Source: Selenomonadaceae bacterium (lineage in GTDB: Bacteria; Bacillota; Negativicutes; Selenomonadales; Selenomonadaceae). Taken from it: a stretch of DNA of 64,000 bases. Below the pieces are notes generated by a model. That model saw only the letters and a program-made list of their open reading frames with translations, did not search any database and had not been told where the DNA came from. Shown here one piece after another: positions 1 to 64,000 of this stretch. How positions within the stretch are numbered: the first letter of the stretch is position 1; every line of letters starts with the position of its first letter. A program made the position numbers and the translations under genes. The stretch spans positions 17,229 through 81,228 of the forward strand of contig JAFXTD010000028.1 of NCBI GenBank assembly GCA_017535925.1. Direction: 5' to 3'.

Positions 1-1271
1 TTGCGGTTACGGTTATCGACCGCGAGGAAAGTCAGCTTACCGCCGTGAAAAATAATTTGGATGTATTGACGATAACCGCAAACGGCGCGAGTCCGATAAC
101 AATGGACGACCCCGACGTAAACGGCGCGGATGTTTTTATCGCGGTCACGGGCACCGACGAGGTCAACATGGTTGCCTGTATTCTTGCCAAGAAGCACGGC
201 ATCAAACATACAATCGCCCGAATTCGCGACATGCAATTTATCAGCGAGGCAAAAGATTATCTCAAAAAAAATTTCGACATAGATTTGATGCTCAATCCCG
301 AAGTGATTGCCGCGCACGAAATTTATCGAATCCTCATGACGCCGGCAGCCCTCGACGTTGACGAATTCGCCGGCGGAAAAGTTCGGCTCTTCGAAGTCAA
401 AATTCACAAGGACAGCAAGTATATCGACATTCCGTTTAAGAAGTTGCGCTTGCCCGAAGGAGTCTTGGCGGGCTTAATCTTTCGCGACCACAGGATGATA
501 ATTCCTCACGGCGACGATTCGCTTCAAGTTCATGACAACGCTTACTTTATCGGCTTCCCCGACGCGATAGAAAAGTTCAGCTCAAATTTCGTTCAACAAG
601 ATTCGCGGAAATTGGAACGTGTCATGATAATCGGCGCGGGCAGAATCGGGCGGACTTTGGCGGTCATGTTGGGTAATGCGGGCGTCAATGTCAAAGTTAT
701 CGAAAAGGACAGAGACCGTTGCGAGGACATGGCGCAACTTTTGACGGGCGACAGCATTGCGATTTACGGCGACGGCACGAACGTCGACTTGCTTGCTCAA
801 GAAGGTATTGCTTCGGCGGACGTTGTCGTTTGCCTCACCGAAGACGACAAGTTGAATTTGATGATGGCACTCTTGGCGAAACACCTCGGCGCGAAAAAAA
901 CAGTCGTCAGAGTTTATCGGACGGAATATGCGGATTTGATAGAAAAGGTCGGCGTCGACGTTGTAATTTCTGCGCGGCTTTTATCGGCGGCGGAAGTCTT
1001 GGCATTCGTGAGGCGCGGCGGCGTTGTGAGCGTGTCGATATTGGAAGGAGCGCGTGCAGAGGCAGTTGAAGTTATCGTTCAAAACGGCGCGAAGGTTGCC
1101 GGAAAAAAATTAATGGACGTGCGGCTCCCGAAGTCGTGTTTGGTTTGCGCATACGTCAGGAAAAACAAGGCGGCTATCCCCAACGGCAACACAATCCTCT
1201 TGCCCGGCGACAGGACGATTTTATTTTGCTTGCGCGGCGCGGCTCAAGAAGTCATGACATGGTTTAATTAA
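1..1271 (+). CDS. trkA: Trk-type potassium uptake protein TrkA (N-terminus cut by window edge)
   Basis: ORF 45-1271 stays open in frame back to nt 3 (AVTVIDREESQLTAV...). Duplicated TrkA_N/TrkA_C layout; second Rossmann loop IIGAGRIGRTLA. Confidence 0.85.
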   Translation, partial: AVTVIDREESQLTAVKNNLDVLTITANGASPITMDDPDVNGADVFIAVTGTDEVNMVACILAKKHGIKHTIARIRDMQFISEAKDYLKKNFDIDLMLNPEVIAAHEIYRILMTPAALDVDEFAGGKVRLFEVKIHKDSKYIDIPFKKLRLPEGVLAGLIFRDHRMIIPHGDDSLQVHDNAYFIGFPDAIEKFSSNFVQQDSRKLERVMIIGAGRIGRTLAVMLGNAGVNVKVIEKDRDRCEDMAQLLTGDSIAIYGDGTNVDLLAQEGIASADVVVCLTEDDKLNLMMALLAKHLGAKKTVVRVYRTEYADLIEKVGVDVVISARLLSAAEVLAFVRRGGVVSVSILEGARAEAVEVIVQNGAKVAGKKLMDVRLPKSCLVCAYVRKNKAAIPNGNTILLPGDRTILFCLRGAAQEVMTWFN

Positions 1272-1283
1272 GGAGGCAAAGAA

Positions 1284-1940
1284 ATGTTCAATTTTGCGAG
1301 GAAAGACACGGAGTTTTTCGATTTGTTTTTGGAGAACGCAAAATTTTTTCATTTGGGAGCGGTCTTGCTTGACGACGTGATAAAAGACCCGAACAAAGCC
1401 CTTGAACATATCGAAGAAATTTTAGGATTGGAATCGGCGGCGGACGAAGTCAACGAAAAAATAATCAACAAGCTGAACTTGAGCTTTATCACGCCCATTG
1501 ACCGCGAGGACATTTACGCTATCGCGAACGAACTTGACAAAGGCGTTGACATGTTGCAAGGTGCGTTGCAGAGGATAATCATGTATCACGCGGGGCACTC
1601 GACGAAACGTTCTCACGCCTTGACGAAACTTTTACTAGACAACACCGTTGAACTTGTCAAAGCCTTTAAACTTCTGGGTGACGTGAAAAAAAATCAGCGC
1701 GAAATACTCGACGCCGTCCACAAAATTTCCGACAATGAAAGTCGCGGCGATTTGATTTACAGAGCAGACATAGGGATACTCTTCGACGAGGCAGTCGAGG
1801 CGGCTAAGGAACACGGAGCGAGCCGCGCGGTTATCCACCTTATAAAATGGAAAGATATTTTGGAAGATGTTGAAGAGGCACTCGACCACAGCAAAAGAGT
1901 GAGTGACATGATTCGCGGCGTCGTAATGAAGTACGCCTAA
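1284..1940 (+). CDS. DUF47 / PhoU-like (TIGR00153-type) protein
   Basis: 218-aa helical ORF starting 12 nt after the trkA stop, behind AAGGAGG. N-terminus FARKDTEFFDLF and the overall pattern recall the DUF47 family. Confidence 0.7.
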   Translation: MFNFARKDTEFFDLFLENAKFFHLGAVLLDDVIKDPNKALEHIEEILGLESAADEVNEKIINKLNLSFITPIDREDIYAIANELDKGVDMLQGALQRIIMYHAGHSTKRSHALTKLLLDNTVELVKAFKLLGDVKKNQREILDAVHKISDNESRGDLIYRADIGILFDEAVEAAKEHGASRAVIHLIKWKDILEDVEEALDHSKRVSDMIRGVVMKYA

Positions 1941-1968
1941 AAATTATAAACACTCGTAATAATTTGAA

Positions 1969-2037
1969 ACCGTCACGGCTGACGACTCCTCACACCGCCC
2001 GGCCTGCTCTTTGGCAAAGACGGGTGCTCCCTCCGCT
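1969..2037. repeat. degenerate fragment of the multi-hairpin dispersed element
   Basis: CCGTCACGGCTGACG resembles hairpin 1 of the 47401-47623 element. The CTCTTTGGCAAAGA core recurs at 33141-33175. An imperfect hairpin flanked by A and T runs (2042-2078) follows, between convergent genes. Confidence 0.35.
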
Positions 2038-2096
2038 AAAGAAAAAATGCCCCTCGGCTTACCGAAGGACATTTTTTTGTTAAAGTCGTCAAAGAC

Positions 2097-2765
2097 TTAC
2101 AAAATTCTGCGTGCGCCAATGTAGTGCGAGCTCCAATAAGAACTTCCCAAAGAATCAATCGTGACACCGCGGCTTGAGCTGGCATGAATAAAGTTGTTAT
2201 CGCCGAGGTAGATACCGACATGCGACGCGCCGTAGGTGTAGGTGCTGAAGAAGACCAAATCGCCCGAGACGAGGTCGGTGGTGGGAATCGGCGTGCCGAA
2301 TTCGTATTGAACATCGGCAGTGCGCGGAATGGATATGCCGGCTTTTGCGAAAACGTATTGAACATAACCGGAGCAATCAAAACCGTAAGGACTTGTGCCG
2401 CCGAAGACGTAGGGGACGCCGATATAATTCATCGACGCCGAAACGATACTTCCGGCAAGATAGCCTGCGTTGTGAGAGAGGTCAGGCATGTCTTTGCCGA
2501 GAAGTGCCGAGTAAGTTGCCGGTCCGATTAAGCCGTCCGCTTTGATGCCGCAAGACTTTTGAAAGTTTTTAATGGCATCAACCGTCGCCGCACCGAAGGT
2601 ACCGTCCGCCATGACATCATAGCCGAGCAAGACAAGTTGACCTTGAATTTCTGCAATCTCCTCGCCGTGGTCACCCACTCTGAATTGCCCCGCAGCATAG
2701 CTTGTGGAAGCACTTACCGACAGCAAAATCACCACCATCATTAACGCTCGCAAAAAACTCCTCAA
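2097..2765 (-). CDS. secreted peptidoglycan-binding NlpC/P60 cell-wall hydrolase
   Basis: Signal peptide; PG_binding_1-like segment (GQLVLLGYDV..DGTFG..TVDAIKNFQ); NlpC/P60 core GFDCSGYVQYVF ... ASHVGIYLG. Confidence 0.85.
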   Translation of the reverse strand: MRSFLRALMMVVILLSVSASTSYAAGQFRVGDHGEEIAEIQGQLVLLGYDVMADGTFGAATVDAIKNFQKSCGIKADGLIGPATYSALLGKDMPDLSHNAGYLAGSIVSASMNYIGVPYVFGGTSPYGFDCSGYVQYVFAKAGISIPRTADVQYEFGTPIPTTDLVSGDLVFFSTYTYGASHVGIYLGDNNFIHASSSRGVTIDSLGSSYWSSHYIGARRIL

Positions 2766-2845
2766 AATCAGCCACTTCCTTTCTACAGATTCTAACGTGA
2801 TTATAATCTTTCGACGTGATTAATAACTGAATTTTGGGCAACAAA

Positions 2846-2904
2846 ATTAGTGGTCAGTGATTGGCGATGAGAAAAAACTAATCCCTAATCACTAACCACT
2901 AATT
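2846..2904. repeat. tandem heptanucleotide repeat hairpin
   Basis: ATTAGTG GTCAGTG ATTGGCG .. loop GAAAAAA .. CTAATCC CTAATCA CTAACCA CTAAT. The arms are imperfect complements. Lies immediately 3' of rnpB. Confidence 0.8.
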
Positions 2905-2906
2905 TT

Positions 2907-3329
2907 GTCGACAGGCAGTCAATAAGCCGGATTCTGTTAGTGGCAATCATTTATCTTGCTTGAACGTTGCCGCTCAAGTTTAGCACCTTACCCGAGATGT
3001 CAGCGAGCAACCTCATCCATCTCCTATTTAGGCTTGCTCCGCGTGAGGTTTATCAGGCTTGCCGATTACTCGACAACCGGTAGGCTCTTACCCTGCCTTT
3101 TCATCCTTACCGTTCTATTAATTAGGAATTAGGAGTGAGGAATTAGTAATGAAATAACAATTCCTAATTCCTAATTCCACATTCCTAATTGTTAGAAAGG
3201 CGGTTTTCTTTTCTGTGACACTGTCTTTAAGATTACTCTCACCGGACGTTATCCGGCACGCTGCTCTGTGGAGTCCGGACTTTCCTCGTCGAATTGCTTC
3301 GCCGCGATTGCCTCTCCTGCCTGTCTACG
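2907..3329 (-). ncRNA. rnpB: RNase P RNA, bacterial type A
   Basis: The minus strand carries GAGGAAAGUCCGGACUCC (3270-3287) and ACAGAAUCCGGCUUAU (2922-2937). P1 pairing is GACAGGCAG/CUGCCUGUC. Also present: CAGUGUCACAGAAAAGAAAACCGCC and GGUAAGGAUGAAAAGGCAGGGUAAGAGCCUACC, as in type-A RNAs. Ends are approximate. Confidence 0.9.
3117..3191. repeat. heptanucleotide repeat hairpin occupying helix P12 of rnpB
   Basis: AATTAGG AATTAGG AGTGAGG AATTAG - loop - AATTCCT AATTCCT AATTCCA CATTCCT AATT, bracketed by the P11 strands (CCUUUCUA / UAGAACGG on the RNA strand). Confidence 0.8.
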
Positions 3330-3335
3330 TCAAAA

Positions 3336-3364
3336 ATTTTACCACTATAATTTTTTCGTGTCAA
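3336..3364 (-). promoter_or_regulatory. sigma70-type promoter of rnpB
   Basis: Minus strand TTGACA (3359-3364), 17-nt spacer, TAAAAT (3336-3341), about 7 nt before the predicted P1 5' end. Confidence 0.55.
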
Positions 3365-3422
3365 TCAGGTTTCTTCATAAAATATTCAGTTTTCTTTTCA
3401 AGCTCTTCAGCAAGGCTTGTGA

Positions 3423-4574
3423 CTATTTACGCGAACGCATCCAAGGCGGAATGTCAATTTCGACGCCGCCGGGCGGATTGTTCGTGTTGCCGAAGTCGGC
3501 ATTGAAAGTACCGAAAGGCGAACGAGGTTGTTCTTGAGGTCTGCGCGGTTGAGTTTGTTTTTCTTGGAAAGTCGGGCGAAGAGGCTCGCGTTCTCTGACG
3601 GGTTCTTCCTCTTCTTCCTCGTCGAAGCGCGTGGCAATGACCGTGACGCTGACTTTGTCGCCAAGAGATTCGTCGACGCTGACACCCCAAATAATTTCGG
3701 CGTCGGGGTGAGCTGCCTCTTGGACGGTTGTTGAAGCCTCGTTGACTTCCATCATTGAAAGCGAATCGGTCGCGCCCATGATGTTGAGCAGGACGCCGCG
3801 TGCGCCTTGCAAACTCGTCTCAAGCAACGGAGAATCAATCGCCGCTTTGACTGCGTCGACGGTTGCATTTTCGCCCGAAGCCTCGCCGATACCCATTAAA
3901 GCCGAGCCTGCATTGCTCATGATTGATTTGACATCCGCGAAGTCCAGATTGACCAGACCCGGCACCGCGATTAAATCCGAAATGCCTTTGACGCCTTGAC
4001 GCAAAATATCATCGGCGATTGTGAAAGCTTGCGTCATTGGAGTTTTCTTGTCGACGACTTGGAGCAAACGGTCGTTCGGAATTGTTATAATCGTGTCGAC
4101 GTTGCGCTTGAGGTTTTCGATTCCGATATCGGCATTTTTCTTGCGCTTGGGTCCTTCAAAGGTAAACGGACGAGTCACGACGCCGACAGTCAACGCGCCG
4201 ATTTCTCTTGCACATTCCGCAACAACCGGAGCCGCACCCGTGCCCGTGCCGCCGCCCATGCCCGCCGTGATAAACACCATGTCCGAGCCGCGCAGGGCGT
4301 TGATAATGTCTTCGCGACTTTCCATAGCCGCTTTCTGTCCGATTTCGGGACGAGCTCCCGCGCCCAAGCCTCGGGTAAGTTTCTCACCGATTTGCATTCG
4401 CTTTGGTGCCAACGCGGTTAAAAGTGCTTGAGCGTCGGTGTTCACGGCGATAAATTCCACGCCTTCCAAGCCCAAAGAAATCATTCGATTGACAGCATTA
4501 TTGCCGCCGCCGCCCACGCCGATTACTTTAATCTTCGCGAACTGGTCAAGAGTGTTGTCATCAAGTTCAATCAC
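3423..4574 (-). CDS. ftsZ: cell division GTPase FtsZ
   Basis: [17 protein letters not shown], tubulin signature [11 protein letters not shown], acidic/proline-rich C-terminal tail. Confidence 0.97.
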
Positions 4575-4724
4575 ATATCATTCCTCCACAAAATTTATTT
4601 AATCCGTCAAGGAAAATTTTTTCCGAACGCTTACCGGACATTGTACTATAAAAAAAAATTTTGTGAAAGACTTCGTGTCATAAAATTTTCAGCAAGCCGC
4701 CCGGTCAACGAGGGTTTCTTTTTT

Positions 4725-5405
4725 TTATACGCGAACTTCAAAATGCTTGCCCTTGTTTTCGTCTTTCTTCGGCGGCAATTTGACGGACTTGACGGGTTTA
4801 ATTTTTTCCTCGACGGCTTTTAATCTGTCGGTTGAGTCTTCAAAGAGTTGCGCTTTCGTGAGGCTCGGCTTGTCCGTTATCAAAAATTTTTTCACGACGA
4901 CGAACGCCGCGACCGCCACAAAAATTATCGTGAATATCCAATAAACTCCGCCGTGTCCTTCGTGATAATTTAATTTCACAACGTGAGGCGTCGACGGTTG
5001 CTCGGAGGAAGTCTGCGCGGGCATGTAAGTCGATTGAGTTTCGCGGGCGTCCATTTCTTTGAACTCTCTCAAAACGTCCTGCCCTCTGTCGTAATCGGAT
5101 TGAGTGTCGACCGGCTGCGCGGGCAACGAACTTTCTTGTCGAGCGGAAGGCGAGGCAGATTGAGTGTCGTCAGGGCGTTCGACTGTTCGTTTTGTCAAAG
5201 GTCCTGCTCCGTTCGCGACGGCATCTCTTGCCATAGTTTCGGGCGTTTCGACTTTGCGATTGACTTGCGGCGCGTCGTCGGCTTCGGAAATTTCTTCGAC
5301 AGGTTCCTTTACAAAAGGTGTCTTGTCGATTCTCGGAGGCGTGGGCGGCGTCGGTCGGACGGCGGGCGCGGGAGCAGTCGGCGGTTGCGGCGGTTGGATA
5401 TTCAT
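4725..5405 (-). CDS. hypothetical proline-rich single-pass membrane protein
   Basis: Start set at MNIQPPQPP (ATG 5405), 9 nt after AAGGAGG. Pro/Gln/Ser-rich, probably disordered N-half; one TM helix (VYWIFTIIFVAVAAFVVV); short basic C-tail. Confidence 0.6.
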   Translation of the reverse strand: MNIQPPQPPTAPAPAVRPTPPTPPRIDKTPFVKEPVEEISEADDAPQVNRKVETPETMARDAVANGAGPLTKRTVERPDDTQSASPSARQESSLPAQPVDTQSDYDRGQDVLREFKEMDARETQSTYMPAQTSSEQPSTPHVVKLNYHEGHGGVYWIFTIIFVAVAAFVVVKKFLITDKPSLTKAQLFEDSTDRLKAVEEKIKPVKSVKLPPKKDENKGKHFEVRV

Positions 5406-5534
5406 TTCAAATGCTGCCTCCTTTCTTCCAAATGAATTCGGCAGGATTATAAAAAATTTTTTCCCGAAAATCAATAACGCCGCCTCGTCTCGTGAAAGAG
5501 ATTCGGCGGCGATTTTTTTTATGAGTTAATCGGC

Positions 5535-6515
5535 TTAGAGAAGATGTGCGCGAAGTTCTGCACCGTCTTGAGCCGAAAGATAAGCGGGCGCGATATCGAA
5601 GACCGTCTTGCAACCGTTGCTGCCTTCTTGGTTGAGGCGATAAGCGGCACGAGCATAGGCGACGAGGACAGCCGTCGTAAATTCGGGATTGGAGTCAAGC
5701 TTGAGATTAAATTCGATAATATGATTGTGTTCCTTAGTTTGACCGGTCTTGCCCGAACGAATCACGAAGCCTCCGTGAGCAAGTCCCGCGTGTTTGGTAA
5801 GGAGTTCTTCCTCGCTGATAAAGTTGACAACCGTATCGTAATCGGCGAAATAATTCGGCATGGTCTTAATCGCGTTTTCGACTTCGGCGGCGTCGGCACC
5901 TTCCTCAAGCACAACGTAGCATTCGCGCAAATGTTTTTGACGAGTCGTAAGTTCGGGATTCTGTCCGCTGCGAACTGCCTCAAGCGCACCGGCAATCGGC
6001 ACGGTGTACTGCTTTGCATTCTTGACGCCTTTGACGCGGCGAATCGCATCGGAGTGACCTTGACTGACGCCCTTGCCCCAGAAAGTGTAATCGTTGCCGT
6101 CGGGAAGAATTGCGTTTGCATAAGCGCGAGCCAAGCTGAACAGACCGGGATCCCAACCGACGGAGATAATCGCGACGTGCTTGTTTGCTTTAGCCGCCGC
6201 GTCGACTTTTGCAAAGTGTTCGGGAATTTTTGCGTGCGTGTCGAAGCTGTCGACGACGTTAAAGAGTTTTGCGAATTCGGGCGTTTGAGTCGGAAGGTCT
6301 GTTGCACTGCCGCCGCAAAGAATCATAACGTCAATCTTGCCGACCCAATCTTTTGCCTCATCCACATGAACGACGGGAACATTCGGCGTTTGAATTTTAA
6401 CTTTGGAGGGGTCACGACGAGTGAAGACCGCCACAAGTTGAGTATCGGGATTTTCTTTTATGGCGCATTCAACGCCGCGTCCGAGATTGCCGTATCCGAG
6501 TATTCCTATTTTCAT
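5535..6515 (-). CDS. ddh: meso-diaminopimelate D-dehydrogenase
   Basis: 326 aa. MKIGILGYGNLGRGVE N-terminus and overall similarity to Corynebacterium-type Ddh. Confidence 0.85.
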   Translation of the reverse strand: MKIGILGYGNLGRGVECAIKENPDTQLVAVFTRRDPSKVKIQTPNVPVVHVDEAKDWVGKIDVMILCGGSATDLPTQTPEFAKLFNVVDSFDTHAKIPEHFAKVDAAAKANKHVAIISVGWDPGLFSLARAYANAILPDGNDYTFWGKGVSQGHSDAIRRVKGVKNAKQYTVPIAGALEAVRSGQNPELTTRQKHLRECYVVLEEGADAAEVENAIKTMPNYFADYDTVVNFISEEELLTKHAGLAHGGFVIRSGKTGQTKEHNHIIEFNLKLDSNPEFTTAVLVAYARAAYRLNQEGSNGCKTVFDIAPAYLSAQDGAELRAHLL

Positions 6516-6559
6516 GAGTTATTGCCTCCCGTTAAGAAGTATTTTCAAAGACAAGACGA

Positions 6560-6587
6560 ATTATAACATAAAAGTTAAGGCATGCAA
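6560..6587 (-). promoter_or_regulatory. sigma70-type promoter of ddh
   Basis: Minus strand TTGCAT (6582-6587), 16-nt spacer, TATAAT (6560-6565). Confidence 0.5.
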
Positions 6588-6693
6588 GCCTTATCCGTCA
6601 TGAATACAATATTATTGAACATGGGCAATGCTTGCAGGAAAAAATTTTCGCGGCGTCGAAAGGATTTTTCAAAACGGAAAGGGTGATTGAATT

Positions 6694-7692
6694 TTGAAAC
6701 TCGGTAAAATGATTGCGGCGGGCGTTTTGAGTTTGAGCTTGTTGACCGGCACGAGCTTTGCCGCCCCCGCTTGGCAACTTCCCTCGTCGGGAAAAGTTTT
6801 CTACGACGAAGCCAAACAGATTTACATTTCGAACACCATGAAAAGGCTTTTGAGCGAGAACTTCAAAGTAAACTTTTCCGCGCCAAACGGATGGACTTAC
6901 GAAAAATTTTCTGTCGGCAGCGTAAACATTGAGCGGCTTGTAAATCCCAAGCAGAAAAAATCTTCGCGGGTCGTCTTGCAACTTCACGGCGGCGGCTACG
7001 TAGGCAAACTTAGTGATTGGTATCGCGACTTCGCCGTCAAGCAGGCTGTCATGACCGAAGCGCGCGAAGTTTACATGGTTGATTATCGACTTGCGCCCGA
7101 ACATGTTTATCCCGCTGCCCTCGACGACGCCGAAAAAGCTTACGAGGAACTTTTGAGACGCGGTGTCGGTTCGGAAAATATTATCGTCTTCGGAGATTCT
7201 GCCGGCGGAAATTTGGCGTTGGCATTATCGTTGCGCTTGAAAGAAAACAGATTGCCGCAACCCGCAATGTTGATTTTGATTTCGCCGAGAACAACCTTTG
7301 AGCCCGATTCTCCCTCACGAACCGCAAATGCCGACCGCGATTTGGTTTTGGGCAAAATTAATACCCAAATGTATAATGCGGTTTTCAATCCCGTTTACGC
7401 CGGACAAACTCCTTTGAATGACCCGCACCTCTCACCGATTTATGCCGATTTAAAAAATCTTCCGCCGACGCTGATTCAAATCGGCGGCTATGAACTTTTC
7501 GTCGACGAGGGAATTGAGCTGCTCAAAAAGGCGACGGCTGACGAACTCAACGTGACGTTATCGGTTTATCAAGGCATGCCGCACGATTTTTCAATTCTCT
7601 TGCCCGAACTTGACGAGAGCGTAAAATCTTTCATTGAGATAAAAAATTTCGTGAACCTCTACATGCCGAAAGACAAAGGTCAACAAAAATAA
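6694..7692 (+). CDS. secreted alpha/beta hydrolase, Abhydrolase_3 (HSL-like esterase/lipase) family
   Basis: Signal peptide; oxyanion HGGGY; nucleophile elbow GDSAGGNLA. TTG start assumed. Confidence 0.85.
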   Translation: MKLGKMIAAGVLSLSLLTGTSFAAPAWQLPSSGKVFYDEAKQIYISNTMKRLLSENFKVNFSAPNGWTYEKFSVGSVNIERLVNPKQKKSSRVVLQLHGGGYVGKLSDWYRDFAVKQAVMTEAREVYMVDYRLAPEHVYPAALDDAEKAYEELLRRGVGSENIIVFGDSAGGNLALALSLRLKENRLPQPAMLILISPRTTFEPDSPSRTANADRDLVLGKINTQMYNAVFNPVYAGQTPLNDPHLSPIYADLKNLPPTLIQIGGYELFVDEGIELLKKATADELNVTLSVYQGMPHDFSILLPELDESVKSFIEIKNFVNLYMPKDKGQQK

Positions 7693-7703
7693 TTTCGGCT
7701 GAC

Positions 7704-7752
7704 AAAAAAAAAAGCGTCGGGAAAAAATCCTGACGCTTAAATTTTTTTTTTT
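7704..7752. terminator. bidirectional rho-independent terminator
   Basis: 9-bp stem AGCGTCGGG/CCTGACGCT, flanked by an A-run (7704-7712) and a T-run (7742-7752), between convergent genes. Confidence 0.75.
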
Positions 7753-8293
7753 ACTTTTCAAGCCAATCGCTCATGCCCAAATGCACGACGTATTCTTTGG
7801 CGCACTCGTAATAATGCATCGCCGAAGTCCTCAACGCAACAATTTCGTCCTCGCGAAGAGCGCGCATAATCTTTGCGGGATTTCCGAAGACCAATGAATT
7901 ATTCGGAATTTTTTTGTACTGCGTGATAACCGTGCCCGCGCCGATAATGCAGTTGTTTCCGATTTCCGAATAGCCGAGAATTATCGAGCCCATGCCAATC
8001 AGACAATCGTCGCCGATTTTGCGGCAGTGGATAATCGAGTTGTGCCCTATCGTCACGTAGTTGCCGATTTCCGTCGGCGTGTCGCCCATGACGTGCACCG
8101 TGCAGTTGTCTTGAATGTTTGTGTAGTTGCCGATTCGCACGGGTTGAAAATCTCCGCGAACCGTCACGCCGAACCAAATACTTGAGCCCGCACCGATTGA
8201 CACTTCGCCGACAATCGACGAGCCCGGCGCAACGAAAACATCTTTGGCTATCTTGGGTTGTTTGCCTTTGTAAGGAAGAATAATCGGTTCCAT
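7751..8293 (-). CDS. gamma-class carbonic anhydrase-like / hexapeptide-repeat protein (YrdA/PaaY type)
   Basis: Left-handed beta-helix hexapeptide repeats; His-containing motifs (TVHVMG, IGHNSIIH). Confidence 0.85.
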   Translation of the reverse strand: MEPIILPYKGKQPKIAKDVFVAPGSSIVGEVSIGAGSSIWFGVTVRGDFQPVRIGNYTNIQDNCTVHVMGDTPTEIGNYVTIGHNSIIHCRKIGDDCLIGMGSIILGYSEIGNNCIIGAGTVITQYKKIPNNSLVFGNPAKIMRALREDEIVALRTSAMHYYECAKEYVVHLGMSDWLEK

Positions 8294-8331
8294 TTCCTCA
8301 ATCCTTTCTTCGATTAGCTTTTTGCTTTACC

Positions 8332-8492
8332 GGAGCATGTTGGTAAGTTTTCTTCTGCTTTTCTTTTGAAAGTTTTCTTCTACTTTTTCTTTGCCGGCAC
8401 CAAAGAAAAAGTAGCAAAAAGAAAGGTGCTTTAACCGGCTGTAAAAACATCCTGTTTTTAACGCCGGCGGCCGTCATCCGTGACGGCCGGGC
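8332..8492 (-). repeat. multi-hairpin MITE-like element, partial copy (right TIR present, left end missing)
   Basis: Reverse complement aligns to 54860-55032. All three hairpins are present (GGCCGTCACGGATGACGGCC, AAAAACAGGATGTTTTT, CTACTTTTTCTTTGG..CAAAGAAAAAGTAG), plus a TIR-like GGAGCATGTTGGTAAGTT at 8332-8349. Confidence 0.7.
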
Positions 8493-8511
8493 TTTTTGCT
8501 GTATGAAGTTT

Positions 8512-8886
8512 TTAAAAAGTTTGCACGACCTCGAAGGCGTTTTCAATGTGATTAATTTCTTCGACAAGCTCGCCGCGCAGATAAACTTCCACAACGTCAA
8601 AGCGGCAGGCGCACTCGGAAAAATTTTCGTCTTGCAAGAAAACGCCGGCTGCCTCGATAATTTTTTTCTGCTTGCGAACGGTGACCGCCTCACTCGGCAA
8701 GCCGTGACGAATATCCGAACGCGCCTTGACTTCGACAAAAACAATCACGTTATCTTTCTGCGCGATTATGTCAATCTCCGCCGAACGAATCCGAAAATTT
8801 CTTGCGACGATTTTATAACCTTCCGACTCAAGAAAATTCGCCGAGCAATCTTCACCGAACTTGCCGAAAATTTTTTGACGGCTCAC
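8512..8886 (-). CDS. yraN: YraN family (UPF0102) endonuclease-like protein
   Basis: 124 aa; GEDCSANFLESEGYKIVARNFR...EIDIIA...VFVEVKAR signature. GTG start overlaps the upstream stop (GTGA). Confidence 0.85.
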   Translation of the reverse strand: MSRQKIFGKFGEDCSANFLESEGYKIVARNFRIRSAEIDIIAQKDNVIVFVEVKARSDIRHGLPSEAVTVRKQKKIIEAAGVFLQDENFSECACRFDVVEVYLRGELVEEINHIENAFEVVQTF

Positions 8887-9395
8887 AATTCGGCAACGAC
8901 CTCACTAAGCGGGCGACGGTCTTCGTGGCGATTGGAAGGCTTTGCACCTTCGGCGGGATAACCAATCGGGAAGACGGCGATTAATTCATAATCCTGCATT
9001 TCGGGGAAAAGCTCTTTGAGTTTGGGCGCGTCGAAGTAGCCGACCCAAGTCGTGCCGAGCCCCTCGTCTTGCACAGCCAACATCAAATGCGTTGCGACAA
9101 TCGCCGCGTCAATCTCCGAAAAATTTTTGTTGTCGAACGGTCTGTCGAAGGCTCCGTCTTTGTGCGCTCCTACGACGAATGCCAATGCCGCACCGAACGT
9201 GTAATTTGTTGTCTGCTTGAGTTTGTCGAGGGCTTCGGGCGATTTGAGTGCCCAGATAGTGTAGCGTTGAAGATTTTTCGCCGTCGGTGCCGCTATCGCC
9301 GCCTGCAAGATGTGTTCGATTTTTTCCGGCTCAATCGGCTTGTCCGTCAACTTCCTGCACGAATAACGCGCCTTTGCCAATTCCAAGAAACTCAT
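8883..9395 (-). CDS. nitroreductase family protein
   Basis: Start at MSFLELAKARYSCRKL (ATG 9395, behind AAAGGAGA). Nitroreductase fold signature. Confidence 0.8.
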   Translation of the reverse strand: MSFLELAKARYSCRKLTDKPIEPEKIEHILQAAIAAPTAKNLQRYTIWALKSPEALDKLKQTTNYTFGAALAFVVGAHKDGAFDRPFDNKNFSEIDAAIVATHLMLAVQDEGLGTTWVGYFDAPKLKELFPEMQDYELIAVFPIGYPAEGAKPSNRHEDRRPLSEVVAEL

Positions 9396-9481
9396 TTCAA
9401 AATCTCCTTTCAAAAATGTATATGTCAGCAGATTAACAGTTGTCAGCTCCCTTACTGCTACCCTGCCAACCTGATAAAATT

Positions 9482-10348
9482 TTAAGCCGGCAAATGCATT
9501 TCACGAGCCTGTTCGCGCAAGTGAGCAATGCGGTCGTCGGTATCGGGGTGCGTCGAAAATAAATTCTTCAAAGTTTTTTTCGAGTTCTCAAGCGGATTGA
9601 CAATGAACATGTGAGCGGTTGCAGTTCCGGCTTGAGGCATGGGCGCGCTGTGTTGAGCGTAGTATTCGATTTTTTCAAGGGCGTTTGCAAGATACATCGG
9701 GTTGCCGCAAATTTCGCCGCCGGTTTTGTCAGCGTCGTATTCCCTCGAACGAGACACGGCAAGTTGAATCAGCGAGGCAGCAATCGGCGCGAGAATTATC
9801 GTTGCCAAAAGACCGATAATCCCTCCGTTGTCGTCGTCGGAACGCGTGCCGAAAATCGCGCCCCATTGAACGATATTTGCAACCATCGAAATGACGCCCG
9901 CCATCGAGGCAGCGATTGTCCCGATTAAAATATCCCTGTGCTTGACGTGCGCCAATTCGTGACCAAGCACGCCGGAAATTTCGTTGTAGTCGAGAACTTT
10001 CATTATGCCGGTCGTGACTGCAACCGCCGCATGGTCGGGGTTCCTGCCCGTCGCGAAAGCATTGGGAACTTCGGAATCAATCACGTAGACGCGAGGCATC
10101 GGCAAGTTCGCCTTCTGCGCGAGCTTTGAAACAATTTCATAGAGTTGCGGTGCATCTTTATCCGAGACTTCGCGGGCGTTGTAACTTTTGAGGACAATCG
10201 AATCGCTGAACCAGTAACTGAAAAAATTCATGCCGATCGCAATCACGAGCATAATCATTGCCCAAGTCGAGCCGCCAATCATTCCTCCGACGGCAACCAT
10301 CAAGCCCGTCAGCAACGCCATAAGTAAAAAGGTTTTGAAAATGTTCAT
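9482..10348 (-). CDS. htpX: membrane zinc protease HtpX (M48)
   Basis: Start at MNIFKTF (ATG 10348, behind GGAGG). TM helices; HELAHVKHRD HExxH motif. Confidence 0.9.
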   Translation of the reverse strand: MNIFKTFLLMALLTGLMVAVGGMIGGSTWAMIMLVIAIGMNFFSYWFSDSIVLKSYNAREVSDKDAPQLYEIVSKLAQKANLPMPRVYVIDSEVPNAFATGRNPDHAAVAVTTGIMKVLDYNEISGVLGHELAHVKHRDILIGTIAASMAGVISMVANIVQWGAIFGTRSDDDNGGIIGLLATIILAPIAASLIQLAVSRSREYDADKTGGEICGNPMYLANALEKIEYYAQHSAPMPQAGTATAHMFIVNPLENSKKTLKNLFSTHPDTDDRIAHLREQAREMHLPA

Positions 10349-10496
10349 GCTGAAACCTCCTATCATGCAGATTATAAAAGCGATTCGATTTTTCGGCAAG
10401 ACTTAAGGATATTTTTAATTGACAGTGCGGCGAGTGCATGTTAATCTTTTCGCGTAACCTTTGAATCTCTTCGACAATCTGAAAGGGTGATTTGCA

Positions 10497-11039
10497 ATGA
10501 AAAAATTTTTTCTGTTGACGGCGATTTTTCTTGCGGCTTTTATTTCCGTTGCAAGCGCGCAGCCGAATTACAATTTCGCGCGCGTTTCTGATTTGGGAGC
10601 GCAAGAGTTCGTCGACCGCATGGGCTACGGCAACATTTATCAAAACCTCAAACAAAACGGGACAGTCGTCGCCTTCACGGCACCGGCACATCATCCCGAA
10701 TTGGAAGACCCGCAGAATTTTCCCGGCTTGAACGTTTACAGATCACTCTTCGGCATTCAAGGTACTCAAGCTCCGAACGGACAACTGCGCTTTTACGTCG
10801 ACCCCGAAGGTCATGTTTTCGTTGTTCAAATTATCAATGAAGGCAACCCTCAACTTTCGGGAATGGTTTTGCTTATGACAATGGAGGCAATCGGGCTCAA
10901 CGATCAAGAGGCTGCTCCTCTTCTTCAAACACAAGCTGCCGCTGCCGAAACGTGGTGCGCTGTTGCCGGCAGAAAAATTATTCGGCTCGTCACCGACCAA
11001 GAAGGCAATAACGTTTTCTTCTTCGGCGCGTCGAATTGA
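10497..11039 (+). CDS. hypothetical secreted protein
   Basis: Clear signal peptide (MKKFFLLTAIFLAAFISVASA). No family recognised. Stop abuts the stop of the convergent gene. Confidence 0.6.
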   Translation: MKKFFLLTAIFLAAFISVASAQPNYNFARVSDLGAQEFVDRMGYGNIYQNLKQNGTVVAFTAPAHHPELEDPQNFPGLNVYRSLFGIQGTQAPNGQLRFYVDPEGHVFVVQIINEGNPQLSGMVLLMTMEAIGLNDQEAAPLLQTQAAAAETWCAVAGRKIIRLVTDQEGNNVFFFGASN

Positions 11040-12266
11040 TTATGCTTGAGCACTCTCGACAAACCGCCAATGATAGCCGCCGGCTGTTCGATTAATTTCC
11101 TTGCAAGCTCGACGAATATGCGTATCTCTAATTTTGAGATAACGTGCCGCTTCATTTATCGACTCGTAAATTTTGTCGGTCTCAATGCAAATCACAGGTT
11201 TTTTCGTTGAATTCTTTTCGGAAAGTTTGGCTCTGTGTTCGTCACTCAAATGCCGCGCAGTCGTCGAAGAATTTTCTTCCGCTGTTTTGTCCGTATACTT
11301 CCAACGAAGACCGCCCGCCGTTTGAATAATTTTTTTGCAGGCTTTGGTTATGGAACTGCGGAGAATTTTATGAACACGTTCCGCTTCCGAAAGACTTTCG
11401 AAAATTTCACCCGTATCAATGCATGTAACGCGGCGAGATTTTGTCGTCTTGCCGTGAATTTTTTTTTCTGTATCGATTTTAACTTCCGTTGCTTCGTCGG
11501 GCTTATCGACAAACCGCCAATGATAGCCCGCCGCTGTCCGTTCGGGATTTTTGCAAGCATTTGAAATCCCCGTTCGATTTTTAAGATTATGAGCACGAGC
11601 TGCCGCTGTCAATGATTCAAATATTTCTTTTGTCTCAACGCAAATGACGGCTTGTTTATCTTTAGTTTCGGTGTCGTCTGCAAATTTCCAGTGAAAGCCG
11701 CCGGTAGTCTTGCGTTTATTTTGGCATACGCGATGAATACTTTGAAGACTGAGATTATTATGACGCGCCGCCTCCGTTACCGAATCATAAATTATTCCCG
11801 TTTCTATACATATCACTTTACGTTTATTCGGAATCACAGCAGATAAATGAGCTTTTTCTTCTTCCGTGAGCGGTCTGCCGGGTTTGCCTGTTAAACTTTG
11901 CGCGATAAGGTCTTTTGACTCGTTGCTGTGTTTCATACCGAAACGAGTCATTTTTGTGACGCTTTCGGGAGTTCGTTCCCAACCGCCTTCGCCGCCGTCA
12001 GTGTTATTGTAGCCGTTCGGCCAGCGGGTGCCGCGTGATTTAATGAAATGTCTTTCCCAACAGTTGAGCTCCTCTTGGCTTTCACAAACTTTCAAAATCG
12101 CCGTAGAAAAATTTTCTGCACCGTGTTTGCGAATCGCTCTGCCGATGTTCGACGTTTTGCAACGTTTGTGCTCTTTGAAGCGTTCCTCGACAGTTTGCGT
12201 CGTCTGCCCGACATATTCCTTGTCGTTTGTTCCGTCGATTAGCAGATAAATTACTCCGAATGCCAT
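11040..12266 (-). CDS. free-standing GIY-YIG homing-endonuclease-like protein with NUMOD3-like and four tandem HTH-like DNA-binding modules
   Basis: N-terminal GVIYLL...YVGQT...R..EH...E...N GIY-YIG core. NUMOD3-like KHSNESKDLIAQSLTGK / LSDEHRAKLSEK. Four ~50-aa repeats of the form V.CIETG.I[YF][ED]S..EAAR......I..ACK...[RK]TAGG[YF]HW[RK][FY]. Confidence 0.85.
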   Translation of the reverse strand: MAFGVIYLLIDGTNDKEYVGQTTQTVEERFKEHKRCKTSNIGRAIRKHGAENFSTAILKVCESQEELNCWERHFIKSRGTRWPNGYNNTDGGEGGWERTPESVTKMTRFGMKHSNESKDLIAQSLTGKPGRPLTEEEKAHLSAVIPNKRKVICIETGIIYDSVTEAARHNNLSLQSIHRVCQNKRKTTGGFHWKFADDTETKDKQAVICVETKEIFESLTAAARAHNLKNRTGISNACKNPERTAAGYHWRFVDKPDEATEVKIDTEKKIHGKTTKSRRVTCIDTGEIFESLSEAERVHKILRSSITKACKKIIQTAGGLRWKYTDKTAEENSSTTARHLSDEHRAKLSEKNSTKKPVICIETDKIYESINEAARYLKIRDTHIRRACKEINRTAGGYHWRFVESAQA

Positions 12267-12442
12267 AATGAATCATCCTTTCGTTTGACAGCGCGGCGCG
12301 AGCGTGTTAGAATTCAAAATGTAGATATTGCTCTGCCGTGTTTTTGATGAAGTTTTCAACGACTCAATCTTACACTGCAGGCTTTTTTTCGTCAACAAAA
12401 ATTTTCTCGGCAAGTGTATTCAAAATACCTCCGAAAAATTTC

Positions 12443-12471
12443 TTGACACTTGGCGGCAGTTATGATAATCT
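12443..12471 (+). promoter_or_regulatory. putative sigma70-type promoter of tRNA-Ser
   Basis: TTGACA (12443-12448), 17 nt, TAATCT (or the overlapping GATAAT). Confidence 0.4.
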
Positions 12472-12530
12472 ACGCAAGGTTTTTTAAATAAAATCAGGTT
12501 GGTTAAAGTAAAGCCGACTAATTTGGTGTT

Positions 12531-12624
12531 GGAGTGGTACTCAAGCTTGGTGACGAGGCCTCACTGCTAATGAGGTAGGCTGCATAAAAGCGGCGCGGAG
12601 GTTCAAATCCTCTCCACTCCGCCA
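12531..12624 (+). tRNA. tRNA-Ser (anticodon GCT)
   Basis: Acceptor GGAGTGG/CCACTCC; anticodon stem CCTCA/TGAGG with loop CTGCTAA; long variable arm; T arm GGAGGTTCAAATCCTCT; encoded CCA. Confidence 0.93.
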
Positions 12625-12718
12625 TAAAGAAAAAATTCGCTCTTCAATGAGCGATTGTTGAGAATCGTCGTGCGGAGTACCGTGCGGCGATTTAAACTTT
12701 CAAGGAGGTTTTTGTTTA

Positions 12719-13948
12719 ATGGCAAGAATTAACGAAAATTATTTGAAGCTGCCGGGCGCATATCTCTTTTCTGAAGTCGGTAAACGCGCCGCCGCTTATC
12801 AAAAAGAAAATCCCGATGCAAAAATTATTCGGCTCGGTATCGGCGACGTTACCCGCCCGCTTCCGCAAGTTTGTATCGACGCAATGAAACGCGCCGCAGA
12901 TGAAATGGGGCACGTCGAAACTTTTCGCGGCTACGGTCCCGAACAAGGCTATTCTTTCCTGCGTGATAAGATTGCCGATTTCAATTACAAGAGGCGCGGG
13001 CTCAACGTCAGCGCGGATGAAATTTTTATCAGCGACGGTTCCAAATGCGATTGCGGCAATATCCAAGAAATTTTCGCGCTCGACAGCAAAGTTGCGCTCG
13101 GCGACCCCGTCTATCCCGTCTACAACGATTCAAACGTCATGGCGGGACGCACCGGCAACTTGAAAGCCGACGGTCACTTCGAGGGCATTGTCTACTTGCC
13201 GTGCACTGCCGAAAATAATTTTGAGCCGAAACCGCCCGCAGAGAAGGTCGACATGGTTTATCTTTGCTCGCCGAATAATCCGACGGGCACCACGTTGAGT
13301 AAATCCGCGCTTGAAGCTTGGGTTGCCTACGCCAAAGAAAATGACGCCGTGATTTTATTTGACGCCGCCTATGCCGCTTACATCACCGAAGAAAATGTTC
13401 CGCGTTCGATTTACGAAATTGAAGGTGCTCGTGACGTTGCGATTGAGTTCCGCTCCTTCAGCAAGACGGCAGGTTTCACGGGCACTCGTTGCGGCTACAT
13501 TGTTATTCCCGAAGGCTTGACCGGCACGACTTCGACGGGCGAACGCGTTCCTTTTAAAAATCTTTGGGCGCGTCGTCATACAACGAAATTCAACGGCACG
13601 AGCTATATCACTCAACGCGGCGCAGAGGCGATTTATTCCGCCGAAGGTCAAGCGCAAGTCAAAGAGCTCATTAATTACTATCTTGAAAATGCAAAGATTA
13701 TCCGCGAGAGTTTGACAGCGGCAGGCTTGAAGACTTACGGCGGAATTAACGCTCCTTACATTTGGTTGAAGACGCCCGACGATATTCCGTCAAGCTGGGA
13801 TTTCTTCGACAAGCTCCTCCGCGAAAAACACATTATCGGAACGCCGGGCGCGGGCTTCGGTCCTTGCGGCGAAGGTTACTTGAGATTAACCTCCTTCAAC
13901 AGCAGAGAAAATACAATCGAGGCTTGCGAGCGTCTCAAAAACTTTTAA
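12719..13948 (+). CDS. dapL: LL-diaminopimelate aminotransferase
   Basis: 409 aa. [20 protein letters not shown]...[10 protein letters not shown]-terminus and [13 protein letters not shown]-lysine context typical of DapL. Confidence 0.9.
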
Positions 13949-13975
13949 AGCCCGTTGATAAATTTATTTGCAGAT

Positions 13976-14104
13976 GTGAGCGAAAACCCGGCCGCACAAT
14001 TTAGTGATTAGTGATTAGCTGTTAGCGGTTAGCTGTTAGAATTCTAATCACTGACCACTGACCACTTTAATTGGACAAGCAAAGAAAAAGTAGAAGAAAC
14101 TTTT
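13976..14104. repeat. chimeric repeat: MITE left fragment + heptamer array + MITE right fragment
   Basis: 13976-13998 GTGAGCGAAAACCCGGCCGCACA matches the element's left part. 14001-14066 is TTAGTGA x2, TTAGCTG, TTAGCGG, TTAGCTG, loop, CTAATCA CTGACCA CTGACCA. 14077-14104 GCAAAGAAAAAGTAGAAGAAACTTTT matches the 3' half of hairpin 3. Confidence 0.7.
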
Positions 14105-14156
14105 AAAGAGTTTTAATAAAGCTGTGATAAATTTTCGGCAAAGGAGAGTGATGGAG

Positions 14157-15278
14157 ATGAAGGTGCCAAAAATTTTTGCGGCAATCGCGGCGGCGATTTT
14201 TTTCGCGGCAAGTGCAAGTGTATCTGCCGAAACCCAAGCCGTTAATTTTGTCGACGGCGTCGATTGGAAAAACAGAATCGTGACCGTGACCGGCGAAGGT
14301 CTTTTTCCGTCCGTTGCCGTCAATCAACTGCAGGCGAGGAATTGGGCTGCCAAAGCTGCGCGGGCAGATGCTTATCGCAAACTTGCCGAAATTATCAACG
14401 GCGTGCGCGTCGAAGGCGAAACGACCGTCGAGAAAATGCTGACGACTTACGACCAAATAAAAATCAAAGTTGCGGCGACGATTCGCGGCGCGGTTGTCGT
14501 CAACGAAACTTATTTGGAAGAAGGAGGCTATCGTGTCGTAATGCAAATGCCGCTCTTCGGCACGTCGAATTCATTGGCGGGAGCCGTCTTTGAAAAATCT
14601 TCGGAAGTCGAACCTTTCCCCGACCCCGTCCTCGAAGTCGAGCCGTCCTCCATGCCGTATAACTCTTCGACGCCGCTCAAGCGCAGATTTGAAGTCACGA
14701 GGGCAACACGCGAACCCGTCACGCCCGTAACGTCTTACAAGCCGCCGCTTTCGAGAATGTCAATGCAATCGCTTGACACAATCATTTTGCAAAAGCTGGC
14801 AACAAATAATTTGACGGTGCAGGAGCCGACTTATCAGCAACCGACTTATCAACAGCCTGTCCCGAATTCGCAAACAGTCTACGATACGCCGACGACAACT
14901 CAACCCGTGCGCAGGACTGTCGCGGAATACGCTTCGATGGCTCAAGGCGATTACACCGGCTTAATTGTCGACTGCCGAGGTTTGGACTTGCAACCGGTCA
15001 TGAGCCCCGTCATTGAAAATTCCAACGGCACAAAAATTTACGGACACAAAAATCTTGACATCGACAAAATAATTTCAATGGGCATGGCGGATTATATCAG
15101 CGATACGGAAAGCGTACAGCGTGCGGGAGACAATCCGCTCGTCGTCAAGGCAATCGCCGTAAAAAATTTCAACAGCAACCCCGTCTTGACAATCCCCGAC
15201 TCGAATCGCGTTTTGATTGAAAATTACGCCACGAAATTTTTAAAAGATTTGAAGGTCGTTTTCCTCTTCGACTACTAA
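14157..15278 (+). CDS. secreted protein with N-terminal LPP20-like domain and PTYQQ repeats
   Basis: Start chosen at MKVPKIF (10 nt after GGAG). Signal peptide; LPP20-like segment (ARNWAAKAARADAYRKLAEIINGVRV); tandem EPTYQQPTYQQP. C-terminal domain unrecognised. Confidence 0.7.
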   Translation: MKVPKIFAAIAAAIFFAASASVSAETQAVNFVDGVDWKNRIVTVTGEGLFPSVAVNQLQARNWAAKAARADAYRKLAEIINGVRVEGETTVEKMLTTYDQIKIKVAATIRGAVVVNETYLEEGGYRVVMQMPLFGTSNSLAGAVFEKSSEVEPFPDPVLEVEPSSMPYNSSTPLKRRFEVTRATREPVTPVTSYKPPLSRMSMQSLDTIILQKLATNNLTVQEPTYQQPTYQQPVPNSQTVYDTPTTTQPVRRTVAEYASMAQGDYTGLIVDCRGLDLQPVMSPVIENSNGTKIYGHKNLDIDKIISMGMADYISDTESVQRAGDNPLVVKAIAVKNFNSNPVLTIPDSNRVLIENYATKFLKDLKVVFLFDY

Positions 15279-15299
15279 AATTTTTTCATGATAATTCTC

Positions 15300-15322
15300 C
15301 GCCGACTTCGGCGTTTTTTTTT
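15300..15322 (+). terminator. rho-independent terminator
   Basis: CGCCG-ACTT-CGGCG followed by T9. Confidence 0.7.
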
Positions 15323-15325
15323 GTA

Positions 15326-15402
15326 GTGACTTGGGACTGTCAGCTTTCAGCTACTGGAATTTTTTCTGACACCTTTAAAATCAATTTACCAACAGCTCTG
15401 GA
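15326..15402. repeat. MITE-derived fragment (heptamer-like TCAGCTT TCAGCTA block plus solo right TIR)
   Basis: TCAGCTTTCAGCTNNNGGAATTTTTTCTGACA recurs at 53540-53572. AATTTACCAACAGCTCT (15383-15399) matches the right TIR of 54824-55032. Confidence 0.6.
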
Positions 15403-16279
15403 AGGCACAAGTTACCATTTCTCGATAGCGGCGCAGTTCTTTTTCGTCCTTGCTTTCCATAAACGCTTTAATATACGCGAGCAATTCACTTTTGGATTCC
15501 GGCAACTTGCATTGAACATGGAAAAGGTTGGAGGCGTGTTCGTTCATAAAAATTGTGTCATTGGTCAAGCAACGTATAAATTCGTAAATCTCTTCAAGTT
15601 TTTCCGGTTCTGTAGATTCTGCATATGCGCCGTTTAGCATTGCCCTATACAGCGGTGTGCCCGGCACTATTGTCAGCATGGACGCATTAACCATAGTCGG
15701 GTGAAGACCGTCATAAAGTTCAGCTGTACGCCGAGCATTTGCAAGACCATATTCGTGCCCGCCCGCGCCGTTTAAGAAATTCACAATGAAAGGCAGTCCC
15801 GAAGCGTCGATTTTCTCCAAGACTTCACGCGCCTGCGCAGCTGTGTAGCCTTTATTTATCCGCTTTAAAACTGTGTCGTCTCCCGATTCAACACCGATAT
15901 AAGGATCTGAATAACCTGCCGCTGCCATATTCCTAAGTTGTTCTTCCGTCTTGTCGTAGAAATTGTCAATGCGTGCATAGCCGCCGATACTTTTCACCGA
16001 CGGAACATATTTATGCAAAAGCTCCGCCGTCTTCATCAGCACGTCATAATCCGCCGCAAATCCGTCTGCTCCTTGAAGGAAAATTCTTTTCGGCGCACCA
16101 AAATATTTGCTCATTTCTTTTATGTCGCTCTCGATTTCCTCAACAGATGACTTCTTAAACTTCTTGTCCTTGAAGTAAGTACAAAACAGGCAACGATTAT
16201 GGGAACAACCCTGCGTCGTTTGCAAATAGCCGTCCGCCGTCTCGTAAGGCGGGCGATTTATCCCGCTTGAAAAATGCAT
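15386..16279 (-). CDS. radical SAM protein (Elp3-like core), paralog 1
   Basis: N-terminal NRPPYE...TQGCSHNRCLFC cluster motif (CX4CX2C); GGE-like and TIM-barrel pattern. Paralogous to the neighbouring gene. Confidence 0.8.
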   Translation of the reverse strand: MHFSSGINRPPYETADGYLQTTQGCSHNRCLFCTYFKDKKFKKSSVEEIESDIKEMSKYFGAPKRIFLQGADGFAADYDVLMKTAELLHKYVPSVKSIGGYARIDNFYDKTEEQLRNMAAAGYSDPYIGVESGDDTVLKRINKGYTAAQAREVLEKIDASGLPFIVNFLNGAGGHEYGLANARRTAELYDGLHPTMVNASMLTIVPGTPLYRAMLNGAYAESTEPEKLEEIYEFIRCLTNDTIFMNEHASNLFHVQCKLPESKSELLAYIKAFMESKDEKELRRYREMVTCAFQSCW

Positions 16280-16296
16280 TTGACAGTCCTCCCGAT

Positions 16297-17187
16297 TTAC
16301 AAAGTGCCGATTTTAGAAACTCTCTTGTACAAAGTCTCGTCAACCGTTTCAATCGCTCTTTCCAAAGTAATGAGCATCCTCGACTTATCCGTCTTCAATG
16401 TTCCTTCGACACCTACCGAATCCAAAGGGTGAATCGCCCAGAAATATGTATTCGGAAGCTCCAAGCCTTTCAAGAAAGCATATTCCTCTTGCAGAATTTC
16501 CTTCTCGCCCGCAGGAACAAATTCGCCCGTCTTAATTTCCTCATCAAGTTCCGTTCCCACAAAAGCAGACATAGTATTGACGAGAATTTTGTCGGGCTTA
16601 AGTTCATTCTCCAACGCGGCTGTGACTTCGGCGACTTCCAAGCCTCTGCCCTTGCCGCCGGTGCCCAACATCAGCAAATCGCAATGACGAATACCGACTT
16701 CATTCAACCGCAAACATTGTTCCCTTGTTTCGTCAGCCGAATAGCCTTTGTTTAATTTCTCCAGCACTTCATTTGAGCCGCATTCAACACCGATATACAA
16801 ATCGTTAATGCCTGCCTCTTTCAAGCAACGCAGTTCCTCATCACTCTTACGCGCTATATTATCCGTTCGGGCATACATAGAGATAACTCCGACGTTCGGC
16901 AAATATTTTTTAATCAGCTCCACACGTTTCAAGAGGCTTTTCGCCGAAATAACAAACGGGTCTGCTCCAACCAAGTAAACCCGCTTTATTTTATCCGCAT
17001 AACTGCCATAAACGCCAATCAAGTCCGACAAGTATTCTTCAATTTCATTAAGCGACCACGCACGAAACGAAATGCCTCGATACATGTTGCAGAAAGTGCA
17101 ACTGTTATGACTGCAACCTTCCGTAATCGGTATCAGGATTGTATTTGCCTCTATCGGCGGTCTGTAAATCACTCCGTTATACTTCAA
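16297..17187 (-). CDS. radical SAM protein (Elp3-like core), paralog 2
   Basis: YRPPIE...TEGCSHNSCTFC (CX4CX2C). Collinear similarity to 15386-16279, 17-nt gap to it. Confidence 0.8.
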   Translation of the reverse strand: MKYNGVIYRPPIEANTILIPITEGCSHNSCTFCNMYRGISFRAWSLNEIEEYLSDLIGVYGSYADKIKRVYLVGADPFVISAKSLLKRVELIKKYLPNVGVISMYARTDNIARKSDEELRCLKEAGINDLYIGVECGSNEVLEKLNKGYSADETREQCLRLNEVGIRHCDLLMLGTGGKGRGLEVAEVTAALENELKPDKILVNTMSAFVGTELDEEIKTGEFVPAGEKEILQEEYAFLKGLELPNTYFWAIHPLDSVGVEGTLKTDKSRMLITLERAIETVDETLYKRVSKIGTL

Positions 17188-17388
17188 AGCAATAACCTCA
17201 TTTCTTTACTTGTTACCATTTTTATATTGCAATCAAAAGCAATTTATTTCAAGTACGCAGTTTTTTCTGCCTTGACTTTAATGTCTGTCGATAAATTCGG
17301 AAAGCAGCGGTGAGAAAAAACCATGACACCCGACCGCTAAATTTGCGTCAAAACATTTGACATATCACTTGACAATCTATAAAATATC

Positions 17389-18960
17389 TTGGTATTCAAG
17401 AGAAAAATTTTGGGGGTGAGTGTTATCGCTATTACAATCGCAGCAGTCATCATTGCAATAATTTTCGGCGCAGCGGGCGGCTACATGGCGCGCAAACGAT
17501 CTGCCGAAGCTCAAATCGGCTCGGCGGAAGAAGAGGCACGGCGTATCGTCGACGAGGCGCGAGAAAAATCCAACGCAGAAAAGAAAGAAACCATTCTTGA
17601 AGCTAAGGAAGAAATTCATAGAATGCGGCAGGAACTCGACCGCGACACCAAAGAACGCCGCAACGAACTCTCTCGGCAAGAACGGCGCGTCGTTCAAAAA
17701 GAAGAGAACTTGGACAAAAAGCTGGATTCATTGGAGAAAAAAGAAGCACTTCTAAGCAAGAAAGAAGCACGGCTTAATGAGTCTCAAGCTCAACTTGACG
17801 CAATGCAGGAAAAGGAAGACGCGGAACTTGAACGCATTGCCGAATTGAGCAGAGACGAAGCACGAACTATTTTGATGAATGAGGTTGAAGAAAGTTTAAA
17901 ACACGACAAAGCATTACGAATTAAAGAGTACGAGGTGCAAATCAAGGACGAGGCAGATAAAAAAGCGCGAGACATTTTGAGCACGGCAATTCAACGTTGC
18001 GCGGCAGACCATGTGGCGGAAACGACGGTATCGGTTGTGGCTCTTCCAAGTGACGACATGAAAGGCAGAATTATCGGGCGCGAAGGCAGAAATATTCGCA
18101 CGCTTGAAACTTTGACGGGAATTGATTTGATAATCGACGACACGCCCGAAGCAGTTATCCTTTCCGGCTTTGACCCCGTCAAAAGAGAAATCGCCCGCGT
18201 CGCCCTTGAGAAATTAATTTCGGACGGAAGAATTCATCCCGCACGAATTGAAGAGATGGTCGAGAAGGCAACCCGTGAAGTCGATAACCGCATGAAAGAG
18301 GCGGGCGAACAGGCAACCTTCAAAGTCGGCGTTCACGGAATTCATCCCGAACTTGTCAAACTTTTGGGGCGGCTGAAGTACCGCACGAGCTACGGACAAA
18401 ATGTTTTGAATCACTCAATCGAAGTGGCAATGCTTGCAGGCATCATGGCGAGTGAATTGGGCGTTGACGTAAATTTGGCAAAGCGAGCCGGACTCCTCCA
18501 CGACATAGGCAAGGCGGTTGATCACGAAGTCGAAGGTCCTCACGTGACAATCGGCGCAGACTTGGCAAAACGTTATCGCGAAAACAAAAACGTCATCAAC
18601 GCCATTGCCTCACATCACGGCGACGTAGAGGCGACTTCGGTCGAGGCAGTCTTGGTTGCGGCGGCCGACGCAGTTTCGGCAGCAAGACCCGGCGCACGTC
18701 GTGAAAGTTTGGAAATGTATCTCAAGCGACTGAAAATGTTGGAAGAAATTGCCGAGAGTTTCGAGGGCGTCGAACGTTGCTTTGCGATTCAAGCGGGGCG
18801 TGAGATTCGTGTCATGGTTAAGCCCGACAAAGTGGACGACGCGGCGGCAGTGACGCTTGCCCACGAAATCGTCAAGAAGATTGAAAAAGATTTGGATTAT
18901 CCCGGACAAATTCGGGCGACAATCATTCGCGAAGTTCGAGTCGTCGACTACGCAAAATAA
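17389..18960 (+). CDS. rny: ribonuclease Y
   Basis: N-terminal TM helix, coiled-coil, KH domain ([15 protein letters not shown]), HD domain (LLHDIGKA). The exact start is uncertain; a GTG at 17416 is possible. Confidence 0.93.
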
Positions 18961-18973
18961 TAAACCAATAAGA

Positions 18974-19041
18974 AATGCGTAATGCGTAATGCGTAATCAA
19001 AACGTCTTCATTGCGCATTGCGCATTATTCATTCCGCATTG
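18974..19041. repeat. tandem heptanucleotide repeat hairpin
   Basis: (AATGCGT)x3 - loop - ATTGCGC ATTGCGC ATTATTC ATTCCGC. The arms pair with G-U wobbles on the + strand RNA. Sits between the rny stop and the next RBS. Confidence 0.8.
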
Positions 19042-19063
19042 TTTTTCAAAGGAGGTTAGAGCG

Positions 19064-19591
19064 GTGTTTGATTTTCTGAAGAAGACGAAGAAACCCAATC
19101 CCGACGCAAGCCGGTTGTTGGCGTCGATTTTGGTAGTGTTTCCTGCAGTTCAATCAGTAACTTACGATTCAAAAGGCGAGACGCTTGAATTCTCCTTTGC
19201 ATTGAACGGGAAATTTTCTCACGACGACTTGGAAGATTTTTTATCGTATGTGGCGGAGTCTTTGGAAACTTATCATCATTTGGAAGGCTTGGGCGGCACG
19301 AAAATTCAACTCAATGTCGAAGGCGTTTACGGCACCTGTTTTTTGCATGTTCGACGAGACATGGCAACGTTGACTTGTCGGGAGCTTTCGCTTCTGACCG
19401 AATTGGCAGCAAATTATTTCGGCGACCGCTTGATTGAAGAATACGACAATAACTTTTTCCCTGACGAAGAATATTTGATAGCGCAAGAAAATTATTTGGA
19501 GCAATGCTTGAACAACATGCGGCAACTGCGTGTTGAAGGGCGGCTGGTCGGCGTGCGCGAGCATGAACGGGTTGTGGTGTATTCGCGCTAG
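19064..19591 (+). CDS. hypothetical protein between rny and ymdB
   Basis: GTG start 8 nt after AAGGAGG (VFDFLKKTKKPNP...). No family recognised. Confidence 0.55.
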   Translation: MFDFLKKTKKPNPDASRLLASILVVFPAVQSVTYDSKGETLEFSFALNGKFSHDDLEDFLSYVAESLETYHHLEGLGGTKIQLNVEGVYGTCFLHVRRDMATLTCRELSLLTELAANYFGDRLIEEYDNNFFPDEEYLIAQENYLEQCLNNMRQLRVEGRLVGVREHERVVVYSR

Positions 19592-19607
19592 GAAAGGCGG
19601 GATTTTT

Positions 19608-20399
19608 TTGCGAATTTTAATGGTCGGTGATGTTGTCGGGAAACCCGGCAGATATTTTTTTATGGAGCAAACGCCCGAACTCAAACAAATTCACAAAATC
19701 GATATGGTCGTTGTCAACGGCGAGAACGCGGCTCACGGCAAAGGTTTGACGCCGAATATTTTTGACGAGCTGATTCGCGGCGGCGCGGACGTCGTGACAA
19801 CAGGCAATCACATTTGGGACAATCCCAAAGTTTTGGAAATTATCGACACGGAACCTTTCCTGTTGCGCCCCGCAAATTATCCCGAAGACACGCCCGGCAG
19901 AGGCTTTTGCATTTTTCCCGTCGGCAAGAAAAAAGTCGGCGTGATTAACATGGCGGGAAGAACTTTCATGCAACCGCCAATGGACGACCCTTTCCGCCTC
20001 GCCGAAAAAATTTTGAACTTTATCGAAAAAGATTGCGACGTGATTTTGGTTGACTTCCACGCGGAGGCGACCAGCGAAAAACTTGCCTTTGCCAATTACC
20101 TCGACGGACGAGTTACGGCGGTTGTCGGAACACATACTCATGTTCAAACGGCAGACGAAAAAATTTTGCCGAAAGGCACCGCCTATATCAGCGATTTGGG
20201 CATGGTCGGCGCGGAGAATTCGATATTGGGCATGACGATTGAGCCCGTGATAAAAAGATTCGTGACGGGGCGACCGAGCAAATTTGATGTTGCCGAAGGA
20301 GCCGCCGTGTATTGCGCCGTGCTGATAGACACAGACAACAAAACGAACAAAGCAACCAAAATCAAAAGACTGCTTATCAAAGACAATCCTCATCGTTGA
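19608..20399 (+). CDS. ymdB: YmdB-like metallophosphoesterase (2',3'-cyclic-nucleotide phosphodiesterase family, TIGR00282)
   Basis: LRILMVGDVVGKPGR...VVVNGENAAHGKG...TTGNHIWD. TTG start assumed. Confidence 0.88.
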   Translation: MRILMVGDVVGKPGRYFFMEQTPELKQIHKIDMVVVNGENAAHGKGLTPNIFDELIRGGADVVTTGNHIWDNPKVLEIIDTEPFLLRPANYPEDTPGRGFCIFPVGKKKVGVINMAGRTFMQPPMDDPFRLAEKILNFIEKDCDVILVDFHAEATSEKLAFANYLDGRVTAVVGTHTHVQTADEKILPKGTAYISDLGMVGAENSILGMTIEPVIKRFVTGRPSKFDVAEGAAVYCAVLIDTDNKTNKATKIKRLLIKDNPHR

Positions 20400-20408
20400 C
20401 GAATTTTA

Positions 20409-20551
20409 GGAGCCGTCACGGACGACGGCTCCTCACGCCGCACTGAAACAGGATGTTTCTGCGGCGCGCCCCTGCGAGGTGCCCTTTCTTTTTGCTACTT
20501 TTTCTTTGGGCACGCAAAGAAAAAGTAGAAGACACTTGCAAAAGAAAAACC
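20409..20551 (+). repeat. multi-hairpin MITE-like element, internal copy without TIRs
   Basis: GGAGCCGTCACGGACGACGGCTCC, GAAACAGGATGTTTC, CTACTTTTTCTTTGGGCACGCAAAGAAAAAGTAG. Shares the CGAGGTGCCCTTTC variant with the 33186-33412 copy. Confidence 0.7.
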
Positions 20552-20727
20552 ATAAATCAACATTATTACCTGCCGCAATAAAATATATGACAAAATCGGT
20601 CGGGCAATGTGAAGGATTTAAAATAATTATGAAGAATTAACAGAGAAGACATTTTAGACGCAGAAGGAGCCGCAGCAAGTAGAAAACCACTACAACACCA
20701 AAATGCAACAAGGGAGGAGGATCAATC

Positions 20728-20988
20728 ATGGAAATCCTAAAGGTATCAGCCAAATCTAACCCCAATTCCGTCGCCGGCGCACTCGCGGGAGTCATCCGCG
20801 AAACCGGAAGTGCCGAGATGCAGGCGATAGGTGCCGGAGCGCTGAACCAAGCGGTTAAAGCAGTTGCCATTGCACGCGGCTTCGTGGCACCGCACGGCGT
20901 AGACCTCATCTGCATTCCTGCATTTACGGACATTGAAATTGACGGGAGTGAACGTACTGCTATCAAGCTCATAGTCGAACCGCGTTAA
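20728..20988 (+). CDS. spoVS: stage V sporulation protein S-like protein
   Basis: 86 aa. MEILKVSAKSNPNSVAGALAGVIRE...AIGAGALNQAVKAVAIARG is the SpoVS signature. Confidence 0.9.
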   Translation: MEILKVSAKSNPNSVAGALAGVIRETGSAEMQAIGAGALNQAVKAVAIARGFVAPHGVDLICIPAFTDIEIDGSERTAIKLIVEPR

Positions 20989-21071
20989 TTTCCTCACCCC
21001 GCCAAGGCACTCTTACAAAAAATTTTGAAGCCGTAGAGGCGGACATTGTTGAAGTCACGGAGGTAAGTTAA

Positions 21072-21896
21072 ATGGCCGGCGACTTGCACACCCATACGAA
21101 TTTTTCGGACGGCTCTTATTCCCCCGAAGAACTCGTTGCGGCAGCGAAGAAAATCGGTCTCCACTATCTGGGTATAACCGATCATGACACGGTTGACGGT
21201 GTTCGCCAACTTTACGAAAACGGGCTCTATCCGGGAAGAGGCATAAATATTATTCCCGGCGTCGAGCTCAGTGCCAATCACCCCGAAAGGGATATTCACA
21301 TTGTCGGTTATAACATCGATATCTACAACGAAGCCCTCTTGGAAATGATTGATAAGATTATTGAGGCGCGCTGGGAAAGATTCAGCGAGATTATTAAAAT
21401 TCTTCAAACCAAAAAGTATAACATTCGCGAAGCAGACGTTTTGAAAACCGCAGGTACAAGTCGTTCAATAGGACGCTCTCACATTGCCCGAACGCTGGTT
21501 AAAATCGGTGCCTTCAAAAATGTTCGCGAGGCGTTTGAAAAAATGCTCGGCAAGGGAACCCCTGCCTATGTGCCGCGCTACCTGCCCGAAGTCGACGAGG
21601 TTATCGACGTGATTCATCAAGCGGGCGGCTTGGCTACTCTGGCGCACCCGAAGCTCGTAGGCGACGACGAACTTGTCGAGGAGCTTTGTAAAAAATTGGA
21701 CGGGCTTGAAGTTTATTATCCCTGTCATAAACCCGACGACACGCAACATTATTTTTTCCTCGCGAAGAAATACAATCTGTTGATAACGGGCGGCAGTGAC
21801 TTTCACGGAGCGTCGTCCAGATTCGTTAACGAACTTGGAGACTTTACGATCAGCGACAAGCTTGCCGAAAAATTTTTCGTCGAGCCTCCGAAGTAG
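21072..21896 (+). CDS. PHP-domain phosphoesterase (TrpH/YciV-like)
   Basis: GDLHTHTNFSDG...ITDHDTVDG...SDFHG. Confidence 0.85.
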   Translation: MAGDLHTHTNFSDGSYSPEELVAAAKKIGLHYLGITDHDTVDGVRQLYENGLYPGRGINIIPGVELSANHPERDIHIVGYNIDIYNEALLEMIDKIIEARWERFSEIIKILQTKKYNIREADVLKTAGTSRSIGRSHIARTLVKIGAFKNVREAFEKMLGKGTPAYVPRYLPEVDEVIDVIHQAGGLATLAHPKLVGDDELVEELCKKLDGLEVYYPCHKPDDTQHYFFLAKKYNLLITGGSDFHGASSRFVNELGDFTISDKLAEKFFVEPPK

Positions 21897-21991
21897 ATTA
21901 ATTATTGAGCAAAAAATAATCCGTCACAAAATCGCGGCGGATTATTTTTTTGTGATATAATAGTTGCAGAAAATTTTGAGGAGGATTAATC

Positions 21992-23386
21992 ATGAGCATT
22001 TTGGGCGCAGCAGCAGTACCGCACCCGCCGATAATCTTACCTGAGGTCGGTCGCGGCGAGGAACAAAAAATTTCGGCAACGGCAACAGCTTACAAAGAAG
22101 TTGCTCGGCGCATCGTCGAACTTGCCCCCGACACGATAATAATCACGAGCCCGCACTCAATCATGTACGCGGATTACTTCCACATTTCGCCGGGCGAGGC
22201 GGCTGCCGACAACATGTCACAATTCCGAGCGCCGCAAGTCGAATTGGCGATAGATTACGACACGGACTTTGCAAGGAAACTTTCTGCGGACGCAATGTCA
22301 AACGGTGTTCCGGCGGGAATACTCGGCGAAAGAAATCCTTCACTGGATCACGGCACAATGATTCCGTTGTATTTTTTAAAAGAGGCGGGTCTCGACCTCA
22401 ATCACGTGAAATTTTTGCGAATCGGCTTATCGGGTTTGTCGGCGGCACTTCATTACAAATTCGGGCAGATAATTTCTCACGTGGCTGACGAACTCGGACG
22501 GCGAATTTTTTTCTTGGCAAGCGGCGATTTGTCTCACAAGTTGAAATCGGATGGTCCTTACGGCTTCGTTGAGGAAGGGCCTCAATTTGATTCGCAAGTC
22601 ATGGAAAATTTGGGCGGCGCAGATTTTTTGAAGCTCTTGACCATGAACGATAAACTTTGCTCACGAGCGGCTGAATGCGGCTTGCGTTCCTTCTGGATTA
22701 TGGCGGGCGCGCTTGATAAAAAATCCGTCCGCGCCGAAAAATTATCTTACGAAGGAACTTTCGGCGTCGGCTACGGCATTGTTTATTTCAACGTCGGCGA
22801 CGAGGATTCTTCAAGAAATTTCGCGCATCAACTTGCCGGCTTCAAAAAAAACGAGGCGGAGAAACGCAAAGCCAAAGAGGATGATTTTGTTAAGTTGGCG
22901 CGCTACAGTTTGGAGACTTTCGTCAAGACGCGCGAGTCCGCAAAACTTCCCGAAAATCTTCCTGCCGAATTGACTTCGCGGCGTGCCGGAGCTTTTGTCA
23001 GCTTGCACAAGAACGGAAATCTTCGCGGGTGTATCGGCACGATTATGGCGACGCAGAAAACTCTTGCCGAAGAAATTTTGATGAATGCAATTTCCGCCTG
23101 CTCAAGAGACCCGCGCTTCGACCCCGTGACGATTGATGAGCTTGACGACATTGAATACAGCGTCGACGTTTTGGGCGAGCCCGAAAGAATTTTTGACGTT
23201 AAGGATTTGGATGTCAAACGTTACGGCGTGATTGTCGAAAACGGCGGGCGCAGAGGTTTGTTGTTGCCCGACCTTGAAGGCGTCGACACCGTCGAGGAGC
23301 AAATTGCAATCGCCAAACGCAAAGCCGGCATTCGCCCCGATGAAAAAGTTGTGTTGTGGAGGTTTGAAGTCATTCGCCATCATTGA
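21992..23386 (+). CDS. fusion of class III extradiol dioxygenase (LigB/Memo-like) domain and AMMECR1 domain
   Basis: N-terminal half: AAVPHPPIILPE...ITSPH...SGDLSH. C-terminal half: AMMECR1 signature GAFVSLHKNGNLRGCIGT. Confidence 0.8.
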   Translation: MSILGAAAVPHPPIILPEVGRGEEQKISATATAYKEVARRIVELAPDTIIITSPHSIMYADYFHISPGEAAADNMSQFRAPQVELAIDYDTDFARKLSADAMSNGVPAGILGERNPSLDHGTMIPLYFLKEAGLDLNHVKFLRIGLSGLSAALHYKFGQIISHVADELGRRIFFLASGDLSHKLKSDGPYGFVEEGPQFDSQVMENLGGADFLKLLTMNDKLCSRAAECGLRSFWIMAGALDKKSVRAEKLSYEGTFGVGYGIVYFNVGDEDSSRNFAHQLAGFKKNEAEKRKAKEDDFVKLARYSLETFVKTRESAKLPENLPAELTSRRAGAFVSLHKNGNLRGCIGTIMATQKTLAEEILMNAISACSRDPRFDPVTIDELDDIEYSVDVLGEPERIFDVKDLDVKRYGVIVENGGRRGLLLPDLEGVDTVEEQIAIAKRKAGIRPDEKVVLWRFEVIRHH

Positions 23387-23398
23387 GGAGGCTTTGAC

Positions 23399-23620
23399 AT
23401 GAAAAAATTTTTCGCGGCGGTCGTCACGATTATTTTTGTGACAACTGCCTTTGCAACGGTGCTTGCCTCGAATTACGTCGGCAATGCCAACACGAGAAGA
23501 TTTCACTACGCAAGTTGCCGCTCCGTCAACAAGATGAATCCCTCGAACAAAGTTTACATGAACACCCGCGAAGAGGCGATTAATGCCGGCTACATTCCCT
23601 GCAAGAGGTGTAAACCTTAA
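23399..23620 (+). CDS. small secreted protein with Ada-like Cys4 zinc-binding motif
   Basis: Signal peptide, then YVGNANTRRFHYASCRSV....GYIPCKRCKP. The stop is immediately followed by the fmt ATG. Confidence 0.7.
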   Translation: MKKFFAAVVTIIFVTTAFATVLASNYVGNANTRRFHYASCRSVNKMNPSNKVYMNTREEAINAGYIPCKRCKP

Positions 23621-24532
23621 ATGGACAAGTTAAAAATAATTTTCATGGGCACGCCTGATTTTGCCGTTCCGAGTCTCGCCGCGCTCGCTGACAAGACGGA
23701 AATAATTTGCGTCGTCACTCAACCCGACAGACCCAAAGGACGCGGTCACAAACTTCAGCCGCCGCCCGTCAAAATTTTTGCCGAAGAAAACAATCTGCGC
23801 GTGATTCAACCGCTCAAAGTCAAAGCTCCCGAAGTCGTCGAAGAACTTGCCTCGCTCAAACCCGATTTAATTGTCGCCGTTGCCTTCGGACAAATCTTAT
23901 CGCAAAAAATTTTGGACATACCTCGCTTCGGTTGCATAAACGTTCATGCCTCGCTCCTGCCGAAATATCGCGGGGCGGCTCCGATTGAGTGGGCGATTAT
24001 CTGCGGCGAAAAAGTCACGGGTGTCACGACAATGCAAATGAACGCGGGACTCGACACGGGCGACATGCTTTTGAAGAGCGAAGTTAAAATTTCCGACGAA
24101 ATGATTTTGCCCGAATTGCGCGAACGATTGATGACGGTCGGCGCGGACTTGTTGCTCGAAACGCTTAACCGATTGCAAGTCGGCAAGCTTCAACCGATAA
24201 AGCAAGATGATTCGCTGTCGACGTATGCGCCGCTACTCAAAAAAGATACGGGCTTAATCGACTGGAAAAAATCTGCGCGGGAAATTCACAACCTCGTGCG
24301 AGGACTTTACGGCTCGGCACGCGCAGGCAAGTTCAAAATTTGGCGGACGAGACTTGCCGAAGAAAATCTTTCGCCTGCCGAAATAAAAATCGTCGGTGAA
24401 AAATTTTTTGTCGGAACGGGCGACGGCGCGCTTGAGATTTTGGAAATTCAAGCTCCAAATTCCAAGAAACTCAACGCGGCCGAATTTCTTCGCGGCAACA
24501 AGGTCGGTGACGATTTTTGGACGAGCGAATAA
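23621..24532 (+). CDS. fmt: methionyl-tRNA formyltransferase
   Basis: [11 protein letters not shown]...[12 protein letters not shown]...[14 protein letters not shown]. Confidence 0.95.
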
Positions 24533-25557
24533 TTTCTACGGACGAGCAGTTTGCTGACGATTGGCAATACAGTTTGCGCCCGCGCAGATTGTACGAATAC
24601 ATCGGGCAAGACAAAGTCAAAAAAAATTTATCGGTCTTCGTGAAGGCGGCACTCAATCGGCGGGAGGCACTCGACCACGTGCTTTTATACGGACCGCCAG
24701 GCTTGGGCAAGACGACTTTGGCGGCGATAATCGCAAATGAACTCGGCGTGAATTTCCGTCAAACTTCGGGACCGGCAATCGAACGAGCGGGCGACTTGGC
24801 TTCAATCCTCACAAATTTAAATGAACGCGACGTTTTGTTTATCGACGAGATTCACCGCCTAAGTCGACAGATTGAGGAAATTTTGTATTCGGCAATGGAA
24901 GACTTCGCGCTTGATATAATAATCGGCAAAGGCCCCAAAGCTCGGAGTATTCGCTTGGACATTTCGCCGTTCACGCTGATTGGTGCGACGACCAAAGCCG
25001 GAGCCTTATCGCCGCCGTTGAGAGACCGTTTCGGCGTGATAAGTCGGCTGGAATATTATTCGACGGAAGCACTGGTTGAAATTATCACGCGAGCCGCGCA
25101 GATTTTGAAAATCCCGATTGAACCTGTCGGCGCGAAAGAAATTGCACGACGTTCACGAGGCACGCCGCGCATTGCCAACAGACTTTTGAAACGTGTTCGC
25201 GACTTCGCTCAAGTCGAAGGCTCCAAAGTCATAACCGATGACATTGCCGACCGTGCACTTTCGGCTTTGGAAGTCGACCGCGCAGGACTTGACCACACCG
25301 ACCGCCGCCTCCTCGAAGCCATGATAAAAAAATTCAACGGACGCCCCGTCGGTTTGGATACTTTGGCAGCGGCGATAAGCGAGACCCGCGAGACGATTGA
25401 GGATATTTATGAGCCTTATCTTTTGCAACTGGGCTTTATCATGCGCACGCCGCGAGGTCGTGTCGTCACGGAGGCGGGCTACAATCACATGGGCATTGCC
25501 TATCCGAAACTCAACGATAATCCTCTGCCGACTCTGTTTGACTTTGAAAATGATTGA
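24517..25557 (+). CDS. ruvB: Holliday junction branch migration helicase RuvB
   Basis: [12 protein letters not shown]..., Walker [34 protein letters not shown] start overlaps the fmt end. Confidence 0.95.
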
Positions 25558-25730
25558 CGCTTGAAAAATTTTTCGACAAGCAGTAAAATGAAATTCCTCG
25601 AAGAGGTGCTCCAATGCAGTCGTAAACGAAAGACAGAACAAATCGTTACGTCTGTGGGGTGCGGAACAAGCGAAAGGATACCCCTTGCGAATGATTCGTG
25701 AGGGGCTTCGCTTTTTTCGGGCGATTTTTT

Positions 25731-25758
25731 TTGCGCGCTCTGAAAAATCTGTTATAAT
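25731..25758 (+). promoter_or_regulatory. putative extended -10 sigma70-type promoter upstream of the flagellin gene
   Basis: TTGCGC, 16 nt, TGTTATAAT (TGnTATAAT at 25750-25758). Confidence 0.35.
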
Positions 25759-25816
25759 GCTAAAAAATTTTTCGATACGTTAAAAGGATTTTGTGACTTT
25801 CAAAGGATGATGACTT

Positions 25817-27802
25817 ATGGCAATGGCAGTGAAAAACAATTTGGCGGCGACGCAAATTCTCAATCAGCTCAATCAAAACAATTCGGAGTTGAGTCGGAGG
25901 TTGGCAAGAGTTTCGACCGGCATGAAAATCGTCAGTGCACAAGACGACGCTTCGCAATACGCCATTTCCGAGAGGATGCGTGTAAAAATTCGCGCCCTCG
26001 ACCAAGATTTGCAGAACGTTCAAAACGGTTCGTCGATGCTTAAAAATGCTTCGGGCGGCGTGGAAAGAATTGTCGACATCTTGCGCGAAATGAAGGCGAA
26101 GGCAATCAACGCCGCAAACGATTCGAACACCGACGAAGACCGCCAAACCATTCAAAAAGAAATTACGCAGCTTATGAAAAGCATTAACGACGTGGCACTG
26201 GGCACCGAATACAACGGCAAGCGATTAATCGACGGCACCTACGACCCGCGAACGGAATACGCCGATATTCCCGGCACGGCTCTGCAGGTTGCAAAAGCTT
26301 TAATGTCTTCTTTGGACAAAACGACCTTATCGGGCGAGGCGGCTCTCAACGAGGCGATAAATTACGCTTCGGGCGGCAAGTTCGAAACCAAAGACGCTCT
26401 TATCGGTCAGTTCATGAACGACTTAAACAATTCCTCGTCCAGCACAGACTTTTTGAAAGATTATTGTGACATTATTCTCGGCAACGCGGACACAGGCGCA
26501 ATAACCGGCAAAGACGCGGGCGGCGACACGATTAAAACTGCCGAATCGATTGTTCCCGAAAAAATTGCCGTCTCAAGTTGGGGGCTGCCGACAAGCGACA
26601 CGACGATTAACGGCTTGACGATTCATTGGCCGACGGCAGGCGCGAACGGAAGTTTCACTGCCGAAGAGGAACACATTTTGAAAGGTTTGAATTCGGATTG
26701 GATTGAGCAATGCATTAATCTGGTCACAGAGTCTTTCGGCTTGAGCTTCACCGAAGACGGCACCTCTGTCAATGAAATCAGCGTTACATTTGAAGATGAC
26801 AGCAGCAATAATCGTTTGGCGGCTGTGGGACATTCTTATTCACTTTCAACCGGCAAAGCCACGAGCTTAGAGTTAATCGTCAACATGAACTACTACAGTT
26901 CCATTGACATGACGAGCGAGGACGGCAAAAGTTCAAACCCCAACTCAATGTATCTTGACCGAACGCTTGCACACGAATTCACGCACGCGCTCATGGCGGC
27001 GAACATTGATAACTTCAATGCGCTTCCAAAGTACATAAAAGAAGGCACGGCGGAACTCGTTCACGGTATCGATGATGTACGCAACCTTACAGGCTTGTTG
27101 GATGATAAAACCACCCTTGAAAAAGTTTTTGCGGAAGAAACATTGACTAATGAAAAAGATGAAGCTTACTCCGCCGGCTACATGCTCCTGCGCTACTTGG
27201 CAAAGCAAGGGCAAGACTCAATTAACGCAACCAACTCTCAAGCAACTGTCCTTAGCAGAAAATATAATCCGCTTGTCATTCAAGACGGGACTCAAGCCGG
27301 GCAACACAACAACTTTTATATCAAGGACATGCAGACGAATTCTTTGACGGCGGGAAAAATTTTTAAATTCGGAACGGAAAGTGCCTCGAACTTGATTAAC
27401 GCAAACGACCTCGCCCGCTACAATGCTTTGGACAACGACCCCGACAAACAAGCAGAGTGGCTTGAAACTCTTCGGGCGGCGGCAAATATGACCGTCGACG
27501 ATATTTCCGTCACGACCGTCAAGAATGCAAACATTGCGATTCGTGTGCTCGACGGCGCACTTGAATACGCCCTCGACAACGCCACGACAATCGGTTCATA
27601 TCTCACGCGGTTGGAATACGACGCCGACAACGTGACGATTTCAAGAGACAACGTTCAAGCCTCCGAATCCGTGATTCGCGACGCCGATATGGCTAAGGAA
27701 ATGACGGCTTACACCAAAGCAAATGTTTTGGCTCAAGCCGCGCAGGCAATGCTCGCTCAAGCCAATCAAAATCCCGCGAACATTTTAAGTTTGTTGCAAT
27801 AG
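25817..27802 (+). CDS. flagellin with an inserted HExxH zinc-metallopeptidase domain (flagellinolysin-like)
   Basis: Canonical flagellin N (LAATQILNQL...RLARVSTGMKI...QDDAS) and C (RLEYDADNVT...DADMAKEMTAYTKANVLAQAAQAMLAQANQNPANILSLLQ) domains. Central ~370 aa contain LAHEFTHAL (HEFTH = 26972-26986) plus EGTAE about 20 aa downstream. Confidence 0.9.
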   Translation: MAMAVKNNLAATQILNQLNQNNSELSRRLARVSTGMKIVSAQDDASQYAISERMRVKIRALDQDLQNVQNGSSMLKNASGGVERIVDILREMKAKAINAANDSNTDEDRQTIQKEITQLMKSINDVALGTEYNGKRLIDGTYDPRTEYADIPGTALQVAKALMSSLDKTTLSGEAALNEAINYASGGKFETKDALIGQFMNDLNNSSSSTDFLKDYCDIILGNADTGAITGKDAGGDTIKTAESIVPEKIAVSSWGLPTSDTTINGLTIHWPTAGANGSFTAEEEHILKGLNSDWIEQCINLVTESFGLSFTEDGTSVNEISVTFEDDSSNNRLAAVGHSYSLSTGKATSLELIVNMNYYSSIDMTSEDGKSSNPNSMYLDRTLAHEFTHALMAANIDNFNALPKYIKEGTAELVHGIDDVRNLTGLLDDKTTLEKVFAEETLTNEKDEAYSAGYMLLRYLAKQGQDSINATNSQATVLSRKYNPLVIQDGTQAGQHNNFYIKDMQTNSLTAGKIFKFGTESASNLINANDLARYNALDNDPDKQAEWLETLRAAANMTVDDISVTTVKNANIAIRVLDGALEYALDNATTIGSYLTRLEYDADNVTISRDNVQASESVIRDADMAKEMTAYTKANVLAQAAQAMLAQANQNPANILSLLQ

Positions 27803-27814
27803 ATTTTTTCTTCT

Positions 27815-27838
27815 TCGCCTTCGGGCGATTTTTTTTTT
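27815..27838 (+). terminator. rho-independent terminator of the flagellin gene
   Basis: TCGCC-TTCG-GGCGA followed by T10. Confidence 0.8.
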
Positions 27839-27840
27839 GC

Positions 27841-27928
27841 AATTCCCAATTTAGTGGTTAGTGATTAGTGGTTAGTGGTTAGAAAAACAATTCCCAATTC
27901 CCAATTCCCAATTCCTAATTCCTAATTC
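27841..27928. repeat. two adjacent non-complementary heptamer arrays
   Basis: TAGTGGT TAGTGAT TAGTGGT TAGTGGT, then AATTCCC x3 and AATTCCT x2. Confidence 0.8.
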
Positions 27929-27962
27929 AAAAAAAAACACCCCGACAATTTCTGTCGAGGTG
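27929..27962 (-). terminator. rho-independent terminator of the giant gene
   Basis: Minus strand CACCTCGACA-GAAAT-TGTCGGGGTG followed by T9, preceded by a second hairpin GAGCCG..CGGCTC. Confidence 0.7.
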
Positions 27963-28025
27963 CCGAGCCGATTATCCGGCTCAAATTATTTTATTCGGTA
28001 TCGCTTAAAGTTCAACGCTTGTATC

Positions 28026-31000
28026 TTATTCGAACTGCTGGGTCGCATGGTTGACTTTGGCAGTGGTGCCGTCGTCGAGAACGATGTTGACTTCAGCAGT
28101 GCTGTTGACTGTGAGCGAGCTGCCGTCGGTGAGTTTGATCTCAACGCCGGTTGCGGTGATGTTCGTGCCGTCGAAGTCAATCTGGTCAAGCGTCACGCCG
28201 AGCTGGATAACGTCGCCGTCATTCGCGCTCATGATTGTGTCGTTGCCGTTGTATCCTTCGAAGTAGAACTCGTTGTGACCGGTGCCGCCGTACATTACGT
28301 CGTTGACGATGCCGGAGCCGCCCCACATGCTTGCGTTGCCTGCGCCGCCGTAGATGGTGTTGGCAATTTCGTTACCTGCAGCCAAGACTTCCGCATTGGA
28401 GCCGCGTGCGTCGACAACAGTGAACTTGCTGTTGCTGAAGTCTACGCCGTTGCCGTAATCCGGAGCGTCGAGCCAAATCTCGGTCGAAGCAATGTCGCCG
28501 ACTTTGACGGTCGCGCCGTTAGCGTCGTCGGTTGCGCAGTAGAAGTCGACATAGGAGTTGTTGACGGTGACTTCCGTCGCCGCAATCTGGGCAACAGTCT
28601 CGAACTCGGTGCCGCGGTCAACCAAGAATTCATTGCCTGCCGCATTTTCGATAGTGACTTTTTCGGTTGCGCCGCCTTCGCCGCGGTTACCCTGGATAGC
28701 AAGCGTTACGCTGCCGTCAGAGTTGGCTTTGATGTCGGTTACGCCGTTTTCGCCCATATCGATCGTGAGTGCGTCGAAGGTTGCGGTATTGCCGCCGCCG
28801 TTCTCGATGAACTCGAAGCCGCTGATGGTGTTCTGCGCGCCGTTGTTGATACCAAGTACGAAGAATTCGGTGGAGCCCATCTTGTCTTCGCTGGAGGAGC
28901 CGACCAAGTTGTTCTTGCCGCCGCCGCCGTAGAGTGAGCCTTCGCCCGTGCCGGCAACGAGAGTTTCATCTGCAGAGCCGCCCTTGAACAAGGTGTTGCC
29001 GCTGCCGCCGATGAGGCTGTTCATGCCGTCGAACGTTGCGTTGTCGTCGCCGACTTTGCTTTGAGCCCAATCGCCGTCCATGTCAACGGTAACTTCGCCG
29101 GTGTATGCGCTGAAGTCAACCGCGCCGTTCGGTGCTTTGTAGAAGTTGGGAGCATCTTCGCCGACGGTGATTGTGCCGCCTTCGACAGCGATAGCCGCTT
29201 TGATCGTCTCGTTGTTGTTGACAAAGAGTTGTTCGACGAAGCCTGCTTCGGTTGTCACAGCTGCGGTTGCGCTGAACTTGTCGTTCTTGTTGCTGACAAC
29301 GAGGTTTGTGCCGTCGAAGGAAACGTCGGTGTCTGCTGCCGCGAGATCAACATTGAGGATATCGCCGTTGAAGCCGCTGACCAAACCGGTGATGGTGTCT
29401 TTGCCTTCGCCGAGGATAATCGTTGCTGCGCCGCGGTCTTCAGTTTCGGCATCGAGGATAATCTGGTTCGAACCCGCGCCTGCGTCGATAACATCGTTTT
29501 CGCCGCCGAAGAGGGTGTCGTTGCCGGTGCCGCTCTTGAGGCTGGAGCCGCCGAGTTTGTCGCTCTCTCTGTTGCCGATAAGGATGAGGTCTTCCGCAAT
29601 GTCGCTTGCGTCGAGAACGCCGCCTTCTTTATCGGTGAAGCCGACCAACTGACCGTAGTCGTCGCCGTAGGTGTCTTTGCCGTCTTTGTAGCCGAACAAG
29701 CGAATCATGTTCTGGTGGTTGCTGTTCAAGTTGTTGACGGTGATTCTGGTCTTGCGGTCTGTACCTTCTTTGCGGGATTCGTTCGCGTCGAATTCGTCGC
29801 GGTCGATAGCAGTAATTCCGCCGTCTTCGAAGAGCAACAACTCGTCTTGAATTGCATCGACGATGTTGTCAGCATACGGAATTTCAGGATCGTGGAGGAC
29901 AACGCCGGAAATGCCGGTTTCGTCGTAGTTGTTGAGGACGATGTTGGCATTGGCTGCCGCGTAGGTGTGAATCTTGTCAACGCTGTTGGTATTGGCAGTG
30001 CCGCCCATGTCAATGACGGTCTTCATGTTGGCTTGATGGACAACTTTGTCATTTTCCATGCTGCCGCCAACCCAGATCGTGTCATGACCGGAGCCGACAG
30101 TGATGTTGACTTGACCGTATTCGTCGTCGCCCTGCATGATAACCGCGTCGCCGTGGTTGCCGAGGACAATGTTCTTTTCGCCTTCAGCGGTATCAGTGAC
30201 CCAAGCAACGCTCTTGCCGGCGGTGGTGCTGAGTTTGCCGGTCGAGGTGCCGCCGGCATCAAAGATGACAAGACCCGAAGCTGCGTCGGTGGAACGATCC
30301 AAATTGTCGTTGTTGGATTCACGGAAGATTTGCTCTGTCGGGAACGGATCGAGACCAAGCCAGTTGTCTGCGTACATGATTTTGCCGGCTGTGACTTGCG
30401 AATAGAACAACGGATAATCATGATCGGTCACGAAAGAGCTGAGGGTATCTTCTGCCTTGGTGTTGTAGCCGATAATTGCTTCGTTGGTGAGGTTGGCAGT
30501 CGCAATGTCTTCTGCGGAATAGGTTGTGCCGTTGACAGTGATGGGACCTTCGGAGACTTGGAGAAGTGCATCTTCGTCAAGTCCGGTGACTACGCCGCCT
30601 GCAGTGATTGTGACGCCGTCTTTATCATTAACAACTCTGTAAATTTTGCCGTTGACGGTGTAGATGTCAGGGATTCCGTCGGTGCTGTCGCTTGCAAAGA
30701 CAAACGTCGTGCCTTCGTCGGTGCTGCTGACAACGTCGCCGTCGACAAGACCGCTGACTTCGGCAAGACCGGTGCTGGTGTCGCCCGTGACGGTAATGTC
30801 ATTGGCGGCAGTGTAAGTGAGCGTATCGCCGTTAATATCGATTTCGTAAGTGCCGTTGCGGAGAACGATTGAATCTTCAACACCGTCAAGACCCGTAATT
30901 ACACCGTTGAGGTCAAAGGTAAAGGTGTCATCTGTATCCGCTGTAAGAGTATTTCTTAAAGGAACGTTTGCGGGAACGATTGCGCCGTCGCTCATATTGC

Positions 31001-32792
31001 TGATTGTGAATTGAGGATCGGTCGGGTCGGTAACGTCGGAAAGAGTGACCGTGAAGCCTTCGGTATCCGCAATAGCAGGAACAGCAATCAAGTTGGCAGC
31101 GGTTTCAGTGAGGTAGTAGAGGTCGAGGTCTTCGGCACCGTCGGGCAACGTGACAGAGTCATCTTTCGATTCGAATACGAAGCCTTTAATGATTCCGTTT
31201 GCGGCGGTTATGAAGTGACCGTTGCCGGTGTAGCCGTAGGTGAATCCGTTGACGTTGTCGGTGACGTAGCCGGTCTTGTCGCCGGTGGTGAGCTGATCGA
31301 TTCCGGAATATGCGGCATAGACAGTTTCGCCTGCATCAACTACGAGTTGTTGATCGCCTGCCGCGCCGCCGATAAGCGTGAAGTCGCCGTCGGAAACAGT
31401 GATGTATTCCAAGGTGCCCTTCTTGCTGATAACAGGCAAGCCTTCTTCTTCGCTGTCAGCATCCGGGCCGGTGACGACCAATTTGTCGCTCGTGCTGGTG
31501 AGGTTGTAGAGACCGTCGACGCTTTCGATAACGCCGTCTTCGTCGAAGGTGATATTGATTTCTTTACCGCCTGCGAGAGCAGATTTGATTGTGAAGTCTA
31601 ACGTCGTATCGCCGATTGTAACTTCTGAGGTATTTGCAATGGTGAGCGTGTAGTTGTTTGCATTCTTGGTAACGGTGTAGCCGCTGCCGTCAACTGTAAC
31701 GAGCTTGGTGAGATCTTCGTCATAGACGTTGATATCTTGGTTATTGGCAACGGTGATCGAGTCGCCGGTAACATCCAAGACAAAGCCTTCGACCGAGCCG
31801 TTGCTATTGAGCGTGAAGTAAGCTTCGCTGTTTGCGCCGAGAACGTACTCATACGTCTTCTTGGCAATCATGATGGAGCCGCCTGCTACGTCGTTTGAAT
31901 CGGGATCGGTGGGCGGAACGAGTTTTTCGGCGTTGGCTGCCGAAGTAACGTTGATAACGTCGGTGCCGTCTTGAGCGAGGTCGCTGAGGTCAAGTTCAAT
32001 GCCGTCTGTGCCGTAAGTGAATACGACTGTGCCTGCGGCAACGTTCTTAATCTTGACTTCGTTATCGTCGACTGTAAAGTTGTAGTCGTTCTCTACGGCA
32101 ACGGAGCCGCCTTCGGTTCCTGCAGTGACTATGCTGTCAAAGCTTGTTTCGTCGCCTGTCCAAACGAGATCGTCTTCACTTTCGGGCGGATCAAAGCCGG
32201 TAACGGTAACGGTGATGTCGCCTTTGGTGTAGGCGTCGGCATTGTTGGCATCGTATTCACCCATAGTGAATTGACCTTCGCCTGCGTCAATCTTGCCGCC
32301 TGTGAGGTTGCCGTTGTTCAACGTGAACGAGAGACCTGCGCTGGCATTGAGTTCAAAGCCTTTGCCGTTTGCTTTTTCGAGAACGAGACCGGCGACTCTG
32401 GCAAGGGTCGAAATGCCGTCGAGGTTGTTCAAAGCAAGTTCAGTAACTTCATAGCCGCTGGCATTTGTCGTTGTTGTTGCGCCTGTTTGAGAGAAGAACA
32501 CGCCTGCAGTGGAAGTGCTGTTGGTGAAAGGATTGGTACCATTTTTCCAAGCATAGTATTTGCCGTCGGAAGCCAAATATCTATCGGCGTTTTGTTCGGT
32601 GATGGCATCCGCCGTGTTGGCAACCTTATTGAGTTCTGCATCGCCGTATTCGACGTCTTCATCCCAACTGTCTGCGCCTTTGCTGGTGTCGCCGTCGACG
32701 TCCAAGTTAAAAGTGCTTACACTATCCGGCTCGCCTGCCGGTACAAATTCCTCAAGCTCGAAATCGTCGAGGACGTTGAAAAAATCATTCAT
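28026..32792 (-). CDS. giant acidic RTX-like repeat exoprotein (1588 aa)
   Basis: No signal peptide. D/T/G/N/V-rich with repeated ~100-aa modules. The C-terminal third has Gly/Asp nonapeptide-like repeats (GTGNDTLFGGENDVIDAGAGSNQI; YGGAGNASMWGGSGIVNDVMYGGTGHNEFYF). Confidence 0.85.
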   Translation of the reverse strand: MNDFFNVLDDFELEEFVPAGEPDSVSTFNLDVDGDTSKGADSWDEDVEYGDAELNKVANTADAITEQNADRYLASDGKYYAWKNGTNPFTNSTSTAGVFFSQTGATTTTNASGYEVTELALNNLDGISTLARVAGLVLEKANGKGFELNASAGLSFTLNNGNLTGGKIDAGEGQFTMGEYDANNADAYTKGDITVTVTGFDPPESEDDLVWTGDETSFDSIVTAGTEGGSVAVENDYNFTVDDNEVKIKNVAAGTVVFTYGTDGIELDLSDLAQDGTDVINVTSAANAEKLVPPTDPDSNDVAGGSIMIAKKTYEYVLGANSEAYFTLNSNGSVEGFVLDVTGDSITVANNQDINVYDEDLTKLVTVDGSGYTVTKNANNYTLTIANTSEVTIGDTTLDFTIKSALAGGKEINITFDEDGVIESVDGLYNLTSTSDKLVVTGPDADSEEEGLPVISKKGTLEYITVSDGDFTLIGGAAGDQQLVVDAGETVYAAYSGIDQLTTGDKTGYVTDNVNGFTYGYTGNGHFITAANGIIKGFVFESKDDSVTLPDGAEDLDLYYLTETAANLIAVPAIADTEGFTVTLSDVTDPTDPQFTISNMSDGAIVPANVPLRNTLTADTDDTFTFDLNGVITGLDGVEDSIVLRNGTYEIDINGDTLTYTAANDITVTGDTSTGLAEVSGLVDGDVVSSTDEGTTFVFASDSTDGIPDIYTVNGKIYRVVNDKDGVTITAGGVVTGLDEDALLQVSEGPITVNGTTYSAEDIATANLTNEAIIGYNTKAEDTLSSFVTDHDYPLFYSQVTAGKIMYADNWLGLDPFPTEQIFRESNNDNLDRSTDAASGLVIFDAGGTSTGKLSTTAGKSVAWVTDTAEGEKNIVLGNHGDAVIMQGDDEYGQVNITVGSGHDTIWVGGSMENDKVVHQANMKTVIDMGGTANTNSVDKIHTYAAANANIVLNNYDETGISGVVLHDPEIPYADNIVDAIQDELLLFEDGGITAIDRDEFDANESRKEGTDRKTRITVNNLNSNHQNMIRLFGYKDGKDTYGDDYGQLVGFTDKEGGVLDASDIAEDLILIGNRESDKLGGSSLKSGTGNDTLFGGENDVIDAGAGSNQIILDAETEDRGAATIILGEGKDTITGLVSGFNGDILNVDLAAADTDVSFDGTNLVVSNKNDKFSATAAVTTEAGFVEQLFVNNNETIKAAIAVEGGTITVGEDAPNFYKAPNGAVDFSAYTGEVTVDMDGDWAQSKVGDDNATFDGMNSLIGGSGNTLFKGGSADETLVAGTGEGSLYGGGGKNNLVGSSSEDKMGSTEFFVLGINNGAQNTISGFEFIENGGGNTATFDALTIDMGENGVTDIKANSDGSVTLAIQGNRGEGGATEKVTIENAAGNEFLVDRGTEFETVAQIAATEVTVNNSYVDFYCATDDANGATVKVGDIASTEIWLDAPDYGNGVDFSNSKFTVVDARGSNAEVLAAGNEIANTIYGGAGNASMWGGSGIVNDVMYGGTGHNEFYFEGYNGNDTIMSANDGDVIQLGVTLDQIDFDGTNITATGVEIKLTDGSSLTVNSTAEVNIVLDDGTTAKVNHATQQFE

Positions 32793-33079
32793 TTAAAAAG
32801 TACTCCCTTCTTGCGCCGCAGCTTTTAAAAAGTTACGGCTCATTGAAAAAAGATTTTTCGATTGCTCGCCGTTAAAGACAAGCCTTGAAACGAATCGAAC
32901 CCCTTTTTTTGGAATAATCCCAAAAACCAAAACAGCGTTGAATTCAGAGAACCCTACACGATTCGCCAAATCCAAACGCCACAGCCCAAGATCGTCCGCC
33001 TGAGTTCCCCAACTTTCGACGAAGACCCCCCTTTACTTCGACGAGCCCGCGTCCACCAAACGCTTGACTTGTCGCGCGC

Positions 33080-33108
33080 AGAATAACGCAGGAAAGATTT
33101 TTTGTCAA
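33080..33108 (-). promoter_or_regulatory. sigma70-type promoter giving a ~280-nt leader to the giant gene
   Basis: Minus strand TTGACA (33103-33108), 17-nt spacer, TATTCT (33080-33085). Confidence 0.45.
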
Positions 33109-33185
33109 GGGTGCAAAGTTAAAAATTTCTTAAAAAGTTGGAGGGCAGTCCCCCTTCTTTGCCAAAGAGTGGGCGCGCAGAATCG

Positions 33186-33412
33186 CTGTCGTGATTCGAA
33201 TTTCCTCACTTCGATTTAACGGTTAATGAGTTTTAGTTTATTGAAAAACTTTTTCTTTGCATGCCCAAAGAAAAAGTTACAAAAAGAAAGGGCACCTCGC
33301 GGGGGCGTTCGTCGTTCATGATTCGGAGGTTGAGGTTACCCGCAACCGCTCGTCCCGCAAAAAAAACATCCATGTTTTTGTTGCGGGGGAGCCGTCATCC
33401 ATGACGGCTCCA
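33186..33412 (-). repeat. multi-hairpin MITE-like element, copy with internal insertion and degenerate ends
   Basis: The reverse complement has GGAGCCGTCATGGATGACGGCTCC, AAAAACATGGATGTTTTTT, an extra ~45-nt segment, a hairpin-3 variant, and the TCAATAAACTAAAA / CGTTAAATCGAAGTGAGG right-arm similarity. Confidence 0.6.
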
Positions 33413-33424
33413 AAGTTACCGTTG

Positions 33425-33940
33425 TTATTTCTTCTTGCGTTTCTTTGACTTGGATTTTTTTGGGGAACGTGTGGCATTGGCGAATTTGTTTTTTAATTTG
33501 GCGGCGTCTTCCTTTTGCTTTTCGGTTGATTTTTTGTCGCGTTGCATTTTGGCGTATTCCGCGCCCAAGCCGGCGATTTTGTGCTTGACTGTCATAATCG
33601 GGTGACTCAAGAGCATTTTCTTTTGTCCGCCCTTCATAATCGTGTTGAAGTCGTTGGTGAAGCGTTCGCCGAAACAGGGCGTCTCGCATTGTTCGCAGAT
33701 GGGCTTGCCGATACCGTATGGGCAACGACTGATTTTAATCAAGACGGTTGACAGGACGGCGGTGCATTTGGCGCAGAGTTTGCCGCCTTCGGTGCCGTGA
33801 TTGGCGTTGCAATATTCGCCGAAGGTATTGCGGATATGTTCTTTCTCTTTAGGGACGTTGTTTTTCAATTCGGGCTCCTTGCGTTTGGGCAGGATGCTTT
33901 TCACTTTTTCTTTAACAGTGTCGAGGATTCCCATAGTCAA
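33425..33940 (-). CDS. nitrous oxide-stimulated promoter (YgbA-like) family protein with lysine-rich tail
   Basis: Cys-rich core (C..C...C.YG..KP.C..C...C) and MLLSHPIMTVKHKI, matching the YgbA motif MLWRHPILTVRHLI. Confidence 0.7.
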   Translation of the reverse strand: MTMGILDTVKEKVKSILPKRKEPELKNNVPKEKEHIRNTFGEYCNANHGTEGGKLCAKCTAVLSTVLIKISRCPYGIGKPICEQCETPCFGERFTNDFNTIMKGGQKKMLLSHPIMTVKHKIAGLGAEYAKMQRDKKSTEKQKEDAAKLKNKFANATRSPKKSKSKKRKKK

Positions 33941-33984
33941 ACTCCTTTCTTGTGAAGTGATTAATTTTAATTGTCGCTTTGGCT

Positions 33985-35199
33985 TTATGTCAAGTCACTT
34001 GCCGCAAGTCGAGCCGCACCGAATTTTCCACGCTTAATCAAAAGCCACAGCGCGATTGAAAGAGCCGTTGAAGTCGTGATGATTATTCCGAGCCCGAAGA
34101 TAAAATTTCCCCAAGGCAACGTTCCCAGCATCATGCCGAGAGAGCCGAAGAGTGTCGGGACAAAATTTATTATCGATGAGGCGGTGCCGACGTTGTCTTT
34201 GGCTTCGTTGAGGAGGATTTCCATTGCGAACGGACGAATCACCGCGCCTATCGCCGTGAAGGGCAGGAAGGTCAGCAAAAACATTATCGCCGCCGTTTGT
34301 CCGACAGTCAAAACCAAAATGCCGCTCGCCATTGCCGCGAAGAAATTCAATTGCAAGAGGCGCACGTTCGACAAAATATTTTTCAGCTTGAGATATAAAA
34401 TCGGTCCCGCGATTGACGCCGCCGAATTCACTGCGAAAAAGTAGCTGTACTCCTGCGCGGTCAAGTCGAAAAATTCGACGTAGATAAAACTCGACGCGCT
34501 AAGGTAAGCCATGTAAGGCGCGGACAAAATCGAAAACATTATCAGCGACGCCATGAAATATTTTTTTCGCCCGACCTCGACGAGCAATGTCAGCGAACGA
34601 AAAATTCCTCCGTGATAGCGTTTGTGTTCGGGCAACGTCTCACAAAACAAAAACGCCACGAATAAATTTATCGCACCCAAAATTGTCAGCAAGCAGAAAG
34701 CCCCTCGCCAATCGGTGAAAGTCAAAAGCACGCCGCCGATTAAAGGTGCAACCATTGGAGCTATCACGCCGAGTGCCTGCGTTATCGCCAAAATTTTTCT
34801 CATGACTTGCCCGCGAAAACAATCTTTTATCAGAGCCGTTTCGACCGTGATTATCGCGCCCGAACCGACCGCTTGAAAAAATCTTCCCGCCAACAAAAAA
34901 TAAATATCTGCCGAGACCGCGCAGGCAAAGGAAGCCGCCGTATAAATTGCCGCGCCGAAAATCAAAATCGGTCGCCGCCCGAATTTGTCAGCCAAAGGGC
35001 CGAACAGAATCATACTCACCGCGAACACGAAAAAAAATATCGTCAGCGTCAAGCCGACAAGAAATTCGCTCGCCGAAAAATAATTTCCCATTTGAGGCAA
35101 CGCGGGCAAATATAAATCTGTTGAAAGAGGTATGAACGCCCCGATAAATGTCAAGTACGCTATCATTGCCGAGATTGAAAGATACTTCTGTTGTCTCAT
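33985..35199 (-). CDS. MFS transporter, Bcr/CflA-type drug efflux family
   Basis: 12-TM profile; MFS motif A GPLADKFGRRPIL. Confidence 0.85.
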   Translation of the reverse strand: MRQQKYLSISAMIAYLTFIGAFIPLSTDLYLPALPQMGNYFSASEFLVGLTLTIFFFVFAVSMILFGPLADKFGRRPILIFGAAIYTAASFACAVSADIYFLLAGRFFQAVGSGAIITVETALIKDCFRGQVMRKILAITQALGVIAPMVAPLIGGVLLTFTDWRGAFCLLTILGAINLFVAFLFCETLPEHKRYHGGIFRSLTLLVEVGRKKYFMASLIMFSILSAPYMAYLSASSFIYVEFFDLTAQEYSYFFAVNSAASIAGPILYLKLKNILSNVRLLQLNFFAAMASGILVLTVGQTAAIMFLLTFLPFTAIGAVIRPFAMEILLNEAKDNVGTASSIINFVPTLFGSLGMMLGTLPWGNFIFGLGIIITTSTALSIALWLLIKRGKFGAARLAASDLT

Positions 35200-35299
35200 C
35201 TAATCGCCTCGTTAAAATTTTTTTTATCATAGCAGAAAAATTTTTCGTTGCATAGCGGCTTGACTTCCTTTTTCGACGGTGTTTATATTTCGCGGGGTG

Positions 35300-38173
35300 A
35301 TGTTCATGCAGTTTCAATTTAAAAAGCAACTCTTCCAAGAGGAGGCGGCTGCTTCCGTCTGTGATTTGTTCATCGGGCAAGCATGTCAATCTCAATCGGG
35401 CGCGTTGAGTCTTATGCGGCTCGACGAATTTAATATCGGTTCCAATGCCGAAATTTCTCTTTCCGACGAAAAAATTTTGGAAAATCTGCGCGGCATTCAA
35501 GAGCGAAATAAATTGCCGCTGTCGAAAAATCTTGAGGGGAAAAATTTTTCTGTGGAAATGGAAACGGGCGTCGGCAAAACTTACACTTATATCAAGACAA
35601 TGTACGAGCTCAATCGCCGCTACGGTTGGAGCAAATTTATCGTCGTCGTGCCGAGTATCGCCGTTCGCGAGGGCGTCAAAAAAACTTTTGATATGACAGC
35701 CGAACATTTCAATTCCGTTTACGGAGAAAAAATCCGTCACTTCATTTACAATTCCAAAAATCTTTCCGTCATTAAAAGTTTCGTCAGCGATTCAAAAATT
35801 TGGGCGATGATTATCAACGTTCAAGCCTTCAGAGCGCGTTCGGATGATGCACGCCGCATGACGCAGGAGCTTGACGAATTCCAAAGCCAAATTCCAATCA
35901 AGGTTATCGCAAAAATAAATCCGATTATCATAATCGACGAGCCGCAATCGGTCGAAAGTGAATTGGCTTGCAAAAAAATTAAAGACTTCAATCCGCTGAT
36001 GATTTTGCGATATTCGGCGACGCTTAAAAATCCTTACAACCTCGTCATGCGCCTCGACGCACTCGACGCTTATCAACGCCGCCTCGTAAAAAAAATTTCC
36101 GTCAAAGGAATTGAAACTCGCAACGAAAATTTTTCCGGCTACATTTTTTTTGAAAGGCTCAATCTTTCAAGAGGCAACCCGACCGCCACGATGACTTTCA
36201 AGCGAAAAACGCCCGGCGGTGTCAAAAAAATTTCCCGCAAAGTTTCCGTCGGCGACGATTTGTTTATTTTATCGAACGGGCTTGAAGGCTATCGAAATTT
36301 CGTCGTGACAGAGATTGACGGCGTGAAAAGGTCTGTCGAATTTCTCAACGGCTTGGAAATTTTTATCGGTCAAGCGGTCGGTGACGTGAACGAAGAAGAA
36401 TTGAGACGCATTCAAATTCGCGAAACCATTCAATCTCATCTTGAGCACGAGGATCGGCTTTTCGGGCGCGGCATAAAAGTTTTGTCATTGTTTTTCATCG
36501 ACGAGGTCGCCAAGTATCGTCGCTACGAAGGAAACTTGCCGCTTGCCGGGATTTACGCCAAAATTTTTGAGGAAGAATACGCCGCCGCCGTTCAAAATTT
36601 CCATGCAGACAACGACTATAAAATTTATCTTGAATCAATCGCCGCGCAGGACACTCACGCCGGATATTTTTCCGTCGACAAAAAAAATCACGCCGTCGAT
36701 TCCAAAGAGGACGATGTTGACGCTTACGATTTGATTATGCGAGACAAAGAGCGGCTTTTGGATTTGAAGACGCCCGTCCGATTTATTTTTTCGCATTCGG
36801 CTTTGCGCGAGGGCTGGGACAATCCGAACGTCTTTCAAATTTGCACACTCAAGCACAGCTCAAGCGATATTCGTCGGAGGCAAGAGGTCGGGCGCGGCAT
36901 GAGGCTTTGTGTAAATCTTCACGGCGAACGCATGGACGAAGACAAACTCGGCGCGGATTTTCATGACGTGAATGTTTTGACCGTCATTGCCAACGAGAGC
37001 TATCAAACTTTCGCGGCGGGCTTGGAAAAAGAAATATCGGAGGCTGCCCGGCGCACGCCGGCTATCGACGAAAAATTTTTTGTCGGAAAAAAATTTTCGG
37101 GCATCAACGCTGACGAAAAATTTTCCCGAAAAATTTATAACGCCTTGATTCGCTGTAACTACCTTGACGACGAAGGAAACTTAACGGAAAAATTTTTCAA
37201 CGACAATTCTCAAGGCGCGATTGATTTGGGCGAGGAACTCAAGAATCACTGCGCGGCGATTGTAAAATTTCTTGACATTGATTTTAATATCGAAAACGCA
37301 CGCGACATTGACGTTGAAGCAAAGGCGGATGTCAAAAAACTTCACGACGAAAATTTTTTGAAACTTTGGGAGCAAGTCAATCGAAAAAGTTTCTACAGCG
37401 TCGAATTCGATTCGGAAGAGCTGATAAATCTTGCGGCGGACGCGCTCAACAAAAAGTTGCCCTCGTCGGAAAATTATTTCCTCGTTGAAAGCGGCACTCT
37501 CAATGACAAAGGCACCTTCGACAAGGAGCACAGTCGCAGGGAAAATTTTCAAGCGGCTGAAACTTTTTCGGAAACGGATTTAATCGCCGCTCTTGCCGAC
37601 GAAACTTCTTTGACGCGCAGAGACGTTGCCGAAATTTTGAAACGCCTCGAAATGCTCAAGCTTAACCATGAAAAATTTATTTTGAACTCGACAAAAATTA
37701 TTCGCGAAACCAAAGCCGACCGCCTCGCCGCGAACGTCACTTACACCGCCCTCGACGAACGCTTCAACATTAAAATTTTTAACGCGCCGCTGAAAGGTCG
37801 TTTCAACGTCAACGCCGCAGAGACCTCCAAAAATATTTACGATTACCTGATTTTCGATTCGACGATTGAAAAAAATTTCGCCGCCGAACTGGAGGCAGCC
37901 GACAGCGTTTCCGTCTATGTGAAGTTGCCGAAAAGTTTTTATATCCCGACGCCGTTCGGCAAGTACACTCCCGATTGGGCGATAGTACTTCGCGAAGGCT
38001 CTGTCAAAAATATTTATTTCGTCGTCGAAACGAAAGGCTCCACCGACGAAGGACAACTGCGCGGCGTCGAGGAAGGCAAAATTTTTTGCGCAGGGAAATT
38101 TTTTGACACAATCGGCGAAGGCAAGGTAAAATACCGCTTGGCAAAAACTTTTCAAGATATTTTGGAGGAGTGA
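35300..38173 (+). CDS. res: type III restriction enzyme, Res subunit
   Basis: MQFQFKKQLFQ N-terminus; Walker A METGVGKTYTY; IIIDEPQS box; helicase C motifs; C-terminal PD-(D/E)xK-like TPDW...VVETKG. The start could be 35300 or 35306. Confidence 0.92.
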   Translation: MFMQFQFKKQLFQEEAAASVCDLFIGQACQSQSGALSLMRLDEFNIGSNAEISLSDEKILENLRGIQERNKLPLSKNLEGKNFSVEMETGVGKTYTYIKTMYELNRRYGWSKFIVVVPSIAVREGVKKTFDMTAEHFNSVYGEKIRHFIYNSKNLSVIKSFVSDSKIWAMIINVQAFRARSDDARRMTQELDEFQSQIPIKVIAKINPIIIIDEPQSVESELACKKIKDFNPLMILRYSATLKNPYNLVMRLDALDAYQRRLVKKISVKGIETRNENFSGYIFFERLNLSRGNPTATMTFKRKTPGGVKKISRKVSVGDDLFILSNGLEGYRNFVVTEIDGVKRSVEFLNGLEIFIGQAVGDVNEEELRRIQIRETIQSHLEHEDRLFGRGIKVLSLFFIDEVAKYRRYEGNLPLAGIYAKIFEEEYAAAVQNFHADNDYKIYLESIAAQDTHAGYFSVDKKNHAVDSKEDDVDAYDLIMRDKERLLDLKTPVRFIFSHSALREGWDNPNVFQICTLKHSSSDIRRRQEVGRGMRLCVNLHGERMDEDKLGADFHDVNVLTVIANESYQTFAAGLEKEISEAARRTPAIDEKFFVGKKFSGINADEKFSRKIYNALIRCNYLDDEGNLTEKFFNDNSQGAIDLGEELKNHCAAIVKFLDIDFNIENARDIDVEAKADVKKLHDENFLKLWEQVNRKSFYSVEFDSEELINLAADALNKKLPSSENYFLVESGTLNDKGTFDKEHSRRENFQAAETFSETDLIAALADETSLTRRDVAEILKRLEMLKLNHEKFILNSTKIIRETKADRLAANVTYTALDERFNIKIFNAPLKGRFNVNAAETSKNIYDYLIFDSTIEKNFAAELEAADSVSVYVKLPKSFYIPTPFGKYTPDWAIVLREGSVKNIYFVVETKGSTDEGQLRGVEEGKIFCAGKFFDTIGEGKVKYRLAKTFQDILEE

Positions 38174-38179
38174 ACCCAA

Positions 38180-38947
38180 ATGAATTACAAGCTCTGGGAT
38201 TTTTTCAAAGAGTTGCAGACGAATTACGACTTGGTAGACTTGACTCACCCGCTCGACAACGACAGCCCTTATTGGTCGGGAATTCCCGAAGGCTCCGTTG
38301 AACTTTGCAAGACTTGTTTCGATTGGGGCAACCCGATGCTCGAATGCCTGATTCAAACTTTTAAATTCCCGGGACAATTCGGCACGCATATCGACTTCCC
38401 CGCTCACTTCATCAAGAATGCTCCGCGCAGTGAGGCTTACGGCGTGAGCAACATGATTTATCCTCTTTGCATCATTGACATTTCGGCGAAGGTTGCAGAG
38501 GATATTCACTACGCTGTGACGGCTGACGACATCAAGGCTTACGAAAAAATTTACGGCGCAATTCCCGACGGCGCGTTCGTTGCACTTTACAGCAATTGGG
38601 CTCGGCATTGGCCTGACATGAATAAAATTTCGGGTATCGCCGAAGACGGCAGCGAAAATTTCCCCGGCTGGTCTCTCGACGCGCTCAAATATATTTATGA
38701 AATTCGGAACGCCGCCGCAAACGGTCACGAGACACTTGATACCGATGCTTCCGCAGAGGCGTCTAAGGCAGGCGATTTGGCTTGCGAACGTTATATCCTC
38801 TCGAAAGGCAAACTCCAAGTCGAAGTCATGACGAATCTTGACAAGGTTGCTCCCGCCGGCGCAATTGTCTTTGTCGCTTGGCCGAACATCACAGGCGCAA
38901 CAGGTTTGCCCGCCAGAGTTTTGGCTATCACTCCAAAAAAATCATGA
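38180..38947 (+). CDS. putative-cyclase / kynurenine-formamidase-fold protein (PF04199-like) embedded in the R-M operon
   Basis: GQFGTHIDFPAHF metal-binding motif of the cyclase family. ATG lies 6 nt after the res stop (RBS GGAGGAG), and the stop overlaps the mod start (ATGA). Confidence 0.75.
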   Translation: MNYKLWDFFKELQTNYDLVDLTHPLDNDSPYWSGIPEGSVELCKTCFDWGNPMLECLIQTFKFPGQFGTHIDFPAHFIKNAPRSEAYGVSNMIYPLCIIDISAKVAEDIHYAVTADDIKAYEKIYGAIPDGAFVALYSNWARHWPDMNKISGIAEDGSENFPGWSLDALKYIYEIRNAAANGHETLDTDASAEASKAGDLACERYILSKGKLQVEVMTNLDKVAPAGAIVFVAWPNITGATGLPARVLAITPKKS

Positions 38948-40809
38948 ATAACATTGACAAGCTCGAAAAAATTTTTCCCGAATGCATTACCGAAGCCGAA
39001 GACTCCGAAGGCAATTTGATTCGCGCCGTCGATTTTGTTCGACTTAAACAAATTCTTTCGGATGAACTCCTCGAAGGGCGTGAGGCTTACGAATTTAATT
39101 TCGTCGGGAAGAAACGCGCCGCTCTTGAGGCTCACAAAAAAATTCGGAAGACGCTCCGCCCGCTTATCAATCAAAGCCGCAACTTCGACACGACTCAAAA
39201 TCTTTACATCGAAGGCGACAACCTCCAAGCTTTGAAAATTTTGGCGGAAAGTTATCTCGGCAAAGTCAAAATGATTTACATAGACCCGCCGTATAACGTA
39301 GGGGCGGACGCCATTTATCGCGACGACTTCACACAGGACTCCGATACTTTCGATGAGGAGGCTGCAGTCCGCGACGACGAGGGCAATCGCCTTTTCACCA
39401 ACAAGGAAAGCTGCGGGCGTTTCCATTCCGATTGGTGCGCCATGATTTATTCGAGGCTTTTAATCGCCAAACATTTTCTCTCTGACGACGGCGTCATTTT
39501 TATTTCTATCGACGACCACGAACAGGCGAACCTCAAAAAAATTTGTGACGAGGTCTTCGGCGAAAAAAATTTTGTCGCTTGTATTGCCGTGATAAATAAT
39601 TTCAAAGGACGGAGCGACGATAAATTTATCGCGACGGCTCATGAAAACTTGTTGATTTACCGTAAAGAAAACTTTAAGACAAACGGCGTGCCGATTCCCG
39701 ACGAATATCTTAAAGAATACACTTTGGAAGATGAACACGGCAAATATCGTTTGCAAGGCTTGAGGAAACGCGGCGCAAATTCAAAACGCGAAGACCGCCC
39801 AAACATGTTTTATCCTTTTTTTTATGATGAAGAGAGCGGCAAACTTTCCATTGACGAATTGCCCGCCTCGATAAAAATTTTGCCGTACCTTTCGGATGGC
39901 ACAGACGGTTGCTGGCGTTGGGGCAAAGACACTGCTCGCGAAAAAATTTCGGAGCTGACAGTTCAAAAAGTTAAAAGGCGCGGAGAATATGATGTATTTC
40001 AAAAAGATTATCTTCCAAGTGACGGTGTACGACGCGTTAAACCGAAATCTTTTTGGAGCGGCTCGGAATTTTCTGCAGAAGCAGGAACGTTGACGCTTAA
40101 GGCAATCATGGGCAAAGGAATTTTTTCGACGCCAAAATCATTGGGGCTTGTCAAATACATGTTGCAACAGGCGACGGACAAAGATTCAATCGTTATGGAT
40201 TTTTTCAGCGGCTCTGCGACGACGGCTCATGCAGTCATGGAACTCAACGCGGCGGACGGCGGGCAACGAAAATTTATCATGATACAAATTGCAGAGGCGA
40301 CGCCCAAAAATTCGGAGGCACACCGCGCCGGCTACGAGACCATTTGCGAAATCGGCAAGGAGCGAATACGTCGAGCGGGCGACAAATTAAAAGCCGCGCA
40401 TCCGAATTTGGACACGGGCTTCAGAGTTTTCAAAGTTGCCGATTCAAATTTCAAGCCGTTGCCGAAAGAGTGGACACCCCGGACAATTATGGACTTCGCG
40501 GAAAATATCAAAGCCGACCGCAACGCTTACGATTTATTTTTCGAGGCGTTGCTTGATACGGGCATGACACTTGATAAAAAATTCGCGGAAGAAGAAATCG
40601 ACGGCGTGAAAGTTTTGAGCTTCGACGGCGGAAAAATTTTGGCAAGCTTCGAAAAAAATATTTCGGCTTCGACGTTCAGGAAGTTGGCAAATCGCGGAGC
40701 GGAAAAAATTTTTTTCAGAGATGCCTCGTTTGCAAGTTCGTCTGACAAGATAAACGCTTTGGATTATTTTAAATACTTCGCGCCGGATACAAAAGTTAAA
40801 GTTTTATGA
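38944..40809 (+). CDS. mod: type III DNA methyltransferase, Mod subunit (beta-class N6/N4)
   Basis: Start at MNNIDKLEKIF. LYIEGDNLQALKIL; catalytic IYIDPPYN; later AdoMet motif FFSGSATTAHA. Confidence 0.92.
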   Translation: MNNIDKLEKIFPECITEAEDSEGNLIRAVDFVRLKQILSDELLEGREAYEFNFVGKKRAALEAHKKIRKTLRPLINQSRNFDTTQNLYIEGDNLQALKILAESYLGKVKMIYIDPPYNVGADAIYRDDFTQDSDTFDEEAAVRDDEGNRLFTNKESCGRFHSDWCAMIYSRLLIAKHFLSDDGVIFISIDDHEQANLKKICDEVFGEKNFVACIAVINNFKGRSDDKFIATAHENLLIYRKENFKTNGVPIPDEYLKEYTLEDEHGKYRLQGLRKRGANSKREDRPNMFYPFFYDEESGKLSIDELPASIKILPYLSDGTDGCWRWGKDTAREKISELTVQKVKRRGEYDVFQKDYLPSDGVRRVKPKSFWSGSEFSAEAGTLTLKAIMGKGIFSTPKSLGLVKYMLQQATDKDSIVMDFFSGSATTAHAVMELNAADGGQRKFIMIQIAEATPKNSEAHRAGYETICEIGKERIRRAGDKLKAAHPNLDTGFRVFKVADSNFKPLPKEWTPRTIMDFAENIKADRNAYDLFFEALLDTGMTLDKKFAEEEIDGVKVLSFDGGKILASFEKNISASTFRKLANRGAEKIFFRDASFASSSDKINALDYFKYFAPDTKVKVL

Positions 40810-41914
40810 CGATGCCTCGCTTGCGGAAGAAAAAGGCAAGCGGCAACCAAAGCAAAGCCCACACCGCGCAGAAAAGAGTTGCGCCGAATTCCGTCGAGAT
40901 TAAACCTTGCGTCGTGTGCTGATACAGTTGCAAATAAACGCCGTTATAAATTGTTCCATCGGGAATGATATAAAGCGTCGTCAAGAGCGCGTTGTTCGCC
41001 ACGAAGAAGAACAGCGGATTGATACCGAGTGCGCCGAACGGTAGAGAAAATTTTTTCAGTGGCGTTTCTTCATCGAAGAATTTCTTAAACATCGCAAGCA
41101 AGAGGAAATCGATACCGGCATTTATCAGCGCGTAAGGTGTCGTCCAAAGTTTTTTCGAGATAATGTCGAATTCACTCCAGACGCCTCCCGCGATTAAAAG
41201 AATCCCTGCCGCCTTGCAGAAGAGAAAAATTTTATCGCGTTCGGTCGTCGTGTTGTCGATTAAAATTTTTCCTGCCAAGAAGCCGAACAAAACGGAAGCC
41301 GTGCCCGCCAAACATCCGTAAAGACCTTCGGGGTCGTGCGTCGGTCGGTAAATGTGATTGACGCCGGGGAAAATGTAATCGACGGCTTGACTTATGTTAT
41401 GCGCCTCGTCGAAAGGATTATCGGGTGCGTAGAGGTGATAGCCCGCCGAAGAGACAATCAGCAAGACGACCGCCGCGATTAAAATTCCGCGAAAATCTTT
41501 TACGGCTCGTGCGATAAAAATTCCAAGCGCGTAAGTCACGGCGAGCCTCTGAATTATCCCGAAGAGCCGCCCGTGAATAATTGCCTCGTCAAAAAAATTT
41601 ACAGCCGTGAAGTCGTCGGCGAATATCCAAAGGAATAAGAAAGGTTGCATCTCCAAGAGGACACCGATCATAAACATGAACGCCGTCCGCTTGAGGATTT
41701 TTTTTGTCGGGAAGTCGCGCTTGGACATGGAAACAGCCGCGCCCGCTCCCATTGCGAACGCGAACATCGGCAACGCCACGTCGGGTATCGTCAAGCCTGC
41801 CCATTGCGGGTGTTCGAGTATCGAATAAATTTTGTCGGGCGGTCCGTCGAGGAAAAGCATTATCGATATTGCCACGCCGCGCAGCACGTCCAGCGAATAA
41901 ATTCTTTTCGTCAT
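40796..41914 (-). CDS. integral membrane acyltransferase-like protein (DUF1624/DUF5009, HGSNAT-like)
   Basis: Start at MTKRIYSLDVLRGVAI (behind GGAGG). About 10 TM helices. The 3' end overlaps the mod 3' end by 14 nt, convergently. Confidence 0.75.
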   Translation of the reverse strand: MTKRIYSLDVLRGVAISIMLFLDGPPDKIYSILEHPQWAGLTIPDVALPMFAFAMGAGAAVSMSKRDFPTKKILKRTAFMFMIGVLLEMQPFLFLWIFADDFTAVNFFDEAIIHGRLFGIIQRLAVTYALGIFIARAVKDFRGILIAAVVLLIVSSAGYHLYAPDNPFDEAHNISQAVDYIFPGVNHIYRPTHDPEGLYGCLAGTASVLFGFLAGKILIDNTTTERDKIFLFCKAAGILLIAGGVWSEFDIISKKLWTTPYALINAGIDFLLLAMFKKFFDEETPLKKFSLPFGALGINPLFFFVANNALLTTLYIIPDGTIYNGVYLQLYQHTTQGLISTEFGATLFCAVWALLWLPLAFFFRKRGIVIKL

Positions 41915-42094
41915 GAAGTTTCCTCCGAAAATTTTTTGCTCGGCAAATTTTATCACAGTGTGAAAAAAAAATCTGCCCTCCGATTTTCCGTTGTAAAATC
42001 ATTCGCCGCGAAATTGACAAAAAATAAAAAATAGCTATAATGAACTTCAACGAAAAAAATTTCAACGCTGTTGTTATTCAAGGAGGCGATTCGC

Positions 42095-42388
42095 ATGAAA
42101 AAGTTTTTGGCAGTTTTGACGGTGTTGCTTTTCACGTTCACGGCCGTTACTGCTTTGGCGGCCATTCAATGGAGAACTTGCACTAAATGTCACGGCACGG
42201 GCAAATGCCAAAAATGCGGCGGAACTGCCTACGTTACGGTTTGGAGATTTGTTAAAGAGCGCGACAAAGACGGAAAAAAACATATGGTAAAAGTCAGAAG
42301 GCGCGAAAGTTGTCCCGAATGCCAATTTAAAGGACGTGGAAAGTGTTCAAATTGTAAAGGCACAGGGCGCGTCGAAGTTCGGATATAA
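42095..42388 (+). CDS. small secreted protein with two DnaJ-type CxxCxGxG zinc-finger-like motifs
   Basis: ATG 8 nt after AAGGAGG. Signal peptide; CTKCHGTGKCQKCGG and CPECQFKGRGKCSNCKGTG. Confidence 0.7.
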   Translation: MKKFLAVLTVLLFTFTAVTALAAIQWRTCTKCHGTGKCQKCGGTAYVTVWRFVKERDKDGKKHMVKVRRRESCPECQFKGRGKCSNCKGTGRVEVRI

Positions 42389-42475
42389 AAATTCAAAAGA
42401 GACGATTCGCATGAAAAAAACTTTTGCGGCACTGTTCCAACACACCCTAATTAACAGAAACCGATAACAAAAAAT

Positions 42476-42507
42476 CCCGTCGTTCGGATTGAGCGGCGGG
42501 TTTTTTT
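42476..42507 (+). terminator. rho-independent terminator
   Basis: CCCGTCG...CGGCGGG stem followed by T7. Confidence 0.6.
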
Positions 42508-42584
42508 AGTGGTTAGCTGTTAGTGGTTAGCTGTTAGAAAAATATTTTCCCTAACCGCTAGCCACTAATCACTAACCACTAATC
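42507..42584. repeat. tandem heptanucleotide repeat hairpin
   Basis: TAGTGGT TAGCTGT TAGTGGT TAGCTGT - loop - CTAACCG CTAGCCA CTAATCA CTAACCA CTAATC. The last unit contains the efp stop codon. Confidence 0.8.
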
Positions 42585-43140
42585 AAGCGCGTTCGATGTA
42601 AGAGCCGGTGCGTGTGTCGATTCTCAAAACGTCGCCTTCATTTATAAAGAGCGGAACACGAACGACGTAGCCCGTTTCAAGCGTGGCGTTTTTGGTCGCG
42701 CCGGTAGCAGTGTTGCCTTTGACGGCAGGTTCGCATTCGGTGACTTTGAGTTCGACGCTGTTGGGCAAGTTCACGCCGATAATGCGCCCCTTGAACGTCT
42801 GCAGATTGACTTCCATATTTTCCATGAGGTAGTTGAGTGCACTGCCGAGTTGTTCTTTGTTGAGTTCAATCTGTTCGTAAGTCTCAACGTCCATGAAAGT
42901 GTATTGCCCGTCTGATTCGTAGAGGAATTGCATTTTTGCGGTATCAAGACGAGCGGGCGGCATCTTTTCATTCGGGTTGAAAGTTCTTTCGACGACCGCG
43001 CCCGTCTCAACGTTTTTAATTTTCGTGCGGACAAACGCCGCGCCTTTGCCGGGCTTGACGTGTTGGAACTCGACGACTTGCCAAGCCATGCCGTCAATCT
43101 CAATCGTTAATCCCGTTCTGAAATCGGTACTTGAAATCAT
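42583..43140 (-). CDS. efp: translation elongation factor P
   Basis: 185 aa; [17 protein letters not shown]...[13 protein letters not shown]. Confidence 0.96.
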
Positions 43141-43225
43141 TTTATCATCCTCCCAAAAATTTTAGCAGTGTTGAAAATTTTATCGCATTGCCGAATCTCT
43201 TTCAAGCAAAAAAATTTGCGGGCTG

Positions 43226-43672
43226 TCACCAATGATACGGTTCGTGCCGATTGATTTTGAACGCCCGATAAATTTGTTCAAGCAGAATCAATCGCGTCAT
43301 TTGATGAGTGAAAGTCATTTCCGACAAAGATAATCGGAAGGACGCTGCCCGCCGAAGTTCCTCGCTCAAGCCGAACGCCCCTCCGATTGCAAATGTCAAG
43401 TTACTCACTCCGCTCAAATTCAGCACGGAAATTTTTTTTGCGAAGTCTTCCGAAGACAAAGCCTCGCCCGAAACGTCAAGCACGCAGAGCCAAGAATCTT
43501 TCGGGACAAGTGCCAAAAGTTTTTGTCCTTCCTCCTCGACGGTGCGGCATTCGGAAATTTCGCGGACTTCAATCGTTAAAAATTTTTTTAAGCGTTTAAG
43601 ATATTCCGCGACGCCTTCGACCAAAAATTTTTCTTTGAGCTTGCCGACGACAATCAAATTTATTCTAACCAC
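43226..43672 (-). CDS. rlmH: 23S rRNA (pseudouridine1915-N3)-methyltransferase RlmH
   Basis: SPOUT fold; IVVGKLKEKF...FAIGGAFG...THQMTRLILLEQIYRAF. The GTG start lies inside a heptamer unit. Confidence 0.9.
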   Translation of the reverse strand: MVRINLIVVGKLKEKFLVEGVAEYLKRLKKFLTIEVREISECRTVEEEGQKLLALVPKDSWLCVLDVSGEALSSEDFAKKISVLNLSGVSNLTFAIGGAFGLSEELRRAASFRLSLSEMTFTHQMTRLILLEQIYRAFKINRHEPYHW

Positions 43673-43723
43673 TAATCACTAACCACTAATCACTAACAGC
43701 TAACAGCTAACAGCTAATCACTG
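43665..43723. repeat. one-armed heptamer array filling the htrA-rlmH spacer
   Basis: CTAACCA CTAATCA CTAACCA CTAATCA CTAACAG x3 CTAATCA. No complementary arm. Confidence 0.85.
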
Positions 43724-44875
43724 ATTCGACGGTTGAGGCATTTCTTCCAAAGTGACTTCGACAGTCTCTTGCTTGCCTTCTCTGTCACAAAGAACAGTGA
43801 CTTTATCGCCGACCTTGTGCGCCGCGACCTCGTTACGAACGTCAGTAACCGAATTGACTTCCTTGCCGTCGATGCTCAAGATAATGTCACCGCGTTGGAA
43901 GCCTGCGCGACCGGCGGGCGAATCGATTGCAACTTGGAAAACATAAACGCCCTTGTCAATCGACAGCTGATAACCGTAGCGAGCGGCAGTGGGCGGGTCA
44001 AAAATCGTGACGCCGAGATAAGGACGCGCAACGTAGCCTTTATCCATGAGCTCCTTAATAATCGTCTTGACGGTGTTAATCGGAATGGCAAAGCCCATGC
44101 CTTCGACGCCGTTTGTTGCAAGCTTCGCGCTGTTGATTCCGATAACTTCACCGTCAGCGTTGACGAGTGCGCCGCCCGAATTGCCGGGACTTATCGCCGC
44201 GTCTGTCTGAAGAAGTTTAACGCGCCTGTCGTTGAGGTCAAGTGTCCTGTTCAATGCACTGATAACACCGACCGTCACGGAGCCTTGAAATTCCAAGCCC
44301 ATAGGGTTGCCGATAGCGATTGCAGGTTCACCGACAACGACTTCATCCGAATCGCCCAGTTCGGCGACGGGCAAGTCTTTGGCGTCGACTTTCACAACCG
44401 CAATATCTGTCATTTCGTCCGTGCCAATCAAAGTGCCGTTAATCGTGTTGCCGTCAGAGAGCGAAACGATAATTTCCTTTGCGCCGGCGATAACGTGATT
44501 GTTCGTGATAATGTAGCCGTCGCTCTTGAAGATAACGCCGCTGCCCACGCCCGAAGTCTCAAACGTCCTGTCGAAGAAGTCGCGGGCGATAGCTTTATTG
44601 GTTATGCCGACGACTGCAGGGCCGACAGTCCGAGCCACGCGCACGGCGGGAGTATTTCTCGCGTCGGAAATTTTTGCATTGCTTTCGGGCTGATTGACGG
44701 TTTTGGGAGCCGCCTCCGTGTGTGCAGTTTGAGTTACCGATGCCGATTTCTCGACTGCCGCTTTGTCACCCTCGTCGGAACTTTCCATTCCCGTCAAGCC
44801 GCTGCAACCGCTCAACGTCAACGCCGCTGCCACTGCCGCCGCACAAATTATCTTGGTAAATTTTTTCGACCTCAT
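43718..44875 (-). CDS. htrA: HtrA/DegP-family serine protease with PDZ domain
   Basis: Lipoprotein-like signal (LSGCSG); TNNHV, GNSGGALVN catalytic motifs; C-terminal PDZ. Confidence 0.92.
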   Translation of the reverse strand: MRSKKFTKIICAAAVAAALTLSGCSGLTGMESSDEGDKAAVEKSASVTQTAHTEAAPKTVNQPESNAKISDARNTPAVRVARTVGPAVVGITNKAIARDFFDRTFETSGVGSGVIFKSDGYIITNNHVIAGAKEIIVSLSDGNTINGTLIGTDEMTDIAVVKVDAKDLPVAELGDSDEVVVGEPAIAIGNPMGLEFQGSVTVGVISALNRTLDLNDRRVKLLQTDAAISPGNSGGALVNADGEVIGINSAKLATNGVEGMGFAIPINTVKTIIKELMDKGYVARPYLGVTIFDPPTAARYGYQLSIDKGVYVFQVAIDSPAGRAGFQRGDIILSIDGKEVNSVTDVRNEVAAHKVGDKVTVLCDREGKQETVEVTLEEMPQPSNQ

Positions 44876-44952
44876 GCTTAAAGCACCTCCGTTGTCATTG
44901 TAATTTTTGCGCCGCCGATTGTCAATTCAAGTTTCGATTAGAAAAATTTTCC

Positions 44953-44981
44953 TTGAAAAATTTTCCCGCGTCGATTATAAT
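44953..44981 (+). promoter_or_regulatory. strong sigma70-type promoter with no nearby ORF
   Basis: TTGAAA (44953-44958), 17-nt spacer, TATAAT (44976-44981). Confidence 0.5.
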
Positions 44982-45129
44982 TTTTTTGCAAACAAAAATA
45001 CCTCGCGAAACTTTCTTGCGAGGTTTGAAAATGCTTGAAGGCGGTTCAGCCCCTCGTGTATGAGAAAATTACTACAAAGGTACTACGTTCAGTCGCTTAG
45101 CCGAGTCAGGGCTTAGGCGGCTGTTTTGC

Positions 45130-45288
45130 TTAGGTCGTGTTGATGAATCTAAAAGCAACGGTGAGTGAAAGCCCGGCCGTCACGGACGACGGCCGCCGGC
45201 GTTAAAAACATGGATGTTTTTATAGCCGGACTAACGCCCTTTTCTTTTGCTACTTTTCTTTTGGGCGCAACAAAAGAAAAGTAGAAAG
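45130..45288 (+). repeat. multi-hairpin MITE-like element, copy with degenerate left TIR and truncated right end
   Basis: TTAGGTCGTGTTGATGAATCT (compare TTAGGGGCTGTTGGTAAATTC), GGCCGTCACGGACGACGGCC, AAAAACATGGATGTTTTT, CTACTTTTCTTTTGGGCGCAACAAAAGAAAAGTAG. Confidence 0.7.
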
Positions 45289-45375
45289 AATTTTTCTTCT
45301 TGAGTGCGCGGGAAAATGTGTTATAATAAATCAGCTTTAAGCAACGGAATGGATTTTGTTAGGGAGGGACACATC

Positions 45376-46152
45376 ATGGCGAACACGATTAATCCAAATT
45401 TTTTCAGAGCTTATCAAACGGCGGGACAATTCAGCAAACCGACGACCTCTTCCGCCAAGACAAACAAGATTGAATCCGAGAAAAATCTTTTGGAAAGTTT
45501 CGGAGCAAATGCCAACGTCGAATTCAGCGAAGCCGGCTTGAGTGCCATGAAGTTGCAAAGCGATAACGTCGACGAAGAGGCAGGCGGTGCCGTCAAGTCC
45601 GACGAGCAGAAACTTTCACCCAAAGCGCAGAGCTATCTTGAAAACCTTCGCAAGAAATACGGCGATTATAATTTCGTCGTCTCAAATGACATGGACACTT
45701 CCAAGACGCTCGGCAGCGACAAAGAGTATTCGGTCATGTTCACGACGGAAGAGCTTGAAAAGATGGCGGAAGACGACGAATACGCCGAAAAAGTCATGGG
45801 GCAAGTCGGAAATGCCGTCGACATGCTCAAAAATATTTTGGAAAAAGATTTGGGCGAAGGCGTTCAATTCTCTCAACTGGGCGTCTCAATCGACAGCGAA
45901 GGCAACATGACTCTCTTTGCGCAACTTGAAAAACTTTCCGCCGAACAAAAAGAACGTTTCGAGGCAGCCAAAGAGAAACGCGCCGAAGAACAAAAGAATA
46001 CCGACAAGAGCCTCGACGACATGCCGCCCGAAGAAAGCACGAGTATTCTTTTCAAGAGTGCGGACGTTGAGGCGTCAACCGAAGAAGAATTGTTCGCCAA
46101 GATTTTCGGTATCAACTGGGATGACATTCCCGAAGAGGAAGCTCTCATCTGA
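45376..46152 (+). CDS. hypothetical acidic protein
   Basis: Start at MANTINPNFF (behind GGGAGGG). Glu/Asp/Lys-rich; no family recognised. Confidence 0.55.
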   Translation: MANTINPNFFRAYQTAGQFSKPTTSSAKTNKIESEKNLLESFGANANVEFSEAGLSAMKLQSDNVDEEAGGAVKSDEQKLSPKAQSYLENLRKKYGDYNFVVSNDMDTSKTLGSDKEYSVMFTTEELEKMAEDDEYAEKVMGQVGNAVDMLKNILEKDLGEGVQFSQLGVSIDSEGNMTLFAQLEKLSAEQKERFEAAKEKRAEEQKNTDKSLDDMPPEESTSILFKSADVEASTEEELFAKIFGINWDDIPEEEALI

Positions 46153-46240
46153 AACACTTTGAATCAAAAAAAATCCCCGCTTCATTTACGAGGCGGGGAT
46201 AATTTTTTTCGGGGTTACGGTAAAAGGTTCAGAGAATTTA

Positions 46241-47374
46241 TCAGAGGTTGTTCTTGATAAGCGCAAAGAGTTTGGAATAGGACGTGACGCCCGTGAAGTG
46301 AGTTATCGCGGCGTCAATGCCGTTCGCCTTGATGAAGTCTTGAACTTCGACGGCTTCCTTGTCCTCGACGTAATCAAACTTGAGAGCGGCGGCGATAACC
46401 TTAGCCAAAGCAACGGGAGTTTTGCCGCGTTCAATCAGTTGCATTGCCGGACTTACCAGACGATCTCCGGCGGAAAGTTTTCTCTTCGGGCCGCGAGCCA
46501 CACGAGTAACTTCATCGCTGATTTCGGGATTCTTGAAACGCGTTTCCGTCGTCATGACGTATTTTTGATGAACGGCGGGATCGAAATTGTATTTGTCAAT
46601 CAACAGCGCGGAAGTTTCAGCCCACACTGCACGAGCCGCCGCAACAATATCCTCGTCGCGCATGGCGGAGCTTATATCGGGCAAGCCTTTTTGATAGGCG
46701 AGGTAAGCAATCGAGGCGTGTCCCGTGTTGACCGTGAAAAGTTTGCGTTCAATGTATGCGCCGAGGTTGTCGACGAGCGTCATGCCTTTAATCGCAGGCA
46801 GTTCACCGACGACGCCTTTGGAATCAACGTCCCATTCGGCGTAGGGCTCGACCTTGACCAAAAGTTTTTCGTAATTCTTCTGGAGCGGGACAATTCTGTC
46901 GACAGCGGCGTCGGGGAAGCCGATAAGCTTTTGGACTTCGGGCTTAACGTCGTCCGCAAGATTTTCATAGACGAAATTTTTCAGCACGGTCGAGCCGCCG
47001 ACCATGTTTTCGCAAGCGATGATATTGAGCGGCGTCTTGTTCGTCGCAACGCGTTTGGTTAACCCTTTGGCGATATTCGGCGCGATGAATTTTAAAATGT
47101 TCGGACCGATAGCCGTCGTGATGATGTCCGCCTCAACAATCGCGTCGAGGAGCGCGTCAAGGTTTTCGTTGCTGTTAATCGCGCTGACGTTTTCGACAAG
47201 AGTTTTTTCAGCCTCGCCGAAGATTTGAACGTTGTACTTGCCCAGTTCGTTAATGTCATTGACGAGCGGGGCGGCAACGTCAACAAAGCTCACGTGATAG
47301 CTCGCTTGACTTAAAAGCAAACCGATAAAGCCGCGCCCGATATTGCCTGCGCCGAAGTGTACAGCCTTTTTCAT
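46241..47374 (-). CDS. mtlD: mannitol-1-phosphate 5-dehydrogenase
   Basis: Start at MKKAVHFGAGNIGRGFIG (behind AGGAGG). Full-length MtlD-like. Confidence 0.93.
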   Translation of the reverse strand: MKKAVHFGAGNIGRGFIGLLLSQASYHVSFVDVAAPLVNDINELGKYNVQIFGEAEKTLVENVSAINSNENLDALLDAIVEADIITTAIGPNILKFIAPNIAKGLTKRVATNKTPLNIIACENMVGGSTVLKNFVYENLADDVKPEVQKLIGFPDAAVDRIVPLQKNYEKLLVKVEPYAEWDVDSKGVVGELPAIKGMTLVDNLGAYIERKLFTVNTGHASIAYLAYQKGLPDISSAMRDEDIVAAARAVWAETSALLIDKYNFDPAVHQKYVMTTETRFKNPEISDEVTRVARGPKRKLSAGDRLVSPAMQLIERGKTPVALAKVIAAALKFDYVEDKEAVEVQDFIKANGIDAAITHFTGVTSYSKLFALIKNNL

Positions 47375-47400
47375 GTCGTTACCTCCTGTTGTCAGGTTAT

Positions 47401-47623
47401 TAGGGGCTGTTGGTAAATTCGAAAAGCAGCGGGTAGCGAGTGCCCGGCCGCACACGGACGTGCGGCCGCCGCGACTTAAAACCTGGAAGGTTTTATAGCG
47501 GACAAACGCCCTTTTCTTTTGCTACTTTTCTTTTGGGCGTAGCAAAAGAAAAGTAGATTCAATAAACAAAATTCATTGCAACGTTCAATCGAAGCCGACT
47601 ATTTAATTTACCAACAACCCCTA
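47401..47623 (+). mobile_element. complete MITE-like element (19-bp TIRs, flanking GGTTAT duplication)
   Basis: Left TAGGGGCTGTTGGTAAATT versus the reverse complement of the right end, TAGGGGTTGTTGGTAAATT. GGTTAT at 47395-47400 and 47624-47629. Internal hairpins GGCCGCACACGGACGTGCGGCC, AAAACCTGGAAGGTTTT, CTACTTTTCTTTTGGGCGTAGCAAAAGAAAAGTAG. Confidence 0.75.
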
Positions 47624-47655
47624 GGTTATTAGAATTTTATTTCTTTACTACTAAC

Positions 47656-48168
47656 CTACTTAAGTTTTGCAAAAAATTTTTCGTCGACGGGTTCCAACCA
47701 ATCCGTTGAAACTTCCGAGCTTGCCTGCATGATTGAAAGATGTTGCATCATTTTTCCGGGAGCCGCGCCGTGCCAATGCTTGACGCCTTCGGGAACGGTG
47801 AAGACGACGCCGGGTATCAGCTTAACGGGTTCTTGTCCCCAGATTTGAACGTAGCCCGCGCCGGACTCTGCCACGAGAATTTGACAGGTGCCGTGGTGAA
47901 TGTGCCAGAAGGTGTGCGCGCCGTCAATGAAGGTGACGTTTGCGACGTTGATTGAGTCTTTGGTTGAAAGCGGCGCAAGATAAGTTTGACCCGTGAAATA
48001 TTTTTCGTAGTTGACGTTCGGATTGCCAATCGGGAAAATGACGCCTTCGGTCTCGGTGAGCTTTTGTATAACCTCCGCCTCCGAAGGATAATCCGTCGCT
48101 TGAGCCGTCATACCGAATGTTAAGCACGCCGCCGCCAATGTTGCCAAAAATTTTTTGTACGAAATCAT
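47656..48168 (-). CDS. secreted cupin-domain protein
   Basis: Start at MISYKKFLATL (6 nt after AGGTG). Signal peptide; cupin_2 motifs (HTFWHIHHG...GVKHWHG). Confidence 0.75.
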   Translation of the reverse strand: MISYKKFLATLAAACLTFGMTAQATDYPSEAEVIQKLTETEGVIFPIGNPNVNYEKYFTGQTYLAPLSTKDSINVANVTFIDGAHTFWHIHHGTCQILVAESGAGYVQIWGQEPVKLIPGVVFTVPEGVKHWHGAAPGKMMQHLSIMQASSEVSTDWLEPVDEKFFAKLK

Positions 48169-48183
48169 TTCAATCACCTGTTT

Positions 48184-48246
48184 AAGGAACCGGGAACGAG
48201 GAACAAGTTTTTACAATTCCTAATTCCTCATTCCTAATTCCTAATT
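48184..48246. repeat. heptamer array
   Basis: AAGGAAC CGGGAAC GAGGAAC - loop - AATTCCT AATTCCT CATTCCT AATTCCT AATT. The right block is the reverse complement of 50167-50192 and of 54790-54823. Confidence 0.8.
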
Positions 48247-48250
48247 AACC

Positions 48251-50140
48251 TTAACCTTTCGTGAACATGTCGAAGAGAACTTGCGGGTCTTTGGTCGTGT
48301 AAGCTTTTTGCAAATCTGCTTCGGAATATTCCATTGTAATCGTTGCGAGGTTCGCGATAATCGCCAAGTGGTCGTCGCCTTTGCCCGCGATACCAACAAT
48401 CAAATGCGCGGTGTTTTCGTCGGAGAACTTGACGCCTTGAGGATATTGCATGACGACGAGACCGGTTTTGATAACGTGTTTCTTAACAGCATTTTCGCCG
48501 TGAGGTATCGCAATTCCTTGTCCGATATAAGTTGAAATGTCACGTTCGCGAGCCAACATGCCTTCGATATATTCTTTTTCGACGTAGCCGCTCTTGAAGA
48601 GAAGTTCGCCCGCCGCTTTGATAGCTTCTTCTTTGCTGACGGATTTCAAACCGACTTTGACATTTTCTTTAAGCAAGACGCCTTCTTTGAGAGATTGAGT
48701 TTCTTCTTCGGCAACGCCGGCATCTGCAGCGGGAGCAGACACGCCGCCGCCTTTGAGGCGTTCACTGATAACGTCGTAAACATTGTTGTTGGTGAAGTCC
48801 TTAACCCAAATGTGTTCGGCTTGCGGAGAGTCTGCTCTTGCGCGTTCGGCAAGTTTTTCGTGCGAAACGACAATCTGTGCATCTTTCGGAATGTTGCCGA
48901 TAGCGAAATTCTTAACCGTGATATTCTTGTAGCCGTCCTTGTGAAGTTTTTTGCGGAGAGCAGCCGCGCCGAGTGCTGAACTGCCCATGCCTGCGTCGCA
49001 AGCGTAAACGATGAATTTAATATCCGCGCCCGCAACTTGTTTTTCGCCTTCGACAGACTGACCTTTGGAGGCAGCCTTCATGGATTTCATGTTGGCTTGA
49101 GCCGCTTCGAGTGCGTCTTCTTTTTCTGCATCAGCCGCCGCCGTAGCTTTGATAAAGACTGAACTGATTGCAAAACTTACTGCCGCCGCCGCCACAACTG
49201 CCGCAACGTTAGCGAAGTACGCGCCGGGAGCCGTCATAGCCATGATAGCGATAAAGGAACCGGGAGCCGCAGGAGCAACCAAGCCGCCGTTGAGGAGTGT
49301 CAAAGTGAAAACGCCGGTGACGCCGCCCGCCATAACTGCAAGAATCAGAGCGGGTTTCATGAGGACGTAGGGGAAATAAATTTCGTGAATACCGCCGAAG
49401 AAGTGAATGATGACTGCGCCGGGAGCCGAACCTCTTGCGTTGCCGACGCCGAAGAGTGAATAAGCAAGCAAGACGCCCAAGCCGGGACCGGGATTCGATT
49501 CAATCATGAAGAAAACCGATTTGCCGACTTCCTGTGCCTGTTGCATGCCGAGCGGAGTGAAGACGCCGTGATTGATTGCGTTGTTGAGGAACAAAATTTT
49601 TGCCGGCTCAACCAAGATTGAAACGAGCGGAAGAAGTCCCGCGCTGACGATTGCACCGACCGCCGAGGCAAGTCCGTCCGTGATGCTTGAAACAATCGGA
49701 CCGACAAAGCTGTAAGCCGCGCAGGCGAGTATGCCGCCGATAATACCTGCCGAAAAGTTGTTGACGAGCATTTCGAAGCCGCCGGGGATTGAGTCTTGAG
49801 CTGCCTCGTCAAATTTTTTAATCGCGACGCCGCCGATAGGACCCATAATCATTGCGCCCATGAACATCGGAATATCGGTGCCGACGATAATGCCCGCCGT
49901 GGCAATCGCGCCGACGACGCCGCCTCTGTGACCGTTGACGACCTCGCCGCCCGTGAAGCCGATTAACAGAGGCAAGAGCCATTTCGCCATAGGTCCGACA
50001 AGTTCAGCCAGACCTTCGTTGGGAATCCAACCTGCAGGAATAAAAAGTGCTGTGATAAAACCCCAAGCAATGAACGCGCCGATATTGGGCATGACCATTG
50101 CGCTGAGGAAGCGACCAAATTTTTGCATCGCCTCTTGCAT
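48251..50140 (-). CDS. mtlA: PTS mannitol-specific transporter, fused IICBA
   Basis: Start at MQEAMQKFGRFLSAMVMPNIGAF. IIC membrane domain; IIB Cys (YACDAGMGSSA); IIA His (GIAIPHG). Confidence 0.95.
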   Translation of the reverse strand: MQEAMQKFGRFLSAMVMPNIGAFIAWGFITALFIPAGWIPNEGLAELVGPMAKWLLPLLIGFTGGEVVNGHRGGVVGAIATAGIIVGTDIPMFMGAMIMGPIGGVAIKKFDEAAQDSIPGGFEMLVNNFSAGIIGGILACAAYSFVGPIVSSITDGLASAVGAIVSAGLLPLVSILVEPAKILFLNNAINHGVFTPLGMQQAQEVGKSVFFMIESNPGPGLGVLLAYSLFGVGNARGSAPGAVIIHFFGGIHEIYFPYVLMKPALILAVMAGGVTGVFTLTLLNGGLVAPAAPGSFIAIMAMTAPGAYFANVAAVVAAAAVSFAISSVFIKATAAADAEKEDALEAAQANMKSMKAASKGQSVEGEKQVAGADIKFIVYACDAGMGSSALGAAALRKKLHKDGYKNITVKNFAIGNIPKDAQIVVSHEKLAERARADSPQAEHIWVKDFTNNNVYDVISERLKGGGVSAPAADAGVAEEETQSLKEGVLLKENVKVGLKSVSKEEAIKAAGELLFKSGYVEKEYIEGMLARERDISTYIGQGIAIPHGENAVKKHVIKTGLVVMQYPQGVKFSDENTAHLIVGIAGKGDDHLAIIANLATITMEYSEADLQKAYTTKDPQVLFDMFTKG

Positions 50141-50166
50141 GGATAACACCTCCAAAAAATCAATGT

Positions 50167-50218
50167 GGAATTAGGAATGAGGAATTGGGAATCGGGAAAA
50201 CGAATTTAATTCCTAATT
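50167..50218. repeat. heptamer array
   Basis: GGAATTA GGAATGA GGAATTG GGAATCG GGAAAAC .. TTCCTAATT. Confidence 0.8.
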
Positions 50219-50399
50219 GCCTTTTAAATCCTACGTTGAATTTTAAATGCCCTCGCGTCTTTTGGCAAGCAAAACAACTTGCGAGGCGTCCGTTGCCTTT
50301 GCAGACAAAATTTAACGGCGGCACATTGCAAGCAACCCGAATTGTCCGCAATGAAAAATTTATTCTTCGATAATGTCTGCAATCGTCAAGGACAAATTC

Positions 50400-50427
50400 T
50401 TGACAAGGAAAGTTTGCAAGTTATAAT
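50400..50427 (+). promoter_or_regulatory. consensus sigma70-type promoter of the GntR-family gene
   Basis: TTGACA (50400-50405), 16-nt spacer, TATAAT (50422-50427). Confidence 0.6.
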
Positions 50428-50462
50428 TGACACAAACTTTTAAAAGAAAGGACGTTGCCGCT

Positions 50463-51191
50463 ATGGAAGTCGGCGAAGTTGAAAAGAGTTTCCTGCGCCC
50501 GATTGACAATACGTCTGTCGTGCAACAAGTTATCGACCGTTTGACTTACGCAATGATTTACAAAGAACTTCGCCCGGGTGACAAGTTGCCGACTGAAATG
50601 GAATTGGCGGCTAGCTTCGGTGTCGGGCGCAATTCTATCCGCGAGGCAATAAAAATTTTGGTGTCGTTCGGCGTGCTTGACATTCGAAGACCGGAAGGAA
50701 CATTCGTGGCAAGCGGCTTTTCCGACAAAATGATTAACCCGCTGCTCTACGGAATAATCCTCGACCAATCGGATTCTCCTGACAGCCTCAAAGAATTGCG
50801 CGAGTGGATTGACTTCGGCATTTTGGAATTGGCAATGGAAAAGGCAGAGCCCGAAGATTTGTTTCAGCTTGAGGAGCAACTCAACAAACTCTTGGCGGAA
50901 ATCGACGGCGGCAACGTGGAAAACGTTTTCATTGCAGACGATCATTTTCACGAGGCAATTTCGACGGCTGCGCACAATTCATTGCTCGGACAAATTGCAA
51001 AGCTTGTTCGGACTTTGACAAGCGAAATACGCATGAGCATAATTCGCAACATGATTAATCTCGGCAAAAGCGCGGAACTCAAAAAGGCGCACGAAGATTT
51101 ATTTCACGTTGTAAAGGACAAAAACGACACTGCGGCTCGTCAAATGCTCGTCGAAGGATATTTCTATCGCTACAAAATTTTGCGCAAATAA
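50463..51191 (+). CDS. GntR-family transcriptional regulator (FadR/FCD subfamily)
   Basis: Winged-helix LPTEMELAASFGVGRNSIREAIKIL and a helical FCD-like C-domain. Start at MEVGEVEK. Confidence 0.85.
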   Translation: MEVGEVEKSFLRPIDNTSVVQQVIDRLTYAMIYKELRPGDKLPTEMELAASFGVGRNSIREAIKILVSFGVLDIRRPEGTFVASGFSDKMINPLLYGIILDQSDSPDSLKELREWIDFGILELAMEKAEPEDLFQLEEQLNKLLAEIDGGNVENVFIADDHFHEAISTAAHNSLLGQIAKLVRTLTSEIRMSIIRNMINLGKSAELKKAHEDLFHVVKDKNDTAARQMLVEGYFYRYKILRK

Positions 51192-51258
51192 TTTTCAAAC
51201 AAAAGCCTCCCGCGTCGCAGGAGGTTTTTTGATACAAATTTTTCGAGGAGGGTTAATC

Positions 51259-52086
51259 GTGTTCAAAATTTTTATCGCGCTGATTTTTTTCGTAATGCCC
51301 TTGACGGCTTGGGCACAAAGTCAAAACATTTCTATTGACGGAGACCACGGGAAACTTGCCGCTGTCTTGCAGACGCCCGACAATCAAAAAAATTATCCGC
51401 TCGTGATACTTTGTCACGGCTTCACGGGTAACAAAGAAAATTTCTTGCTGACAAAGCTTGCCGACGATTTGGAGGCGCGCGGCATTGCCTCGATTCGCTT
51501 TGACTTCAACGGACACGGCAAAAGCGACGGCGACTTCCAAGACATGACGGTGCTCAACGAAATTGAAGACGCAAAAAAAATTTACGACTTCGCCTCACGC
51601 TTGCCGAATGTCAAAAGCATTTCAATCGCGGGTCACTCTCAAGGCGGCGTCGTTGCCTCGATGGTTGCCGGCGAACTCGGCTCGAAAAAAATTAAAGCCG
51701 TCGTCTTGATGGCTCCCGCTGCTGTCCTTCGCGACGACTCTCTGCGCGGAAATTTATTCGGTGTAACTTATGACGCGCTCAATCCTCCCGAATACGTCGA
51801 AATTTTCGGCGGGCACAAAATCGGACGCAACTACATCTTGACCGCGCAGACTTTGCCGATTTATGAGACGGCGGAAAAATTTACGGGCAATGTTTTGATG
51901 ATTCACGGCACGGGCGACGTTGTTGTCCCTTACACTTACAGCTTGAGCTACAAAAAAATTTACAGGCACGGCGAAATTAAATTGCTTGACAAAGCCGACC
52001 ACAGCTTTACCGGCGAGGAAAGTCTCGTTGCAAAAATCGCCGCCGATTTTCTTGCCGAAAAAATTATCGGGAGCCGTCATGGATGA
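51259..52086 (+). CDS. secreted alpha/beta hydrolase
   Basis: GTG start behind GAGGAGGG. Signal peptide; HGFTGNK; nucleophile GHSQGG; late HGTGD / DH residues. Confidence 0.8.
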   Translation: MFKIFIALIFFVMPLTAWAQSQNISIDGDHGKLAAVLQTPDNQKNYPLVILCHGFTGNKENFLLTKLADDLEARGIASIRFDFNGHGKSDGDFQDMTVLNEIEDAKKIYDFASRLPNVKSISIAGHSQGGVVASMVAGELGSKKIKAVVLMAPAAVLRDDSLRGNLFGVTYDALNPPEYVEIFGGHKIGRNYILTAQTLPIYETAEKFTGNVLMIHGTGDVVVPYTYSLSYKKIYRHGEIKLLDKADHSFTGEESLVAKIAADFLAEKIIGSRHG

Positions 52087-52200
52087 CGCAGCAAAAGAAA
52101 ATCGGAAGCGGGCACTAAATTTTTCGAGGCGGCAGGAAAATTTTCTTCGGGCGGCGAAGTTTTGCGTAAATATTTTTCGACTTTGAAAGGAGCAACTTAA

Positions 52201-53472
52201 ATGATAGGTGTCAGAAATGTTGTTGCGATAGTTTGCGGCGGCGGTCCCGCGCCCGGTATCAACGCCGTTATCAACGCGGTAACCAACACGGCGAATCGTC
52301 ACGGCTGGGACGTTTTGGGCATGTACGACGGCTTTTCGCATCTCGGTCGCGGTGAAAAAAGTTACATTCGTCTCGACGGCGCGGCTGTCAACAGAATTCA
52401 CTTGACGGGCGGCTGTATCCTCCGCATGTCACGTTTCAATCCTACAAAAAAAGAATCCGATTTGCGCACGGTCGTCGACACGTTGACGGAATTGGGCGTC
52501 GGCTACCTCGTGACAATCGGCGGCGATGATACCGCATTCAGCTCGTCGGCAGTCAGCGAATACGCACGCAAACTCGGCAGGACGATTAACGTCGTTCATG
52601 TCCCGAAGACTATCGACAACGACTTGCCGCTGCCCGAAGGCATTCCGACTTTCGGCTTTGAAACCGCTCGCGCTTTCGGCACAACCGAAATTCAAAACCT
52701 CATGGAAGACGCTCACACTTCCAACAACCGCTGGTACTTCACAATCGCTATGGGCAGAACCGCCGGTCATTTGGCATTGGGCATGGGTCGCTCTGCAGGC
52801 GCGGCTGTCACGATTATCCCCGAAGAGTTCCCGCAAGAAAAAATCCGTCTGCAACAGGTCGTCGACATTATCACCGGCTCGATTGTCAAACGCTATCTTA
52901 TCGGCAAAAATTACGGCGTCGCGGTCGTCGCGGAAGGCGTCATTGAAAAAATCGCCGAAGAAGACTTCCAAGAGCTGGGCAACGTCGTTCTCGATGAGCA
53001 CGGTCACATTCGCTACGCGGAACTTGACTTCGGCGAAATCCTCAAGCAAAAAGTTTTGGCTGAATTGAAACGTATCGGCATTAAAATTTCTATCGTCGAT
53101 AAAGAAATCGGCTACGAACTCCGCTGCACGGCTCCCATTGCTTACGACATTGACTACGCAAGAAATTTGGGCTACGAGGCAATGCAATTCCTCATGCGCG
53201 GCGAAAGCGGTGCTCTTATCACGATTCAAGACAACAAGGCAGTGCCGCTCCGTTTCGAAGATATTCGCGACCCCGAAACCGGCAAGACTTACGTCCGCAA
53301 AGTCAATATCAACTCCGTGCATTACAGAATTGCTCGCGGCTTCATGACTCGGTTGGAAAAGGGCGACCTCGACGACGCCGGCGTTGCCAATGCCTTCCGC
53401 ATGAGCCCCGAAGAGTTCAAGAATCGTTACATGTATCTCTTCGACGACGAGCCCACTCTCGACAACGCATAA
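52201..53472 (+). CDS. pfp: 6-phosphofructokinase family enzyme, probably PPi-dependent
   Basis: GGGPAPGINAV, TIGGDDTAFSS (GGDD as in PPi-type enzymes), PKTIDNDL, MGRTAGHLALG. Confidence 0.85.
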   Translation: MIGVRNVVAIVCGGGPAPGINAVINAVTNTANRHGWDVLGMYDGFSHLGRGEKSYIRLDGAAVNRIHLTGGCILRMSRFNPTKKESDLRTVVDTLTELGVGYLVTIGGDDTAFSSSAVSEYARKLGRTINVVHVPKTIDNDLPLPEGIPTFGFETARAFGTTEIQNLMEDAHTSNNRWYFTIAMGRTAGHLALGMGRSAGAAVTIIPEEFPQEKIRLQQVVDIITGSIVKRYLIGKNYGVAVVAEGVIEKIAEEDFQELGNVVLDEHGHIRYAELDFGEILKQKVLAELKRIGIKISIVDKEIGYELRCTAPIAYDIDYARNLGYEAMQFLMRGESGALITIQDNKAVPLRFEDIRDPETGKTYVRKVNINSVHYRIARGFMTRLEKGDLDDAGVANAFRMSPEEFKNRYMYLFDDEPTLDNA

Positions 53473-53494
53473 AATCATCTCAAATAAATTTTAT

Positions 53495-53526
53495 CCCCCG
53501 CAGAATTTTGACGGGGGTTTTCTTTT
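53495..53526 (+). terminator. rho-independent terminator
   Basis: CCCCCG-loop-CGGGGG followed by TTTTCTTTT. Confidence 0.75.
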
Positions 53527-53536
53527 GTTGCGCCAT

Positions 53537-53596
53537 GTTCAGCTTTCAGCTGTAAGAATTTTTTCTAACAGCTAACCACTAACAGCTGACCGCTAA
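53537..53596. repeat. heptamer array / repeat shared with 15340-15372
   Basis: GTTCAGC TTTCAGC TGTAAG - AATTTTTT - CTAACAG CTAACCA CTAACAG CTGACCG CTAA. Confidence 0.75.
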
Positions 53597-53651
53597 ATTC
53601 ATTGACGAAACCAAAAAATTTTGCTAAAGTTTGCTTTGAGGTGATGAAAAT

Positions 53652-54734
53652 ATGCGTAAAAAAATTTTGGCAGCGATAACTGCGGGTTTGATAGCTTTTG
53701 CGCCGTTTACAGCTGTCGATGCCATGCCCCGCGACCAAATTGCCAAAATTCAAGTCAAGAAGGCGAAGGATTTCAAGTATTGGACTAAAGGCTCGGTTGC
53801 GAATCAAAAATTGGTCGAATATGTAACCGACGTGACGAACAAGAAGAGCAAAAATTTTATTCCCGTCGAGGACAGGTACGCGGTTTTCGACATGGACGGA
53901 ACTTTTATCGGCGAGAGCATGCCGTGCTATTTCGAGTGGATGCTTTATCTTGAACGCGCCCTTCACGACCCCGATTATACGCCGTCAGCCGAAGATTTGG
54001 AGTATGCAAAAATGGTTGACGCCGAAATTAAAGCGGGACACTTCATGACGGGCAAATTTCCCAAAGGAATCGACTTGGGCGAGGCAAAATCTCAACAATC
54101 GGTTTTCGCAGGCATGACGCCGAAAGATTACGAGGCTTACGTCCGCAAATTCATGAATAAACCCGTCGAAGGTCTCACGAATTTAAAATGGGGCGAAGCA
54201 TTTTATTTGCCGATGGTCGAAGTCATAAAATACTTGCAGGCGAATGACTTCAAAGTTTATATCGTCACGGGCAGCGACCGTCCCGCAATGCGCGTCATGG
54301 GTTCGGAACTTTTGAAAATCCCGTATGACAATGTAATCGGCACGAACCCGCAGATAATTGCGGCTCATCAAGGCGACGTTTCGGCGGACAACTACGCATA
54401 TCGCCACGACGATTATCTGATTCGCGGCGGACTCACTCAAAAGAACTTGAAAATGAACAAAGTCGTTGCTATCGAACACGAAATCGGCAAGCAACCTGTT
54501 TTGGCGTTCGGGAACAGCGGCGGCGACACTTCCATGCTCAATTACGCGATAACCGGCAACAAATACAAAAGTTTGGCGTTTTTTGTCATCTGCGACGACA
54601 CGGAGCGCGAACTCGGCAACATTGACAAGGCGAACGGTTGCATTAAGCTTGCCGAAAAGAACGGCTGGATAAAAATTTCCATGCGCGACGACTTCAAGAC
54701 GATTTACGGCGACAACGTTAAGCGTTCGAAATAA
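53652..54734 (+). CDS. secreted HAD-superfamily hydrolase
   Basis: Signal peptide; DxDxT motif FDMDGT; TGSDR and GNSGGD motifs. Confidence 0.8.
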   Translation: MRKKILAAITAGLIAFAPFTAVDAMPRDQIAKIQVKKAKDFKYWTKGSVANQKLVEYVTDVTNKKSKNFIPVEDRYAVFDMDGTFIGESMPCYFEWMLYLERALHDPDYTPSAEDLEYAKMVDAEIKAGHFMTGKFPKGIDLGEAKSQQSVFAGMTPKDYEAYVRKFMNKPVEGLTNLKWGEAFYLPMVEVIKYLQANDFKVYIVTGSDRPAMRVMGSELLKIPYDNVIGTNPQIIAAHQGDVSADNYAYRHDDYLIRGGLTQKNLKMNKVVAIEHEIGKQPVLAFGNSGGDTSMLNYAITGNKYKSLAFFVICDDTERELGNIDKANGCIKLAEKNGWIKISMRDDFKTIYGDNVKRSK

Positions 54735-54752
54735 AATTTGGCAAAAAAATCA

Positions 54753-54788
54753 GGGCTTGACTCCGAAAAAGAGTTAAGCCCGTTTTTT
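54753..54788 (+). terminator. rho-independent terminator
   Basis: 11-bp stem GGGCTTGACTC/GAGTTAAGCCC followed by T6. Confidence 0.8.
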
Positions 54789-54789
54789 C

Positions 54790-54823
54790 AATTAGGAATT
54801 AGGAATGAGGAATTAGGGGCTGT
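54790..54823. repeat. heptamer array interrupted by the MITE (continues at 55033-55045)
   Basis: AATTAGG AATTAGG AATGAGG AAT | element | GGAATGG GGAATG. Confidence 0.8.
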
Positions 54824-55032
54824 TGGTAAATTAAAAAGTAGCGGTTGGCGAGTGCCCGGCCGTCATGGATGACGGCCGCCGGCGATATGAACAGGATGTT
54901 CATCCGCCGGGTTAAGCACCTTTCTTTTTGCTACTTTTTCTTTGGTGCCGGCAAAGAAAAAGTAGATTCAATAAACAAAAGTTATTGAGACGCTTAATCG
55001 GTGCCGACGTTTTAATTTACCAACACGCTCTA
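54824..55032 (+). mobile_element. complete MITE-like element (19-bp TIRs, flanking GGAAT duplication)
   Basis: Left TAGGGGCTGTTGGTAAATT; the right end AATTTACCAACACGCTCTA matches in 16 of 19 positions as an inverted repeat. GGAAT at 54819-54823 and 55033-55037. Hairpins GGCCGTCATGGATGACGGCC, ATGAACAGGATGTTCAT, CTACTTTTTCTTTGGTGCCGGCAAAGAAAAAGTAG, TCAATAAACAAAAGTTATTGA. Confidence 0.75.
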
Positions 55033-55140
55033 GGAATGGGGAATGAAAAAATTTTTTCGTATCGTGTAACGAAATCGGATTTGAAACGTATAAGCTGCAG
55101 AAAACAAAATCACAATCAAAAGCAAAGGAGAATGATTAAC

Positions 55141-55365
55141 ATGACGAACGAAATCAAAATCAACAACGAGGAAATGCTCAACATGGAAGAATTGGATGCG
55201 GTGGCAGGCGGTGCAAGTGTCGGTTCATGGTTTAAAGCAATCGGCGGCACTTTACTGGGAGTCGGCGCGGCGGTGGCTTCAATCACAAATCCCGCACTTA
55301 TCGGCGTGGCAGTCGTTTCCTTAGCACAAGGTGCAAGCGGCATTATCGAGGTTACAAAAGGATGA
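55141..55365 (+). CDS. double-glycine-leader peptide (class II bacteriocin-like precursor)
   Basis: ATG 10 nt after AAGGAG. 24-aa leader MTNEIKINNEEMLNMEELDAVAGG, then a 50-aa Gly/Ala-rich hydrophobic core with GxxxG motifs. A terminator follows. Confidence 0.75.
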   Translation: MTNEIKINNEEMLNMEELDAVAGGASVGSWFKAIGGTLLGVGAAVASITNPALIGVAVVSLAQGASGIIEVTKG

Positions 55366-55386
55366 TTATCAAAAAACTTTTAAAAA

Positions 55387-55418
55387 AGCTCTTCGGCGCA
55401 TATCGGAGAGCTTTTTTT
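55387..55418 (+). terminator. rho-independent terminator
   Basis: 10-bp stem AGCTCTTCGG/TCGGAGAGCT (two G-U pairs) followed by T7. Confidence 0.7.
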
Positions 55419-55467
55419 AATTGGGAATTTGGAATTGGGAATGAAACCCCTGACCCCTGACCCCTAA
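55419..55467. repeat. heptamer arrays (two unit types, not complementary)
   Basis: AATTGGG AATTTGG AATTGGG AATGAAA, then CCCCTGA CCCCTGA CCCCTAA. Confidence 0.8.
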
Positions 55468-55537
55468 ATTTGACTTGCTTTATTTTTTCTTGTAAGGCGT
55501 GTTATAATTGCAAAAAAATTTTCTTGGAGTGATTCGG

Positions 55538-55900
55538 ATGTTCAGATTTGCGCACAACAACTTGAATGTGCTCGACTTGGAGCGCAGCAAGAAATTTTAT
55601 GCGGAGGCACTCGATTTGCACGAGGTCGGCGGGCTTGACGGCGGCGAAGATTTTAAAATCATTTATCTCGGCGATTCTTTCGGCAGTCATCACAAATTGG
55701 AGCTGACTTGGCTCAAAGAAAAGACGACGCCTTACGAATTGGGCGATAACGAAGTACATTTGGCGTTCACGACGAAAAATTTTGACGCGGCGCACGCCCG
55801 GCACGAGAAAATGGGTTGCATTTGCTACGAGAACAAAGAGATGGGAATTTATTTTATCGAAGACCCCGACGGCTATTGGCTTGAAGTTTTACCGGAGTGA
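55538..55900 (+). CDS. VOC-family protein / lactoylglutathione lyase-like
   Basis: Start at MFRFAHNNLNVLDLERSKKFY. Glyoxalase I-like pattern (HLAF, GYWLEV). Confidence 0.8.
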   Translation: MFRFAHNNLNVLDLERSKKFYAEALDLHEVGGLDGGEDFKIIYLGDSFGSHHKLELTWLKEKTTPYELGDNEVHLAFTTKNFDAAHARHEKMGCICYENKEMGIYFIEDPDGYWLEVLPE

Positions 55901-55905
55901 TTGTC

Positions 55906-57207
55906 ATGAAAAAAATTTTGGCAGCGACTTTGATTATCGGAAGTATGTTTTTCTCATCAATCGGAAACGCGGAAATAAAAACTTACACGGCGACGAGCGA
56001 GGAAGTTGCCGACAAATTCGAAGCTCAAGAGGTCGTCAAACTTCGCGCACGCGACAAGGCGATTAAAATTGCGTTGACGGAGGCGGGCAATTATCTCAAA
56101 AGCAATTCCGAATTGACCGACGATGAAATTTCCGCGATAACCTCCAACAGCTTTGAACTCGTCGGCTTGCCGCAATACAATCGCACGGACAAAAGCTCAA
56201 CTTGGTCGGCGACGGTTGAAATCAAAATCGACGACGCCGAAATTAAAAATTGGCTCAATCGCGACGAAAGAGACAAACATTCGCTGATTAATCAGACCAA
56301 AGACACGCAAAAACTTTTCGCGGCGAACGACCTTAGGCTTGAGGAATTTCGCACGCGCGCAAAAAATTCTTCCAAGCAGGAGCGCAATCAACTCAAGGCG
56401 GCTTTCGGCTACGTCGACAAAGAATTTCTTTCCAATCAAAAAGTTGCTGACGGCAATAAATTTTATTACAAGGGGCGTTTCGACGACGCGATAAAACTTT
56501 ACACGGAGGCTCTTGAGCTCAACGAGGACAATGTCGTCGCCTGCAACCTGCGCGGAAATATTTACGGTCTCTTCGCCATGAATCAGAAAAATATTCCGGT
56601 CGCCGAGAGCAATCGTCGACAGGCACTTGCCGACCTCGACAAAGCACTTCGACTCAATCCGAATTACGCCGACGCTTACGGCAATCGAGGCTTCGTCTAC
56701 TACGGCGCAAAAAATTTTTCGGCGGCGATAAAAGATTTTGACAAGGCGATTCAACTCAATCCGAACGACGCGCAGAATTATACTTATCGCGGGTTTTGCT
56801 ATCGGCAGACGGACGTTGCCAAAGCGGCAGCCGATTTCGACAAGGCGGTTGAACTTTTGCCGAACAATCCGAGCGTTTATTTCAATCGCGGCAATTTTTA
56901 CGAGCACGACGTGAAAGATTTTTCTAAGGCGGTTCAAGATTATTCGCGGGCGATTGACTTGACGACGCGTGAAGATTTGCTTGCCGTGAATTATCAAAAT
57001 CGAGGCGATGCCTATCGCAAGCTGAACATGTTCGGCAAGGCGATTGAGGATTACACGCGGGCTATTGAATTCATGGAAAAGCCGGCGCAAAAAAATCCTC
57101 TGTTGCCTTGGGTCTATCGCAGTCGCGGCGAATGTTATCGTTCACTCGGTGACGGCGCGAACGCTCAAGCAGATTTAAATAAGTTCGCAGAATTGCAACG
57201 CAGATAA
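55906..57207 (+). CDS. secreted TPR-repeat protein
   Basis: Signal peptide; ~130-aa N-domain; then at least 6 TPR units (..AI..Y..AL.L.P..A.AY..RG..Y..). Confidence 0.8.
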   Translation: MKKILAATLIIGSMFFSSIGNAEIKTYTATSEEVADKFEAQEVVKLRARDKAIKIALTEAGNYLKSNSELTDDEISAITSNSFELVGLPQYNRTDKSSTWSATVEIKIDDAEIKNWLNRDERDKHSLINQTKDTQKLFAANDLRLEEFRTRAKNSSKQERNQLKAAFGYVDKEFLSNQKVADGNKFYYKGRFDDAIKLYTEALELNEDNVVACNLRGNIYGLFAMNQKNIPVAESNRRQALADLDKALRLNPNYADAYGNRGFVYYGAKNFSAAIKDFDKAIQLNPNDAQNYTYRGFCYRQTDVAKAAADFDKAVELLPNNPSVYFNRGNFYEHDVKDFSKAVQDYSRAIDLTTREDLLAVNYQNRGDAYRKLNMFGKAIEDYTRAIEFMEKPAQKNPLLPWVYRSRGECYRSLGDGANAQADLNKFAELQRR

Positions 57208-57214
57208 TCAAAAA

Positions 57215-57313
57215 GGAGCCGCTTTGTCAATTGGGAATTGGGAATGGGGAATGGGGAATGGAAAAACAATTACTAATTCCTAATTCCTAATTCCTAATTG
57301 AATTTGCGGCTCC
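57215..57313. terminator. long composite hairpin: GC clamp GGAGCCGC/GCGGCTCC enclosing heptamer arms; probable bidirectional terminator
   Basis: CAATTGG GAATTGG GAATGGG GAATGGG GAATGG - loop - AATTACT AATTCCT x3 AATTG. Followed by T-runs, between convergent genes. Confidence 0.65.
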
Positions 57314-57333
57314 AAAATTTTTTTCGATAAATT

Positions 57334-58272
57334 TTATTCGATTTCAATCAGTTCGTATTGAGGATTGCCCATGCCTTTTTCCGCCATAGCCGAAAGTTGC
57401 CTCAAGCCGTGACGAGTTTCAATGCGCTCCTGCATGTCGTAAGAATCGTGAGCGGCGTAAATCATATCGGCGCAAGCTTGGTCGACGGCGAGGATGTCTG
57501 TCGAAACTGCAATGCCTATATCCTTCATGGTCGGTTCGGCAGCCGTGACGCCCGCGCAATCGCAATCGACACTGATTCGGCGCATGACGTTGAGGAAAAC
57601 AATGTGCTTGCCGAAGTAGTTGCAAGTCGCCTGCGCGCTGTCAGCCATGAGCTCCATGAAATATTCTTTGTCCGGCCATTCAAGATAATTTTCGGGGACG
57701 TTATTCGGGTCGACGCCGTGAACTTGTGCTTTGCCCAAATGCCCGCTCGCGTTGCCGATACCGATGTTTTTCATTGAGCCGCCGAAGCCGCCCATTGCGT
57801 GTCCTTTAAAATGCGTGAGGACAATCAGCGAATCATAATTGACGAGGTGCGCGCCCATTGCAACCTCTTTAAGATGGAAGCCGTTGCGAACGGGAAGGTT
57901 GACAACTTTTTCGTCCTCGTCCATTATGTCGACGGGGCAGAACGTCCAGCCGTTGACTTTCAAAGTTTCGCGGTGTCCTTCGGTCGTAAATCTGTCGCCT
58001 TTGTAAAGCGTGTTGCATTCGACGATAGCCGAGTTGGGAACTTGCGCTTGGAACGCTTGAACCATATCGCGAGGCAAAATGTTCGGTCCGTTTTTTTCGC
58101 CGGTGTGAAGTTTGATTGCAACCTTGCCGAAAATATTTTCGTCAATCATTTTGTAAAGCTTGATTAAATGTTCGGCGTCGATTTTTTTTGTGAAGTAAAC
58201 CTTTGCTGCCGAGCCCTGATACTTTTCGCCGGTCACGTTCTTTGAGCCGACGACGGGAGCTTGTTTAGCCAT
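57334..58272 (-). CDS. DUF362-domain protein
   Basis: 312 aa. VAIKLHTGE...NTLY... pattern recalled from the DUF362 family. Assignment from memory only. Confidence 0.6.
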   Translation of the reverse strand: MAKQAPVVGSKNVTGEKYQGSAAKVYFTKKIDAEHLIKLYKMIDENIFGKVAIKLHTGEKNGPNILPRDMVQAFQAQVPNSAIVECNTLYKGDRFTTEGHRETLKVNGWTFCPVDIMDEDEKVVNLPVRNGFHLKEVAMGAHLVNYDSLIVLTHFKGHAMGGFGGSMKNIGIGNASGHLGKAQVHGVDPNNVPENYLEWPDKEYFMELMADSAQATCNYFGKHIVFLNVMRRISVDCDCAGVTAAEPTMKDIGIAVSTDILAVDQACADMIYAAHDSYDMQERIETRHGLRQLSAMAEKGMGNPQYELIEIE

Positions 58273-58336
58273 AAAATTTCCTCCTCAACCCCGCGCAGGG
58301 GTTTTTTCTTATCATAATCTTTGGAGTTTACTCAAG

Positions 58337-58969
58337 TCAAGCTTTAACGACGCTGATTCTCTGTTGAATGTGTTTGCCGCTTGCGATTTCGTCGACCATT
58401 GCCAAAGCATAATCCGCATAACTTATGACGCTTTCGCTCGCAGAATTCAAAGTAAATTCTTCGCCCGCGAGAATGTATTTGCCGGTTCGTTCGCCGTCGG
58501 GTTGAAAATCTGCCGCAGGACTTACAAACGTCCATTTAACATCGTTGCGCTTGCGAAGTTCGTCGAGTTCATCAGCTTGAGCTTTTGCGGTCGGAAAATA
58601 TTCTGCGGGAAATTCGGGCGTCTTGAAAAGTTGCGTCGTATGTTCCTTATCGACGAAAAGACTGCCCGCACCTCCGACGATTAAAAGTCTGACATTCGTG
58701 CCGCTCAAAAGGTCGCAAAGGTGTTGGCTTGTCGTGGTGTGCAAAGGAAGAGTTTCGGGTGTCCATGCTCCGAATGCGTCGACTACCGCGTCGAAATTTT
58801 CCAAGTCGCTTTTCTTCAAGTCGAAAATATCTTTGACGATAATTTTGTTCGCGCCGTCGACTTCCGCCGCTTTACGAACGAATGCCGTGACCTCGAATCC
58901 GCGAGCCGCTGCCTCTGCAACGACTTTCCGTGCCACTCTGCCTGTTGCTGCCACTACTGCGATTTTCAT
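58337..58969 (-). CDS. NAD(P)H-binding (NmrA/atypical SDR-like) protein
   Basis: MKIAVVAATGRVARKV Rossmann N-terminus. ATGA overlap with the thrB stop. Confidence 0.8.
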   Translation of the reverse strand: MKIAVVAATGRVARKVVAEAAARGFEVTAFVRKAAEVDGANKIIVKDIFDLKKSDLENFDAVVDAFGAWTPETLPLHTTTSQHLCDLLSGTNVRLLIVGGAGSLFVDKEHTTQLFKTPEFPAEYFPTAKAQADELDELRKRNDVKWTFVSPAADFQPDGERTGKYILAGEEFTLNSASESVISYADYALAMVDEIASGKHIQQRISVVKA

Positions 58970-59931
58970 TTTGAAATCCTCCTTAAAACTTGTGCGCCGC
59001 GCTTGTCGAGGTCAAGAATCAAAGCTTTTGAATTGACATCGTGAACTTTGAACGCCTCGACCATTGCGGAGGCGATTTTTTCTTCAAGTTGAGTCCTTGC
59101 GGAGGTGAAAGCTATCAAACACGAACCCGCGCCCGATATTGCCGAACCGAATGCTCCCGCTGCTTTTGCCGCCTCGAAAACTTCCGTCATGCCCGGCACC
59201 AATTTTTTTCTGTACGGTTGATGGAGTGCGTCGTCGAAGGCAAGAGGCAATAAATCTTCGCGCCCCTCGACCAACGCCGCGATTAACATTGACGCTCGGC
59301 TGACGTTGAATATCGCGTCTTTCATTGAAACATTTTTTGGCAAGACCTTTCGCGCCAACTGCGTCGACAATTCGAAATCGGGAACGGCAACGATTAATTT
59401 CAATCTGATTCGCGGCAGGAAAGAAAAAGTTTGAACTTCGCCTCTGTCCATGACGCTGACGGTAAAGCCGCCGAAAATTGCGGGCGCGACGTTATCGGGG
59501 TGACCTTCAAGCTCCGTTGCCAATTTTAAAAGTCCGTGACGATTGAGCGGCGAACCCAAAATTTCATTTGCGGCAGTCAAGCCGGCAACAATCGCCGTCG
59601 AAGAAGAACCGAGCCCGCGCGAAATCGGGACGTTGTTTTTCGTGCGGATAATCGCGCCTTTGAATTCGTCTTCACGCCCGACTTCCTGCAAAAGTCGACG
59701 AACGGCTTGCCAAGTTAAATTTCTTCTGCCGCGAGGAATTTTTTCGGCATCCTCGCCCGTCGACTCAACGATAACTTTGCTGCTCTTTATAAGCGTCAAG
59801 TCGAGGTAATTATAAATTGACGTTGCCAAGCCGAGACAGTCGAAGCCGGGTCCGCAGTTTGCTGAAGTGCCGGGCACTCGAACGCGGGCGCGATTTTTTT
59901 TGTCCGTAAAATTTTTTTCCATAGCGTTCAC
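58966..59931 (-). CDS. thrB: homoserine kinase
   Basis: PGTSANCGPGFDCLGLA and GHMP motif PISRGLGSSSTAIVAG. GTGA overlap with the hom stop. Confidence 0.93.
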   Translation of the reverse strand: MNAMEKNFTDKKNRARVRVPGTSANCGPGFDCLGLATSIYNYLDLTLIKSSKVIVESTGEDAEKIPRGRRNLTWQAVRRLLQEVGREDEFKGAIIRTKNNVPISRGLGSSSTAIVAGLTAANEILGSPLNRHGLLKLATELEGHPDNVAPAIFGGFTVSVMDRGEVQTFSFLPRIRLKLIVAVPDFELSTQLARKVLPKNVSMKDAIFNVSRASMLIAALVEGREDLLPLAFDDALHQPYRKKLVPGMTEVFEAAKAAGAFGSAISGAGSCLIAFTSARTQLEEKIASAMVEAFKVHDVNSKALILDLDKRGAQVLRRISK

Positions 59932-61205
59932 TCAACCCGAATCACATTGAAAATTCCATCGACGACCGACAAAACCTTTAACGCCGCCTGCGCCTCCAAA
60001 ATATTTTTGTGCTTGACCTTGTGAGTTATGACGACGATCTCTACGTGGTCTTTGAGCTCCGTTCTCGTCTGCACGACCGACTTCAAGCTGACATCGACGT
60101 TGCCGAAAGTCGTTGCGATTTTTCCGAGAACACCGGGCTTATCGTCGACGAGCAAGCGAATGTAATAGGAGGAAACGGTTTCTTCGACGGGGCAAATCGT
60201 GCGTTGATGATAGCAAGTGCAACCGAAACGTCCTGCCGAGTTTCGACTAAGCCCGCGAGCAATTTCGATAATGTCACTGACGACAGCGGAGGCAGTTGGC
60301 TTGCCGGCACCCGGTCCGAAGAACATTGCCTCTTCAATCGGCCAGCCGCGAACGAAAACGGCATTGAGTACGCCGTTGACTGCAGCAAGCGGATGCTCTT
60401 TCGGCAAGAGGACGGGATTAACGCGAACGTCGACGCCAAGTTCGGTATCGCGCCCGACGGCAAGAAGTTTCACGACGTAGCCGAGTTCGTTTGCATAATT
60501 AATATCTTCGGGCGTGATATGAGTAATGCCCTCGACTGAAACATCCTCGAAGCGCACGCGGGAATTGAAAGCAATCGAGGCAAGTATGGCGATTTTGCGA
60601 GCAGCGTCTTTGCCCTCAACATCGGCGGCGGGATTTGCCTCCGCGTAACCGTGAGCTTGAGCCTCTTTCAAAACGGTGTCGTAATCTGCTCCGCTGTCAC
60701 TCATCTTCGTGAGCATGTAATTGGTCGTGCCGTTGACAATGCCCAAAACTTCCGTGATTTTGTTTGCTGTCAAGGATCGTTTGAGCGGCATGATAATCGG
60801 AATGGCTCCTCCGACCGCCGCCTCGAAGAGGAAATCGATTTGATGAGCGTCCGCCGCGTCGAAGAGTTCATGACCGAATTGCGCGACGACATCTTTGTTT
60901 GCAGTGACGACGTGTTTGCCGTGAGCCATCGCCTGCAAGATAAAATCTTTCGCGGGTTTGACGCCGCCCATAAGTTCGACGACGATTTTTATTTCGGGGT
61001 CGTTCAAAATTTCGTCGTAATCATTTGTGGCAGGCAAGCCGCGTTCTTGAAGAGCGGGAATCTCTCTCGGCAAGACAAGAATTTTTTTTATGTCAATCGC
61101 GCTGTCTGCTCTTTGCGTGATAATGTCCCGATTGTTTTTCAAAACTTCAATGACGGAGCCGCCGATTGTGCCCGCGCCGAGCAATCCGATTTTTACGCTG
61201 TCCAT
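59928..61205 (-). CDS. hom: homoserine dehydrogenase
   Basis: Real start at MDSVKIGLLGAGTIGGSV (ATG 61205); the 150 upstream codons of the 575-aa ORF are spurious. C-terminal ACT domain. Confidence 0.92.
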   Translation of the reverse strand: MDSVKIGLLGAGTIGGSVIEVLKNNRDIITQRADSAIDIKKILVLPREIPALQERGLPATNDYDEILNDPEIKIVVELMGGVKPAKDFILQAMAHGKHVVTANKDVVAQFGHELFDAADAHQIDFLFEAAVGGAIPIIMPLKRSLTANKITEVLGIVNGTTNYMLTKMSDSGADYDTVLKEAQAHGYAEANPAADVEGKDAARKIAILASIAFNSRVRFEDVSVEGITHITPEDINYANELGYVVKLLAVGRDTELGVDVRVNPVLLPKEHPLAAVNGVLNAVFVRGWPIEEAMFFGPGAGKPTASAVVSDIIEIARGLSRNSAGRFGCTCYHQRTICPVEETVSSYYIRLLVDDKPGVLGKIATTFGNVDVSLKSVVQTRTELKDHVEIVVITHKVKHKNILEAQAALKVLSVVDGIFNVIRVE

Positions 61206-61285
61206 AGTGAATCGTCCTTTCCGAATTTGATTATCAGTCGAATATTCTGCCGCCGAAAAATTTTTCCTGCAACGGGTGCACGGTG

Positions 61286-62633
61286 TCACAGCGAAATAAT
61301 TTTTATCAGCGCGGCGAAGCCCAGACAGATTATCGACAAAAGCCACGTGAAGCCGAAAGAGGCTTTGATATGTTCTTTTATGTCGACTTCGGCAAGCCCG
61401 ACGCCCAACAGTGCGGCAGGAACCATCGGGCTGATGAACGTCGCGCAGTTGCGGCAAATCAGCATGGCGGCGGTTACGCTTTCGGCACTGACGCCAAAAT
61501 TTTCCCCGATACCAATCATGACGGGCAACATGCCGTAAAAATAGCTGTTGGTGTCGAAAATCAAAGCCAGCGGTACACTGAGCGCGCCGATTATAACGGA
61601 CAGATGTTCTCCGAAAATTTCGGGCAAAATCAGCGTGACAAGATTGGACATGCAATTAATTACGCCGGGAATTTTCGCGCCGTCAACCGTCACTTCCTTA
61701 ACAAAGATGCCCATCAAAACTGCCGCAGCCAAAAGTGTCGAACACATCATGAGCGCGGGCGCGGCGTGCGCATTTATGATTTTCTTGTGAGTCTTCGCGT
61801 CGAGTCCGTAATTCGCAATGAGTGCCAACGATAAGCCGACCATGAACGGCACGTAATCGGGAATTTTTGTGACAACCAGCGTGGCGATAACGGCAAGCGT
61901 CAACAGCACATTGAAGATAAAAATTTTTTTGTCGCGTGGAGATTTATCGTCGACTTCGGGCGATTTAAAATTTTGTTCGAGAACGAGACCTGCGCCGAGC
62001 TGTTTTTCTTGAATGCCCGCAAGTACGCCGTGAGCCAAACAGATTATGACGCCGAATATTTGCACGGGCAGAATCATTTGCCAAAGGTCGCCCGCCTCCA
62101 CGCCCAAAACAGTTGCCGCACGCACCGTCGGACCTGCCCACGGCATCAAATTCATTATTCCCATCGGCAAAACCATGACACGCAAAAGTGTCGTCGTGCG
62201 CATGTTCATCTTCCGATAAATCGGCAACATTGCGAAGATAACGATTAGGAATGTCGAGGCGCCGCTGCCGTCCAAGTGCGCGACAATCGTTAAAATCGTC
62301 GTCATCATTGTCACGCCGATAACGCTTGTGCCGATATGCCGCGTCAGCCTGTCAACCATAACGGCGAACATGCCCGCCTCGTTTATCACGCTGAAATAAA
62401 GCACGCTGAACATAAACAGCGCGGCAGTCGGGGCTGTGCTGCCGAATCCCGCCTTGATTAAGTTGCCGAGGTCTGTAATGCTATAGTATCCCCCCCCACG
62501 TCGTCAGAAATATGCCGAGGATTATCGGGAACAAGATAAATGCAACGGCGGGCACGGTTTTACTTTTGAACAACGACAGCATTATTGCCGCCATGCACAA
62601 GAAGCCGCATATGCCGATAAGCGTTTGATTCAT
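61286..62633 (-). pseudogene. CitMHS-family (citrate/divalent cation:H+ symporter-like) transporter interrupted by a frameshift in a G8 tract
   Basis: The ATG at 62633 (behind AAGGAG) opens MNQTLIGICGFLCMAAIM...LTTWGG, then a stop at 62481-62483. The remaining 375+ codons continue in the next frame from the C8 run at 62490-62497. Removing one base gives a ~448-aa ORF. Confidence 0.8.
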
Positions 62634-62704
62634 TGAGCAGCACTCCTTAACTCATAAAAAATAAAAGCCGCCTGACATTGAGCGGCGCGCTTACGAAAAA
62701 ATTT

Positions 62705-63244
62705 TTACGACTGAATCAAATTCAAAAGATTTTTGTAATTATTGGCGACTTTGATAACGTAATGGACGGTCTCCGAATAATTCGGAACGCCACCGTGTTT
62801 TTCGACGGCACCGGGTCCGGCATTGTAAGCGGCAACGGCATCCGTCACGGAATAAACTCCCCAGTCTTTGAAGCGACCGAGTTGGTTCTTGATATAAATC
62901 GTGCCGCCGATAATATTTTCAAGCGGGTTGTGAGGATTGACGCCCAAGCCCGCTGCAGTCGACGGCATGAGTTGCATCAAGCCGATTGCTCCGACGGGGC
63001 TGGTTGCGTGGAAATTAAATTCGCTTTCCGCCTCCATAATCGACGTAATCAAAATCGGGTCGACTTGATATTCGCTGGAAGCGTAGAGAATCGCCCGCGT
63101 TATCCAATCGCATTCAACCTCGTTGCCGTTGTAGCGATTGACCGTTTGATAAATCGCGCTGTAATAATCAGCCGCCTCGCCCTCGCCGCCGAACAGAAAC
63201 ATAACACTCATCAACACGCCTATAAAAATTTTCTTCAATGTCAC
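62705..63244 (-). CDS. secreted lytic transglycosylase (SLT domain)
   Basis: Signal peptide; AESEFNFHATSPVGAIGLMQLMPSTA catalytic-Glu motif. Confidence 0.88.
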   Translation of the reverse strand: MTLKKIFIGVLMSVMFLFGGEGEAADYYSAIYQTVNRYNGNEVECDWITRAILYASSEYQVDPILITSIMEAESEFNFHATSPVGAIGLMQLMPSTAAGLGVNPHNPLENIIGGTIYIKNQLGRFKDWGVYSVTDAVAAYNAGPGAVEKHGGVPNYSETVHYVIKVANNYKNLLNLIQS

Positions 63245-63382
63245 GGTATCAGCTCCCTTTCAAAAAAATTTTTCAGATTATAACACAGAATTGCGCCTCG
63301 CAAAATTTATATCGACAAAAAAATTAAAAACCTCTTCAAAAAGTTCGAAGAGGCTCTTAATTTTCAAAGCTTGAGAAAAAAA

Positions 63383-63745
63383 TTATTCTTCGGTATAAAA
63401 TTTAACTTCATTGCCGAAACGAAGACGCGGAGGGCGAGGACCTTTGACAGCGATTTGACCGGGCATGGTTGCTTCGCCGTTGACGACGATTGTGCAGTGT
63501 CCTTCTTCGCGCAGATTTTTATTTGCGGCGTCACCGACGAAAACCACGTCGAATTCGCTCTTGCCGACTTTGAGTTTGTCGCCGACAGCGATTTCCGCCG
63601 CCAATTCGCCGACGGTGTGCTCGACGACCATGTCTTTCAACGCGGGGCGAATCTTCTCGTTCATCAGAATGAAACTGCTGTTGCTTTCAAGGTAGGTCAC
63701 TGCGTCCTTACCTATGCTCGTCATCTTCACTTCGTATTTAACCAT
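63383..63745 (-). CDS. srlB: PTS glucitol/sorbitol-specific IIA component-like protein
   Basis: Start at MVKYEVKMTSIG (behind GAGGAGG). Collinear with SrlB (…NLREEGHCTIVVNG…PGQIAV.G). Confidence 0.8.
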   Translation of the reverse strand: MVKYEVKMTSIGKDAVTYLESNSSFILMNEKIRPALKDMVVEHTVGELAAEIAVGDKLKVGKSEFDVVFVGDAANKNLREEGHCTIVVNGEATMPGQIAVKGPRPPRLRFGNEVKFYTEE

Positions 63746-63900
63746 ATCAATCAACCTCCTCATTGCACATAATACCACACCTGCCGAAATATTCAAGAAA
63801 AATTTGCAAGGCGGCAAGCGAATTGATTGCGATAAATTTTTTTATGAATTATAATCTGCGCGTGATTCAATGTGCGAAAATTTTAAGGAGGAATATTTTT

Positions 63901-64000
63901 TGAGCGTCAGAAAAAAAATCGTCTTGCTTATGATTTTGACGGCGATTCAATTTCCTTGTGCGAGCCACGCGGCGGAAGAGGATAAAGAACTTTCGCTTAT
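63901..64000 (+). CDS. 5' end of a secreted protein gene (truncated by window edge)
   Basis: TTG start 10 nt after AAGGAGG. LSVRKKIVLLMILTAIQFPCASHA signal-like peptide. Confidence 0.4.

Follow-up and report, generated by a model that had tools for sequence, protein, structure and literature searches.

Tandem heptanucleotide arrays of the STRR type at gene ends in a Quinella-like Selenomonadaceae bacterium

The stretch of DNA analysed here (64,000 nucleotides, hereafter the window) originates from an uncultured, Quinella-like member of the Selenomonadaceae (Negativicutes, rumen). Its RNase Y, 92-94% identical to those of Quinella and Selenomonadales MAGs, places the source there and thus excludes a cyanobacterial host; the negativicute origin had not been recognised in the earlier note on this sequence. 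That note had drawn attention to tandem heptamer arrays, which it called STRR-like, i.e. similar to short tandemly repeated repetitive sequences (Mazel et al. 1990; Vioque 1997, Nucleic Acids Res 25:3471). The arrays are real: Tandem Repeats Finder returns 47 rows for the window, 30 of them with period 7 or 14 and placed where the arrays had been described, and the directly read units and our own scan agree. For the latter, self-matches at lag p were scored with a strict and a relaxed cut-off, with 50 dinucleotide-preserving shuffles serving as control. At the strict cut-off the window contains seven arms of period 7 and five of period 14, while none is found at the other periods from 4 to 15; the 50 shuffles yielded no arm of any period. 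At the relaxed cut-off 19 arms with 2.6-8.3 copies are found at 14 loci with period 7, compared to 0-1 arms for each other non-multiple period, the enrichment being confined to period 7 and its multiple 14. The arrays sum to 824 nt, which corresponds to 1.3% of the window or 11.7% of the non-coding DNA therein, and occupy 12 of the 42 intergenic spacers longer than 30 nt. The unit families are those already reported (TTAGTGG, TTAGCTG, GGAATTA, AATGCGT, AATTGGG and CCCCTGA), and these several unit sequences are distributed over many dispersed loci, 14 in the 64 kb and three more in 6.6 kb by which the contig extends beyond the window.

The bacterial class A RNase P RNA gene (rnpB; minus strand, 2907-3324) matches Rfam RF00010 over its full length with 284 bits. 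Two nucleotides past its 3' end, tandem-repeat scans and sequence reading locate a TTAGTGG-family hairpin (2846-2904; ATTAGTGG TCAGTGA ... / ... CTAATCA CTAACCA), whose minus-strand RNA folds with -39.5 kcal/mol (z -9.9) and is followed by TTTTGTT. A second hairpin, built of GGAATTA and TAATTCC units (3117-3191, minus strand), lies inside the rnpB gene itself, which the earlier note did not see. The cmscan alignment puts it at the apex of P12, where about 70 nt that the family consensus lacks are inserted between model positions 136 and 137, and its fold lengthens this helix (-36.4 kcal/mol, z -5.7). In a relative (L084) whose remaining rnpB is nearly identical, (AATGCGT)n replaces the GGAATTA units in P12, and an ordinary 13-bp hairpin occupies the site after rnpB that corresponds to 2846-2904. 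P12 is hence lengthened by arrays of unrelated units in close relatives.

The remaining arrays are spread over the protein-coding part of the window. Between plus-strand genes for an aminotransferase and an LPP20-like protein, scans and folding reveal a hairpin of TTAGTGA/TTAGCTG versus CACTGAC units with a GAATTC centre (14001-14066), which matches a hairpin of an unrelated contig (L266) over all of its 66 nt with 82% identity. An (AATGCGT)n / (ATTGCGC)n hairpin (18974-19041, plus strand) starts 13 nt past the rny stop codon, is followed by TTTTT and folds with -31.4 kcal/mol (z -5.9), its closure on the plus strand using G-U pairs. Between the terminators of a convergent flagellin gene and a 1588-aa ORF, the scan and sequence reading identify the non-complementary arrays (TTAGTGG)4.6 and (CAATTCC)5.9, separated by AAAAA (27841-27928), which form no hairpin when folds are compared to shuffles (z -0.1 and -1.3). 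The TTAGTGG/TTAGCTG versus CTAACCA/CTAATCA hairpin at 42507-42584 (z -12.2 and -10.5) begins at the T-run of a terminator (42476-42500), overlaps the efp stop codon by 2 nt and has the same sequence in two other strains. The htrA-rlmH spacer contains a single-arm array (43665-43723) whose G-rich strand is the sense (minus) one and which extends into the stop codon of htrA. A hairpin that combines degenerate GGAAC units in one arm with TAATTCC units in the other (48184-48246; z -4.5 and -7.0) occupies the spacer of a PTS and a cupin gene, both on the minus strand. A GGAATTA-family array with a short TAATTCC arm (50167-50218; scan and sequence reading) lies between a divergent PTS gene (minus) and GntR gene (plus), upstream of the former. 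Between plus-strand PFK and HAD genes, GTTCAGC/TTTCAGC and CTAACAG/CTAACCA units form a hairpin (53537-53596; z -3.6 and -4.5).

Three more arrays follow. The single arm (AATTAGG)4, recognised by the scan and by reading (54790-54823, plus strand), is G-rich on the sense strand and begins 1-2 nt past the T-run of a terminator (54753-54781), while the weakly complementary arms (AATTGGG)3 and (CCCCTGA)3, joined by a short centre (55419-55467; z -0.8 and -2.3), begin immediately past a terminator T-run. The third, an (AATTGGG/AATGGGG)n / (TAATTCC)n hairpin at 57228-57300, is enclosed in a GC stem spanning 57215-57313 (GGAGCCGC at 57215-57222 and GCGGCTCC at 57306-57313). Read and folded together with its flanks it reaches -55.0 kcal/mol with the outer stem closed, and this stem, preceded by an A-run and followed by a T-run, has the appearance of a bidirectional terminator. 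Including centre and flanks, this array and the one in P12 can be aligned in register over 82 nt with 80% identity (pair D20).

Hence, 13 of the 15 segments originally listed are periodic arrays. The segment at 15326-15376, taken before for a degenerate array, shows no period-7 signal and folds no better than shuffles (z -0.9 and -0.1); it comes after a canonical terminator (15300-15313) and resembles, by eye, the centre of the 53537 hairpin (GTCAGCTTTCAGCT..GGAATTTTTTCTGAC). The segment at 55033-55045 (GGAATGG GGAATG) is too short, with two units only, to be counted as an array, and is located where a copy of another dispersed repeat (family D10) ends.

The gene map bears out that arrays are absent from protein-coding sequence. 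Overlaps are limited to stop or start codons, with the arrays at 42507 and 43665 extending a few bases into stop codons. The proposed location at gene ends holds for 11 of the 12 intergenic arrays, whose distance downstream from a gene end does not exceed about 120 nt, and fails for the array at 50167, the sole intergenic array of the window away from a gene 3' end. Sequence reading and a consensus terminator scan likewise show that ordinary terminators adjoin the arrays: six arrays begin just past the T-run of a canonical terminator and may therefore be largely untranscribed, and one is nested within a terminator stem. The arrays themselves cannot be equated with intrinsic terminators, in which a short GC-rich stem with a small loop precedes a U-tract, as their stems are A/T-rich and 20-35 bp long and the scan flags the neighbouring canonical terminators instead, with no array flagged except for a weak 5-bp match within 18974. 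A T-run follows two arrays (2846 and 18974).

At most loci an arm, an A/T-rich centre and a complementary arm succeed one another as previously described, and 9 of 14 loci form strong hairpins, with z ≤ -3.3 on both strands relative to shuffles. At three two-arm loci, however, the arms are not complementary, and a further two loci consist of a single arm, so that the hairpin is not the constant feature. What is constant is the order of the arms: on either strand, reading in the 5' to 3' direction meets the G-rich arm, then the A/T-rich centre and then the C-rich arm, with 55 G-then-C pairs, non-complementary ones included, compared to 0 C-then-G pairs. Arm lengths are unequal, unit variants read in one arm are not mirrored in the other, and single arms are mostly G-rich on the sense strand (78 vs 35, and 5 vs 0). 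The argument that hairpins closing with G-U pairs on one strand point to RNA-level structure fails in general, because this strand asymmetry results from A/G differences between the two G-rich arms and, of 7 testable loci, only 5 have a stabler strand that corresponds to the sense strand of the gene upstream. Units of the TTAGTGG and GGAATTA families possess GG runs only; four or more runs of at least three G, as needed for a G-quadruplex, are found solely in the left arm of 57228.

Comparison of near-identical strains (98.9-99.1% identical), as the earlier note had suggested, reveals unit-number differences in 7-nt steps. The 43665 array is 14 nt (2 units) shorter in strain L164; in strain L168 the 50167 array has 21 nt (3 units) extra in its C-rich arm and the 57228 array is 7 nt shorter. 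Other indels of at least 2 nt in the aligned strain DNA amount to a single +9 nt outside the arrays, and one presence/absence difference of 68 nt lies within an array. The arrays are non-coding DNA that changes in 7-nt steps between near-identical strains. Between closely related species, whole arrays are gained, lost or replaced by other units at a given site. When the post-rny spacer is compared with its orthologues in eight relatives, three genomes have AATGCGT arrays of differing copy number, one has an AAGGGAC array and another a GGAATTA array, two have ordinary terminators and two have nothing there. Quinella-clade loci contain 7 period-7 arms in the 122 kb searched, compared to none in 101 kb scanned of other Selenomonadaceae and a background level in 1.08 Mb scanned of other Firmicutes, counts which support that among the Selenomonadaceae and Firmicutes loci compared the arrays are restricted to the Quinella clade. 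Identical unit sequences also occur in unrelated metagenomic contigs of 27% to 70% GC, in which TTAGTGG and AATTAGG are 5-13 times commoner than composition-matched permuted units. About 71 kb of the present genome are covered, and the genome-wide picture is therefore an extrapolation from these.

In view of these data, the arrays are probably slippage-prone heptamer simple-sequence repeats of the STRR type, which are tolerated where an extra stem-loop causes little damage and occasionally co-opted as 3' hairpins. The occupied sites, i.e. positions directly behind or within intrinsic terminators, short spacers and the P12 apical loop of RNase P RNA, are places that tolerate an added stem-loop. 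Arm length would change through replication slippage or misaligned repair, and the observed polymorphism suggests that the majority of copies serve as no designed signal and are neutral or selfish passengers. Some few may have been co-opted. Examples would be the hairpins with a T-run that follow rnpB and rny, at sites taken by ordinary terminators in relatives, and an array upstream of trkA, which, as read from the alignment, seems to provide the Shine-Dalgarno sequence of that gene. The arm order might be fixed by selection, as a long C-rich, G-poor RNA segment that is exposed ahead of its partner arm would offer Rho a loading site, or might instead be the footprint of the generating mechanism. 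Passive slippage leaves three features unexplained: the recurrence of TTAGTGG and AATTAGG at many loci and in unrelated contigs, the absolute arm order, and the centre and flank sequence shared between loci (D20, and 14001 with L266), which looks like site-to-site copying.

The earlier note leaned towards functional RNA elements, i.e. long 3' stem-loops that serve as terminators, attenuators or mRNA-stabilising barriers and are selected at the RNA level, a reading which we regard as unlikely. It would account for the nine loci that fold far better than shuffles, for the T-run hairpins at the position of the relatives' ordinary terminators, for helices that need G-U pairs, e.g. (AAUGCGU)n in P12 of L084, and for the preference of single arms to be G-rich on the sense strand. 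However, the six arrays that begin past a canonical T-run therefore add nothing obvious to termination, five loci are non-complementary or single-armed, and variant units are left unmirrored between arms. Moreover, the stabler strand is the sense strand in 5 of 7 loci only, presence and length differ between strains of about 99% identity, and sister species carry unrelated units.

Somewhat less probable still are small non-autonomous mobile hairpins, MITE- or REPIN-like, that would be copied by an enzyme encoded elsewhere, preferentially to hairpin loops and terminators, and then drift by slippage. The D20 likeness between the P12 and terminator-loop arrays, the resemblance of 15326 to the centre of 53537, the 66-nt hairpin shared with an unrelated contig and a composite [AATTCC]-[TTAGTGG]n-A-run-[AATTCC]n that occurs twice all suggest copying, but some likeness is unavoidable among loci built from the same few heptamers. 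The 68-nt presence/absence could equally be a deletion between flanking direct repeats. Unrelated units at one site in sister species would fit such insertions, yet the arrays show neither conserved termini nor target-site duplications, and vary continuously in length and units; neither a transposase nor a RAYT-type gene is present in the gene calls, which cover most of the contig.

The absolute arm order could also be read as a trace of active directional synthesis, whereby G-rich heptamers would extend the 3' ends of DNA broken within hairpins or terminators; we consider this improbable. Addition in a telomere-like or reiterative-polymerase manner, followed by head-to-head joining of two extended ends, would produce non-complementary arms of different families in the same order, unequal and single arms, and G-rich arms that often begin right past a T-run, and could bring the same units into unrelated genomes. 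It is, however, an argument from pattern alone, with neither a candidate enzyme identified nor a junction signature demonstrated, and RNA-level selection can also explain the arm order. A chance finding or assembly artefact is refuted by the empty shuffles and by the recovery of most arrays with unchanged sequence in assemblies made independently from other samples, and merits virtually no credence.

With regard to known repeat systems, CRISPR arrays are ruled out, as these combine repeats of 23-50 nt with unique spacers of similar length, compared to contiguous 7-nt units here. REP, BIME and REPIN elements of Enterobacteria and Pseudomonas are short intergenic hairpin repeats, often in inverted pairs at gene 3' ends next to terminators, and some copies stabilise mRNA. 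REPs are imperfect palindromes of 20-40 nt with fixed sequence and a linked RAYT transposase, whereas the present arrays show an internal periodicity of 7 nt and variable units. The STRRs of heterocyst-forming cyanobacteria are closer, sharing tandem heptamers, several unit types per genome, many non-coding loci and the insertion into P12 of rnpB. Closely related cyanobacterial strains reportedly carry unrelated units at the RNase P RNA site, and exactly this pattern is shown by the window and L084. The present arrays are not STRRs in the strict sense, as the host is a Negativicute and the units differ from STRR1-3, although some are similar to cyanobacterial ones: CCCCTGA resembles CCCCAGT, and CTAACAG resembles CAACAGT. 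In contrast to the cyanobacterial repeats, most Quinella loci consist of two convergent arms that form hairpins.

Rehm et al. (2015) described GGGAATC repeats in Xanthomonas and GGGGA(C/T)T repeats in Nostoc PCC 7120, which are 89-93% intergenic, lie on average 28 nt after the upstream ORF, form 70-75 convergent pairs on opposite strands and are rare between divergent genes; their length differs between Xcc and Xac in Xanthomonas, and no function was found (PMC4692102). The unit is nearly the same as GGGAATT/AGGAATT of the present arrays. The hosts differ in GC content and phylum, nesting in P12 or terminator loops is not described, and the authors stress G-quadruplex potential (four G3 runs; PMC4692102), which is impossible for most of the present arrays, with GG only. 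MacGregor (2015) reported TAACTGA heptamers in marine Beggiatoaceae, some cyanobacteria and Bacteroidetes, which are intergenic, phylogenetically patchy, mixed in type within one spacer and absent from the same spacer of related species; Cyanothece strains differ by indels in 7-nt increments (PMC4679880). Similar units in the window are CTGACCA and CTAACAG. In the Beggiatoaceae genome most arrays share one orientation, are located immediately upstream of start codons and were proposed as translational regulators (PMC4679880), whereas the Quinella arrays are mostly downstream of gene ends and paired. The label STRR-like fits and suits the 7-nt units, dispersed non-coding loci and unit-step variation between strains: the arrays are of the same kind as cyanobacterial STRRs, the GGGAATC repeats of Xanthomonas and the TAACTGA repeats of Beggiatoaceae, and represent heptamer repeats in a new bacterial group.

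The tandem heptamer arrays that an earlier note had read from the sequence are real, and both their coordinates and their units match those obtained with Tandem Repeats Finder and by direct sequence reading, 30 of the 47 Tandem Repeats Finder rows for the window having a period of 7 or 14 at matching coordinates. For period specificity we wrote a lag-p self-match scan, which covers periods 4 to 15 at a strict and a relaxed cut-off. At the strict cut-off, seven arms (an arm being one run of tandem heptamers) are found in the window at period 7 and five at period 14; the other periods between 4 and 15 yield none, as do 50 dinucleotide-preserving shuffles at all periods. The relaxed cut-off yields 19 period-7 arms over 14 loci, compared with at most one arm at every other non-multiple period. 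The arrays sum to 824 nt, making up 1.3% of the window and 11.7% of the non-coding DNA in it; they are found in 12 of the 42 spacers longer than 30 nt. Thirteen of the 15 segments listed in the note were borne out. The two others were not, since 15326-15376 has neither periodicity in the lag-p scan nor structure in the fold (visual inspection suggests a decayed copy of the 53537 hairpin centre) and 55033-55045 consists of two units only. The period-7 enrichment extends beyond the window, with three more array loci in the adjoining 6.6 kb of the same contig.

To place the arrays relative to genes, we used a gene map based on Pfam scans and the gene calls of metagenome contigs. Of the 12 intergenic arrays, 11 are located no more than about 120 nt downstream of a gene end, eight between co-directional genes and three between convergent ones. 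The proposed location at gene ends thus holds for all intergenic arrays except 50167, the only one between divergent genes, upstream of a PTS gene; the array 3117-3191 lies inside the RNase P RNA gene. Ordinary terminators were likewise correctly recognized beside the arrays: six arrays or remnants (starting at 15326, 27841, 42507, 54790, 55419 and, less clearly, 53537) begin immediately behind a T-run that belongs to a canonical GC-hairpin terminator, and in array-rich unrelated contigs arrays flank a canonical terminator on both sides. The array 57228-57300 lies between GGAGCCGC, which an A-run precedes, and GCGGCTCC, which a T-run follows, and when folded with these flanks the outer stem is closed (-55.0 kcal/mol); it is thus located in the loop of an apparent bidirectional terminator. 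No insertion-site motif was found 5' of the G-rich arms, where the sequence shows only a weak trend of being A/T-rich beside the array and GC-rich 10-14 nt off. Just beyond the window, an array directly precedes the trkA start codon (14636-14745 in L170, on the same contig); the only Shine-Dalgarno-like sequence there is GGGAATGAGGAATTGGAAATG on the trkA strand, and judged by its sequence this array appears to provide a co-opted Shine-Dalgarno-like GGAATGAGGAA. At 42014-42041 and 50400-50427 on the + strand, the sigma-70 consensus (TTGACA, 16 nt, TATAAT) is matched perfectly, at 12 of 12 positions, the second site lying shortly 3' of the array 50167-50218 and ahead of a GntR gene.

The RNase P RNA gene (rnpB) is a full-length class A gene at 2907-3324 on the minus strand (Rfam, 284 bits). 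The array 3117-3191 forms the apex of its P12 helix, where the Rfam alignment shows about 70 inserted nt, and, in RNA sense, is predicted to extend this helix (-36.4 kcal/mol, z -5.7). A second array, 2846-2904, starts 2 nt past the rnpB 3' end, with UUUUGUU behind it, and folds with -39.5 kcal/mol (z -9.9). In an FtsZ-based metagenome scan of 80 loci, an rnpB homologue was found only in L084, a rumen metagenome relative whose FtsZ is 88% identical to that of the window; L083, the sole other locus with an FtsZ identity above 85%, is without one. The L084 rnpB is nearly identical to that of the window except in P12, where a different apex array (AATGCGT AGTGCGT AATGCGT AATG) is predicted to pair with itself via G-U pairs (-21.1 kcal/mol, z -4.5), and at the position of the array 2846-2904 it has an ordinary 13-bp hairpin. 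Closely related strains of heterocystous cyanobacteria reportedly carry unrelated short tandemly repeated repetitive sequences (STRRs) in P12, which are said to be dispensable for catalysis. The title of Vioque 1997, on heterocystous cyanobacteria, names a situation matching the different P12 arrays of the window and L084. Together, the P12 and terminator placements put the arrays in or beside hairpins already present. A further complete bacterial RNase P RNA gene (264 bits) was observed at 5886-6232 of a contig unrelated to the window (IMGVR_UViG_3300010049_000053, 37% GC, filed as viral), where the terminal T-run passes directly into a TTAGTGR heptamer array; this contig probably represents a piece of the chromosome or a prophage flank of an organism of 37% GC.

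With respect to the anatomy of the arrays, the hairpin architecture described in the note is retained for nine of the 14 loci, whose folds far exceed those of shuffled sequences on both strands (z -3.3 to -12.2). It does not apply to 27841, which combines (TTAGTGG)n and (CAATTCC)n arms of different families that do not pair, to 55419, whose AATTGGG and CCCCTGA arms fold weakly, or to 43665 and 54790, which have one arm each. The invariant property is the order of the arms, not their complementarity: read on either strand, two-arm loci proceed from a G-rich arm via an A/T-rich centre to a C-rich arm. When adjacent arms separated by at most 30 nt are counted as pairs, the G-then-C order occurs six times in the window contig, twice in relatives and 47 times in unrelated array-bearing contigs, and the C-then-G order in none of these sets, giving 55 vs 0 overall. 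Single-arm arrays between co-directional ORFs are also biased in orientation relative to transcription, the sense strand being the G-rich one in 5 vs 0 cases here and in 78 vs 35 cases in unrelated contigs. A long C-rich, G-poor RNA segment exposed ahead of its pairing partner would be a loading site for Rho and might be selected against, which would cover both the sense-strand bias and the arm order.

The G-U pairs, from which an RNA-level function had been argued, proved to be a weak argument in general. The asymmetry in fold energy results from the fact that the G-rich strands of the arms differ mainly by A/G, so that one strand forms G-U pairs and the other A-C mismatches. In five of seven testable loci, it is the sense strand of the upstream gene that folds more stably, a proportion that is not significant, and this asymmetry was hence rejected as evidence for RNA selection; moreover, variant units are not mirrored from arm to arm. 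With strong folds on one side and unmirrored variants on the other, we consider it unlikely that the arrays are dedicated RNA terminator or stabiliser elements. A CRISPR array is ruled out by the period of 7 and the lack of spacers, and a G-quadruplex explanation is ruled out for most arrays, which contain no G3 runs. Shine-Dalgarno-like pairing with the 16S rRNA 3' end fits the GGAATTA family (AGGA) and not TTAGTGG, and is therefore not general. As candidate ideas, the units may be Chi-like sequences pointing to the hairpin centre, or the CTA/TTA contained in every unit may act as primase initiation triplets.

Strains were compared using assemblies of other samples that are 98.9-100% identical to the window. 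The loci L164-L172 stem from the rumen metagenomes ERZ28653718, ERZ28654296, ERZ27256870 and SRR12529273. Three arrays vary in length, with 43665 being 14 nt shorter in one strain and, in another, 50167 being 21 nt longer and 57228 being 7 nt shorter; every difference is a multiple of 7, and outside the arrays the aligned strain DNA contains a single indel of at least 2 nt (+9 nt). The array upstream of trkA is plain C-rich in one strain and contains 68 nt more in two others, namely GGT, (TTAGTGG)5.5, AAACT and (AGTTCCY)3, which results in the same composite architecture as in 27841. Among the Selenomonadaceae loci L003-L015, the comparable orthologous spacers are the one behind the RNase Y gene (rny) and two array-free controls, as synteny is lost past the rny neighbourhood; the comparison was also attempted for 14001, 15326, 27841 and six control spacers. 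Between the rny stop codon and the next gene, the window, L003 and L005 possess AATGCGT hairpins of differing copy number, L004 an AAGGGAC hairpin, L010 a GGAATTA hairpin, L007 and L008 ordinary terminators, and L006 and L009 nothing. Together with the strain alleles, these differences indicate a fast turnover in both unit number and unit identity.

Exact triple units were furthermore scanned against IMG/VR. The natural units (AATTAGG)x3 and TTAGTGG TTAGTGR TTAGTGG occur in 51 and 58 stretches, the composition-matched permutations (ATGATAG)x3 and (TGTTGAG)x3 in 4 and 11. Contigs with natural units range from 27% to 70% GC and have nothing in common with the window except the arrays, and one of them contains a 66-nt hairpin with 82% identity to 14001-14066. 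Two array-rich IMG/VR contigs gave no megablast matches to GenBank phages. The P12 array also resembles the terminator-loop array of the window, the two sharing 80% identity in register across 82 nt that take in their centre and flanks. Given the unit excess, the wide GC range and these two likenesses, local independent slippage alone is insufficient, which suggests that sequences are copied from site to site or that the generating process prefers certain sequences. Mobile hairpins of the MITE or REPIN type appear quite improbable to us.

An ENA metagenome contig of 82.4 kb includes the window. The window RNase Y is 92-94% identical to that of "Quinella sp. 1Q7" and of uncultured ruminant Selenomonadales MAGs, which identifies the host as a Quinella-like member of the Selenomonadaceae (Negativicutes) and not a cyanobacterium; exact-protein matches for the glyoxalase protein and RNase Y were not found. 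Loci of the Quinella clade (L003-L010) contain seven period-7 arms in 122 kb, other Selenomonadaceae (L011-L017) none in 101 kb, and other Firmicutes 12 in 1.08 Mb, which is not above the counts for periods 6 and 9. Period-7 arrays are thus in excess specifically in the Quinella clade. In a 13.7-kb locus of Peptococcaceae bacterium BRH_c4a, 13 period-7 Tandem Repeats Finder rows fall on eight places, with units (ATTCTGG, CTGAGTT, GACGACT) unlike those of the window; this may be a second heptamer-rich Firmicute or a coding repeat.

The window also contains a second, non-heptameric family of dispersed intergenic repeats (D3/D4/D5/D10), in which a hairpin CTACTTTTTCTTTG ... CAAAGAAAAAGTAG is part of an element of about 60-115 nt. 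Copies are located at 8374-8414, 20472-20530, 33240-33280, 45227-45285, 47499-47625 and 54908-55034, and a half copy at 14066-14107 adjoins the heptamer array 14001-14066. No Rfam family matches at the gathering threshold, and in the spacer after 20399 a copy is present in L004 and absent from L003. A 408-aa ORF at 11040-12266 (-), beside tRNA-Ser 12531-12624, combines GIY-YIG with I-TevI/NUMOD DNA-binding domains and internal direct repeats of about 53 nt (D15), and resembles a free-standing homing endonuclease; the window contig and L172 have it, and no gene is called there in the approximately 99% identical L171. A 1588-aa ORF at 28026-32792 (-), convergent with a flagellin gene, has no Pfam match, and the 4 kb around it have a GC content of 0.54 vs about 0.48 and an AT skew of -0.18. 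A ResIII helicase with a restriction-endonuclease domain (35279-38173, +) is followed by 38878-40809 (+), over much of which the gene calls of other strains place a gene annotated as N6/N4 DNA methyltransferase on the opposite strand; this region looks like a restriction-modification system.

In our view, the arrays are probably STRR-type heptamer repeats that are mostly neutral or selfish. Their length would shift in slippage-like 7-nt steps, and hairpin loops, the flanks of terminators and short spacers would tolerate them, with occasional co-option as hairpins with a T-run after rnpB and rny and, as it appears, as the Shine-Dalgarno-like sequence of trkA. There is a slim chance that they are instead products of a conserved directional repeat-generating process, common to distant bacteria, and not passive microsatellites. 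Such a process, shared by cyanobacteria, Xanthomonas, Beggiatoaceae, Quinella and many uncultured genomes (27-70% GC), would add G-rich heptamers of a restricted sequence family 5' to 3' from both sides of a hairpin- or terminator-associated lesion, and would account for the 55:0 order, the non-complementary pairs, the start of arrays right behind T-runs and the recurring independent invasions of the P12 loop. Active directional synthesis, in which G-rich repeats are put onto 3' ends at hairpin-associated breaks, would build on the same arm order and is, in our estimation, very doubtful. That the arrays are artefacts can practically be dismissed, since most of them are unchanged in independent assemblies of other samples, which rules out an assembly artefact.

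Knowledge of STRR heptamer repeats dates back to 1990 and that of their over-representation in bacteria to 2007. We found no report of heptamer arrays in Negativicutes, the paper on the Quinella genome says nothing about repeats, and a literature search with STRR unit strings returned nothing relevant. New here are a second phylum with the P12 pattern, array nesting in a terminator loop, the strain-resolved alleles in 7-nt steps and the 55:0 arm-order rule, which reaches to non-complementary arm pairs. The window adds a new phylum-level host, a rumen Negativicute, which repeats the cyanobacterial pattern of P12 arrays differing among close relatives. Together with the metagenomic matches, it sets three rules for any mechanism: an absolute G-rich-first order, a tendency towards adjacency to or nesting in terminator hairpins, and restricted units common to unrelated genomes. 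Public rumen metagenomes contain near-identical strains that differ in their array alleles, which makes it possible to measure slippage rates and insertion events directly, and phylogenetic profiling of array-bearing lineages could point to a responsible gene. In practical terms, the arrays interrupt assemblies and can be misread as terminators or regulatory RNAs.

Long heptamer SSRs are generally over-represented, for which polymerase slippage was proposed, according to the accounts of Mrazek et al. 2007 given in PMC4692102 and PMC4679880. The arrays of the window are of the same kind as the cyanobacterial STRRs, the GGGAATC repeats of Xanthomonas and GGGGAYT repeats of Nostoc (PMC4692102), and the TAACTGA repeats of Beggiatoaceae, cyanobacteria and Bacteroidetes (PMC4679880). 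In Xanthomonas, 70-75 pairs of GGGAATC repeats occur in "convergent orientation" (Rehm et al., PMC4692102), which is the same orientation as the G-then-C arm order of the window.

Follow-up and report, generated by a model that had tools for sequence, protein, structure and literature searches.

How does the RNA of an essential ribozyme come to be built, in one of its helices, from the short tandem repeats that are dispersed through the intergenic DNA of its genome, and has the RNA gained anything by it? The question is posed by the rnpB gene of a 64,000-nucleotide stretch of bacterial DNA (the window), in which an earlier note, made from the sequence alone, had described a heptanucleotide-repeat hairpin at the place of helix P12 of the RNase P RNA.

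A class A RNase P RNA with a repeat-built helix P12

A cmscan search of the whole window gave a match to the bacterial class A RNase P RNA model, RF00010 (RNaseP_bact_a), of 284.1 bits (E = 8.5e-92; gathering score 100 bits), with an alignment that covers model positions 1–367 and is not truncated; the orthologues of relatives score 269–295 bits against the same model. The conserved elements of the ribozyme are all intact in this alignment, with high posterior probability for the P4 strands GAGGAAAGUCCGG ... ACAGAAUCCGGCUUA, for J11/12 (CACAGAAA) and J12/13 (GAUGAAAAGG), and for the P13 and P14 hairpins, and every other segment of the model outside the P12 insert likewise aligns with high posterior probability. 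The type-A landmarks that the earlier note had recognized are borne out by a full-length model match, over a slightly shorter span (Table 1) than the 2907–3329 given there.

One large insertion interrupts the alignment: 71 nt are added after model position 136 and before 137, in the apical loop of P12, the helix between J11/12 and J12/13. The covariance model places the repeat both inside the RNA and inside P12, exactly at the apical loop and beyond the conserved helix base. The repeat-built part occupies 3120–3190, within which TRF finds two period-7 arrays, AATTAGG × 4.4 (3120–3150) and AATTCCT × 4.6 (3159–3190), that are reverse complements of each other and form the two arms of the hairpin, with an apex predicted by folding at about 3147–3163. 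These arms and the fold agree to within 1–3 nt at the ends with the hairpin of about 75 nt previously placed at 3117–3191. The one point to be amended is a label: in the RF00010 consensus structure, the flanking strands CCUUUCUA and UAGAACGG, which had been read as P11, form the base of P12, and the conclusion drawn from them is unchanged.

Table 1. Coordinates of rnpB, its P12 helix and signals, and representative heptamer arrays of the window.
Feature	Position	Strand	Description
rnpB, RNase P RNA bacterial class A	2907–3324	−	418 nt with insert; RF00010 match
Helix P12, complete (99 nt)	3105–3203	−	RF00010 consensus structure; basal non-repeat strands 3191–3203 and 3105–3119, plus repeat extension
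P12 extension, 5′ arm	3159–3190	−	~4.6 heptamers, AAUUAGG / AAUGUGG type in RNA
P12 extension, 3′ arm	3120–3150	−	~4.4 heptamers, AAUUCCU / CACUCCU type in RNA
rnpB promoter, sigma-70-type	3336–3364	−	TTGACA-17-TAAAAT plus extended TG; consensus matches 11/12
rnpB terminator hairpin	2843–2906	−	TTAGTGG-type and CCACTAA-type heptamers; A-run and TTTTGTT on flanks
Heptamer hairpin between rny and ymdB	18971–19045	+	AATGCGT / CATTGCG; same repeat system, different unit family
Intergenic AATTCCT/AATTAGG array	48215–48246		TRF and period scan, outside ORFs; more copies at 27888–27928, 50162–50198, 54790–54817
Terminator hairpin, GC-clamped	57215–57316	+	GGAGCCGC...GCGGCTCC plus T-run; interior of AATTGGG and AATTCCT arrays (TRF 57229–57299)

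The complete P12 is predicted to fold as one hairpin of −35.6 kcal/mol, as compared with −15.8 ± 3.2 kcal/mol for 200 dinucleotide shuffles (z = −6.2), none of which (0/200) is as stable as the native sequence. The predicted helix has 32 pairs in runs of up to 10 bp, with an internal loop at about every heptamer. As the two arms are complementary, the insert would merely lengthen P12 as a coaxial, periodically bulged hairpin. A reading of this hairpin as an internal terminator was ruled out, as no U-run follows it.

A long hairpin in a structured RNA calls to mind the IVS of bacterial 23S rRNA, which are found in helices 25 and 45, are excised by RNase III and are not tandem heptamers. By analogy, the P12 helix might be excised once transcribed, e.g. 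by RNase III, and the RNase P RNA would then consist of two pieces that its tertiary structure keeps together. The likeness is one of topology, in that both are sporadic extra hairpins at the tip of a peripheral helix in an essential RNA, present or absent among close relatives, and the number of pairs and the length of the uninterrupted runs in P12 would also suit such a fate. However, a helix broken by an internal loop at nearly every heptamer is not an ideal RNase III substrate, and the cyanobacterial counterparts discussed below are not known to be fragmented, so that we think excision very unlikely. A surface site as the ground for tolerance is the further part of the IVS comparison, of which the topology and the sporadic distribution are what we observe here.

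The host is a Quinella-related rumen bacterium

The gene that adjoins rnpB upstream, ftsZ (3423–4574, minus strand), encodes a protein that is 88–92% identical to FtsZ of rumen MAGs labelled Selenomonadaceae, Selenomonadales or Quinella, with identity dropping to 66–83% against Selenomonas, Mitsuokella, Megamonas and Propionispira. The window also encodes rny, ymdB, flagellin, a PTS EIICBA and mannitol-1-phosphate dehydrogenase. Given these FtsZ identities and this gene content, the host is, as far as sequence can place it, a Quinella-related rumen member of the Selenomonadaceae (Negativicutes) and not a cyanobacterium. A cyanobacterial origin of the window, which the earlier note had already doubted from the gene content, is ruled out by the 88–92% FtsZ matches. 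Quinella is filed under Veillonellaceae by NCBI, whereas it is a member of the Selenomonadaceae in GTDB and in the Quinella genome paper; Quinella-like bacteria have been linked to low-methane sheep (PMC9585023).

The insert is real and the invaded gene is predicted to be functional

Tandem heptamers are hard for short-read assemblers, and the copy number within the insert could be slightly off. Could the insert as a whole be an artefact, produced by short reads mis-joined through the repeats? The exact FtsZ protein of the window occurs on seven public-assembly contigs, two of which we compared. One (L094) has the same rnpB sequence as the window; the other (L095), from another sample and another assembly, differs from the window at nine core positions yet has an identical P12 interior of 89 nt, the interior being defined here as the sequence between the conserved ...AACCGC and GUAAGG.... 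Since a distinct strain from another assembly has the identical insert, the insert is not an assembly artefact, and repeat-built P12 extensions at the same position on seven other contigs from different studies argue to the same effect; we give mis-assembly next to no credence. Identity of the insert in strains with nine core differences also means that it is not hypervariable on the shortest timescale.

The TTGACA ... TA(A/G)AAT pair upstream of rnpB is kept in relatives. At the other end of the gene, the predicted terminator hairpin (−31.5 to −37 kcal/mol) is itself made of heptamers, whereas in heptamer-free relatives its position is held by a GC-rich hairpin, AAAACGTCGC (ACGTCGC...) ... 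GCGGCGTTT. The same conserved sequence follows downstream in the window and in the heptamer-free relatives and, by this comparison, the ancestral terminator hairpin has been replaced in the window by heptamer arrays. Within the gene, L095 and the window are separated by two double compensatory changes in one helix (GAGAUG/CAUCUC in the window, GAAAGG/CCUUUC in L095). With these compensatory changes, a conserved promoter and a terminator, rnpB is under selection, for the structure of its RNA among other things, and the invaded copy is predicted to be a functional gene.

Our inspection covered 64 kb of the genome, which leaves room elsewhere for a working rnpB of which the invaded copy would be a decaying or redundant duplicate. 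Such a duplicate would not be expected to look like the gene described here: a full-length 284-bit match with its conserved regions all intact, a conserved promoter, and compensatory substitutions between the window and L095. Bacteria normally carry a single rnpB, and in two relatives (L002 and L003) the only rnpB found sits in the same ftsZ–rnpB arrangement as in the window. We therefore judge redundancy of this copy to be highly improbable. A BLAST search of rnpB against plasmids returned short core matches in unrelated taxa and nothing more.

Heptamer arrays dispersed through the window

The earlier note had assigned the P12 repeat to the same family as the repeats of the intergenic regions, and the arrays of the window confirm this. 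When up to two mismatches are allowed, the motif AATTAGGAATTAGG occurs 25 times in the window, where 0.36 occurrences would be expected, and a period scan of the window finds 18 period-7 arrays (528 nt in all) and none of periods 8, 9, 10 or 11. Of the arrays, 20/20 fall outside the ORFs of a greedily chosen set, which takes up 86% of the window, and rnpB is the sole gene in the window that they have invaded. At least six unit families are present: AATTAGG/AATTCCT, TTAGTGG/CCACTAA, TTAGCTG/CAGCTAA, AATGCGT/CATTGCG, AATTGGG/AATGGGG and CCCCTGA. Beyond those in Table 1, arrays are found at 14001–14066, 27851–27882, 42506–42585, 43665–43722, 53565–53596 and 55419–55465. Most are complementary pairs predicted to form hairpins, either at the 3′ end of a gene or between cistrons, and a few are one-armed (54790–54817 and 43665–43722).

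The GC-clamped terminator hairpin at 57215–57316 (predicted −55 kcal/mol) shares its topology with P12, in that an array sits at the tip of a pre-existing hairpin. In addition, ATTACTAATTCCT begins the 3′ arm in three hairpins, namely P12 of the window, P12 of one relative (L090) and the hairpin arm at 57267, and this shared start is the sole hint of copying between loci. Comparison of sense with antisense hairpin stability gave a mixed outcome, as five loci favour sense and four antisense, with P12 itself slightly on the antisense side.

P12 varies among close relatives together with the repeat load

Seventeen further rnpB loci were collected: two came from ftsZ synteny, 13 from scanning metagenome contigs with a 23-nt rnpB pattern, and two from the contigs with identical FtsZ (L094 and L095). 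Synteny yielded L002 and L003 alone, as most ftsZ loci of relatives are without rnpB. Outside P12, the rnpBs of the clade are 83–94% identical to that of the window, and three more distant, Selenomonadaceae-like outliers (L082, L083, L089), 60–67% identical, have short P12 helices. Within the clade, the P12 interior is either a minimal hairpin of 10–11 nt or an extension of 23–94 nt (Table 2), built from five different units (AATTAGG, GAGTTAG, GGGAACA, GGGACAA and CAGCTAA). The repeat, which the earlier note had called hypervariable, is so in P12 across the clade.

Table 2. Length and repeat units of the P12 interior in the window and in clade relatives.
Locus	P12 interior	Units
L003, L084, L085, L086	10–11 nt, minimal hairpin	none
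L088	23 nt	one CAGCTAA-like unit
L087	39 nt	period-8 units
L091 = L093	59 nt	AATTAGG / CTCCTAA
L081	~65 nt	GGGACAA
L092	71 nt	GGGAACA / CTAGTCC
L002	83 nt	GAGTTAG / CCTAGTT
Window	89 nt	AATTAGG / AATTCCT
L090	94 nt	AATTAGG-type variant

In a neighbour-joining tree built from the core, minimal and extended P12s do not group apart but intermingle, which implies repeated gain, loss or replacement of the insert. With short helices both in the three distant outliers and in the four minimal members of the clade, a short P12 would be the ancestral state. The extended forms agree in structure, as 7/7 (including the window) are predicted to fold as a single hairpin (z from −3.2 to −6.5). That all seven independent inserts are hairpins, while some intergenic arrays are one-armed, fits either a structural constraint on the insert or a selected function of the extension.

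The units found in P12 are also those of the surrounding DNA, since in L002 (GGAGGTA/GGAGTTA), L090 (AATTAGG), L088 (CAGCTAA), L081 (GGGACnn) and the window they match arrays on the same contig. Across 36.7 kb of flanking DNA, the four contigs whose P12 is minimal are free of heptamer arrays, compared with 19 arrays in about 90 kb of non-redundant insert-bearing contigs, a count that the window dominates. At 0.21 arrays per kb, a rate likewise dominated by the window, the Poisson probability of finding none in 36.7 kb is about 5e-4. Heptamer arrays are also absent from the loci of the more distant genera Selenomonas, Mitsuokella, Megamonas and Propionispira.

Relation to cyanobacterial STRRs and other repeat systems

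The closest parallel, which the earlier note had also named, is that of the STRR (short tandemly repeated repetitive) heptamers in P12 of heterocyst-forming cyanobacteria. Vioque is said to have found, in 1997, that STRRs lengthen P12 in all heterocystous cyanobacteria examined, that closely related strains carry unrelated STRRs, and that their removal does not abolish activity in vitro; the units of STRR1–3, as reportedly described by Mazel and colleagues in 1990, are CCCCAGT, TTGGTCA and CAACAGT. The window resembles that system in each structural and evolutionary feature compared: tandem 7-nt units lengthen its P12 as a hairpin, arrays of the same kind and of several unit families are dispersed intergenically, and close relatives have unrelated units or none, with the rest of the class A RNA unchanged. 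As in the cyanobacteria, unrelated or absent units in close relatives point to recent and repeated invasion. It differs, first, in its host, an anaerobic rumen member of the Negativicutes (Selenomonadaceae/Quinella group), and second, in its units, as the P12 unit is AATTAGG/AATTCCT, and the window arrays TGACCAC and CCCCTGA come close to STRR1–3 units and are not identical to them. It differs as well in that the rnpB terminator of the window is also a heptamer hairpin. With a host outside the cyanobacteria and units other than those of STRR1–3, the window case is, on sequence grounds, an analogue in another phylum that falls outside the STRR sequence families of cyanobacteria.

Heptanucleotide repeats have been described in other bacteria, as GGGAATC in Xanthomonas and GGGGA(T/C)T in Nostoc PCC 7120 (PMC4692102), and as TAACTGA in Beggiatoaceae, Cyanobacteria and Bacteroidetes (PMC4679880). 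Like these, the arrays of the window are of 7-nt units, strongly over-represented in non-coding DNA and variable in copy number, and the window units GGGAATT and GGGGAAT closely resemble those of Xanthomonas and Nostoc (PMC4692102). The TAACTGA arrays, in contrast, are direct repeats just 5′ of start codons (PMC4679880), whereas most arrays of the window are hairpins at gene 3′ ends. Heptamer repeat systems of this kind, in Xanthomonas, Nostoc, Beggiatoaceae and the window, are scattered across phyla. The arrays also recall REP/BIME and MITE-like elements in being dispersed, hairpin-forming and intergenic, often at terminators, but their copies differ in unit sequence and number, with ATTACTAATTCCT the sole short motif in common, and neither a fixed-length consensus element nor target-site duplications were seen by eye among the window arrays.

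Term searches of PMC4692102 and PMC4679880 found no mention of RNase P or rnpB. Literature searches on Selenomonas, Quinella or Negativicutes yielded nothing on heptamer repeats or on inserts in rnpB, and the Quinella genome paper mentions neither (PMC9585023). In the literature searched, this is apparently the first heptamer-extended P12 outside the cyanobacteria.

Probably a tolerated invasion of the P12 tip

In type A RNase P RNA, P12 lies at the periphery of the specificity domain, with its distal end facing solvent. To our knowledge, it contains no universally conserved nucleotide and is absent altogether in a few organisms. Its role is considered dispensable at times, for example in cyanobacteria (PMC2858038). 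Taking these features together with the variation described above, we consider it probable that the P12 extension is a tolerated, near-neutral invasion of the solvent-exposed tip, transcribed, retained in the mature RNA and kept paired. Under this explanation, the tip would have been colonized by the heptamer arrays that populate the intergenic hairpins and terminators of the genome. The arrays would arise and turn over at the level of DNA by the same process as their intergenic counterparts, with replication slippage by 7 nt, and copying or conversion between arrays, as likely routes. The P12 tip may be one of the few spots in an essential RNA where growth of an array is tolerated, and arrays would persist there because it faces solvent, away from the tRNA-binding and catalytic surfaces; selection would therefore act just to keep the insert self-paired. 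For catalysis the extension would be near-neutral, as has been reported for the cyanobacterial STRR inserts.

It is also conceivable that the extension is adaptive, with the heptamer helix acting as a protein-binding platform or as an RNA-stabilizing element. The level, localization or turnover of RNase P RNA would then be tied to whichever factor also acts on heptamer hairpins at the 3′ ends of mRNAs, and the heptamer units do form terminator and intercistronic hairpins in the window, e.g. that between rny and ymdB and that of rnpB itself. Preservation of a well-paired hairpin in every insert-bearing rnpB, and of an identical insert in two strains that differ elsewhere in the gene, would be expected of such a role. 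However, close relatives function with a P12 interior of 10–11 nt, and the P12 unit differs from one relative to another, so that no single sequence-specific binding site is conserved. Presence of the insert, moreover, tracks the genome-wide repeat load and not anything specific to rnpB. The cyanobacterial inserts were reportedly dispensable in vitro in Vioque's 1997 work, which speaks in the same direction as the occasional dispensability of P12 itself. On balance, an adaptive extension seems unlikely to us, and the mechanism by which the arrays are accommodated in rnpB is probably one of passive tolerance.

Implications

A more speculative possibility, to which we assign a small but not negligible likelihood, is that heptamer arrays are the product of a dedicated process, active in scattered lineages, which starts at the apex of stable hairpins in transcripts (terminators and P12). 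These lineages would include heterocystous cyanobacteria and Quinella-like Selenomonadaceae, and apparently also Chloroflexia, Thermomicrobiales and Paceibacterota known from MAGs; no rnpB was found on the fragments that carry the heptamer-rich loci of the last three. If such a process exists, capture of the P12 tip in two phyla would be the signature of its target preference, and the gene or genes responsible could be found by presence and absence between heptamer-rich and heptamer-free sisters, which share about 90% FtsZ identity.

The recurrence of the architecture in an anaerobic rumen Firmicute, again with unrelated or absent repeats in close relatives, suggests that the tip of P12 is a general safe harbour within the ribozyme, and shows that repeat systems like the STRRs exist outside the cyanobacteria. 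In this clade, heptamer-rich genomes (that of the window, RGIG2762 and Quinella ruminal_MAG_489) stand beside heptamer-free sisters (RGIG6124 and RGIG7246), which offers a comparative handle on how heptamer arrays originate. There are practical consequences as well: rnpB serves as a marker and in the annotation of RNAs by its length and sequence, so that gene finders that rely on patterns can be misled by a hypervariable P12, and the same variability could make P12 a strain marker for uncultured Quinella-like bacteria.

Heptamer hairpins downstream of rnpB and between rny and ymdB

A heptamer hairpin serves as the rnpB terminator in the window, in the second strain (L095) and in the relative L002, and heptamer-free relatives carry a GC-rich hairpin at the same position. 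In a further relative, L090, an ordinary rnpB terminator is followed immediately by an AATTAGG array. The rnpB terminator is followed by a conserved sequence, AATTCAGTTATTAATCACGTCGAAAGATTATAAT, lying ahead of the NlpC/P60 peptidoglycan hydrolase gene. The terminal part of this sequence is a -10-like TATAAT, and the sequence probably serves as the hydrolase gene's promoter or operator. A heptamer hairpin also lies within the widely conserved rny–ymdB gene pair, and a hairpin of nearly the same unit occurs just after ftsZ in a Quinella MAG locus (L005).

Features of the window and of the rnpB terminator region in relatives
Feature	Locus	Position	Strand	Remarks
NlpC/P60 peptidoglycan hydrolase gene	window	2097-2765		
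AATTCAGTTATTAATCACGTCGAAAGATTATAAT, ~34 nt	window	about 2808-2842	-	also downstream of rnpB in L002, L003, L085-L088, L091
rnpB terminator	window	2843-2906	-	heptamer hairpin
rnpB terminator region	L002	6902-6975		
rnpB terminator region	L003	7533-7575		
408-aa ORF, free-standing	window	11040-12266	-	GIY-YIG, NUMOD1/3, I-TevI-like DNA-binding domains
tRNA-Ser(GCU)	window	12531-12624	+	
rny	window	17389-18960		
Heptamer hairpin AATGCGT / CATTGCG	window	18971-19045	+	then TTGTTTTT
ymdB	window	19530-20399		
Flagellin gene, long (661-aa)	window	25817-27802		
1588-aa acidic ORF	window	28026-32792	-	D/T/G-rich; RTX-like GGxGxD-type motifs near C-terminus
Type III restriction-modification pair	window	35279-40809	+	
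res helicase/endonuclease	window	35279-38173	+	of type III pair
N6/N4 methylase	window	38878-40809	+	of type III pair

Helix changes within rnpB

Compared with L095, L002 and the minimal-P12 relative L003, the window rnpB carries a block of compensatory changes in one helix of the P15–P17 region (3008-3040, minus strand; GAGAUG/CAUCUC in the window versus GAAAGG/CCUUUC). The P12 insert of the window is identical to that of L095; the pattern may reflect recombination within rnpB. The P12 of another relative, L087, gains its extra length from direct units of period 8 (AAGATTGC-like, about 9270-9310) and not from 7-mers in two complementary arrays; no heptamer arrays were found in the L087 flanks.

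Other genes in the window

Given its domains, the 408-aa ORF, which adjoins tRNA-Ser(GCU), appears to be a homing endonuclease in a chromosomal setting. The 1588-aa ORF, for which no Pfam match was found, neighbours the long flagellin gene and lies in a region of elevated G+C (0.52-0.56 versus about 0.48). In the type III restriction-modification pair, a putative cyclase ORF separates res from the methylase.

Heptamer arrays in other phyla

Seven unrelated loci, retrieved solely through FtsZ similarity, contain dense period-7 tandem arrays: five from Chloroflexia MAGs (L027, L028, L030, L040, L063), one from Thermomicrobiales (L055) and one from Paceibacterota (L071). rnpB was not found on these fragments. 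The arrays are frequently arranged as complementary hairpin pairs, and L028 holds 10 arrays in 13 kb. Because such arrays recur in these unrelated loci, STRR-like heptamer systems seem to be scattered across several phyla.

Follow-up and report, generated by a model that had tools for sequence, protein, structure and literature searches.

TwoAYGGAY-type repeats with a candidate triple-helix pseudoknot in a Selenomonadaceae genome

TwoAYGGAY repeats (RF01731; Weinberg, 2010) consist of a pair of neighbouring hairpins, each with an AYGGAY loop, that share a common or basal stem. Rfam places them in clan CL00106 with CsrB and RsmX/Y/Z, and Gardner and Eldai (2014) proposed that they bind CsrA. 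A preprint of September 2026 (bioRxiv 10.64898/2026.09.22.753630) describes in Pseudomonadota an extended form, multicopy and mobile-like, with a 3' pseudoknot, flanking short tandem repeats, divergent doublets and large swings in copy number; Bacillota copies generally lack the extension, and its text mentions no triple helix. The telomerase RNAs of human and K. lactis have an H-type pseudoknot whose U-rich loop 1 occupies the major groove of stem 2, with consecutive U·A-U triples (in yeast C+·G-C too) and a third strand that runs the same way as the purine strand; this triplex is required for reverse-transcriptase catalysis (PMC13541005). MALAT1 and the ENE class have about 9-10 U·A-U triples broken by a C+·G-C triple, for which a single transcript supplies the A-rich strand and both U-rich ones, and ENE-type elements are present in plant and fungal transposable-element RNAs (PMC13541005). 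Bacterial MITEs (Correia, ERIC, BIME/REP; IS630-derived) are small, ORF-less DNA elements with inverted ends, many intergenic copies and presence or absence between relatives. Correia and IS630-type MITEs have TA at both borders.

We have analyzed a stretch of 64,000 nucleotides (the window) of a Selenomonadaceae bacterium, where a family of multi-hairpin repeats had been predicted. These elements (~170-225 bp) are a Bacillota (Selenomonadales) branch of the TwoAYGGAY repeats and no new family. Their hairpins H1 and H2 make up the double hairpin of RF01731, with its AYGGAY loops, against the original prediction of a distinct sequence akin to Correia, ERIC or BIME elements. Unlike TwoAYGGAY proper, the window and Selenomonadales copies fall short of the RF01731 threshold; at locus L031, bona fide matches (48.8 and 56.7 bits) sit on the same layout of H1, H2 and pseudoknot, ~50-80 nt upstream of the pseudoknots. 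The elements have no known similarity to the consensus sequences of ERIC, REP or Correia.

The H3-stem pattern ACTTTYYYTTTGG-N4-7-CAAARRRAAAGT has exactly six matches in the window, one per predicted copy, over a chance expectation of 0.00 (100 shuffles of the window). A covariance model trained on 113 copies from many genomes recovered the same six (61-72 bits) and, on the sense strand of the window, nothing else above 12 bits; further copies were found in other genomes, so that the family is not restricted to the window. The four predicted fragments are also genuine, each showing parts of the element. The features are the following:

54814..55032, + strand: full-length copy, TA...TA inclusive (R1 pseudoknot match 62.4 bits), with TA 54814-54815 and AGGAATT 7-mers preceding the 5' arm
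54816..54832, + strand: its 5' arm (basal stem and inverted end), GGGGCTGTTGGTAAATT
54857..54878, + strand: its H1, CGGCCGTC-ATGGAT-GACGGCCG, with AYGGAY loop
54880..54910, + strand: its H2, outer stem CCGGCG/CGCCGG, inner stem ATGAACA/TGTTCAT, apex GGA; helices 2-4 covary
54916..54919, + strand: its S1a, GCAC, 5' strand of the pseudoknot stem; partner S1b, GTGC, 54945-54948
54921..54929, + strand: its L1, TTTCTTTTT, which would run in parallel with the purine tract AAAGAAAAA (54953-54961) as a Hoogsteen third strand
54931..54965, + strand: its H3, equal to S2: 5' strand CTACTTTTTCTTTG (54931-54944), S1b GTGC, L3 CGG, then CAAAGAAAAAGTAG (54952-54965)
55014..55030, + strand: its 3' arm (basal stem and inverted end), AATTTACCAACACGCTC
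55031-55032, + strand: TA, then GGAATGG 7-mers 3' of the copy
47401..47623, + strand: full-length copy (covariance model 65.3 bits); arms 47403-47419 and 47605-47621, H1 47445-47468, H2 apex 47477-47495, S1a-L1 47507-47520, S2 47522-47556; triplex variant TTTTCTTTT / AAAAGAAAA
45137..45290, + strand: copy without 3' arm (61.8 bits); H1 45174-45195, H2 45203-45222, L1 45240-45248, S2 45250-45284
33186..33412, - strand: long-form copy (69.3 bits), with an extra ~55-nt domain between H2 and pseudoknot, a form common to 11 MAG copies; H1 33388-33411, H2 33362-33379, L1 33281-33289, S2 33246-33279 with distal pairs of the TAAC/GTT variant
20382..20549, + strand: copy with borders from empty-site comparison (72.3 bits), taking the place of the last codon(s) of ymdB; H1 20408-20433, H2 20445-20459, L1 20485-20493, S2 20495-20528
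8331..8497, - strand: copy between yraN-like and hexapeptide-transferase genes, sense (61.3 bits); H1 8468-8489, H2 8442-8460, L1 8416-8424, S2 8380-8414; of its ends only the 3' arm is kept, CTTACCAACA at 8337-8346
13962..14104 (predicted as 13976-14104), + strand: fragment with 5' arm, leader and, ending near 13992, the first half of H1; a 7-mer array splits this part from S1b/S2b and tail (14076-14104)
15380..15400 (within the predicted 15326-15402), + strand: solo 3' arm AATTTACCAACAGCTCT
17293..17345, + strand: 5' leader fragment, ATAAATTCGGAAAGCAGCGGTGAG...
1969..2037, + strand: decayed fragment of H1 and the start of H2

Copy 54814..55032 folds as a single multi-branch structure closed by the basal stem (MFE -90.4 kcal/mol, z = -7.4), and the values for copy 47401 are similar (-89.1 kcal/mol, z = -6.2). 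From 5' to 3', the element comprises a ~17-bp basal stem, a leader, H1 and H2 with their AYGGAY/GGA loops, in some copies an insert domain, then an H-type pseudoknot (S1a, L1, S2a, S1b, L3, S2b) and a 3' hairpin.

Every stem of the element covaries. In a formal count over 17 copies of the short form, of which the window supplied 5 and Selenomonadales MAGs 12, 94.2% of cells were paired versus 82.5% in shuffles and the covariation score was 0.313 versus 0.122, values reached by 0 of 500 shuffles in both cases; two-sided changes affected 14 of the 29 pairs, and sliding the register cut pairing to 57% or less. H1, H2 and H3 stay paired through two-sided changes, as the prediction of compensatory stems had it. 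H1 appeared as described (GGCCGTCA-YGGA-TGACGGCC, with the variants GCAC/GTGC and GGAGCC/GGCTCC), with at least 15 distinct fully paired stems across Selenomonadales copies, and H3 agreed with its description. For H2, the variants ACA/TGT and ACC/GGT were found again but its extent had been understated: the hairpin is longer because its outer stem also covaries (CCGGCG/CGCCGG, CGCCGCA/TGCGGCG, CCCGCAA/TTGCGGG). This outer part, as well as the basal stem, had been passed over before. As for wobble pairs, alignment columns 30-63 show U·G (UA 52, UG 53) and no A·C mismatch, columns 27-66 show G·U in 56 cases, and G·U was counted in H2 five times among the 17 short-form copies. This G·U asymmetry and the kind of structure are our only grounds for taking the element to be probable RNA, read on this strand.

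The bases that lie 5' of the U-rich tract are paired with the H3 loop, which makes an H-type pseudoknot. Its stem, S1, has 42 distinct helices. When 50 distinct combinations were examined in a fixed register, pairs 2-4 were paired in 92, 92 and 82%, with 4-6 pair types each, while 500 shuffles of the partners gave 41-49% and none reached the observed values. Besides, in all eight or so variants the U-rich tract L1 is a parallel copy of the H3 purine strand, which is the signature of a putative major-groove helix of U·A-U and C+·G-C triples. We checked this three-way covariation in 111 unique copies, with the tract upstream of H3 excluded from the search pattern. Among the copies with asymmetric purine tracts, 23 of 24 with AAAGAAAAA and 9 of 12 with AAAAAGAAA had the exact parallel pyrimidine tract, and none had the antiparallel one. 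Among four codes L1 always matches the S2b of its own copy, and 7 of the 9 lineage groups hold at least two variants, each with lineage-specific flanks. About 30 extra copies, found by the covariance model alone, with insertions confined to linkers, supply more concerted variants (AAAAGAGAA/TTTTCTCTT, AAAGAAAA/TTTCTTTT, AAAAGAAA/TTTTCTTT, AAAAAAA/TTTTTTT, AAAGAAA/TTTCTTT). The formal count gave CG 10 / UA 7 at one parallel position and UA 10 / CG 6 / UG 1 at the next, and any slide of the register lowered the L1/S2b match to about 75%.

Judged by its three-way covariation, the most conserved part of the element looks like a triple helix of 8-9 layers within a pseudoknot. The U/C tract L1 would line the major groove of S2, a helix of 14 bp, and as many as 9 consecutive triples (U·A-U and C+·G-C) would form with the purine strand of S2, compared to 3-6 in telomerase, although the tight geometry (L3 of 2-3 nt across an S1 of 4-6 bp; L1-S2a linker of 1-3 nt) may accommodate just some of these 9 at once. 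Unlike telomerase RNA, the element is bacterial, multicopy and has neither a template region nor a known reverse transcriptase partner. Members of the ENE class use a U-rich internal loop to clamp the poly(A) tail or an A-rich tract at the 3' terminus, whereas here the A-rich strand is internal, in a classical pseudoknot closed by S1, with more structure 3' of it. We found no report in the literature of a triple-helix pseudoknot of this type in bacteria. The pseudoknot and its triple-helix covariation were absent from the original prediction.

Besides Selenomonadales, the pseudoknot module is found in Xanthomonadales, Burkholderiales, Pasteurellaceae, Bacteroidota, Oscillospiraceae and some viral contigs. 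Often no AYGGAY hairpins accompany it, in which it differs from TwoAYGGAY. This distribution across phyla had not been noted before; together with the pseudoknot and the triplex covariation, the module appears to have been missed earlier or to be new. The extended TwoAYGGAY of the preprint shares with our elements the multicopy, intergenic and mobile-like character, the variable copy number, the adjoining short tandem repeats and a 3' pseudoknot, which may be the same one. In the preprint the repeats are 5-6-mers at the 5' end, whereas we find 7-mers on both sides, and Bacillota copies generally lack the extension, whereas these have the pseudoknot. Divergent doublets, as in the preprint, are formed by the Proteobacteria relatives (25 in our loci), unlike the Selenomonadales elements, which are single.

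We think it probable that the elements form a lineage of TwoAYGGAY-type repeats in Selenomonadales, and that selection acts on them as a folded single strand, most likely RNA, with a triplex pseudoknot. They would be small, ORF-less, multicopy intergenic modules, gained and lost, whose copies insert at TA sites as mobile DNA of a non-autonomous kind. The triplex pseudoknot would make a rigid, very stable knot, either as a shield of the transcript against exonucleases or helicases or as a handle for the machinery that propagates the element. That the elements behave like MITEs, as predicted, follows from their being multicopy, intergenic, ORF-less and variably present, with TA-flanked inverted ends. 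At the orthologous spacer between ymdB and the spoVS-like gene, the window and L124 carry the element and five related metagenome contigs lack it. The truncated copies and fragments also point to mobility. The inverted ends, of ~17 bp and flanked by TA in two window copies (47401 and 54814), read TAGGGG(C/T)TGTTGGTAAA...TTTACCAACA..CCCCTA, with a core kept in the window and in loci L034, L027, L080 and L026; the 5' arm GGGGCTGTTGGTAAATT recurs in copy 47401, L034, L027 and L080. When the element and one TA are taken out, the 7-mers fall back into register (copy 54814..55032 and L034), and in L027 the element occupies the central TA of a perfect palindrome.

These ends, together with the empty sites, solo ends and truncated copies, are also what a pure DNA transposon derivative would leave, an IS630/Tc1-mariner-type MITE with TA duplication and no RNA role, whose hairpins and pyrimidine mirror repeat would act as DNA (cruciform, H-DNA or single strand during transposition). 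A homopyrimidine mirror repeat is the classic requirement for H-DNA, and L1, linker and S2a make a perfect one. However, H-DNA needs the mirror repeat only and leaves the covariation of S1 with the H3 loop, of H1 and of H2 unexplained, and the wobble is asymmetric, tolerating G·T and not A·C. Most copies, four of the six window copies among them, have lost one end or both but keep the internal structure intact, and the conserved core spans phyla while the ends do not. As predicted, the elements carry no ORF and the window no transposase: a Pfam scan of about 50 window ORFs found no transposase, integrase or reverse transcriptase, and no transposase with these ends was found in the window or in ~1.4 Mb of loci, where the sole ISL3 gene is unique to L003. 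At the ymdB site, the only one with empty-site controls, no target duplication is visible. We regard this reading as unlikely. A non-autonomous SINE-like retroelement, with the RNA as intermediate and the triplex pseudoknot as handle for a trans-acting reverse transcriptase, would agree with the missing duplication, with RNA-type constraints kept in a proliferating repeat, with the tandem duplications of the S2b strand in some copies and with the telomerase pseudoknot as closest structural analogue. This idea, modelled on telomerase RNA and the ncRNAs of defence-associated reverse transcriptases, is speculative and drawn by analogy alone; no reverse transcriptase gene was seen beside any copy, the element has neither a poly(A)-like nor a template-like tail, and inverted ends with TA flanks suit DNA transposition better. 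We consider it highly improbable.

The elements might instead act in cis on the mRNA of neighbouring operons, REP-like, as 3'-end or intercistronic stabilisers or as termination or attenuation signals. Very stable structures, as in REP and ENE, halt 3'-5' exonucleases. Four of the six window copies lie in sense immediately after or overlapping the stop codon of the preceding gene (yraN-like, ymdB, ygbA-like and HAD hydrolase), and copy 8331 is intercistronic, about 35 nt upstream of the next ribosome-binding site. Against this, copy 47401 is antisense to both its neighbours (mannitol dehydrogenase and a cupin protein), and orientation across 36 Selenomonadales copies is near random (upstream gene on the same strand 17, opposite 11, with a crude ORF caller). 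In the divergent doublets of Proteobacteria one member is always antisense to a through-transcript, the hairpins have no U-tail, and the five relatives without the element at the ymdB site indicate that it is dispensable there. We consider this function quite unlikely.

Returning to the folded RNA that we favour, its GGA loops could be bound by a CsrA-like protein. Like the CsrB/RsmX/Y/Z sponges, the element shows GGA motifs in hairpin loops, and the H2 apex ACAGGAUGU equals the CsrA SELEX consensus. Unlike those sponges, it has only 1-2 GGA loops and neither a terminator nor a recognisable promoter of its own; the best rsmX score was 13 bits. As a family-wide function CsrA binding is rejected, since many Selenomonadales H2 loops are GUGAU instead of GGA and pseudoknots occur without a GGA hairpin, which accompanies 0 of 26 in Polaromonas, 0 of 5 in Pasteurellaceae and 1 of 7 in Bacteroidota. 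The elements had also been thought to donate promoters or terminators. In the region scanned (45000-47800) neither was found inside its two copies, and the only good promoter-like site lies at 45300-45327, just outside copy 45137..45290.

The hairpin H3, the third of the hairpins H1, H2 and H3 that follow each other in the element, was used alone as a search pattern. It matched the window six times, once in each interval where a copy had been proposed, when shuffled sequences gave an expectation of 0.00. A covariance model of the pseudoknot (R1), built from 113 copies found in many genomes, retrieved the same six copies with 61–72 bits, and the rest of the sense strand gave at most 12 bits. 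None contains an ORF, and the density is six copies per 64 kb. The H1 loop was ACGGAT, ACGGAC or ATGGAT in all six, and the H2 loop varied as listed.

Element copies in the window, named by their start
8332, minus strand: H2 loop AGGAT
20409, plus strand: H2 loop AGGAT
33186, minus strand: H2 loop ATGGAT
45130, plus strand: H2 loop ATGGAT
47401-47623, plus strand: full-length, H2 loop TGGAA
54814-55032, plus strand: copy 54824, full-length, H2 loop AGGAT

In related copies from metagenome-assembled genomes (MAGs) the H2 loop was frequently GUGAU, so that AYGGAY describes H2 only in part across the lineage. Reading the sequences confirmed the three hairpins with their stem variants, and added a covarying outer stem to H2; the four shorter fragments reported with them are genuine pieces of the element. 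The original prediction of compensatory stem changes was borne out by an alignment of 17 copies of the short form (5 window copies and 12 from Selenomonadales MAG loci), in which 94.2% of the stem cells were paired vs. 82.5% after shuffling (0/500 shuffles as high), 14 of the 29 stem pairs had changed on both sides, and the covariation score was 0.313 vs. 0.122 for the shuffled set (0/500). Sliding the register lowered stem pairing to 57% or less. In the two full-length copies a basal stem of ca. 17 bp closes a single multi-branch structure, with folding z-scores of −6.2 (47401-47623) and −7.4 (54814-55032). This stem is absent or half-lost in the other four window copies, and its outer pairs are compensatory in L027, a locus from another genome.

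The hairpin layout predicted originally was right but lacked a pseudoknot and the signature of a triple helix. In every copy H3 is directly preceded by two short sequences, first a G+C stretch (S1a) and then a tract of U and C (L1). The pairing partner of S1a is the H3 loop (GCAC/GTGC, GTGCC/GGCAC and CGCC/GGCG in the window), and the resulting order S1a, L1, S2a, S1b, L3, S2b, where S2 is the H3 helix and L3 the loop before S2b, is by its sequence that of a classical H-type pseudoknot. L1 has no usual antiparallel complement anywhere. What it reproduces, in parallel orientation and with U in place of A and C in place of G, is the H3 purine strand (TTTCTTTTT with AAAGAAAAA and TTTTCTTTT with AAAAGAAAA in the window), matching the rule for pyrimidine-motif major-groove triplexes (U·A-U, C+·G-C).

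We searched the H3-only pattern in one genome per GTDB species and obtained at least 118 loci. Since the sequence upstream of H3 was outside the pattern, these loci are an unbiased test for L1. Among 111 unique copies in the matches listed, the exact parallel pyrimidine tract accompanied AAAGAAAAA in 23 of 24 cases and AAAAAGAAA in 9 of 12, and none of the copies with asymmetric tracts had the antiparallel version. The L1 code was always that of its own S2b, among four codes in the matches listed. At least two variants occur in seven of the nine lineage groups in these matches, on flanks specific to the lineage, and this speaks for L1/S2b codes having switched repeatedly and independently. About 30 additional copies among the matches listed, falling outside the pattern and retrieved by R1 only, had further concerted variants (AAAAGAGAA/TTTTCTCTT, AAAGAAAA/TTTCTTTT, AAAAGAAA/TTTTCTTT, AAAAAAA/TTTTTTT and AAAGAAA/TTTCTTT), with insertions confined to two linkers. 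At one parallel L1/S2b position the counts were CG 10 and UA 7, and at the next UA 10, CG 6 and UG 1; any register slide cut this pairing to ca. 75%.

The S1 helix was supported by 42 distinct helices in the matches listed. It was scored by a fixed-register script, the MAFFT columns being unusable from the placement of gaps in the loop. Over 50 distinct combinations in this register, pairs 2–4 were paired in 92, 92 and 82%, with 4–6 pair types each, while shuffled partners paired in 41–49% and 0/500 shuffles reached the observed values. One register holds across lineages: S1a, one spacer nucleotide facing the closing G-C pair, and L1. By these sequences, the putative third strand reads as the parallel purine strand in a register fixed from the S1/S2 junction. 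Wobble pairs were strand-asymmetric (UA 52, UG 53 and A·C 0 at alignment columns 30-63; GU 56 at columns 27-66), an asymmetry that suggests one strand folding on itself in this polarity, most simply an RNA.

From this three-way covariation we tentatively propose, with slightly less than even confidence, that the core of the superfamily is a natural bacterial helix of up to nine consecutive U·A-U/C+·G-C triples within an H-type pseudoknot, present in at least three phyla and also in (pro)phage-like contigs. Perhaps the nine triples do not all form simultaneously, because L3 (2–3 nt) and the L1-S2a linker (1–3 nt) are so short. The triple helix embedded in this pseudoknot seems to be new as a structural feature. 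The natural RNA triplexes of such length that we found described come from eukaryotes or viruses, and the accessible text of a 2026 review of RNA triplexes names the SAM-II riboswitch and a group II intron as the bacterial cases (PMC13541005). Element sequences gave zero Rfam matches to the SAM-II, SAM-V or preQ1-II riboswitches even at E <= 10. A triplex on the antisense strand was also discarded: the "convergent" Selenomonadales pairs were an artefact and the second purine strand breaks the mirror rule.

Two further details of the pseudoknot were observed. Some copies carry extra hairpins of 20–70 nt, placed precisely within the L1-S2a linker or where S2a meets S1b, positions consistent with pseudoknot loops. 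In several, S2b is followed at once by the purine strand repeated in direct orientation (e.g., GCAAAGAAAAAGTAGAAGAAAACCT then GCAAAGAAAAAGTAGA), a repeat that could supply S2 with another 3′ strand or could be slippage debris.

Pseudoknots with an inserted hairpin (L-numbers are loci from other genomes or contigs)
L001 1347-1410
L099 4199-4262
L083 5621-5705
L005 4220-4353

Second purine strand
window 20515-20549
window 8350-8393
L030 ~2720-2760
L124 ~2620-2665

The loci with the H3 pattern came from Selenomonadales and Quinella rumen MAGs, Dyella, Rhodanobacter, Lysobacter, Steroidobacteraceae, Polaromonas, Acidovorax, Haemophilus, Lonepinella, Chitinophagaceae, Cytophagales and one Oscillospiraceae MAG. 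Hairpins with a GGA loop precede the pseudoknot in some of these lineages only, which makes the pseudoknot the common core and the AYGGAY hairpins a feature of particular lineages.

GGA-loop hairpin upstream of the pseudoknot, among the matches listed
Selenomonadales: 28/34
Rhodanobacter / Lysobacter: 8/8
Dyella: 10/38
Polaromonas: 0/26
Pasteurellaceae: 0/5
Bacteroidota: 1/7

Five IMG/VR viral or prophage-like contigs (L201-L205) hold genuine pseudoknot copies in which L1 and S1 match, one of them (L202) with the complete H1-H2-pseudoknot layout, and contigs of this kind could carry copies from one lineage to another. In Pasteurellaceae, Polaromonas and Zhongshania a long hairpin, with a conserved GTCTGTYTGAGCGWAGCGAGTT in its loop, replaces the AYGGAY hairpins before the pseudoknot. 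In Steroidobacteraceae the pseudoknot begins right at the 3′ CCA end of a tRNA, or at a duplicate of a tRNA end, and S1a (CCAATC) contains the CCA; this start may be the border of an integration site.

Long hairpin with the GTCTGTYTGAGCGWAGCGAGTT loop
L044 ~640-700
L071
L008/L046 ~870-930
L086 ~6630-6680

Pseudoknot at a tRNA end, Steroidobacteraceae
L035 1396-1523, minus strand
L024 ~6960-7041
L093 856-923

The repeat family originally predicted is real, and a more fitting description for it is a Bacillota variant within a superfamily of the TwoAYGGAY type (RF01731). This orphan motif, a double hairpin described in 2010, was only recently seen as hugely amplified and mobile-like. The assignment of the window element to TwoAYGGAY rests on architecture and not on model score, because neither the window nor 20 Selenomonadales loci had an RF01731 match at the gathering threshold (43 bits). 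At gathering thresholds Rfam found only RNase P and tRNA-Ser in the whole window, and the closest same-clan score on its elements was rsmX with 13.3 bits. Matches by E-value on single elements (rsmX, Flavo-1 with 17 bits antisense, and Bacillaceae-1 with 29.7 bits antisense in L016) were noise. A Pseudomaricurvus locus (L031) contains two double hairpins scoring 48.8 and 56.7 bits with RF01731, each located ca. 50–80 nt upstream of a pseudoknot of the same type, the pair forming a divergent doublet.

Extended TwoAYGGAY RNAs of Pseudomonadota were described on 24 September 2026 in a preprint whose accessible text reports up to 202 copies per genome, arrays of 5–6-nt repeats on the flanks, divergent doublets, and a mobile look of the RNAs, the Bacillota representatives being generally without the extension (10.64898/2026.09.22.753630). 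The 3′ pseudoknot of those RNAs may correspond to ours, and the same text makes no mention of triplex or Hoogsteen pairing. Arrays of 7-mers, and not of 5–6-mers, flank copy 54824 and interrupt the fragment at 13976. Divergent doublets numbered at least 25 in our Proteobacteria loci (pseudoknots 372–1693 bp apart, 24 of 25 at 372–723 bp), whereas there were none in Selenomonadales among the matches listed. A plasmid search aimed at Pseudomonas copies gave pseudoknot matches only from Pasteurella and Aeromonas, and a literature search by sequence words gave nothing relevant.

Evidence of mobility comes from the spacer between ymdB and a spoVS-like gene, where the window and L124 have elements of different subtypes at an identical junction while the site is empty in five related contigs (L122, L123, L125, L126 and L127). 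Presence and absence at an orthologous site is what is expected of a MITE. At 20376-20399 the element substitutes the last codon or codons of ymdB, the protein ending ..LLIKDNPHR* vs. ..IFIKP* in the relatives compared (L122-L127). The inverted-end motif is TAGGGGYTGTTGGTAAA; the two full-length copies have the ends GGGGCTGTTGGTAAATT and AATTTACCAACA..CCCC, with TA at both flanks. Such ends were found in two of the six window copies and in several MAG copies, and the same sequence doubles as the basal stem of the RNA. In copy 54824 and in L034 the 7-mer register is regained once the element and one TA are taken out, and in L027 a perfect palindrome holds the element at its central TA, all of which fits insertion at TA. 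No target duplication was visible at the ymdB site, the sole one with empty-site controls. On two ENA metagenome contigs with the same arrangement around mannitol dehydrogenase (exact protein) there was no empty site beside this gene. Coding regions of the window were 71–81% identical to Selenomonadales MAG loci.

As had been claimed, the window has no transposase (Pfam on ca. 50 ORFs); integrase and reverse transcriptase were likewise not found. Nor did we find an autonomous element with the same ends, either in the window or around the occurrences of the end motif in the fetched loci. An ISL3-family transposase gene lies between the halves of a divergent doublet in L003 (6227-7495, minus strand), its stop codon ca. 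15 nt from S1a. By tblastn this gene is unique to L003, indicating that an IS inserted into the element and that it is not the driver. The suggestion that the elements donate promoters or terminators was not supported, as neither was found inside the two copies scanned; a promoter-like site lies just outside copy 45130. We saw no convincing orientation bias relative to neighbouring genes with a crude ORF caller.

What sequence comparison establishes is the fold, through covariation, together with the conservation of the pseudoknot across phyla and gain or loss at one orthologous site. The triplex pseudoknot would be a very stable knot shielding the RNA from exonucleases or helicases or, alternatively, a handle for the machinery that propagates the element, and spread would occur via non-autonomous DNA transposition. 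In lineages having GGA loops, these might bind a CsrA-type protein, as proposed in 2014 for AYGGAY loops (PMC4333381). The element does not fit a Csr/Rsm sponge RNA, having one or two GGA loops and, in the two copies scanned, no internal promoter or terminator. A MITE acting only as DNA and using H-DNA would share the mirror-like tracts and the insertion pattern, but neither the G·U asymmetry nor the covariation seen in S1, H1 and H2 follows from it. A REP-like element of mRNAs and a SINE-like retroelement are the other rivals to an RNA-folding element spread by transposition.

If the triple helix is true, it would be the longest known in prokaryotes, an equivalent in bacteria to the triplexes of telomerase and MALAT1/ENE, and either a knot resistant to exonucleases and helicases or a recognition handle of the multiplying machinery. 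A bacterial triplex that occurs in thousands of natural sequence variants would be a valuable system for working out triplex rules and a candidate RNA-stability part for synthetic biology, and its signature a sharp and cheap experimental handle on the function and spread of the element. A Bacillota lineage with the pseudoknot, the pseudoknot rather than the AYGGAY hairpins as the part common across phyla, and the covariation signature of a long triplex all change how the family ought to be modelled and searched.

The window has other features. The 7-mer tandem arrays are many and form two families (AGGAATT / AGGAATG / GGGAATT and CTAACCA / CTAATCA / CTAACAG); they border or break some element copies and also border elements in the Selenomonadales MAGs L034 and L028. 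They may be the counterpart of the 5–6-mer arrays beside the Pseudomonas TwoAYGGAY elements, and we take them to resemble the STRR heptamers of cyanobacteria. Heterocystous cyanobacteria have STRR insertions in the RNase P RNA, whereas here the 7-mer arrays within this gene are in a Selenomonadales-like genome. The window also encodes flagellin, so the organism is probably flagellated.

7-mer arrays in the window
2871-2905, 3110-3197, 13993-14075, 27850-27941, 42505-42585, 43665-43724, 48201-48246
50152-50188, 53565-53596, 54780-54816, 55024-55045, 55409-55445, 57219-57306

Other features of the window
2907-3324, minus strand: RNase P RNA gene (Rfam 284 bits; 418 nt vs. the 367-nt model), with the internal 7-mer arrays at 3110-3197
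11040-12266, minus strand: free-standing GIY-YIG / NUMOD homing-endonuclease-like ORF adjoining tRNA-Ser(GCU) at 12531-12624, with internal repeats ca. 225 bp apart (11056-11108, 11290-11342, 11506-11558)
28026-32792, minus strand: ORF of 1588 aa with zero Pfam matches, directly downstream of copy 33186, in the G+C-richest region of the window (0.52–0.56) and with strongly negative AT skew
35279-40809: type III restriction-modification-like pair, a Res helicase/endonuclease and an N6/N4 methylase
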